From: Chiloscyllium plagiosum
Lineage: Eukaryota
DNA: 41,938 bases
Direction of reading: 5' to 3'
NCBI RefSeq assembly: GCF_004010195.1
Contig: NC_057719.1
Location: 2,694,077-2,736,014 of the forward strand
Under the pieces are notes generated by a model that saw nothing but the letters and a program-made list of their open reading frames with translations, did no database searches and had not been told where the DNA came from. Positions 1 through 41,938 of this stretch are shown here, piece by piece. The number at the start of each line of letters is the position of its first letter. Position 1 is the stretch's first letter. The position numbers and the translations under genes are program-made.

Positions 1-559
1 TGTCACACACCTCCTTCTGGAATGTGCCTACGCAGAGGGAGTCTGGAGAGGAATGCAGTGGTGTTTGTCGAGGTTCGTCCCGAGCAGCGCCGTGACGCGG
101 GACTCCATGCTCTACGGCCTGTTCCCCGGGACACACACTGAGACGGACATCAACTGTGCCTGGAGGATCATCAACTCGGTGAAGGACGCTCTCTTGGTGG
201 TCCGAAACCTGCTGATCTTCCAGCTGAAGGAGTTGACCCCGACTGAGTGTTGCAGACTGGCACATTCCAAGGTCCAGGACTACGTGTTGAGGGACGTGCT
301 GAAGCTTGGGGCAGCTGCCGCCAAGGCGCGGTGGGGAAAGACCACCGTCTAACATCTGCCTGCCTAAGAAGAACAGGGGGCCCACGCAGTCATTTGGGCT
401 CCGCTGGCGCCTCAGCTCAATGTAATCGCACCAACCTGTGAATAGGAATGATTACCCTGTTTCGATACGCAAAGAAATGGAATGTTTACAGAAGGATGGC
501 ATGTCCAGTTGTAAAGATCAAATATTTATGAATAAAGTATATTTTTGAAATAAAAAAAA
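1..559 (+). mobile_element. 3' end of Tx1/L1-clade non-LTR retrotransposon (ORF2 C-terminus, 3' UTR, poly(A))
   Basis: Open frame to a stop at 352 (W..INSVKDAL..RN C-terminal pattern), AATAAA at 531-536, A-tail to 559, then an abrupt switch to retroviral pol. Confidence 0.75.
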
Positions 560-1787
560 TATTCTCTCTGACTGCTGCCCCCATCCCCAAAGTTTTCGCT
601 GTTCATTTGGTGAATTTTTTGTCCTCAAAGACACCTTGGCTACCAACACAGCGCTAGGGCACTTGCAGTGTGACAGACCCTTTCAGATGTATGTTAATGT
701 ACCAGATGAATATGCCACTGGTGTCCTAATGCAGCAAAATGGCGACCATCATCGTCCAGTGGCTTATTATTCCACCAAATTGGATCCTGTTGCCTGTGGC
801 CTCCCTCCCTACACCCACCTCCTTACAGATGTCTACTTATTAGTGCAGGCAGCTCCTAATCTGCCCCTCCACCAGCCCATATAGGTATACACTTCGCACT
901 CTATCGTGCCCCTCCTAACATCTCAGCAGACCCAGCACCTGACCCAAGCTCATGTGAGCTGCTACGAGGTCTCGCTGTTACAGGACCCATATCTCTCATT
1001 CCACTACTGTTCCAAGCTTAAATCCTGCTGCGTTTCCTTGAGCAGCCCCCCCGATGACCTTAATGGTCCTCTGCATGACTGTAAGGAATCATTTTCTTAC
1101 TACACCTCGTCCAGATTTAACAGACCTGCCAATTGAGATTCCTTGTTAATGGCAGTTCCTCTGTTTTCCTGGACGGTATCCTGCAATCAGGTTCTGCTAT
1201 TGTCACAGACACTGCTGTTCAGGAGTCAGCTGCCTTCCAGACCCCTGTTTCTGCACACAAAGCTGAGTTTTTTGTCCTCACCAGAGCTTGTATTCTGACC
1301 ACTGATAAAATTGCCAACGGTTACACCGATTCCAGGTATGCATTTGGTACTGCCCATGACTTTGGCAGCAACGAGGCTTCTTTACATCTGCAAGGACTCA
1401 CATTTAGAATGCTCTCTGGGTTAAAAATCTCCTCGATGTTATTCTGCTTCCTTGTCAATTAGCTGTTATTAAATGTACTGCGCACACAAAGGAGGACACT
1501 CCGGTGCAACTAGGAAATGCCCAAGCTGATTCGGCTGCTAAGGAGGTGGCTGTATCAGCTGTTTTGTTGTTCCAACTGATGGGAATCAGGCTCCAAATCA
1601 ATTTGCTACTTTGGGGACAAACAGCATGCCAGATCTAACTGTGATTCAAACTTTACAGACGGACGCCTTTGTATCTGAATGTACACTTTGCAAATCAATG
1701 GGGTGTTCACACTCCTCCACACGAGACTTCTGGCTTACTCTGGTAGGTCAAGTTCGTATTCCTGATTCTTTATTGCCAGTTCTTATC
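560..1787 (+). pseudogene. pol: ERV pol part 1: RT thumb/connection, RNase H, start of integrase region; frameshifted
   Basis: PFQMYV..ATGVLMQ..RPVAYYSTKLDPVACG; SAHKAE..LTRAC; YTDSRYAFG, typical of class I retroviral RNase H. Confidence 0.9.
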
Positions 1788-2800
1788 AGAACATAGAACA
1801 TACAAAAGTACAGCACAGAACAGGCCCTTTTGCCCACGATGTTGTGCCGAGGATTAATCCTAATGTAAAATAAAATAACTTAACCTACGCACCCCTCAAC
1901 TCACTGCTATCTATGTGCATGTCCAGCAGTCGCTTAAATGTCCTTAATGACTCTGCTTCCACCACCACCACTGGCAACGCATTCCATGAATTCACAACTC
2001 TCTGCTTAAAGAACATTCCTCTGACATCCCCTCTATACATTCCTCCTAGTATCTTAAAACTATGACCCCTCATACCAGTCAATCCTGCCCTGGGGAAAAG
2101 TCTCTGGCTATTGACTCTATCTATTCCTCTCATTATCTTGTATATCTCGATCAGGTCACCTCTCTTCCTCCTTCTCTCCAGAGAGAAAAGTCCGAGCTTA
2201 TTCAACCTCTCTTTACAAGGCAAGCCCTCCAGTCCAGGCAGCATCCTGGTAAACCTTCTCTGCACCCTCTCCAAAGCTTCTGTATCTTTCCTTTAGTAGG
2301 GCAACCAGAACTGGACATAATATTCCAAGTATGGTCTCACCAGGGACTTGTGGGGCTGTAGCAAAACCTCACGGCTCTTAAATTTGATGCCCCTGTTAAT
2401 GAAAGCCAAAACACCATATGCTTTCTTAACAACCCTATCCACTTGGGTGGCAACTTTGAGGGATCGATGCAATTGTTCACCAAGATCCCTCTGTTCCTCC
2501 ATACTGCCAAGAATCCTGTCTTTAATCCTATATTCAGCATTCGAGTTCGACCTTCCAAAATGCATCACTTCGCATTTATCCAGTTTGAACTCCATCTGCC
2601 ATTTCTCAGCCCAGCTCTGCATCCTGTCTATGTCGGGCTGCAGCCTGCAGTATCCCTCGATACTATCGACGGCACCTCCAACCTTTGTGTCATTTGCCAA
2701 TTTCCTAACCCATCCCTCAACCTCCTGATCCAAGTCATTTATAAACACTACAAAGAGCAGAGGCCCAAGAACAGAGCCCTGTGGGACTCCACTCAACACT
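1788..2800 (-). mobile_element. 5'-truncated CR1 LINE inserted in ERV pol
   Basis: [29 protein letters not shown]; (ATGTTCT)n tail at 1788; pol reads LLPVL|IDYLHS across the insertion. Confidence 0.92.
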
Positions 2801-3791
2801 ATTGATTACTTGCATTCTTTGTACTCATCTTGGCAAGGAGGGAATGGTATACAGCTACTTTTAAAAACCTGGTGGTATCCGAATTTGAACACAGCAGCTC
2901 AAATGCGGCTAGATTGATGCCTTATCTGCATGAAAAATAACAAGTGTAAGGTCATTAAATGCTCTCCCGGGACTACTCCCTGCCAGCTGGTCTGTATACA
3001 GCTTGATTTTATTAAATTACCTGAAGTACAATGTTATAAATACTATTTTTTGATGATTGATATATTTAGCAAACTGGATTGAAGCCTTCCCCACCACTAA
3101 TTGTACTGCACATATAGTGATGAAAATATTGTTTACTAAAGTTATTCCCCACTTTGGGTTGCCTAAAATGATAAGTTCAGACAATGGACCACATTTTGTG
3201 GCTCGAATCAATACAGAGTTATGTGACTCACTCTCAATTAAACAGCAATTTCACTGCACGTTTTACCTGCAGGCAACAGGGATTGTGGAACGAGCCAACA
3301 GTTTTTTAGAAGAGAAATTATCAAAATTAGTTGAAGAAATGGGGTTAAAATTGGCTCAAAGCATTACTCTTGGCACTACTCACATGCGAGTGACTCCACA
3401 TTCGTGGACTGGACTGTTAGCTACAGAGATAGTTTATGGTCGGCCAATGAAGACTCAGTATGATGCTCATGATTAACCCCGAGAGGATGTAGACATCCAT
3501 GTACTGGATGAGCAAATGCATAACTACTTGAAACAGTTAACTCTTTCTCTAAAGTTTCTTCACTCGCAGGTCGAACAGTTGCATTACCCAGCTGTGGAAG
3601 AAATTATCGCCTCCCAATATCCACGAGTAAACCCAGGGGATTACATGTTGGTCAAAAATTGGGAAAAAAAGAAACCAGGACAACGCTAGTGTGGCCCCTT
3701 TCAAATCTTATTAACAACACCAACCTCAGTCAAAATTGAAGGACACTCAAACTGGGTTCATCTATCCGATTGTAAGAAGACTACTCCTTGA
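2801..3791 (+). pseudogene. pol: ERV integrase (HHCC remnant, DDE core, C-terminal domain)
   Basis: WIEAFP, HFGLPKMISSDNGPHF, QATGIVERAN, GPFQILLTTPTSVKIEG..WVHLSDCK; stop at 3789-3791. Confidence 0.92.
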
Positions 3792-3808
3792 CTAGGAGAA
3801 GACACAGC

Positions 3809-4020
3809 ATGAAGACTTTCTGAAAATTTTTGGACTTTCTGAATTCTTTAACGTAGGTGGACATTTGATACTGAAAAAGCAGCATACTCGAGAACTGCAT
3901 GCAAACACCTGTTTACGGGTGTCATATATGTTTGCTGAAAAATCGGATGTAAGCAAGTGTTGGGTTTGTACCCAACCCAATTCAAGGAAAAGAATACCTC
4001 TCTAACCTCTCCCTTTCTGG
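3809..4020 (+). pseudogene. env: ERV env SU N-terminus
   Basis: Hand translation RELHANTCLRVSYMFAEKSDVSKCWVCTQP; CWVC (CXXC) at 3958-3969; ATG at 3809 is out of frame with this segment. Confidence 0.75.
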
Positions 4021-4021
4021 A

Positions 4022-4523
4022 AGTAAGTTTGCTCACTGAGCTGAAAGGTTCATTTTCAGATGTTTTGTCAGCATACTAGGTAACATCATCCGTGAGCCTC
4101 CGGTGAAGCACTGGTGTTAGTGCCCCGCTTCCTTTTTATGTGTTTCAGTTTCCTTAGATTGCTGATGTAATTTCCTGTGATGATATCATTTCCTGTTGTT
4201 TTTTCTCAGAGGGTGGTAAATGGGGTCCAAGTCAATGCGTTTGTTGATAGAGTTCCGATTGGAATGCCATGTTTCTAAGAATTCTCATGCATGTCTCTGT
4301 TTGACTTGTCCTAGGATGGACGTGTTGTCCCAGTCGAAGTCGTGTCCTTCCTCATCCATATGTAAGGATACTATTAAGAGTGGGTCATGTCTTTTTGTGG
4401 CAAGTTGATGTTCATGTATTTTGGTGGCTAGTTTTCTGCCTGTTTGTCCGATGTAATGTTTGTTACAGTTCTTTCACGGTATTTTGTAAATGACATTAGT
4501 TTTGCTTCTTGTCTGTGTAGGGG
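4022..4523 (-). mobile_element. Poseidon-type Penelope-like element fragment (GIY-YIG and pLTR)
   Basis: Reverse complement matches about 23340-23815; degenerate hammerhead at about 4053-4096. Confidence 0.85.
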
Positions 4524-4980
4524 CTTTCCAAACAAATTGATTTACATGGCCTCAGCATTGGAATTCCTGGCAAATGAAACACCTTTAGAAGCCAGGGCAA
4601 CTGGACAAGCACTGGCTGAGGTCACAGCTGAGCTGGTGGCTGTCTGGACCATGGCATTACAAAATCGACTGGTTTTGGATTATCAGCTGGCCTCACAGGG
4701 AGGACCATGCGCTGCTGTAGGCCAGGAGTGCTGTACTTACATTCCAGATGCCTCTGAGAATATCACCAACCTGGCTGACCATCTTAAGCAACATGCTGAT
4801 CAAATACAAAAGATTGACAGGGAGTTCCATGACTATAACCCACCGGATAGGTTAGGCTGGTTGGGTCACTGAGTGTTTCATTGGATCTTTAAGTGCTTTT
4901 TACTGATATTAATATTGCTAGTTGGAATAGGATTGCTTGTGCCAAAGTATTTTCAATTAAATTTTTAATATACCTGTACA
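4524..4980 (+). pseudogene. env: ERV env TM subunit, gamma-type
   Basis: Immunosuppressive domain LQNRLVLDYQLASQGG from 4657, CX6CC at 4708-4734, hydrophobic stretch after the stop at 4872. Confidence 0.92.
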
Positions 4981-4995
4981 ACTGGCTGTCATGAC

Positions 4996-5015
4996 AAAAG
5001 TTGGGGGCGGGGAAT
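4996..5015 (+). other. Polypurine tract of ERV
   Basis: AAAAGTTGGGGGCGGGGAAT immediately before TG, downstream of env. Confidence 0.7.
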
Positions 5016-5577
5016 TGTGTGAAACAGATAGTTGCATGATAGGAAAAACTGGCCAACCCCTGGTTCTAATACAAGTTAAGACTATAGCAAAGATGAAAAC
5101 ATTACTAACTTCAGCAGGACTTGATGTAGACTAAGTCCATGTAAATTCTTTGACCTTGGTAGACCTCATCAGAGATTGATTAGCTGGATCCACATAAATT
5201 CTGGGATACTGACTAAGTTCAAGTAGGGACACTCCCCAGAATCCTCTGAACCCCCAAACAAGGATGGTTATGGGATGTCGCATGTAGCACATTTTGGGAA
5301 GTCAACATGATAAACATTGGAAGTAATAACACAGATCACAATTCAATGTAGTGTTCTAATGGAAGATGAACCTCTCGTGATAGTTATTGATAGCTATTGT
5401 TAAGTTTTAAGTATAAAGATTCCTGCTTTTCTCTCTATAAGCTGTGAGAGACTGAGAGCTGTCAGCAATCCCTCTCTCTCTTCCAAGTTCAGCCATCTGC
5501 ATGCAGCTTCCTTGTTAATAAGACTAACTGTTTGTTGGAACAAGGTTTGTAGAGTATTGTCGATTTTAGCTCTCACA
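5016..5577 (+). repeat. ERV 3' LTR
   Basis: TGTGTGA...TCTCACA termini, TATAAA at 5412-5417, AATAAG variant signal at 5517-5522; right end tentative. Confidence 0.6.
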
Positions 5578-5589
5578 GTCCTATAGCTA

Positions 5590-6525
5590 TTGTTCATCTA
5601 TTTCTACACCTTGCCCTGCTCTGGTAGCATTACGCAGGGAACATTCCTTCTGGGACATGTGGTCCACTCCCCCTCCGTTATCAACCATCCCCATATCATG
5701 TTCCCATCGAACTGCAGAAGGTATAACAGCTGGCTGCTTATCTCCTCCCTTGTCACTACCAAGGCCCCAAACAAACCTTCCAGTGAAGCAACAATTTTCC
5801 TGCACTTCAATCAATCCAGTTTAATCAATTTGCTGTTCACTGTGTGGTCTCCTCTACATTGGGGTAATACATTTGAATGACTGTTTTGCAGTACACTTAT
5901 AATCTGTCAGTATAAATGACCATGAGGTTCCAGCCACTTGCCATTTCAACACATGACCGTGTTCTCATGTCAACATTTCTGTCATAGGCCTCTGCAGTGC
6001 TGCAGTGAGCCTCAGTGCCAGCTCCAAGAACAACATTTTCGGCTTGGAGACCCTGCAGCCTCTTGGACTCAATACTGAGTTCAATAACTTTACCCACCCT
6101 CACACTTGGTCCTGACATAGCATGAATTGCTTTCAGCACAGCCAGCCCATTCCCACTCACTCTTAGTCCTATTATCACATGGTATGGATTGCTTTCAGCA
6201 CGGCCTATCCATTCTCTCCTATCTCAGCTCTCATTATCACTATTCAGCTTTTTTGTCCCGGCCTACAATCATCCCCACGACCCTTTCATATTTCTCTCTG
6301 CCTGGGTCCCATCTCCATCAATCTGCTCACATTTGCTCCCAGCCGCTCCTCAACTTCACCTTCAGTATACATGCAATTTTTCTTGCTGTTTTTAGTTCTG
6401 ATGAAGGATCATTGGACTCGAAATGTTAACTCTACTTTCTCCCCAGTTGCTGCCAGACCTGTTGAGTTGCACTAGCAATTTCAGTTTTTCATTCAGATAT
6501 CCAGCATTCACAGTTCTTTATTTTA
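5590..6525 (+). mobile_element. Old Neptune-type Penelope-like element, 3' part
   Basis: Decayed similarity to 31700-32190 (CGLLYIG); terminus with hammerhead CTGATGA..CGAAATGTT at 6395-6430. Confidence 0.7.
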
Positions 6526-6773
6526 TTTCAACATTTACCCAGTCCTTCACTATCAGAAATGTAATGCAGGATCTCTCTGCCCTGCAAGCTCAATAAATAA
6601 AACCAACCACGCAGCAAAATCATATGAAGACCATTGTTTACAAGTCACAAAGCCTTATTTTAGACATGTATCACTCTTCCTACTTAACCAATGGTTAAAT
6701 TACTGGAAACTACACAAACAGCATCAGTAAAAGGAATGTAGGCAAGATCTGCCACAACCTTTATGGACAAATT

Positions 6774-6850
6774 TCATTCCGTAAACTTGAATGAGTTGCT
6801 TGATAACATCAGGGTTGAACAGCCTCCAAAGAACAGATTTTTTTCTCTTC
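6774..6850 (-). other. Candidate last exon of unidentified gene
   Basis: Acceptor ctacaacag; two usable frames (GREKNLFFGG..KFTE* or KRKKSVLWRLFNPDVIKQLIQ..). Confidence 0.4.
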
Positions 6851-7629
6851 CTGTTGTAGCATGAGCAAAGGTGCGACAAGAAGAAGAATATGGCATGCAA
6901 AAAAAAAATCTGCTTCTCAATATCAAGAAGCATTTTCTGACTCTTTTTCTCAAGTTGTAAATGGCAAATATAGATTGTCACCCTTGAGTGGCAAACACCT
7001 TATTTCCAAACATTTGCAACACACTAAAACCCCAAATTGCCTCACTTGTATGCACTTCCAATTCTCTCCTCCAAGAAACCAGTTAGCAAAAATACCCAAT
7101 GTGTAAATAGATACCAAACAGCTGCAGCTTGCTAAATACTTATTCTAGCCATCATTCAACCATTTCTTTAAATTAACATTCCTGCATGCTCGATGGTCAC
7201 CACCATCTTCCTTAATCCCTCATCCACACAAGTCAACATCGACACACTACCAGTCTACCACATCACACCTGTTCACAGATCAACTCAAACACACTCCAAC
7301 ACTTTAATGTTCAAAGATACCTATAACTTGCATTCTTCCTCCTGTAAAATTGTGTAACATTCAGGGACCCATACTTCTCAAGCATCTTCACAGGATACAA
7401 TTCATGGTTCGATAATTGCTTTCTTGGCACCCATTTACTTTACAGCTTTCTTGGAGGCTGCTATCCCTCAGTTGTGTCACACTGCTTTCTTAGCACACAG
7501 GGCTTTATAGACTGTAGTTTGTATCATTTTTTAGTGCCGCAGGAGAGGCAGACAACTTGTAATGTTGGGGAAGACTGAACAGTGAATGTATGATCAAGGG
7601 GTAGACATGATGCTTTAAACCATTCCATT

Positions 7630-8170
7630 AGGGTGAATACACTTTTAGAATACTGCATATAATTCTGGTCTCCCTACTACAGTAAAGATGCTGTTAAACT
7701 TGAGAGGGTGCAAAAAAGATTTACATGTTAATGGACTACAGGAATTGTGCTGTACGGAATTGTACGGAAAGCCTGAACAGACTGGGGCTATTTTCCCTAT
7801 AGTGTTGGAGGCTGAGGGATGACCTTATAGAGGTTTATAAAATCATGAGGGGCATGGATAAGGTGAAAAGGCAAGGTCTCTTTTCTAGGCTAGGGAAGCC
7901 AAAACTAGAGAGCACAGCTTTAAGGTGAGAAGGGAAATATTTAAAAAGGACTTGAGGGCTACAGTTTTCATGCAGCTGTTGGTGTGTGTATGGAATGAGC
8001 TGCCAAAGGAAGTGGTACAGATGGGTACAAATACAATAGTAAAAGGCATCTGGACAAGTACATGAATAGGAAAGGTTAGAGGGATATGGGCTAAATGCTG
8101 GCAAGTGGGACCAGATCAGTTTACGATAAGTTGGACTGAACGTTCTGTTTCCATGCTATATAACTCCATG
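7630..8170 (+). mobile_element. CR1 LINE 3' fragment
   Basis: Decayed LERVQKRF / DLIEVYKIMRGMD coding and CR1 3' UTR. Confidence 0.85.
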
Positions 8171-8975
8171 TCAAAGTCAGGCATGCAGCACGTGAAAAGA
8201 GTTTACACAGCAAATATACTGCATATCTTTCAAGCAAATTGCGATGCGCAAACGTCAAAGGGACAGCAGTCCTTAGTCAGATAAAGGGGAAATCACAGAA
8301 GTTCACAGGATGGTGCCACAAGTCAGTGAAGTCATCCAATTATACTACAAGGGATTGGCCGCTGTTAGTCAGGCACTTGGTCCTACTACAGTCTGGCTTC
8401 AAAAATCCTGCAGTTCAGGGATCAGGCCAGTCATTTCTGCGGGTCAAATGTAACTGGTTAGAGGATGACAGGTATGTCAGTCTGCTAGTACAGTTCAGAC
8501 TCCAATCTGGGAGGTGGCCATTTTTTCCTTCAATGAACTGTCGGGAGGAAGTGAATATGACAGAAGAGATATTAGTGGTAATGCATGAGCAGCAAAGTTG
8601 GTAAAGTATTTTCAGTAAGTGAGTAGAATGTATAGAGAGCAGGGGGTTTAGCAGTTTAAAAGGACGAGGTGGGTGAGAGTTTTTTTAATAACATGATACA
8701 TGCAATATTGAGATATGTAGTCCATGAGACTTGGTGAGATGTGCTTGCAGTGACAGAGTTAAAAGTATGTGCCAGTTTTGTGAATCTGATTTAGCAGGCA
8801 AATTCTTGCACCCCCCACAGAACGCAGAAGCTCACTGCTCTACCTACAAATGCAGGAATTTCACTGACCCAATTTTTCACTGCAATTTCATTCCAGGCTG
8901 ATTTGGTCTGGTGGCGTGTCAGCTGGAAAAATAATTACCCTCTACACTACCCCTTCCACCAACACCTGTAGGCAC

Positions 8976-9098
8976 CTTTCCTGTAGAGATTTCTTTCCTT
9001 TCCTGTGAGCCATGTCTTTGGTAATAATAGTTGAGCACCAGATTGTGAGGGCCAGCTGGGCTTTAAATATGGTGTCAGCAACTTGATCTTTGAGAGAT
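8976..9098 (-). other. Candidate exon (123 bp)
   Basis: gctgttag acceptor, AAG|GTGCCT donor (weak), two open frames. Confidence 0.45.
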
Positions 9099-9310
9099 CT
9101 AACAGCAACAACTTCTTTCGTCTCTCTGGCCCCACAATTTCATGAGGAAGATGCAGTTGCATAAGTAATTAGGTGAAGAGTGGAAGATTTTATGAGTGAA
9201 GTCATTCCACGACATCCAAACATTCTCGGTACTATGATTTTCAATGGACATAACGCTTTAATTGCAAATAGTAAAATTTTGTAGTACAGCTTTTATCCAA
9301 TCAATTAATT

Positions 9311-9644
9311 TAGTTAGAATCCCTGCAGTGTGGAAAGAGGCCCTTCTGTCCAACAAGTCCACACCAACACCCTAAAGAGTAACCCACCCAGATCCATTCC
9401 CTTATTTCTCTACATTTCCCCTGACTAATCCACCGAGCACTAAGGGCAATTTTTAGCATGGCCAATCCATCTAAACTGCACATCTTTGGATTGCGGAAGG
9501 AAACCGGAGCACCCGGAGGAAATCCACACAGACATGGGGAGAATGTGCAAGCTCCACACAGACAGTCACCCAAGGCTGGAATCAAACCCAGGTATCTGGT
9601 GCTGTGAGGCTGAAGTGTTAACCACTGAGCCACCATGCCGCCCC
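9311..9644 (-). mobile_element. tRNA-derived HE1-like SINE
   Basis: A box TGGCTCAGTGG, B box GGTTTGATTCC, CR1-like tail. Confidence 0.88.
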
Positions 9645-9877
9645 CTGAATTTTAACAGTAGTCATGTAAAAGGTTTGAGGGGAATGAGACAACTAATTCA
9701 AAGTAATAGCGATCAGGCAGTTCTGAAATCTTTCATATTTTATTTACAACACAATCAAAAAATTATGGAAATAACTCTGTAGTTAACTAGCTTAGCTAAA
9801 AGTCATTTGTGACAAATCAATAAGAATATTTCTTTCTCAAAGTGAGGAATTGTATGAAATCGTACTATTCAAAATAC

Positions 9878-9926
9878 CATAAGAGTTTTGAGGACATTGG
9901 GGAGAAAAGCTGTTTTTTCTCTCCCT
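9878..9926 (-). other. Candidate exon (49 bp)
   Basis: ttatttttccag acceptor, ATG|GTATTT donor. Confidence 0.45.
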
Positions 9927-10027
9927 CTGGAAAAATAACAGAAATAATCGCGAATAGTTTAAGACCAAGATAAAAAGGATAATGGTCCCAAAGATGGTGC
10001 TTCCAAACAATACACAGACCACTCGAC

Positions 10028-10117
10028 CCTATTGCCACTCCTAAACTGGTCTTTTAGAATGTTTTGTAACATCTTAGTTATATAGGTTTGTAGCAGAGGT
10101 TTCTGACATATGGCAAA
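10028..10117 (-). other. Candidate exon (90 bp)
   Basis: atttttcag acceptor, single open frame FAICQKPLLQTYITKMLQNILKDQFRSGNR, weak donor GTCGAG. Confidence 0.35.
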
Positions 10118-10450
10118 CTGAAAAATGACCTTGAGACACAGTAAAGGACAAAGGGGACATGACGCCTTTGATATCTGCCTTACAGTCAAAAGCTGGAGTT
10201 TTCTGTACATGTGATTGACACTGAATGAATAATCAGCTCCTGAAAATAAATTATATTAATGCACGTGCGGGGATTGTTATGGCACTCTTTGCTTACTAGA
10301 AGATGACCAAGAAAGAGCTTCCTAATATGTTCATGAACTTGAGACAAAGAACAATGAGAAGGCTACTGCAATCAGACATGCTCAAGTTACGAATGAAGAG
10401 ACCAGCAATATCTATCCTTTCACTGTCTGGGATAAGTAAACCCCTCTCAC

Positions 10451-10477
10451 CTGTTGCAGATCATCTGTTTTTGGCAT
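10451..10477 (-). other. Candidate microexon (27 or 14 bp)
   Basis: Strong donor CAG|GTGAGA; two possible AG acceptors (10478-79, 10465-66). Confidence 0.3.
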
Positions 10478-10649
10478 CTGTTTAGGGGTATGCACCATAT
10501 TCAAATTGATGCTTTTTAATAAACTACTTAATAAATTACTTTACAATCACTGATTTTGATGCTTTTTTAAAATCATTTTTGATTCACAGAATCAAAACTG
10601 TTAAAACTGGTTTCAGAACTGGGATTTCACAGTAGTCGAGACATAATAC

Positions 10650-10726
10650 GTTTCAAATTGGAGAATTGAGAGCTGAGCAAACTATTATAATCTGTGACAT
10701 CCATCAAAGCTGCTCTGCAACTGACC
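10650..10726 (-). other. Candidate exon (77 bp)
   Basis: ctcctttttagcag acceptor; only open frame VSCRAALMDVTDYNSLLSSQFSNLK. Confidence 0.35.
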
Positions 10727-11046
10727 CTGCTAAAAAGGAGTCCCAGGTTTCTGTCAAAAATCTAATACCACACTAAAGAAAGATGTCAAATGCTAAACCT
10801 GAGTAATCTCACGAAAATATACCAAATGAATGGAGTTTGAAGTAAGCAAGAGTGATGAACAGTCCATTATAGCAGCAGTGATTCTGTTCTCTGAATAAGA
10901 TGCTATTAAAGGTAGAGTGTCTAAAAAGTTGGAGGTAAAAATAGGAACTGATGCAGTTCTAACCAAGTTTGAAGGTCAATGTGAATTTGGCATTGATTAA
11001 ATAAATAGATTTTAGCTGCTAATTCAAGGACTCAAAGAAAATTTAC

Positions 11047-11067
11047 CTGAAGTTTAACAGAAAAATA
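11047..11067 (-). other. Candidate microexon (21 bp, YFSVKLQ)
   Basis: ctactacag acceptor, CAG|GTAAAT donor, phase 0/0. Confidence 0.35.
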
Positions 11068-11397
11068 CTGTAGTAGCATGGATTGGGAAGGAACAAACCA
11101 GCGACAGGAGACGAAAAATGCACTCAATTTTCCCTCATGATGCACCGTGTTTCAAATCAAACCGCACTCAACTAGCAGTCGAATCCAAAAACGTTAATGT
11201 CTGTTGTAACCAATACACCAATATTCAGCATTAAAATATAGCCAGAATCTAAGTTACGAGTCAGCTTATGGAGCATGGAAAATCAAATAATCCATAAAAA
11301 AGGTGTTGATCGAAGTTGTGAAAATAACTACACAAGCATATAGGAAGATGCTGTTTTACTTAATTTACCATATTGCAAGATATGCATTCCCATTTAC

Positions 11398-11488
11398 CTT
11401 TTTCCCTTCCCTTGCATACTTCAAGGAATGAAATAATGTGGATCTTGGAAGCAACACATAAGAACATAAAGAAACAATTATTTCTTGG
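11398..11488 (-). other. Candidate exon (91 bp)
   Basis: tttcttcag acceptor, AAG|GTAAAT donor, phase 2 entry matches the exon at 14726-14818. Confidence 0.5.
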
Positions 11489-12605
11489 CTGAAGAAATGT
11501 GTCAGGATTGTAAACCCTGGGATCAATCTGTATACCAAGTAAACATTTAGCTTGATGGTAGAGGTGTCAAAATGAGAAATAGACAGTGTATTGTCTCCGC
11601 CTGCTCCTGCCCCACCGAACTCATCTCCGCATACCTTGACACCTACATTCGGGACACCACCCATGCCCTCCACCTGCTCCATGATTTTTGCTTCCCCGGA
11701 CCCCAACGCCTTATTTTCACCATGGACATCCAGTCCCTGTACACCTCCATCCCCCATCACGAAGGACTCAAAGCCCTCCGCTTCTTCCTTTCCCGCCGTA
11801 CCGACCAGTACCCTTCCACTGACACCCTCCTTCGACTGACGGAACTGGTCCTCACCCTGAACAACTTCTCTTTCCAATCCTCCCACTTCCTCCAAACGAA
11901 AGGAGTAGCCATGGGCACCCGCATGGGGCCCAGCTATGCCTGCCTCTTCGTAGGATATGTGGAACAATCCATCTTCCGCAACTACACTGGCCCCAACCCC
12001 CACCTTTTCCTCCGCTACATCGATGACTGTATCGGCGCCGCCTCGTGCTCACACGAGGAGGTNNNNNNNNNNNNNNNNNNNNNNNNNNNNNNNNNNNNNN
12101 NNNNNNNNNNNNNNNNNNNNNNNNNNNNNNNNNNNNNNNNNNNNNNNNNNNNNNNNNNNNNNNNNNNNNNNNNNNNNNNNNNNNNNNNNNNNNNNNNNNN
12201 NNNNNNNNNNNNNNNNNNNNNNNNNNNNNNNNNNNNNNNNNNNNNNNNNNNNNNNNNNNNNNNNNNNNNNNNNNNNNNNNNNNNNNNNNNNNNNNNNNNN
12301 NNNNNNNNNNNNNNNNNNNNNNNNNNNNNNNNNNNNNNNNNNNNNNNNNNNNNNNNNNNNNNNNNNNNNNNNNNNNNNNNNNNNNNNNNNNNNNNNNNNN
12401 NNNNNNNNNNNNNNNNNNNNNNNNNNNNNNNNNNNNNNNNNNNNNNNNNNNNNNNNNNNNNNNNNNNNNNNNNNNNNNNNNNNNNNNNNNNNNNNNNNNN
12501 NNNNNNNNNNNNNNNNNNNNNNNNNNNNNNNNNNNNNNNNNNNNNNNNNNNAAATGTGTTGCTGGAAAAGCGCAGCAGGTCAGGCAGCATCCAGGGAACA
12601 GGAGA

Positions 12606-12640
12606 ATCGACGTTTCGGGCATAAGCCCTTCTTCAGGAAT
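12606..12640 (-). ncRNA. Minimal type I hammerhead ribozyme motif
   Basis: Minus strand reads CUGAAGA A GGGC UUAU GCCC GAAA CGUC. Confidence 0.75.
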
Positions 12641-13019
12641 GAGGAAGGTTTGTCCAGCAGGCTAAGATAAAAGGTAGGGAGGTGGGACTTGGGGGAGGGG
12701 CGTCGGAAATGTGATAGGTGGAAAGAGGTCAAGGTGAGGGTGATAGGTCAGACTGGGGTGGGGGCGGGGAGGTCGGGAAGAAGATTGCAGGTTAGGAAGG
12801 CGGTGCTGAATTTGATGGATTTGACTGAGACAGGCTGGGGGGAGGGGAAATGAGGAAACTGGTGAAATCTGAGTTCATCCCTTGTGGTTGGAGGGTTCCC
12901 ACCCCAGTCTGACCTATCACCCTCACCTTGACCTCTTTCCACCTATCACATTTCCAACGCCCCTCCCCCAAGTCCCTCCTCCCTACCTTTTATCTTAGCC
13001 TGCTGGACAAACTTTCCTC

Positions 13020-13055
13020 ATTCCTGAAGAAGGGCTTATGCCCGAAACGTCGATT
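13020..13055 (+). ncRNA. Minimal type I hammerhead ribozyme motif
   Basis: CUGAAGA at 13024-13030, stem II GGGC/GCCC, GAAA, palindromic ACGU, GUC ending 13051; stem I weak. Confidence 0.75.
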
Positions 13056-13224
13056 CTCCTGTTCCCTGGATGCTGCCTGATCTGCTGCACTTTTCCAGCA
13101 ACACATTTTCAGCACTGATCTCCAGCATCTGCAGACCTCACTTTCTCCTCAGTGTATTTGTAATGCCTACATGATGACATTCCCCCATATAGGCTGAGAT
13201 TATTCATTTTAGGGTTCAAGTCTG

Positions 13225-13720
13225 GAAATGGGTAACTTAGTTGGCATCACACTGGTAAGGCCACATTTGTAGTACTGCATGTAGTTCTGGTTGCTGTATG
13301 TTTGAGTTATAAGGAGAGGCTGGATAGGCTGGAATGTTTCCCCCAGAGAATAGGAGTTAGAGGGGTGGCTTTATAGATGTTTATGAAATCATGAGAGGCA
13401 TAGCCAAGTTGGACTGCCATGGTATGGAAGTCTAGACAGCATAGGTTTAAGGTGAGAGGGGAGAGCTACAAAAGGGTCCAGAGGGGTTATTTTTTCACTC
13501 AGAGGACAGTGAGTGTCTGGAACAGGCTGTCAGAGATGGTGTGGCGGAGGTGAGTATAATTTTATCATTTAAGAAACATTTGGACAGGTACATGGATGGA
13601 TAATATATGGAGGGATGTGGACCAAACATAGGCAAAAGGCATTGGTTGAATTGTGAAAACTGTGCAACATGGACAAATTGGACCAAAGGGTCTGTTTCCA
13701 TGCAATAAATCTCTACGACT
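13225..13720 (+). mobile_element. CR1 LINE 3' fragment
   Basis: Same 3' coding and UTR pattern as other CR1 copies. Confidence 0.8.
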
Positions 13721-13816
13721 TCCACCAAGCCTGTGGCCATCACTTCAAGCCCAAGTCTGCAACCTGTCAGAAGATGGTTCCTACTTTCATGAAGTCTCAT
13801 TACTCCCTTTGATCTA

Positions 13817-14222
13817 TGATTCGGATTTATGTAAAACTCTGTTATCTCACTTTTTAGATTGGAATCAATCTAAACATCAGGTCATAGACAGAGAACACAG
13901 GGGGCTAACACCTTCAACATATTGTCTAGCTATCACCATTGTTAACAGCTAACCCGAGAATGCAACTTTAAAAAAAAGTTTTGTGATTTACACATGAAAG
14001 AAGTGAAACTACCACTGTATTCTAATAGATGAAAGGTTTAACAGACAATCAATTCTTCAATGTATAATTTCAGTTACATCACACTGCAAATTTTTGCTAT
14101 AAATTCTGTGTTACGATCGAGCCCTCCACAATCACCTGGTGAAGGAGCGTCTCTCTGAAAGCTAGTGTGCTTCCAATTAAACTGTTGGACTATAACCTGG
14201 TGTTGTGTGATTTTTAACTTTT
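13817..14222 (+). mobile_element. Non-coding Penelope-type terminal insertion (third family)
   Basis: TSD TCCCTTTGATCTA at 13804-13816 and 14223-14235; hammerhead-like cac CTGGTGA AGGAG..GAAAGCTA gtg at 14133-14167. Confidence 0.7.
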
Positions 14223-14725
14223 TCCCTTTGATCTAGGCTATCTATGCTGCAAAGATTTTTCTCCCAGTGATTGGTGAAAGAGTCCTATTATTAGACCCAG
14301 TTCGATTGGACCAAGGCCACAGAACAGGTCAGCACTGTGAGCAGGTAGGAGCCAATGTAGAAAGAGGATGATCAATCTTCTGAGCTCCACAAGGCTGAAT
14401 GCCACCATCTTCTTAATGAAATTTCAGTCACTCAGTATCACTCTGCTATTGTACAACCATGTAACACTGGCATGCCAACTTCATCATCATATGCATGATG
14501 TGCACTGAAGGACTCACATCCACCGTTATGTTCTAACAATTCCAGGGCACTACTTTTCCCATTCAATGAGGATGAACATATTCTCATCATACACAATTCT
14601 TCTTTTTCTCTCTTAGTAAAAGACAGCGCACAGTAAGAGAGAGTTCAGATGAATAGAATGGTTACAGTTAGTTGCAACCTCGCCACATATAAGGATGAGG
14701 TCTTCCCAGCAAAGGGACTACTCAC

Positions 14726-14818
14726 CATTCATGGTAAACTAACAAAAGGAGCTGATGGTCCACTAGTGGATGAAAATGGGAAATTAACAGCATATAATTA
14801 AGAGATTTCGCTTCTTCC
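14726..14818 (-). other. Candidate exon (93 bp)
   Basis: ctctacag acceptor, consensus donor ATG|GTGAGT, single open frame EEAKSLNYMLLISHFHPLVDHQLLLLVYHE. Confidence 0.55.
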
Positions 14819-14889
14819 CTGTAGAGTATGCAAGAAATATCTCAGCGCTATGTGCAAATCTGAAGGTTAAAGGAAAACAGGAACTTTAT

Positions 14890-16932
14890 TTACATTATTA
14901 ATGACTTGGAAAATGGCACGGAAGGTGATATATCAAAATTTTCTAATAACACAAAGTTAGGTGGCATTATAGACAGTGTAGATGATAGCATAAAGTTATA
15001 AAAGGATATTGATAGACTAAGTGAATGGGCAAAACTGTGGCAGATGGAGTTCAATGTAAGTAAGTGTAATGTTATCCATCTTGGAGCAAAAAAAATGGAT
15101 CAAGGTATATTCTAGATGGTATGAAGTTAAACACAGTGTCCAAAGACACTTGGAGGTTCAGATGCATAGAGGTTTAAAATGTCTTGAACAGGTGTAGAAA
15201 GTTAATTGAAAGCTGACCTTTATATCAAAAGGACTGGAATACAAGAATGCAGAAGTTATGCTGCATAACTCAGGTTAGACTCCACTTGGAGTACTGAGAG
15301 CAGATCTAGGCAGCTTAAGAAGGATATATTGTTCTTGGAAAGAGGACAATGTACGTTTACAAGATTAATACCTTGACTTCAGGGGTTAGGAGAGATTATA
15401 CACACGAGGTCTGTTTTCTCCAGAATTTAGAAGATTAAGGAGTTATCGGATTGAATTCTTACTGAAAGAAAGGGTAGATAAACTTTTCCGATTGATTAAG
15501 GATTCTAGAACTAGGGGGCATAATCTGAAAATTAGAGTCAGACCATTCAGCATAAGTTAAGACATATTCGTGTGCGATTAGTAAGTTTGCAGATGACACT
15601 AAAATAGGCAGTATCGTGGACAGTGAGGAAGATTATCAGAAATTGTAGCAGGACCTTGATCAGCTGGGGAAGTGGGTCGAGAAATGACAAATGGAGTTTA
15701 ATATAGGTAAGTGTGAGGTCTTGCATTTTGTAAAGTCAAATCAAGGTAGGCGTTTCATGGTGAATGGTAGGATGTTAAGGAGTGTAGTGGAACAGAGGGA
15801 CCTTGGAGTTCAGGTTCACAGTTCTCTGAAAGTGAAGTCACCTGTAGACAGGGCAGAAAAGAAGGTTTTTAGCACACTGGTCTTTACCAGTAAGGGCATT
15901 GGGAATAGAGGTTGGGAAGTTATGTTACAGTTATACAGGACGTTGGTGAGGCCGCACTTGGAGTATTATATTCAGGTTTAGTCACCTTACTGAAGGAAGG
16001 ATATTATTAACCTGGGAAGAGTACAGAAGAAATTTACAAGGATGTTGCCAGGACTCAATGGTCTGAGTTATAGGGAGAATTGGACAAGCTAGATGTTTTT
16101 CATAAGACTATGGGAGACTGAAGAGGGACCTTATAAAAGTGTTAAAGATCATGAGAGGCATGGATAAGGTGAATGCACTTGGTCTTTTTCCCAGAGTTGG
16201 GGAATTGAGGACTAGAGCATCAGTTTAAGGTTAGAGAGGTAAAAATAAAAGGAACCTGAGGGGCAACTTTTATTACCCAGAGGGTGGGACACATTTGGAA
16301 TGAGCTGCCAGAGGAAATGGCTGAGGCAGATACATTAACAACATTTGATAGACATATGGACAAATATATGGATAGGGAAGGGTTAGAAGGATATATGGAG
16401 AAAGTGAGGACTGCAGATGCTGGAGATCAGAGCTGAAAATGTGTTGCTGGAAAAGTGGTGCAGGTCAGGCAGCATCCAAGGAGCAGAAGAATCGACGTTT
16501 CGGGCATAAGCCCTTCTTCATTCCTGAAGAAGGGCTTATGCCCGAAACGTTGATTCTCCTGCTCCTTGGATGCTGCCTGACCTGCTGCGCTTTTCCAGCA
16601 ACACATTTTCAGCTTAGAAGGATATGTGCCAAGTGCAGGAAATGGGTTAGCATGGATGGATATTTTGGTCAAATGGACCAGGGCTTGTCTCCATCCTGTA
16701 GGACACTATGTTTGGAAGCAATTCTATATACAGAGGGTGATAGATATTTAGAACTCATTTCCACAAATGGCAGTGGATGCTAAATGAGCTTTTAATTTTA
16801 AATCTCAGATCGATCAAGTTTTTTTAAGCAAAGGCATTAAGAAATTAATATAGGCTAAAGGCAGATAATCTCATTGAATGGTGAAACAGGCTTGAGGGCT
16901 GATTGGTCTACTCCTGTTACTATGTTCCTATG
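14890..16932 (+). mobile_element. Nested CR1 fragments (older copy split by a younger copy at about 15565-16710)
   Basis: SKFADDTK and MEFN..KC.V.H motifs occur twice; two 3' UTRs. Confidence 0.85.
16398..16613. mobile_element. Fold-back pLTR-only Penelope insertion
   Basis: Inverted arms meeting at about 16520; TSD TTAGAAGGATAT(A/G)TG at 16383-16397 and 16614-16628. Confidence 0.9.
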
Positions 16933-16939
16933 AACTTAG

Positions 16940-18255
16940 TGGAACTGTATTCACAAGGGAAATATTAATGAATAAACTGATTGAACTGCAGGTTTGGTCA
17001 TTTACAGGCCTTGATGGACTTTATCATAATGTCTTAAAAGCAATGGCTAATGCATTAGTAGGTGCATTAGTGTCAATTTTCCAAAGTTCATTGACTCTGA
17101 AAATGCTCCATCAGACTGGAAATTGGTAAATATAACCCCTCAATTCTAGGAGGGAGGGATACAGAAAACAGTAAACTGTAGTTTGATGTCTCTTGTATAA
17201 AGATATAAGATGATAAGTTTGCAGATGACACCAAAATTGATGGTACAGTAAACACTACCTCAGAATTCAGAACTTTGATCATACTGGCATATGGACCAAG
17301 GAGTGACAGATGGAACTTAATTTAGGTGAATGTGAAGGGCTGCATTTTGGTGGGCAAATCAGGCAGGACTTATACATTTAATGGTAGGTCCCTTGGGAGT
17401 GTTGCCAAACAGAGAGACCTGTTCATTGTTCCTTGAAAGCAGTGTCACAGGTTGACAGAGTAGTGAAGGTGTTTGGTAGGCTTGTCTTTATTGGTCAGTG
17501 CATTTGAGTGTAGGAGTTGGGAGGTCATATTACAGCTGCACAGACATTGGTGAGGTCACTTTTGGAATAGTGCATTCAATTCTGGTCTCCCTGCTATAGG
17601 AACAATGCTATTTAACTTGAAAGGGTTCAGAGAAGATTTGCAAGGATATTGCCAGGACTGGAGGGTTTGAGCTAGAGGGAGAGCTGAATAGACTGGGGTT
17701 ATTTTCTTTGGAGCATCGGAGGATGAGGGGTAACCTTACAGAAGTTTATAAAATCATGAGGGGCATGGATAGGGTGAATAGTCACTACCTTTTTCCCAGG
17801 GTAGAGCAGTCTGAACCTTGAGGGCAGAGATTTAAGGTGAGAGGAGAATGATTTAAAAGGACCCTAAAAGCATTCAGAACGTGGTGTGTGTATGGCATCA
17901 ACCACCAGATGAGATGATGAAGTCTGGTACAATTACAACATTTAAAGGGAATCTGAACGGTTGCATGAATAGTAAGATTTTAGAGGGATATGGACCAATT
18001 GCTGGCAAATGGGACTAGATTAATTTCGGATATCCGGTCGGCGTGGATGAGTTGAATCAAGGGACTGTTTCCATGCTGTACATCTCTAATGACTCACAAC
18101 CAATCATTAAGGAGCATTTGGAAAAAGTGAAGGTAAGTGGGAAACATCACTGTCATTTTAATCAAATTATTGAAATTCTTTGGAAGAATAATATGAGGGG
18201 GAACCCACTGTTATACTGTAATTGGTCTGCAGTAGGCATTTTTCAAGGTTTCAAG
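16940..18255 (+). mobile_element. Nested CR1 RT fragments (inner copy about 17200-18095)
   Basis: KFADDTKI motif and 3' UTR; outer decayed RT resumes after 18095. Confidence 0.75.
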
Positions 18256-18860
18256 AACAGAGGCTTCTGAGAAGGTAAGCAGTTTGATTTAAAAGTGCAT
18301 ACATCCGAGGTTTCGACCTCAGTGCTACAGCGGGTGCACAGAGAGGGAAGCCAGAAGGTAAGCGGAGACCAGTTTAAATTAACGTTTTTCTTTTTGCAGT
18401 CTGTGTTTTTTTTCAACTAGGAGCGGGAACCCGGAAGTCGTCAACAGAGGCTTCTGGGAAGGTAAGAAGTTTGAGTGGAGAAGGAACCCGAGACACTACA
18501 CGTGTTGTGTCTCCCACCCTCCCTCCTCCTCTAACCTAAAAAAAAGGACTCAGTTGGCTGAACAGGTAACTCATAGTGTTCTTGTTTTGGAGACTAAGTG
18601 TAGAGTTATGGCAGTGCAGGCAGTGGAATGTTCCTCCTGCAGGATGTTTGAGGTAGAGGTGACCACCGATGCTCCTGCTGACGTCACCTGCAGTAAGTGC
18701 AGTCAGCTCCAGCTCCTCACAGACTGCGTTAGGGAACTGGAGCTGGAGTTGGATGAACTGAGGATTATTCGAGAGGCTGATAGGTAGAAGCTACAGGGCC
18801 ATAGTTACGCCAGAGAACAGAGGTAGCTGGGTAACAGTTAGAGGTGGGAAGGGGAACAGA
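18256..18860 (+). mobile_element. CR1 5' UTR and ORF1 N-terminus
   Basis: CSSC..CSKC zinc finger followed by leucine zipper VRELELELDELR. Confidence 0.75.
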
Positions 18861-19297
18861 TGTTGCCAGTGGGACCAGAATGTCGCCAATGGGGCCAGAA
18901 TGTCTGCTTCAGAAGCAGCTCGTAAACAACTTTGAGCTCTGTGTCTTTTTTAGACAAAAGAAGCATGAATAGGTGGAATCAGACTCACAAAGAACCAGGG
19001 TTTTAGTTTTTTTTGGGACTTGGCTGTTGCAGCTGCTATATGCAACTTTTTCTGCTGCAGCCAAACGTTTGAGTTCTTTCTCTGTTGCTAGATTGCTTAT
19101 TTTGATATTCCTTTCTCTGGACTGAAGGCAGCATGTGAGTAATCTGTCTTGCTGAATTTGCATTTGCCAAGGGTGTGGTTTATGGAATGCTGCTATATTG
19201 GAATAGTTGATGATTAGCAGTTAAATAATATAGTCTTTTGTTATATATTTCAATAGAGTTAAAGTGATGCTAATTTTTCTTTTTGTAAATTTGTACA

Positions 19298-20959
19298 CCT
19301 CGGGGAATCTCCCATCCACTGCCTCCAACCTCATAGTCCCACAACCCCGCACCTCCCGCTTCTACCTCTTGCCCAAAATCCACAAACCTGACTGCCCCGG
19401 CCGACCCATTGTCTCCGCCTGCTCCTGCCCCACCGAACTCATCTCCGCATACCTTGACACCGTCCTGTCCCCCTTAGTCCAAGAACTCCCCACCTACGTT
19501 CGGGACACCACCCATGCCCTCCACCTGATCCATGATTTTCGCTTCCCCAGTCCCCAACGCCTTATCTTCACCATGGACATCCAGTCCCTGTACACCTCCA
19601 TCACCCATCACGAAGGACTCAAAGCCCTCCGCTTCTTCCTTTCCCGCCGTACCGACCAGTACCCTTCCACAGACACCCTCCTTCGACTGACTGAACTGGT
19701 CCTCACCCTGAACAACTTCTCCTTCCAATCCTCCCACTTCCTCCAAACGAAAGGAATAGCCATGGGCACCCGCATGGGCCCCAGCTATGACTGCCTCTTC
19801 GTAGGATATGTGGAACAATCCATCTTCCACAACTACACTGGCCCCACCCCCCACCTTTTCCTCCGCTACATCGATGACTGTATCGGCGCCGCCTCGTGCT
19901 CCCACGAGAGGTGGAACAGTTCATCCACTTCACCAACACCTTCCACCCCGACCTCAAATTCACCTGGACAGTCTCAGATTCCTCCCTCCCCTTCCTCGAC
20001 CTATCTATTTCTACCTCAGGCGACCGAATCAACACGGACATCTACTACAAACCGACCGACTCCCACAGCTAACTGGACTACACCTCCTCCCATCCTGCCC
20101 CATGTAAAAACGCCATCCCATTCTCCCAATTCCTTCGACCCCGCCGCATCTGCTCCCAGGAGGACCAGTACCAAAAACGNNNNNNNNNNNNNNNNNNNNN
20201 NNNNNNNNNNNNNNNNNNNNNNNNNNNNNNNNNNNNNNNNNNNNNNNNNNNNNNNNNNNNNNNNNNNNNNNNNNNNNNNNNNNNNNNNNNNNNNNNNNNN
20301 NNNNNNNNNNNNNNNNNNNNNNNNNNNNNNNNNNNNNNNNNNNNNNNNNNNNNNNNNNNNNNNNNNNNNNNNNNNNNNNNNNNNNNNNNNNNNNNNNNNN
20401 NNNNNNNNNNNNNNNNNNNNNNNNNNNNNNNNNNNNNNNNNNNNNNNNNNNNNNNNNNNNNNNNNNNNNNNNNNNNNNNNNNNNNNNNNNNNNNNNNNNN
20501 NNNNNNNNNNNNNNNNNNNNNNNNNNNNNNNNNNNNNNNNNNNNNNNNNNNNNNNNNNNNNNNNNNNNNNNNNNNNNNNNNNNNNNNNNNNNNNNNNNNN
20601 NNNNNNNNNNNNNNNNNNNNNNNNNNNNNNNNNNNNNNNNNNNNNNNNNNNNNNNNNNNNNNNNNNNNNNNNNNNNNNNNNNNNNNNNNTTCCCGACCTC
20701 TCCGCCCCCACCTCAGTCTGACCTATCACCCTCACCTTGACCTCTTTCCACCTATCACATTTCCAACGCCCTTCCCCCAAGTCCCTCCTCCCTACCTTTT
20801 ATCTTAGCCTGCTGGACAAACTTTCCTCATTCCTGAAGAAGGGCTTATGCCCGAAACGTCGATTCTCCTGTTCCCTGGATGCTGCCTGACCTGCTGCGCT
20901 TTTCCAGCAACACATTTCCAGCTCTGATCTCCAGCATCTGCAGACCTCACTTTCTCCTC
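19298..20959 (+). mobile_element. Young Neptune-type Penelope-like element, 5'-truncated, with gap
   Basis: FYLLPKIHKPDCPGRPIVS, RYIDD; pLTR with hammerhead at 20833-20860; possible ACA TSD. Confidence 0.9.
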
Positions 20960-20960
20960 A

Positions 20961-21276
20961 CAGGTACACAATCCTTTATCTGAAACACTCGGCATCAGCT
21001 GGTTTTTGGAATTTTTCGGATTTCAGAATAAGTGACAGTTTAATGGTGAAATTTTAAAAAATCTTACTGAACAGCAGATGCACCTATGAGTACTACGAAC
21101 CCTGAGACAGAATTGGTGCCCACCAGTGCTGGGCCATGCCCCCATGTCACATCTGAGTGACGTGGGTCGAGTGGGTGTGGAGTTGAGTTAACTGTTTGCA
21201 CGCCAAACAACCTTGTTATGGAGAAAAAAATTTCATGAAAAAATCTTTGGATTTTGGATAAAGGATTGTGTACCTG
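20961..21276. mobile_element. MITE, Tc1/mariner (Tigger/pogo)-like
   Basis: Perfect 20-bp TIR CAGGTACACAATCCTTTATC; non-coding interior; left TA recovered at 19294-19295. Confidence 0.8.
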
Positions 21277-21429
21277 TCTTTTAACTGTGCTGCAAATACA
21301 AAAGTATTTTACTAAAACCTTTGACCAACTGAATCACATCTGGAACACATGACTTTAAATCTGATAGAAGTGAGGTCTAGGCTATCTCTTTGATATATTT
21401 TGAGACTGTCTGGTCTGGCCCATAACAGT

Positions 21430-21740
21430 GATATGAGATTCTTAGGCATTGTTGGAGTAGTACTCATCCAAACAAGTGGAATGTATTCTTTCAGACGCTT
21501 GCAGCTGGCAGACAGTCCTTGGCAAGTCAGGAAGTGCATTACCCACTGTAGGATTCCTAGCTTCCAACCTGTTCTTATAGTAAGTATGTGGCTAGTTCAG
21601 ATCAATTGCTGATGAAGAGCTTATGCTTGAAACGTCAATTCTTCTGCTCATTGATTGCTGCCTGACCGGCTGTGCTTATCCAGCACCGCACACTTGACTC
21701 AGTTCAGCTACAGGTCAATGTAAACATCAGGATGTTGATA
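21430..21740 (-). mobile_element. Decayed CR1-group LINE fragment
   Basis: Reverse complement resembles about 26620-26840. Confidence 0.55.
21601..21700 (+). mobile_element. 100-bp pLTR insertion with hammerhead motif
   Basis: CTGATGA AGAGC TTAT GCTT GAAACGTC at 21609-21636; TSD AGTTCAG at 21594-21600 and 21701-21707. Confidence 0.75.
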
Positions 21741-22490
21741 GACTCTAAAGGATGCAGCAGCAATACATCAGCTATACTGCAAGCACTATTATTTTGATAT
21801 AATTTGTTATGAAGTTGAAAGAGTATATGTTGGCTTTAAGATAGAAAGTGTTTTCTGAATTTTTAAAGTAAATTTAAGGTACAGCCACAGCTGCTGAACA
21901 GAACAGCTAAGAGATGGGCTGATCCAAAACAGATACAAGTAACAAATGGCTGTTAAATGGGAATCTGAGTTTTGATTGCTGTTTTGACAACAATTCAAAT
22001 TTAACCAATTAACCAAAAGTTAAGTGAGTTTGAATGTATTACATTGACAACATCAGATCACTGACAGGGTATGATGTTGGGTGATATAAAACTAGGGCAT
22101 TCAGAAAATTGGTCAGTGCAATCGCTACCAAACAGCAGAGCAACTGCCATAAAGCCGAAGAGATGACTGCCCATCAAACATCTTGCTCTCAAAGAATTAA
22201 GGCACTCTGTATCAAAAGGTACTTTTTCCTGTAAAAACTGTAAGAAGTACACGATCCAGGGAGATCAGCAGACAAAAGGCTGAAGATAGCAGAGAAGACA
22301 GAGACTGTGTGGACTACGTTAATGCAGTGTTTAATAATTGTGTTACTGGAGAAGCATTTTTGTCGAGTTAGGGTCAGATGTAATTAATTAAGACACAGGG
22401 TTTTCAATTTGTTAGTAGTTTTTTATTAGTGTTCTGTTAAGAAAATAAATTGTTATTGCTTTTCTTTAAATACTGGAAATTAGGAGTTCT

Positions 22491-23857
22491 GTATGTAAGT
22501 TAGCTTGCTGAGCTTGAAGGTTTCACATCAATCATAATCGACCTGGCCAAAGAAACAGTGGCATCACTATGAGGAAAACCAGGACCACAAACACCAGACA
22601 GCACCAACTTCATCAGCAAAGACAACATCCTTAAGCTAGTGGACCTATGCCTCACCACCCTATTCACATTCAATAAAAAAACTACAAACAAGTCAACAGA
22701 ACACCTATGGGATCACCAATATCAGGGCTCATAGTGGAAGCAGTAATGCAGAAACCTGAACAAGTTGCCCTCCCATCTATTCAACCTAAACTTTGGGTCC
22801 GCTACGTAGATGACACCTTTGTCATTACAGAATGGTTACCAATTAGAGGAAACATACAACACCATCAACAGTAACCTGACAGGCATAACATTCACAAAAG
22901 AGGAGGATAATGACAACAGACTCCCATTCCTAGACGTAGCAGTTGAACATACAGTTAACGGAGACCTTCAAACCAGCATCTACAGAAAAACAATAAACAC
23001 AGACCAAATACTTAACTTCAGAAGCAATCATCCCAACACCCATAAACGGAGCTGTATCAAGACATTATTTCAATGAGCTACATTATACTGCAGCACCCAA
23101 GAACTACAAAAAACAGAAGATAATCATCTATACGTTTTCAAGACAACTAGGTACCCAATAAACACAATCTGCCGATTGCTCAGAAACAAACAGACACAAC
23201 ACAACCAAAAACTATAGCCACATTATCTTATATCAAAGGCATATCAGAAATGACTTCCAGACTACTAAGACCCCTTGGCATCTTGTAGCCCACAAACCTA
23301 CCAACACACTTAAACAGCAACTAATGAACCCAAAGGATGCAATAGATATTACCAGCAAAACTAACTACAAGATACTATGCGGGAACTGTAAAAAACACTA
23401 CATCGGACAAACTAGCAGGAAACTTGCCACGAGGATATATGAACACCAACTGGCCACTAAAAGACATGACCCACTCTCACTAGTTTCCATACATACAGAA
23501 AAAGAAGGACAGCACTTTGACTGGGACAACACACACATCCTAGGACAGGCAAAACAAAGACACGCACAAAAATTCTTAGAGGCATGGCATTCTAACCAGA
23601 ACTCCATCAATAAACACATCAATTTAGACCTGATCTACCTTCCCTTGAAAAAAACAACTAGAAATGACATCACCCATCTTAAGAAATCAAAACCTATAAA
23701 TAGAGAGGCTGGACATACCACCAGCGCTACACCAGAGACTTTCACTGATGATGGTACCTAGAATGGTGACGAAACGTCTGAAAACAAACCTTCAAGCTTA
23801 GTGAGCTAACTTACATACTTATCATCAACCTGAACTACCAATCTTATCAAAAATCAC
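22491..23857 (+). mobile_element. Poseidon-type Penelope-like element (RT, GIY-YIG)
   Basis: PMGSPISG, RYVDD, LPFLDV, CKKHYIGQTSRKLATRIYEH; TSD TAGGAGTTCT at 22481-22490 and 23858-23867; inverted 5' piece 22491-22522. Confidence 0.93.
23740..23783 (+). ncRNA. Minimal type I hammerhead ribozyme motif
   Basis: UUUCA CUGAUGA .. GAAA CGUC UGAAA: 5-bp stem I, intact core, imperfect stem II. Confidence 0.8.
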
Positions 23858-24014
23858 TAGGAGTTCTCTTTCACTCCCTTTACACTTTGAACAGATTATG
23901 AAGCAATGCTAGATTTTCTGAGTGTGAGGTTTTAATTAACAGAGGGGTTTGGCCTCTGTGTCGTAACAAATGTATTAATTAATGACTCTAGATTTCATGA
24001 TATTTATTAGTACT

Positions 24015-24435
24015 CTATTCACTGGAGTTTAGAAGAAAGTGAAGTAATCTCACTGTGACATACAGCATTATTAAAGTGCTTGATAGAATAAAATGCTGAC
24101 AGAATGTTGCCCTTCATGGGAGAGTCTAGGACCACTGAGTATAGTCTCAGAATAATGGGATACCAATTTAAGGCTGAGATGAGGAGGCATTTCTTCTCTC
24201 CAAGGGTTGTGACTGTATGGAACGTCTTGCCACAGAGAGCTGGGGGCGAAGAGTCCTTGTATATATTTGGGGCTGAGATAAATAGATTCTTAATTGGTTG
24301 GGGAATCAAGGGTTACACAGAAAAGGTAACAAAGTGGATACAAGGAATGTCAGAGCAGCCATGATCTTATTGAATGGCGAAGCAGGCTTGAGGGAACGAA
24401 TGGCCCACTCATGTTCTTATTCCTTATGGTCTTAT
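24015..24435 (+). mobile_element. CR1 3' fragment
   Basis: FFSPRVVTVWNVLP and CTTATGGT tail. Confidence 0.85.
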
Positions 24436-24544
24436 ACATTATTGTAATTCTTTTTTAAGTCAAATGACTTTGGAAAACAAACAGCCAAGCATAGTTTTCA
24501 GGGCAATTTAATGTGGGGTTTATTCCACTTAATTAGTAAAAAAC

Positions 24545-25473
24545 CTAGTTTGGAAAAGACTATGAGCCCTGAGCTGATGCTTGTCGCAGAGTCATTTCTC
24601 GTCGATTTGTTTCAAATATCTAGAGATTTATAAGAACAAAAACCTCCAATGCTTGCAGTAAAGCTGGAAGTATCTCATTCTTCACTGAAGTCATTGCGAA
24701 CTTGATTAAGTTTCCATTTCTCATTGAGTATATTTAAAACAGAGAGAGATAGGTTTTTGATTGTAAAGGGGATCAAGGGTTATGGGGAGAAAGCGGGAGA
24801 ATGGCATTGAAAAAACGTATTAGCCATGATTGAATGGTGGAGCGGACTCAATAGGCTGAATGGCCTAATTTCTGCTACAATGTCTTATGGTCTAATCTCA
24901 GTGCTTTGACTACCCTCAGAAGCTGAACTCTGATAAGACGTGGAATAAATGTGATTTCCACTGGATCTGGATCTTCCAGTCTTTGGCTTTCAGCAATTCA
25001 ATTTTGTCAATAAGAAACCCAGTTGAAAGTGAGTATTTGTCAAATTCTAATTGGTCAATAAGGACTTCTTTTGCTCTTTTCAAAATATCATCTCTGCAGA
25101 GTCTTTATTGCCATTTCTGGTTGTGTTTGTGTTGGGATTAGAAAATGAAGAAGTTCTAATTCAGAAGGATAGCTAGGATTTTAATTAATTTTGCCACTTG
25201 CTTTTAGAAATGAGTTCTGTTTTACAATAAGCTGATTACTTGGGCTCACTAAAGAAGTCCCTTTCTGCATAGCACAAAATCGACAAAATAATTGGACATT
25301 TTGCTAATCAATTCAGAATATTTACGTAAATGATTTGATTTATGGAGTAGTGGGACATAATTCCCAGCACTTCCTCCTATCAGTCTTAACAGTAAGCAAA
25401 TAATTAACTGCTGGTATAAGAATACTCTTTGCATTTACTGGCCTTGACATTAGTAGTAACAAATGGCATGAAT
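24545..25473 (-). pseudogene. Large decayed coding-like segment split by a CR1 fragment
   Basis: Acceptor aatttccag; protein-like pieces in shifting frames with stops; identity unknown. Confidence 0.35.
24735..24893 (+). mobile_element. Short CR1 3' fragment
   Basis: GGGATCAAGGGTTATGGGGAGAA..TCTTATGGTCT. Confidence 0.8.
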
Positions 25474-25659
25474 CTGGAAATTTACACCAAAGAAGTAGGA
25501 TGTTACAACAATTAATTAAGGTTGAACAGTAAGAGACGTGAGCACAGAAAAATTGTTATTTTATTTGCATATTTCTATTGTAAGTTATTGAACGTGTTAA
25601 CATGAATAAACTTGGATTCCAAAAGGTCTGCATAATTTAGACTTGTCTTTCAGGGCTTG

Positions 25660-27480
25660 AGAATTGCTGCTTTGATGAAAGATTGGATAACTGGTATTGC
25701 TAGAAGAGATGAGACTGAGGAATGATTTGTTTGAGGTGAACTGGATAATGAGAAGCTTAGATAGTGTACGAGACAGACCTGTTCCTCTACCAGAAAAGAT
25801 ACATATCAGGTTTAAGGTGCTTGTAGAAGGATTAGAGTATCACAAAGAAAACTTTTCACTTTCCGACAATGTGAAAATTGCCCAGGTATGTCCTGTACAC
25901 ACAAAAAAAGGTCTAACTCAACCTGGCCAATTACTGCCCAATCTACTCTCCATCATCAGTAAAGTGATGAACGGTGTCATCAACAATGCTATCAAGCAGC
26001 ATCTGCTCAGCAACAACATACTCAATGACACCCAACTTTGGTTTCGCCGGGGTCATTCAGCTCCTGATCTCATTATAGCCTTGGTTCAAACAAAAGAGCT
26101 GAATTCCAGAGGTGAGGTGAGGATGACAGCCCATGACATCAAGACCGCATTTGACCAAGTATGGCAATCAAGGAGCCCTGGCAAAACTGGAATCAATGGA
26201 TATTAGGGGGCAAACACTCTGCTGGTTAAAGTCATACCCGGCACATAGGAAGATGGTTGTGGTTGTGGAGGGTCAGTCACCTCAGCTTTAGTCATCCCTG
26301 CAGGAGTTCCTCAGGGTAGTGTCTTAGGCCCAACAATCTTCCATTGCTTCGTCAATGACCTTCTCTCCGTCATAAGGTCAGTATTGGGATGTTCACTGAT
26401 GATTGCATAGTGTTCAGCACCATTCGCGACTCCTCAGATACTGAAGCAGTCCGTGCTCAAGTGCGACAAGATCTGGAAAATATCGAGGCTTGGGTCGACT
26501 AGTGGCAAGTAACATTCGCACCACACAAATGCCAGACAATGACCTCACCAATAAGAAACACTCTAACCACCAGCCCTAAACATTCAACAGTATTACCATC
26601 ACTGCATTCCCCCACTGTCAACATCCTTGGGGTTACCAGTGACCAGAAACTCAACTGGACATACCACATAAAACACAGTGGCTACAACAGCAGGTCAGAG
26701 ACTGCAGATATTACAGCGAGTAACTCACCTCTTGACACCCTAAATTCTATCCACCACCTGCAAAGCACAAGTCAGGAGTGTGATGGAATAATCTTCACTT
26801 ACCTGGATGGGTGCCACTCCAAAAACACTCAAGAAGCGTGATGCCATTCAGGTAGCTTGGTAGGCACCATATCTCCAAACATTCAATCCCTCCACCACCG
26901 ACACTGAGTAGCAGCAGTGTGTACTATCTACAAGAGGCACTGCAGAAATTCACCAGAGATCCTTAGACAGCACCTTCCAAACCCATGACCACTTCAATCT
27001 AGAAGGACAACAGGTACATCTGAAAATTACCCTCCAAGCGACTCCCCATCCTGACTTGAAATATATCGCCATTCCTTCAGTCGTTGGGTCAACGTCCTGG
27101 AATACCCTCCCTACGAGCATTGTGGGTCAACACACAGCAAGTGGATTGCAGTGATTCACAAAGGCAGTTCATCACCACCTTCTCAAGGATAAATAGGGAT
27201 GGGCTATCAATGCTGGCCAGCCGGCAATACCCAAGATCTAAAAATGAGTAAACAAAACTCGGAGCGTAGTGAGTGTCTGGCAGTGACTGCCTAATTTAAT
27301 GGCAGAGGCAAATAACTTCAACTAACGAAAGAGGAAACTGGTCCTGTACCTGAAGCGATCCAAGGTGCAAGGCTATGGGCCAGGTCCTGGAAATAACAAA
27401 TAGGATTAAAATGCATGGCTATTTTCGTCAGCTGGTGTAAACATGATGGGCTGAATGGTTTCTTTATATGTTTTAACTTT
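25660..27480 (+). mobile_element. Old CR1 3' fragment containing a CR1-group LINE (about 25860-27255)
   Basis: [29 protein letters not shown]; outer copy resumes at about 27258. Confidence 0.8.
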
Positions 27481-27670
27481 CCTGTCATTTCTACAATTAT
27501 TGCTCCAGAAGTTTGTACCAGGAGTTATACAAGTGTCGTTAAAATTTGTAAATTGATAACTTTCTCTTCGAGATTATTAAAACACCTATCTTGATACCAA
27601 TTAAGACCATGGAAGTGAAGATAAGCAAATAAAGTGCAACAGACCACCACCTCTTATTTCCCTACCTCAC

Positions 27671-27692
27671 CTTGACCTTTTGATGAGATCAT
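27671..27692 (-). other. Candidate microexon (22 bp)
   Basis: tttcttgacttttag acceptor, AAG|GTGAGG donor. Confidence 0.3.
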
Positions 27693-28319
27693 CTAAAAGT
27701 CAAGAAATGATTTATATCAGATAGAATGTAACATGATATTGAGACATCATTGGAAATGTGCAGGAGTTATTTGAAACATGTGAAACGAGTCACTTGTGAA
27801 AGCTACTGAAGAATAAGTCTCAAGACACTTTCAGCTGGCTGACAATGGAACAACTGGAAATGGTTAATGTGACCAGGAGAGTGACAGAACATTTAAGTTA
27901 GCAAGACATTGACACGTGCTCCATGGAAAAACTGATGTCATAATAAGTAAGATCAATTACACTTGTAATGATCAGTGGGCATCAAATTAAAGTTCAGAGT
28001 TCCAGTTGAAAGGTTAAGAAAGTAATACTTTTCAAGAATTGTTTATGTAAAATATACAGATAAAGAAAGGGCTGGAGAATGGTTTAAGTACATGCCTTTC
28101 CTGCTAATTAAATGTTATTAAATGAGGCAACTGTAGAGAGCGCCATTACAGGTGGGGTTGACACTCATAAGTATATGAGAACCTAGAAACACTAGTCTTT
28201 GTATTCATTTGGAACCCAACTCATTATTTGTATTTTACAAATCACTACATGGGGTGAAAACAGGATCCAATCAACTTTATCATCAAATGGGAACTTGCCA
28301 CTGTCTTGAAATTTTGACA

Positions 28320-28938
28320 GGAACAATGTGTAAGTAGACAGGATTGAAGTTCACGAGGAGGAGGTATTAGCAATTCTGGAAAGTGTAAAAATAGATAGGT
28401 CCCTGGGGCAGGATGGGATTTATCCTAGGACTCCTTGGGAAGCCAGGGAGGAGATTGCAGAGCCTTTGACTTTGATCTTTATGTTGTGATTGTCTACAGG
28501 AATAGTGCCAGAAAACTGGTAGGATGTTGCCTGGTATGGAGGAAAAGTTTTACGAGGAAAGGCTGAGGGACTTGAAACTGTTTTCGTTAGAGAGAAGGTT
28601 GATAAATGACTTAATTGAGATATATAAGATAATTAGATGGTTATATAGGGTGGACAGTGAGAGCCTTTTTGCTCAGATGGTGATGGCTGGCATGAGGGAA
28701 CATAGCTTTAAATTGAAGGGTGAGGGAGATAGGACAAATGTCAGAGATAGTAGGGCCATGGAATGCACCGCCTGCTACAGTAGTAGACTCCACAACTTTA
28801 AGGGCATTTTAATGGTCATTGGATAAACATATGGATGAAAATGGAATAGTGTAGGATAGATAGGCTTCAGATTGGTTCCACAGGTTGGCGAAACATCGAG
28901 GGCCAAAGGGTCTGTATTGTGCTGTAATGTTCTATGTT
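28320..28938 (+). mobile_element. Internally deleted CR1
   Basis: Pre-RT region (G.DGIYPR.L.EAREEIAEPL) joined at about 28520 to RMLPGME; ATGTTCT tail. Confidence 0.85.
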
Positions 28939-29279
28939 AAGTCTGGAGGCCTGTTTGCCTATATGCATTTAAATGGGGTTTTGCGGTCCTTGAAATGAAA
29001 ACATGGGAGTTTAATGTAAAAAAGAGCTGTGGAGAAAAAAGTTAGCAACAGGAGGTCCAGGGACACACAGAGACCGAGCATTCCAGAGGGGAGTCAGTCG
29101 TTTGTGTATGCCAGAGAAAGAAATCCAGCATAACTATAAGAAACAGAGTTTAGGGGACTCATGTTTGCTCTGAAGTGTCACAAATCAGAGGGTAATATGT
29201 CGGAAATTAAGATCCTCCTATTCCTGGAGTCATCACAAACACAAAAGATTGTAAATACACAAAATTCCCCAAATTACTA

Positions 29280-32200
29280 GATTTTCAAATCCAAATTGAC
29301 AGAAATCACCTTCAACAACGATTCTCTTTCTGGATCCTCCGCTCCACGCTATCAGCCATGCGCTGCCATCGACTCTACCTGCAGTCAGTCCTGCCCCAGG
29401 TTAGAGCCTCACTTTCCTCGACCTGCAGCGGACCTCTGCATTTCTACATCCTCAGAAGGATACATGCGCTCAACAAATGGTATTTCCCTACTGCATCGGA
29501 CATAAAAGAATGTAAGTTAAACAAACTTTCATGTACTTCCCTCCATAAACGGGTTTGCTTGAACCTTCCAAAACCTTCCCCCGGCCTCTGGAACCACCCA
29601 GACGTCATTAGCCATGCGGCCGCTCCTGCCACAAACACTAGGGTGATCGATGATGTCACCTCCATCCCCAACGCTGCCACACAGCCCACAGCCACTGTTG
29701 ACCACACTACCTCTGAGATCGCCATCCACCCAACCACCTCAGCGACTGCCGAGAAGACTACTGGCGCAGGATCCTCTGGCGCCGCGAGATTCACCAGCAC
29801 AGACGCAATACCTACCCCTGCAGTTGCTGCCAAGGCAGCCACTTCCACCCCGCTGGAAGGTTCTATCGTCGACGTCACTTCCGCCACCAGTGATATCTGC
29901 AGCCGAGTACCCAACAATAACGTTAACCTCGCCACCCATGGCGCCACATTCACCCCCGTTAACACAGCCATAAGCACTACTTCCACCCTCTTTGTGAGCG
30001 TACTTCCTTTGGTGACATTGCTACTGACCCTATAACCATGCCACTCAAGCAACTGTCTCCACCCCCACCTCAAGCACCAGCCCCACTCCAGGTCCTAGCT
30101 CCCAACCCTGCCGTGTCTTCATCATTTACCCAGACCTCCCCGTCTGTGAGGATGAACGTTTAGTCCTCAGTAAAGGCCTCACCTTTACTCCTCTATGGTC
30201 CCAGATTAATGAGTTCGACACATGCTGCAACCTTGAACATTTCTTCCACTGCCTCTGCCTCCGTGCCTACTTTTTCAACCAAGACACCCACCCACCAAGG
30301 ACCCCTTCTCCCACCTCCAACACACCCCATCCAACATAACACTTCATGCCAGCCTCAACTTGTCCAACCGCCTCATCCACTCAAACCTCTCGCCCTCACA
30401 GTGCGCAGCCTTTCACTCCCTCCGCTGCAACCCCAACCTCACCATCAAACCTGCAGACAAGGGGAAGCAGTAGTAGTGTGGCGCACTGACCTCTATACCA
30501 CTGAAGCCTGGCGCCAACTCGCAGACACCTCCTCCTACTGCCCCCCTTGATCACAACCTCACCTCCCACCAGCAAACCATCATCTTCCAGGCCATGCACA
30601 ACCTCATCACTTCTGGGGATCTCCCATCCATAGCCTCCAATCTCATTGTCCGTGAACCCTGCACTGCCCTATTCTACCTCCTTCCTAAGATGTGCAAACC
30701 TGACTGTCCCAGTCGACCAATTGTCTCAGCCTGCGCCTATCCCACTGAACTCTTCTCTACCTACCTCGAAACTGTTCTATCCCCCTTAGTCCAAGAATGC
30801 CCCACCTTCATTCGTGACACCACCCATCTCCTCCACCTTCTCCAAGATTTTTTTTTTCGCTGGCCCCCCAACACCTCATCTTCACCATGGACATCCAGTC
30901 CCTGTACACTTCGATCAGCCACGACAAAGGTCTTCCTCTCACGCTGTCCCAACCTTCCACCCTTCCACCGACACCCTCATCCGCCTGGCTTAACTGATCC
31001 TCACCCTCAACAACGTCTCCTTCCAATACTCCCACTTCTTTCAAACTATGGGCACCCGCATGGGACCCAGCTATGCCTGCCTGTTTTTCGGGTATGTGGC
31101 ACAGTCCATCTTCCGCAGTTACAGTGGCAGCACCCCCCACCTATTCCTCTGCTACATCGATGAATGTATCGGTTCTGCCTCATGCTCCCACAAGGAGGTT
31201 GAACAGTTCATCAACTTTACAACATCTTCCACCCTGACCTCAAATTCACCTGGACCATCTCGGACACCTCCCTCCCCTTCCTGGAACTCTCAATCACCGT
31301 CTCTGGCAACCAACTAACCACAGATATATACTATAAGCCCACCAACTACCACAGCTACCTCGACTACACCTCCCACCCTACCTCCTGTAAAAGCTCTTAT
31401 TCCCAATTCCTCTGCCTCCACCACATGTTCCCAGGATGATCATTCCGTCTTAAAAAATCCCAGATGTCCTCCTTCTTTCCCACGATCACAGCTTCCCTTC
31501 CCATGTGGTTCCCTGCGCATTTCCTCCACTTCATCACCACCGCTCTTGAACCTCACCCCTTCCAAAGCAACAAGGACAGAACCCCCTCCCGGTCCTCACA
31601 TTCCACTCCACCAACCTCCGCATCCATCGCATCATCCTCTGTCACTTCCGCCACCTCCAAACAGACCCGACAACCAGATATATTTCGCTCCCCACCCCTA
31701 TCAGCGTTCTGAAAAGACCATTCCCTCCGCGACTCCCTTGTCCGGTCCACACCCCCCGCGAGCCCACACCCCACTCCTGGCACCTTTCCCTGCCACTGCA
31801 GGAAGTGCAAAACCTGCACACACACCACTCTCCTCACCTCCATGCAAAGGCCTAAGGGATCCTTCCACATCCGTCAGAAATTCACCTGTACCTCTACCAA
31901 TGTCATATATTGCATCCATTGGTGCGGTCTCCTCTACACTGGGGAGACAGGATGCCTTCTTGCGGATCGTTTCAGAGAACATTTCTGGGACACCCGCACC
32001 CACCAAGCCCACCTCCCCATGGCTGAACACTTCAACTCCTCCTCCCACCCCACTGAGGACATGGGTGCTCGGCATCTTCAATTGCCAAATCATTACCACC
32101 TGATGCCTGGAGGAAGAACGCCTCATATTCCGCCTTGGGACCCTGCAACCACACAGGATAAATGTAGATTTCAACAGCTTCCTCATTCCCACCCTTCCCC

Positions 32201-33712
32201 CACTCCCCCGCCCCCCCTACCGCAAACATTATTCCAGTCCCAAGCCTCCAACTTGGCACTGCCCTCCGGAGGAGAAAGTGAGGTCTGCAGATGCTGGAGA
32301 AAGGATATGTGGAACAGTCCATCTTCTGCAACTACACTGGCCCCACCCACCACCTTTTCCTCCGCTACATCAATGACTGTATCGGCACCGCCTCGTGCTC
32401 CCACGAGGAGGTTGAACAGTTCATCCACTTCACCAACACCTTCCACCCCGACCTCAAATTCACCTGGACAGTCTCAGATTCCTCCCTCCCCTTCCTCGAC
32501 CTTTCTATTTCTATCTCAGGCGACCGAATCAACACGGACATCTACTACAAACCAACCGACTCCCACAGCTACCTGGACTACACCACCTCCCATCCTGCCC
32601 CCTGTAAAAACACCATCCCATTCTCCCAATTCCTTCGACTCCGCCACATCTGCTCCCAGGAGGACCAGTTCAAAATACGCACAACACAGACGGCCTCCTT
32701 CTTCAAGGACCGCAATTTCCCCCCCAACGTGGTCGACGATGCCCTCCACCGCATCTCTCCCACTTCCCGNNNNNNNNNNNNNNNNNNNNNNNNNNNNNNN
32801 NNNNNNNNNNNNNNNNNNNNNNNNNNNNNNNNNNNNNNNNNNNNNNNNNNNNNNNNNNNNNNNNNNNNNNNNNNNNNNNNNNNNNNNNNNNNNNNNNNNN
32901 NNNNNNNNNNNNNNNNNNNNNNNNNNNNNNNNNNNNNNNNNNNNNNNNNNNNNNNNNNNNNNNNNNNNNNNNNNNNNNNNNNNNNNNNNNNNNNNNNNNN
33001 NNNNNNNNNNNNNNNNNNNNNNNNNNNNNNNNNNNNNNNNNNNNNNNNNNNNNNNNNNNNNNNNNNNNNNNNNNNNNNNNNNNNNNNNNNNNNNNNNNNN
33101 NNNNNNNNNNNNNNNNNNNNNNNNNNNNNNNNNNNNNNNNNNNNNNNNNNNNNNNNNNNNNNNNNNNNNNNNNNNNNNNNNNNNNNNNNNNNNNNNNNNN
33201 NNNNNNNNNNNNNNNNNNNNNNNNNNNNNNNNNNNNNNNNNNNNNNNNNNNNNNNNNNNNNNNNNNNNNNNNNNNNNNNNNNNNNNNNNNNNNNNNNNNN
33301 NNNNNNNNNNNNNNNNNNNNNNNNNNNNNNNNNNNNNNNNNNNNNNNNNNNNNNNNNNNNNNNNNNNNNNNNNNNNNNNNNNNNNNNNNNNNNNNNNNNN
33401 NNNNTGAAGAAGTGCTTATGCCCGAAACGTCGATTCTCCTGTTCCCTGGATGCTGCCTGACCTGCTGCGCTTTTCCAGCAACACATTTACAGCACTGCCC
33501 TCCGGACCAGTCCATCACTCCCCCTCTGACCTATCACCTTCGTGCACCTATCGCTTTCCCAGCTACCTTCCCCCCAACCCTGCCCCCCTTTCCAGTTATT
33601 TCTCAGCCTCAACCCACAAGCCTCATTCAAGTTTATGCCCGAGACGTCAATTCTCCTACTCCGCGGATGCTGCCTGACCTGCTGTGTTTTTCCAGCACTA
33701 CATTCTCGATTC
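29280..33712 (+). mobile_element. Nearly full-length decayed Neptune-type Penelope-like element
   Basis: VLSKGLTF, KPADK, RT motifs, Cys linker FPCHCRKCKTC, FTCTSTNVIYCI..CGLLYTGET..RFREH; pLTR remnant to about 33712. Confidence 0.88.
32271..33491 (+). mobile_element. Younger Penelope-like copy nested in the older one
   Basis: TSD GCACTGCCCTCCGGA at 32256-32270 and 33492-33506; RT C-terminal half; gap. Confidence 0.85.
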
Positions 33713-34080
33713 TGACAGAAATCAAAGACCAGGTTTCTATACTTAACAAGAATTACAATTAAATTCAGACACTAACTACAAGTAAACAATTCTAAATCAA
33801 TGGCATATAACATTTTACATTAAAACTTGAATCTCCTTATAAACTTCCCCTTATGTGCAGACAACAGAAATGAAAATTAACTTACGGTCAAAGGAAAACT
33901 GGAAGGCAGTTCAGTGGTTGCTATTCATGAGTTGCTGACATTATCCTTCTGAATCATACGGATTCCCTACAGAGTGGAAGCACGCCATTCAGCCTTTCGA
34001 GTCTACACTGATCCTCCAAAGAGCATCCAACCCATCAATTAGACTCAGATAGCAACAGAGCTATGTGGGAACACCGTTGA

Positions 34081-34410
34081 GCGGGAAGGTGGCTTAGTGT
34101 TTAACATTGTTGCCTCACAGCCAGGAATCCGGATTTGATTCCAGCCTCAAGTGGAGTTTGCACTTTCTTCCTGTATCTGTGTGGGTTTCCTCTGGGTGCT
34201 CTGGTTTCCTCACACAGTACAGAGATGTGCAGGTTGGGTGGACTGGCCATGCTAAATTTCCCACAGTGTCTAGTGATATTGCAACATTGGTGGATTAACC
34301 ATGGGAAATGATGGGTTCCTAGGATAGGGTAGCGTGTGGGATGCTCTTCAAAGGGTTGGTGCGGATTTGATGGGTGGAATGGCCTGCTTACACACTGTTA
34401 GGATTCTATG
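34081..34410 (+). mobile_element. HE1-like SINE (a minus-strand SINE tail also lies at about 33950-34035)
   Basis: TGGCTTAGTG A box, GATTTGATTCC B box, body like 9311-9644. Confidence 0.8.
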
Positions 34411-34812
34411 GAATAGCAGCTAAGTCTCGAGGACTATACTTACTAGGACTCAGAAGGAGCACACATATCAGCCAGTCCGCACTGAGTTAGAAAAATTCAG
34501 TGTGACACCACAGACAATCATTGGGTTCACTCGCTTGTAAGGAAATGCCATGAGGGACTGTCTCTAAATAGCTGCAAACTAGAAAATCTGCATTAAGGGA
34601 TTAACTGAGAAACACCAGAGATAAGTGAAAATCAGGACAAAGTTGTATAAACAGCATGATGGAAGGACATTGAAGTAAGGGGAATAACTTTAAGATTAAA
34701 TTAAGAAAGTAAGTGAGTAAAGAACGTGAAATAAGTTGAACACATGGCATTTAACTTGGTCAAATGGAATTTGTGACCTGCAATATGTGGAATGTCATGT
34801 ACCCTACCAGTG

Positions 34813-35147
34813 TCATAGAATTCCTACAATGTGGAAGCAGACCATTTGGCCCATTGAGTCCACACCAACCCACCAAAGGGCATCCCAACCAGATCCACTG
34901 CCCTATCCCGTCCTTGTAACCCTGCATTTCCATCTAACCCACCTAGCCTGCACATGCTTGGACACTATGCGCAACTTAGCATGGCCAATGTATCCAACCT
35001 GCACAGTTTTGTATTGTGGGATGAAACCAGACCATCCATAGGAAACTCATGCAGACACAGGGAGGATGTGCAAACTTCGCACAGACAGTTGCCCGAGGAT
35101 GGAATCCCTGGCGCTGTAAGGCAGCAGTGCTAACCACTGTGCCACCA
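34813..35147 (-). mobile_element. HE1-like SINE
   Basis: TGGCACAGTGG A box and conserved body. Confidence 0.82.
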
Positions 35148-36470
35148 CTAAATGATAATTCGTGCACAAAGTGTTTCCAGCTTCAGAAACCTGAGCTGCA
35201 AGTTTCAGGGTGCTCAACATTCCAGGGTAGCGAAGTCTCAGCCACAATAGGTGGTGGGGGTTTGAGGGCATGTGACAGGGGCTCTAAGAGGTGGGGAATT
35301 GCTTTAATGATAAGGAAATCATAACTGCAGTCATGCAGGAAGATGTCTTGTAAGGCTCTTCTAATGAGGCCATCTGGGTAGAGCTTAGAAATAAAAATGT
35401 CAATTATTTTGCTGAGATTCTATGACATGCCTCCCAACAGTCAGAGGGAGATAGATGAGCAGATGTGAGGAAAACAAGGTTATACTTATAAGAGATTTTA
35501 ACTTTGGTAACATTAACTGAGATTGCCTTAGTGTGAAAAGATTAGACTTTGGATGGAATTTTTAAGTTGTAGCCAGGAGCTTTTGTGCCAGTATGTAGAA
35601 AGTCCTTCTAGAGATGGAGCAGTGTTAAATTTATTCCTAGGGAATGAAGCTGGTTGGAGTTTCAGTGGGTAAGAGTTTTGGGGATAGTGATCATAATTCT
35701 GTACACTTCAAAGTAATTCTGAAGAGGGATAAGGATAGTGCAGAAGTGTCTAAATTGGGGGAAGGCAATTTCAACAACATTAAATAAGACCTGGTAAACA
35801 TATACTGGGAGCAGCTACTTGTAGACAGATTTAGATTTGCAAGTGGGAATCTTTTAAAGGTAATATTGTAAGAATTAGGGTCAGTGTGTTCTTCCAAGAA
35901 TGGCAAGGTCAGCAAGTTCGGGGAAACCTAGATGTCAAGGAATATTGAGAGCTTGATAAAGAAAAAGGACGCATATGGCAGGTATAGTGCATTAAAAACA
36001 GAGGAGTTCTTTCAAAGTACAGACTGTAAGGGGTTACTCAAAAAAGAAATTGGGAGACCATAGAGGGGTCACAAAATATCAATGGCAGATAGGTTCGAGA
36101 AAAACCTCAAGGCTTTTTATAAGTATATTAAGAGTAAGAAGATTACCAGGGAAAGAATGGGACCTATTAGAGTGACAACTTGTACATGGAACCAGAGGAT
36201 GTGGGTGAGGTCTTAAATGAATACTTCTCATTATGCATTCACAGAGAAGAAAGACATTGTAACAGGCGATTTCAGTTGAGATGGCTAGTACATGTTAAGA
36301 TGAATAAAGGGGAGATATTAAGTGTTTTAGCAGGCCGAAACGTGCATATATCCCCATGGTCTGATGAGATGTATCGCAGGGTGCTATGGGAGGCAAAGAC
36401 GGAGACTACTGGGGCTCTGGCAGTGATATTTAATATTTCACTGACCACAGGTGAAGTGCCAGAAGGCTGA

Positions 36471-36572
36471 AATTGAGAGTGTGGTGCTGGAAAAGCACAG
36501 CAGGTCAGGCAGCATCTGAGGAGCAGGAGAATCGACGTTTCTGGCATAAGCCCTTTATCAGGAATGAATCAA
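36471..36572 (-). mobile_element. pLTR-only insertion with mutated hammerhead
   Basis: Minus strand CUGAUAA..GAAACGUC; imperfect TSD CAGAAGGCTGA / CAGATGACTGA. Confidence 0.75.
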
Positions 36573-36646
36573 CAGATGACTGAAGGAAAGCTAAGGTGGT
36601 TCCTTTGTTTAAGAAGAGCAGTAGGATAGTCAAGTTAGTCTGACGT

Positions 36647-37264
36647 ACAACGATGCTGCTCCTTTAACAAGGATAGGTTGTCCTTGTTTTTTTTTCAGAG
36701 GGGTTGCAAATGGATATATTTTAAAATGTCCGGGTTTGTCTACTTGAAGAAACTTTTAAGTTTATAAACAAACAGACGTATAATGAAAGGGGAGTGGCCA
36801 GTTCTTCCAGCTCAGCATCCTGGATTGGTTTGGTTTTTAGCAATCGAACTATTCAGGGCTGGTCAGTTGTGAGCTAGGAATCCAAAAGAAACAGCTACAT
36901 GGAAGAAGGTGCTCTATGCTGAATCTCTCTGCCATCTCTCTCTCCTGTAAGACCCTGCGTTTGATTTTACCTTTTATGCCAAGGGAGTTTGGGGACTGTT
37001 GCAGGAATTTGGAACAACATGATTAAGTTTGCAAAGTCTGTTGGGTTTTCGGATTGGTTAAGTTATTTTGTATTCTATTCTGTATTGTTTGTGTTTCATT
37101 CAGAACTCTGTAATTAAGTTCTGTTTTGTTTAAAACCGGGGGGTTTTCACCAGCTACATCACTCCTGGAATATCCATTATATACTTGCTCAAAACAACTT
37201 GTAAAGTTAAGAGTCTGGGCAATCTTCTTGAAATGTTTGGAGAGGTCTGGCCTGGTCCATAACA
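36647..37264 (+). repeat. 5' LTR of Gypsy element
   Basis: Ends CATAACA, followed by a PBS-like remnant and gag; left end approximate. Confidence 0.65.
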
Positions 37265-38944
37265 AATTGATGGCTCTGTTGGATTTGTTCTATAATTCCG
37301 ATTTGGGATAAGAGTTGTTGAACTCGAAGGCAGTGAATGGGTAGGTGCTTAGTGTCTTTTGTTCTGGGTATCAATTTTGGTTGGTTTAGACAGTGCTCGG
37401 GATAGCAATTGCTCTTTCAGTCACTAAGAGTTTTCTGGGGGTGGAAGAAGCAACTTTGGGGGTTTTACAAAAGGTGATTAAGGCCAAACTGCTGGAATCA
37501 GGAGACAATCTGGAATTGAAACTGCCTCCTTACATGAGGAAAAAAGAGATAATTACAGCAATAGCTCAGCATTTAAATTTGCTGGAAATACTATCGGAAT
37601 CTTTAGAGATGGCTAAAATTCGCTTTAAAATGAAATAGCTTCAGTTCCCGGCAATAAAAAGGGCAAAAGAAATGAAACTCTTTGAATTACGATGAAAAGC
37701 AAAGGTATGAGAAATAGAACAAAGCAGTTCAGAACAAAAAGAAAAACAAAGAGGAAAGGAATAGAGAGAGTTTGAACTTTAGAAATTGGCACTTGGACAG
37801 GAAAGTCAGCTTAAAAGGATGGAGGTGAAGGCTGAAGGTAAGCTCAATGAGGAAGAGCAGGGAGTTAAAATGACAGTATTAAGAGCTGAAATGGCTGATG
37901 ATTATGAGTTGGTCCATAAATCAAAGTTTGGCTTCAAAAAACAATTTCAATTCATGAGTGATTGAAATTGAGGAAAAGAAAAATCCTCACATGGTAAGGG
38001 AAAGGTAGATCTTGGTGAAGATCATAAGGATATCTTACCAGGAAACCCTTGAAGGAGAAAGAGAAGTTAAAAAAAAACTCCGGTGTTTTCACTGCAATAA
38101 AGTAGGCTACATGAAATCACAGAATTTTGATGGAGTGGTAATGGAAAGCACAGTGGAGGTTAGAAAGCCACAGCAGAATGTACAACCTGGTCTGAAGTTG
38201 TTTAAGGAGGAAGTTTCAGATCTTCTTCAACTATGGAATTGTGAACCTAAAGTTTACTCGCGTAAGCCAGGAGCAGCAGGTGAAAAGTTTACAATATTAA
38301 GAGATACAGGATCTTCTCAATCTTTGATATTGAAAAATGAGGAGGTAATGTACCTCCGATGGACTATTGCCAGAAAAGATGCTCGTAACGGGAATTCAAC
38401 GTGAAAAAAGAGCTCAAAAGAAAAGGGTGAGGTTAGTGTCCAGTGAAGAGTGGAGAAGTTGTGGTAGGAGATCTTGACAAACCTTCAGTTCCAGGAATAT
38501 AATTTGTCCTTATTAATAATATAACTGGTTCACAGGTAGGAGTGCTAACTACCGTGGTTGAAAAGCCAACGGAAACTCAGCAACTGAACTATTAAAGATG
38601 CATTTCCTGGAATTTCCCCTAACTATGTGGTAACGAGGTCACAAAATCACCAACTGAAACAAGGGAAATCAAACAGTACAGATAAGAAAGATGAGGTGGG
38701 ATAAGCAGAGACCCTGTTTGATCAAATAGCTGACACAAAACAGGAGCAAATAGATGACAAAGCAGACATGTTCAGTTCAGAGAAATTAACTGAGTTACAG
38801 CAGAAAGATGAGAAACTAAAGCAATTGTATCAAAAAACAAACATGGAACAAGAATCTAGACGTATTCTTGAATGCTGCTATCTTAAGAATGATGTTTTAA
38901 TGAGGAAATGGAGACCATCATATCTTCAGGCAGATGAGAAATTG

Positions 38945-39425
38945 ATTAGTTTCCATACAGTGTGGAAATAGGCCATTTGGCCCAACAAGTCCACACCGAT
39001 CCTCTGAGGAGAAAGTGAGGTCTGCAGATGCTGGAGATCAGAGCTGAAAATGTGTTGCTGGAAAAGCGCAGCAGGTCAGGCAGCATCCAGGGAACAGGAG
39101 AATCGACATTTCCTGTTCCCTGGATGCTGCCTGACCTGCTGCGCTTTTCCAGCAACACATTTCCACACCGATCCTCTGAAGAGTAACCCATCCACACCTA
39201 TTTCCCTCTGACTAATGCACCTAACACAATGGGCAATTTAGCATGGCCAATTCACCTGACTTGCACATCTTTGGATTGTGGGAGGAAATTGAAGTACCCA
39301 GAGGAAACCCACACAGACACATGGAGAATGCGCAAATTCCACAGATATTCACCCAAGGTGGGAATCAAACCCAGGTCCCTGGCACTGTGAGACAACAGTG
39401 CTAACCATAGAGCCACCGTGCTGTC
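38945..39425 (-). mobile_element. HE1-like SINE in Gypsy pol, split by a pLTR hairpin
   Basis: A box remnant, B box GGTTTGATTCC, body like 9311-9644. Confidence 0.85.
39008..39161. mobile_element. Fold-back pLTR-only insertion
   Basis: 18-bp TSD TCCACACCGATCCTCTGA at 38990-39007 and 39162-39179. Confidence 0.9.
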
Positions 39426-40080
39426 CTCTGTTGCCAGTGGGCCACAGAAAGGAGGTGCTGTGGGTAGCACATGAACTACCAGCAGGGGTTCATTTAGGGG
39501 TAAGAAAAACCCAAGTTAAAATACAAAAACATTTTTACTGGCCCGATTGCACAAGGATGTAGTTGAATTTTGCCAGATATGTCATTATGTCAGGTAATTG
39601 GAAAACCACAGGAGTTAATAAAACCCACACCTTTAATATCTATTCCTGCATTTGAGGAACCTTTTACAAGAGTCTTAAATGATTGTTTGGAACCTCTACC
39701 TAAAACAAAAAATGGGAATCAGTATTTGTTAACAATAATGGATGTGTTCACTAGGTTTCCAGAAGCCATTCCATTATGAAATATCACAGCTAAAAGGATT
39801 GTAGAGGAGTTATTCAAGGAAGTGATGCACAACTTGAGAATAAAATAATTCAAATCTACTGTAGCATCCAGAATTGCAGAGAGCACTAGAAAGGTGGCAT
39901 CAGACATTAATGACCATGTTGAGGGCTAATAGTCAGGGCTATCCAGATGATAGGGAATTCATTTGTACTTTTTGCGATCAGAGATGCACAAAATGAATTG
40001 ACCAGATTCAGTCCATTTGAATTCGTTTTTGGGCATGAAGTGAGCGAACTGCTAAAATTGATTGAGAAGAAATTGGTGAG

Positions 40081-40245
40081 CTGGAAAAGCGCAGCAGGTT
40101 AGGCAGCATCAAAGGAGCAGGAGAATCGACGTTTTGGGCATAAGCCCTTCTTCAGGAATTCCTGATGCTGCCTGATCTGTTGCGCTTTTCCAGCAACACA
40201 TTTTTCAGCTCTGATCTCCAGCATCTGCAGTCCTCACTTTCTCCT
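40081..40245. mobile_element. Fold-back pLTR-only insertion in integrase
   Basis: 14-bp TSD AAGAAATTGGTGAG at 40067-40080 and 40246-40259. Confidence 0.9.
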
Positions 40246-40825
40246 AAGAAATTGGTGAGTCACAATTCAGAGAAAACATATTTGGACTATGTGTCAGATT
40301 TCAGACAACCATTAAATAGAGTGGGGGAGTTGCTAGCTAGCTTTTAAAAGTATCACAGCATACAATGAAACAAGAAGCAGACAAGAAATCAAAAACTCAC
40401 AATTTTGCTATTGGGATAAGGTGTTAGTGTTACTTCGAGTGATAGGTGAACCTTTAAAAGCAAGATTTGGTGAACTTTATCAAGATGAAAGGAGGTTGAT
40501 TGAGGTGAAATATGTGATAAGGACTCCAGACAGAAAGAAATCTCACAGAATGTATCATGTGAATATGATCAGAAAATATTTTGATAGGGAAGGAAAGTAC
40601 AAGGAGACTGTGTTATTGATTACAACATAGAGTAAAGAATTAAGTTCAGAGGATTCTGAATTGGACATTCCTCAGATTAAACTGGACAATGAGCAAGTTA
40701 TCAAAAATTGGGATTTATTATTGAATTGCTTTCCAGAGGAAAATTGAAATGACCTGCAAGAGTTATTACTATCGCATGGGGAGATACATGGAAATAAGCT
40801 GGTAAGTGCTAACTTACTGTATATA

Positions 40826-41938
40826 CTCACCTCAGGGAAAAGACTTTGTCTATTTATCCTATCCATGCCCCTCATAATATTGTAAACCTTTATAATGTCA
40901 CCACTCAGTCTCCGACGCTCCAGGGAAAACAGCCCCAGCCTGTTCAGCCTCTCCCTGTATCTCAAATCCTCCAACCCTGGCAACATCCTTGTAAATCTTT
41001 TCTGAACCCTTTCCAAGTTTCACAACATCTTTCCGATAGGAAGGAGACTAGAATTGCACGCAATATTCCAACAGTGGCTTAACCAATGTCCTTTATAGCC
41101 GCAACATGACCTCCCAACTCCTGTATTCAATGCTCTGACCAATAAAGGAAAGCATACCAAACGCCTTCTTCACTATCCTATCTACCTGCGACTCCACTTT
41201 CAAGAACCTATGAACCTGCACCCCAAGGTCTCTTTGTTCAGCAACACTCCCTAGGACCTTACCACTAAGTGTATAAGTCCTGTAAAGATTTACTTTCCCA
41301 AAATGCAGCACCTCATATTTGTCTGAATTAAACTCCATCTGCCACTTCTCAGCCCATTGGCCCATTTGGTCAAGATCCTGTTGTAATCTGAGGTAACCCT
41401 CCTCTCTGTCCACTACACCTCCAATTTTGGTGTCATCTGCAAACTTGTGCTCGCATCCAAATCACTTATGTAAATGACAAAAAGTAGAGGACCCAGCACC
41501 GATCCTTGTGGCACAGCACTGGTCACAGGCCTCCAGTCTGAAAAACAACCCTCCACCACCACCCTCTGTCTTCTACCTTTGAGCCAGTTTTGTATTCAAA
41601 TGGCTAGTTCTCCCTGTATTCCATGAGATCTAACCTTGCTAATCAGTTCCTATGCTAAATCAGGTTCCTATGGGGAACCTTGTTGAACGCCTTACTGATG
41701 TTCATATAGATCACATCTACTGCTCTGCCCTCATCAATCTTCTTTGTTACTTCTTCAAAAAACTCAATCAAGTTTGTGAGACATGATTTCCCACGGACAA
41801 AGCCATGTTGACTATCCCGAATCAGTCCTTGCCTTTCCAAATACATGTACATCCTGTCCCTCAGGATTCCCTCCAACAACTTGCCCACCACCGAGGTCAG
41901 GCTCACCGGTCTATAGTTCCCTGGCTTGTCTTTACCGC
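40826..41938 (-). mobile_element. CR1 LINE RT region
   Basis: SLTSVVGKLLE, QHGFVRGKSCLTNL, ERVQKRFTRML. Confidence 0.93.

Follow-up and report, generated by a model that had tools for sequence, protein, structure and literature searches.

The hammerhead-like motifs scattered through the window (the whole 41,938-nucleotide stretch of Chiloscyllium plagiosum contig NC_057719.1 analysed here) are very probably minimal type I hammerheads in the pLTRs of endonuclease-positive Penelope-like elements (PLEs) of Neptune and Poseidon type from a cartilaginous fish, distributed by insertions that receive their ends first and then decay. Hammerheads in Penelope end-repeats are an arrangement already described for such elements. 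The pLTRs of metazoan PLEs bear minimal hammerheads (min-HHR), which are known in the Poseidon and Neptune elements of fish (Cervera and De la Pena 2014, PMC4209133). The present host differs in being a cartilaginous fish, and a search of the supplement of that paper returned no shark or chimaera entry. Our literature search found no paper on 5'-end clustering or on shark Penelope hammerheads, a weak negative as most subscription papers lie outside its coverage. The finding adds cartilaginous-fish families to the known association and requires no new biology.

Hammerhead motifs and the state of their cores

Minimal type I hammerhead motifs are genuine at all 12 positions listed by the first-pass annotation, 11 within its span and one just outside, near 4090 on the minus strand: each is a CUGANGA motif followed by stem II, GAAA, NN and UH, or a mutated copy of it. 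Most of the listed positions are exact, with the true C3 slightly displaced in three of them, to 40155(-), 4092(-) and 33404, the last N of an assembly gap. The cuts predicted after 13051, 20860 and 23778 are correct by motif position. The core (C3-U4-G5-A6-N7-G8-A9, G12-A13-A14-A15.1 and U16.1-H17) is intact in seven of the 11 in-span motifs, those at 6398, 12636(-), 13024, 16524, 20833, 21609 and 23745, and in the majority letters of group C described below. It is mutated in three, at 14136 (A6G), 36561(-) (G8A and C11.1A) and 40155(-) (G12A). In the motif at 33404, C3 is concealed by the gap and stem II has a single mismatch, and the motif at 4092(-) carries three core or stem changes (U4G, G12A and G16.2A). 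Truncated or decaying remains make up most of the copies here.

The motifs sort into four groups: A, young Neptune-type; D, older Neptune-type; B, Poseidon-type; and C, without an ORF in the window. A single unpaired base stands between A9 and stem II in 12/12 listed motifs (A in groups A, C and D; U in B). G10.1-C11.1 is the closing pair in intact copies except for a G-U in 21609; G-U also occurs in 14136, and the pair is lost in 36561. The stem III palindrome proposed by the earlier reading stands as ACGU in 9/11 motifs and AGCU in 1/11 (14136), but the AUGU of 6398 (1/11) is not a Watson-Crick palindrome. The type I core, the unpaired base between positions 9 and 10.1, G10.1-C11.1, the loopless palindromic 15.2-16.2 region and the short stem I all resemble the min-HHR of PMC4209133. 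The extra base after A9 was absent from the first-pass annotation, as were two further remnants: a group A remnant without C3 at 16494..16520 (-) and the hammerhead remnant of an old element at 33621..33648 (+), whose 5' core is deleted.

A strict descriptor matched seven motifs in the window, compared with a mean of 0.053 and a maximum of one per shuffle in 300 dinucleotide shuffles; the seven are not independent of each other, yet they span three lineages. An Rfam covariance-model search gave no hammerhead family among eight matches up to E=1, and its microRNA and psbA matches were rejected, as they score below the gathering score and reflect insertion hairpins.

Element families and stem compensation

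Group A motifs end Neptune-type RT copies (tblastn to P0003, E 2e-145) and an RT/GIY-YIG remnant of Poseidon type has the group B motif at its end (tblastn to P0001/P0002, E 2e-129). The group D motif lies ~300 nt downstream of a decayed Neptune-type endonuclease, the C-terminal part of an ORF at 5621..6091 (+) (tblastn, P0083 E 1e-11, P0103 E 6e-12). Groups A, B and D have an RT followed by a C-terminal GIY-YIG and the motif in the downstream repeat. Pfam alone gave no family for the two endonuclease pieces in the window. A CX2-5CxxC linker, common to Nematis as well as Neptune (PMC8557442), stands between the RT and the endonuclease in the old Neptune-type copy at 31713-32069; in the young copies, tied to the old one by 76.6% identity, the linker region falls inside gaps. 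No such linker occurs in group B, in the interval 23162-23758 or in P0001/P0002, which fits C-terminal GIY-YIG Penelope/Poseidon. Groups A and D are assigned to the Neptune type and group B to the Poseidon type, the clade names being based on the linker motif and protein matches and not on an RT tree. The earlier count of at least three Penelope families holds, with A, B and D recognised by ORF remnants and C by anatomy alone.

The group B hammerhead at 23745..23778 (+) has an intact core, a stem I of 5 bp and a stem II of six positions with one mismatch. It belongs to a 5'-truncated Poseidon-type element at 22491..23857 (+), which carries a 33-nt inverted pLTR piece at 22491-22523, a tail on the direct copy solely and a 10-nt target-site duplication at 22481 and 23858. 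The decayed group B hammerhead at 4059..4092 (-) terminates a Poseidon 3' fragment (~4023-4530) that shares 75% identity over 487 nt with the copy at 22.5-23.9 kb. The group D hammerhead at 6398..6427 (+) has a stem I of 4 bp, a stem II of 5 bp with one mismatch and a GUU triplet.

The group C insertion at 13817..14222 (+) has no ORF, is flanked by a 13-nt duplication at 13804 and 14223 and ends at the short 3' end of its family. It has no tblastn match among 122 proteins and no blastn match to groups A, B or D. Its target-site duplication, the two 3' ends of the family and the motif suggest that it too is of Penelope origin. The hammerhead at 14136..14164 (+) has a CUA triplet and a stem I of 3 bp. 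By contig depth, the majority letter at 14139 is A (99% in run X1, 96% in X9, and 68% in X17, a run from a different organism whose RNA nature is only guessed). The majority letters at 14152 and 14156 are G and C, with at least 40 differences listed. These letters restore A6 and two stem II pairs in group C, and most other copies have an intact core and a stem II of 5 bp. The greater X17 depth downstream of the cut was not used, being confounded by divergence. Contigs on a 1.4-kb stretch, which also contains a LINE piece, number 123,670 in X1 and 174,480 in X9; with so many young copies, the genome is an extensive natural archive of insertion ends.

Comparisons between the groups indicated that stems I and III compensate. 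The first stem I pair is C-G in A, A-U in B, C-G in C and U-A in D, and 15.2-16.2 is C-G in groups A and B vs G-C in C; both regions also differ on both sides from those of 19 related loci. The stem I runs of 2, 5, 3 and 4 pairs in A, B, C and D have a joint chance of ~1e-6 if the groups are independent (A and D are not). Because the MAFFT alignment misplaced group B, pairs were counted on rows anchored at the motif. Two-sided compensation within a family was found neither among the window copies, whose changes are one-sided, nor among the 19 related motifs. These 19 come from 67 related Neptune-type metagenome loci with enough downstream DNA, in which the motif lies 94-150 nt past the endonuclease match (19/67, vs 0/67 antisense and 0/1340 shuffles; 48/67 have no strict match). 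Motif pattern scans of metagenome and viral contigs gave no matches, a Poseidon protein query found no relative in viral contigs, and no match below E 0.2 emerged from a sequence search of the PDB.

One lineage accounts for eight of the 11 in-span motifs, as expected if one repeat had been counted repeatedly. However, three lineages pass the strict test, the stems compensate between groups and distant relatives carry the motif in the matching position, leaving a negligible probability for chance matches or repeated counting. Chance matching is refuted by the shuffles, the group C majority letters and the motif at related loci.

Insertion layout and arm ends

Most of the motif copies lie at the ends of head-to-head insertions flanked by target-site duplications. 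Duplications of 9-17 nt flank eight insertions, whereas random junction pairs reach 9 nt in 4/3000 cases. A complex group A insertion, at 11593..13149, consists of an RT fragment (+), an N gap at 12063-12551, a minus arm (12552-12897) and a plus arm with a tail (12898-13149) between 9-nt duplications at 11584 and 13150; the arms bear hammerheads at 12609..12636 (-) and 13024..13051 (+). Three head-to-head group A insertions form hairpins. The one at 16397..16613 has its tail solely on the left arm, a 12-nt duplication at 16383 and 16614, and next to the minus-strand remnant a hammerhead at 16524..16551 (+) with C17U, which would be hidden in a hairpin if read through. The one at 39008..39162, absent from the first-pass annotation, has neither core, a tail solely on the left arm and a 17-nt duplication at 38991 and 39163, and that at 40081..40245 has a tail solely on the right arm, a 14-nt duplication at 40067 and 40246 and the hammerhead at 40128..40155 (-). 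The apexes of the three hairpins are all different.

A young 5'-truncated Neptune-type element at 19299..20959 (+) comprises an RT, a gap and a pLTR with a tail; its flanks match over 6 nt only. Its hammerhead at 20833..20860 (+) lies in an insertion without an inverted arm, and its pLTR is 97.5% identical to the copy at 13.0 kb. An older group A hammerhead at 21609..21636 (+), in a stub at ~21601-21700, has lost the first stem I pair and has two G-U pairs in stem II; another, at 36534..36561 (-), lies in a single-armed stub at ~36468-36570. The old long Neptune-type element at 29309..33712 (+), with an RT, the CX2-5CxxC-type linker, a GIY-YIG and a 12-nt duplication at 29297 and 33713, was itself invaded by a young group A insertion at 32271..33491 (+). 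This nested insertion consists of an inverted tail alone (to 32300), an RT fragment, a gap and a tail-less pLTR with a hammerhead at 33405..33431 (+), between 15-nt duplications at 32256 and 33492.

Insertions of endonuclease-positive PLEs have an inverted 5'-truncated pLTR, a 30-40 bp tail at one end and a short target-site duplication (PMC3846280, PMC8557442). The head-to-head arms, the duplications and the insertion into older copies observed here are similar, as is the tail of 33-39 nt (also PMC11167929), found on exactly one arm in 5/5 two-armed insertions with both ends visible. Unlike the usual PLE layout, several insertions here are two arms alone, of 155-217 nt, with starts bunched just before the hammerhead. 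In Anolis Poseidon PAc, the two target strands are both cut by the RT-endonuclease and then extended, reverse transcription starting at two sites about one tail apart, with the tail between them and the hammerhead upstream (PMC11167929). Because both start sites are downstream of the hammerhead, every insertion would start with the hammerhead-bearing end and would usually be cut short soon after; such early truncation would scatter solo and head-to-head motifs. This biochemistry covers Poseidon only (Frangieh et al. 2024, PMC11167929), whereas the shark families are known here from sequence.

Analysis of the group A arm ends showed that 4/15 arms start 31-35 nt upstream of the cut, at or beside an initiator-like TCATTC, and 0/15 start exactly at the cut; the remaining 11/15 end from +68 to >1 kb upstream. 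The starts upstream of the cut, and none at it, suggest that the copied RNA was uncut. Tentatively, and with the balance somewhat against it, the arm starts may mark the 5' end of an RNA beginning at the A of TCATTC, 4 nt before C3 and the last position of stem I. A dimeric RT-endonuclease would then prime a single two-pLTR transcript at two places, one for each target strand; priming at the 5' pLTR would run off after ~90-130 nt to give the short arm, and priming at the 3' pLTR would give the long arm. The hammerhead would remove a 31-nt capped leader, serving as a template/message switch or a decay mark rather than for template release. If the arm starts do mark the 5' end of uncut RNA, the usual template-release role of the ribozyme would need revising.

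The same four starts would also be expected if the short copies formed a non-autonomous family of their own, resembling SINEs or retrozymes, with a short RNA that starts just before the hammerhead. Non-LTR retrozymes likewise carry hammerheads of type I and are akin to Penelope pLTRs (PMC7229834; bioRxiv 10.64898/2026.07.22.740005), and the 2026 preprint derives animal retrozymes from such pLTRs and reports them from the only chondrichthyan that it covers. However, the RT-bearing copies end in the same pLTR sequence, the other 11 arms end elsewhere and the hairpin apexes differ, making a separate family quite unlikely. Moreover, retrozymes are defined by head-to-tail tandem units each with a hammerhead, and the window contains no such array; unrelated DNA separates the direct repeats of the motif family, at spacings from 217 nt (the nested insertion) up to 11.8 kb.

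Other origins of the ends were considered. Simple fold-back alone was rejected as the origin of the hairpin at 16.4 kb: the strand to which the apex loop belongs begins at the short end, and the opposite arm extends 35 nt further, so that a second priming is needed. For the other two hairpins, deletion of the apex at a later time could be an alternative. Since AG is absent at -33, an intron with its end there was likewise rejected. Joints in run contigs from 13053-13055 back to 13020/13021 were set aside, since ATTC stands at both ends and slippage or misplacement can explain them.

Dimer folding and predicted cleavage

The stems of group A are shorter than those of Schistosoma (stem II 4 bp vs 7-8; stem I 2+1 bp, split by a U-U mismatch, vs 4-5; PMC4209133). 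Since stem III has no loop, folding needs two copies, which would pair through ACGU or AGCU. Partly constrained dimer folds with stem I left out gave -18.9 kcal/mol for group A, compared with -21.9 kcal/mol for the best alternative homodimer, and -10.1 vs -20.6 kcal/mol for group B. The earlier statement that Penelope hammerheads are proposed to cleave as dimers agrees with PMC4209133, but the copies here lack the arrangement for cis-dimer cleavage: no element in the window contains two motifs of one family in tandem on the same strand. As in PMC4209133, there are several families per genome, mostly as solo copies, and pairs on opposite strands are spaced by 100-700 bp. Because the paired copies are in head-to-head orientation, long hairpins would form in read-through RNA and bury the cores. 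An intact source element could allow dimer folding in its pLTR-ORF-pLTR transcript, probably as a slow and protein-aided process; the scattered copies here would be decaying passengers, unable to form cis dimers.

Cleavage by the window copies is predicted from their motifs. The pLTR might instead retain the motif as a folded element that binds protein or acts in promoter or translation function, with no cleavage in vivo. Consistent with this, core mutants of Anolis Poseidon leave insertion unchanged, its main template is uncut RNA and no RNA-seq read ends at the cut (PMC11167929), whole Penelope clades have no motif (PMC8557442), and no group A arm starts at the cut. However, the Anolis motif cleaves with protein and C3G/G8C gives partial rescue (PMC11167929), and Schistosoma dimers cleave, albeit weakly (PMC4209133). 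A non-cleaving role is unlikely on this evidence, and what the groups with differing stems share is the catalytic bases.

Hammerhead motifs and their covariation

A hammerhead-like motif is present at all 11 positions listed by the first-pass annotation between 6395 and 40156 (6398, 12636(-), 13024, 14136, 16524, 20833, 21609, 23745, 33405, 36561(-) and 40155(-), the last annotated at 40156), with one more near 4090 outside this span (4092(-)). In every one of them a single base is left unpaired between A9 and stem II. The strict descriptor, in which this base was permitted, gave seven matches in the window (6398, 12636(-), 13024, 16524, 20833, 21609 and 23745) compared with 0.053 on average, and never more than one, in 300 dinucleotide shuffles. 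The annotated cut positions (13051, 20860 and 23778) are correct when read from the motif, and stem III, described as mostly palindromic, is ACGU in 9/11 motifs, AGCU in one and AUGU in one. Three in-span cores are mutated (A6G at 14136, G8A at 36561 and G12A at 40155), and the C3 of one in-span motif falls in an N gap. Two further hammerhead remnants and one hairpin lacking cores had been missed. The window is a repeat-rich stretch of eukaryotic DNA broken by three N gaps. An Rfam search of it returned no hammerhead match, probably owing to the missing stem III loop.

The motifs fall into four sequence groups with different pairs at stem I positions 1-3: C-G/U-A/U-U in group A, A-U/C-G/U-A in group B, C-G/A-U/C-G in group C and U-A/U-A/G-C in group D. 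The 15.2-16.2 pair is switched from C-G to G-C in group C. Within families, the differences listed comprise one-sided changes only. Endonuclease alignments were obtained for 79 metagenome loci from the best 80 of 496 relatives, 67 of them with at least 300 nt downstream. A minimal motif lies 94-150 nt 3' of the endonuclease match in 19 of these 67 loci, with U-A/C-G/G-C in stem I; none was found on the antisense strand of the 67 loci or in 1340 shuffles. The metagenome motif is highly uniform (10 distinct versions among the 19 matches), and its stem II starts with GGGC, like that of shark group A, even at a protein identity of ~45%.

Families carrying the motifs

The Penelope pieces in the window have their best named protein relatives in Chiloscyllium punctatum (88%) and Stegostoma tigrinum, which makes a carpet shark the most likely host. 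Group A has eight in-span copies, young and older, at the ends of Neptune-type RT copies. The old long group A copy contains a CX2-5CxxC-type linker and GIY-YIG motifs, the linker being a feature of Neptune and Nematis according to PMC8557442. Group D (6398) is located ~300 nt downstream of a decayed Neptune-type endonuclease, and its tail weakly resembles the old group A tail (74% over 50 nt). The copies that end in group B motifs (23745 and 4092) are Poseidon-type and lack the linker. A Stegostoma protein aligns in frame through the motif region with matching residues.

Group C (14136) has no ORF anywhere in the window. In three sequencing runs most of the contig depth has A at 14139 (99%, 96% and 68%), G at 14152 (85%, 81% and 94%) and C at 14156 (74%, 67% and 81%). 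These majority letters restore the core and a 5-bp stem II, indicating a family whose motif is intact and of which the window contains a decayed copy. From its 13-nt duplication and from other copies running into a shared tail, we infer a Penelope origin for group C.

Insertion anatomy and proposed cleavage

Flanking duplications of 9-17 nt border eight insertions, and only 4 of 3000 random junction pairs have a duplication of at least 9 nt. The flanks of the single-armed copies at 19.3, 21.6 and 36.5 kb match over only 5-7 nt. In all five two-armed insertions with both ends visible (16397-16613, 22491-23857, 32271-33491, 39008-39162 and 40081-40245), the tail, an extra 3' stretch, is on exactly one arm; the insertion at 11593-13149 was outside this count because one junction is hidden by a gap. 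Relative to the predicted cut, group A copies end near +48 to +63 or +97 to +99, and group B copies at +40 or +79. This layout is that given in PMC3846280 and PMC8557442; in PMC11167929 the tail is put down to two RT start sites, and both target strands are shown to be extended.

At 11584-13158 a single 9-nt duplication surrounds three segments, in the order RT plus strand, gap, minus arm and plus arm. The gap holds 489 N vs. the ~1.05 kb required to complete the RT copy and is thus too short, so that either the insertion is complex or the assembly is at fault. Tail-to-tail joints like that from 13109 to 13149 (short end plus inverted tail end) recur in copies elsewhere in the genome, with 16 contigs in run X1 and eight in run X9. 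Groups A and C also have 36-nt go-backs at their tails.

The group A arm starts could represent 5' ends of uncut element RNA. Four of 15 lie at -35 to -31 and one lies at -26; +1 has none. The interval was picked post hoc, and the numbers are small. At -31 lies the A of TCATTC, a sequence that matches the initiator consensus YYANWYY (found at 1.1% of window positions); this A is also the final position of the 4-position stem I of groups A and D. At least one contig joint has an arm starting exactly at this A (13020) fused to an inverted tail (four contigs, run X9). A TCA/TGA mini-palindrome at -31 could also have promoted joining. As to an RNA start, that of Drosophila virilis Penelope is placed further upstream, beyond an intron, in PMC4209133.

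Judging partly from the literature, reverse transcription most likely starts 40-100 nt downstream of the hammerhead, so that the motif would be copied early in each insertion, often with a halt soon after. From the anatomy and PMC4209133, the loopless stem III would form only between two copies. The annotated assignment to Penelope is supported by the RT and endonuclease remnants; a dimer in cis is not borne out in the window, where no element has a same-strand motif pair. The head-to-head copies are predicted to fold into hairpins (-77 to -476 kcal/mol) in which the cores are buried, and a partly constrained dimer fold is predicted to be less stable than alternative folds, consistent with the weak or protein-dependent cleavage reported in PMC4209133 and PMC11167929. 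If there is real cleavage, the RNA concerned would come from intact tandem source elements outside the window, with the window copies as passengers.

The shark hammerheads are a new host example of an already described association. The supplement of PMC4209133 has no match to four cartilaginous-fish names, and one chondrichthyan is among the retrozyme hosts in a 2026 preprint (bioRxiv 10.64898/2026.07.22.740005).

Neighbouring repeats

A broken endogenous-retrovirus-like remnant occupies 549-4872, where short, separate frames have Pfam matches to RNase H-like, integrase (rve) and env (TLV_coat) families. Its env region contains the group B fragment (4023-4530). LINE-type RT remnants and dispersed 3'-end copies are present at 25691-27250 (RVT_1 Pfam match at 25691-26203) and in several stretches at 7.5-18 kb, and several Penelope stubs are inserted within them. 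The region 36780-40800, judged by eye to be a decayed LTR-retroelement-like sequence, is the target of two hairpin insertions and has no Pfam match in two frames. Members of a ~300-nt dispersed family resembling a SINE are located at 9315-9650, 34080-34400(-), 34816-35150 and 38947-39425, and the 39-kb copy is interrupted by a Penelope hairpin. Immediately 3' of the 19.3-kb Penelope copy is an element with ~30-nt terminal inverted repeats (20960-21277), which we take to resemble a Tc1/mariner-type miniature element. An ATG in the group A stem II loop opens a frame of ~26 codons (13037-13117) with a stop near the tail start. This frame may act as an upstream ORF or be due to chance; the Anolis Poseidon ORF begins at stem II, as described in PMC11167929.
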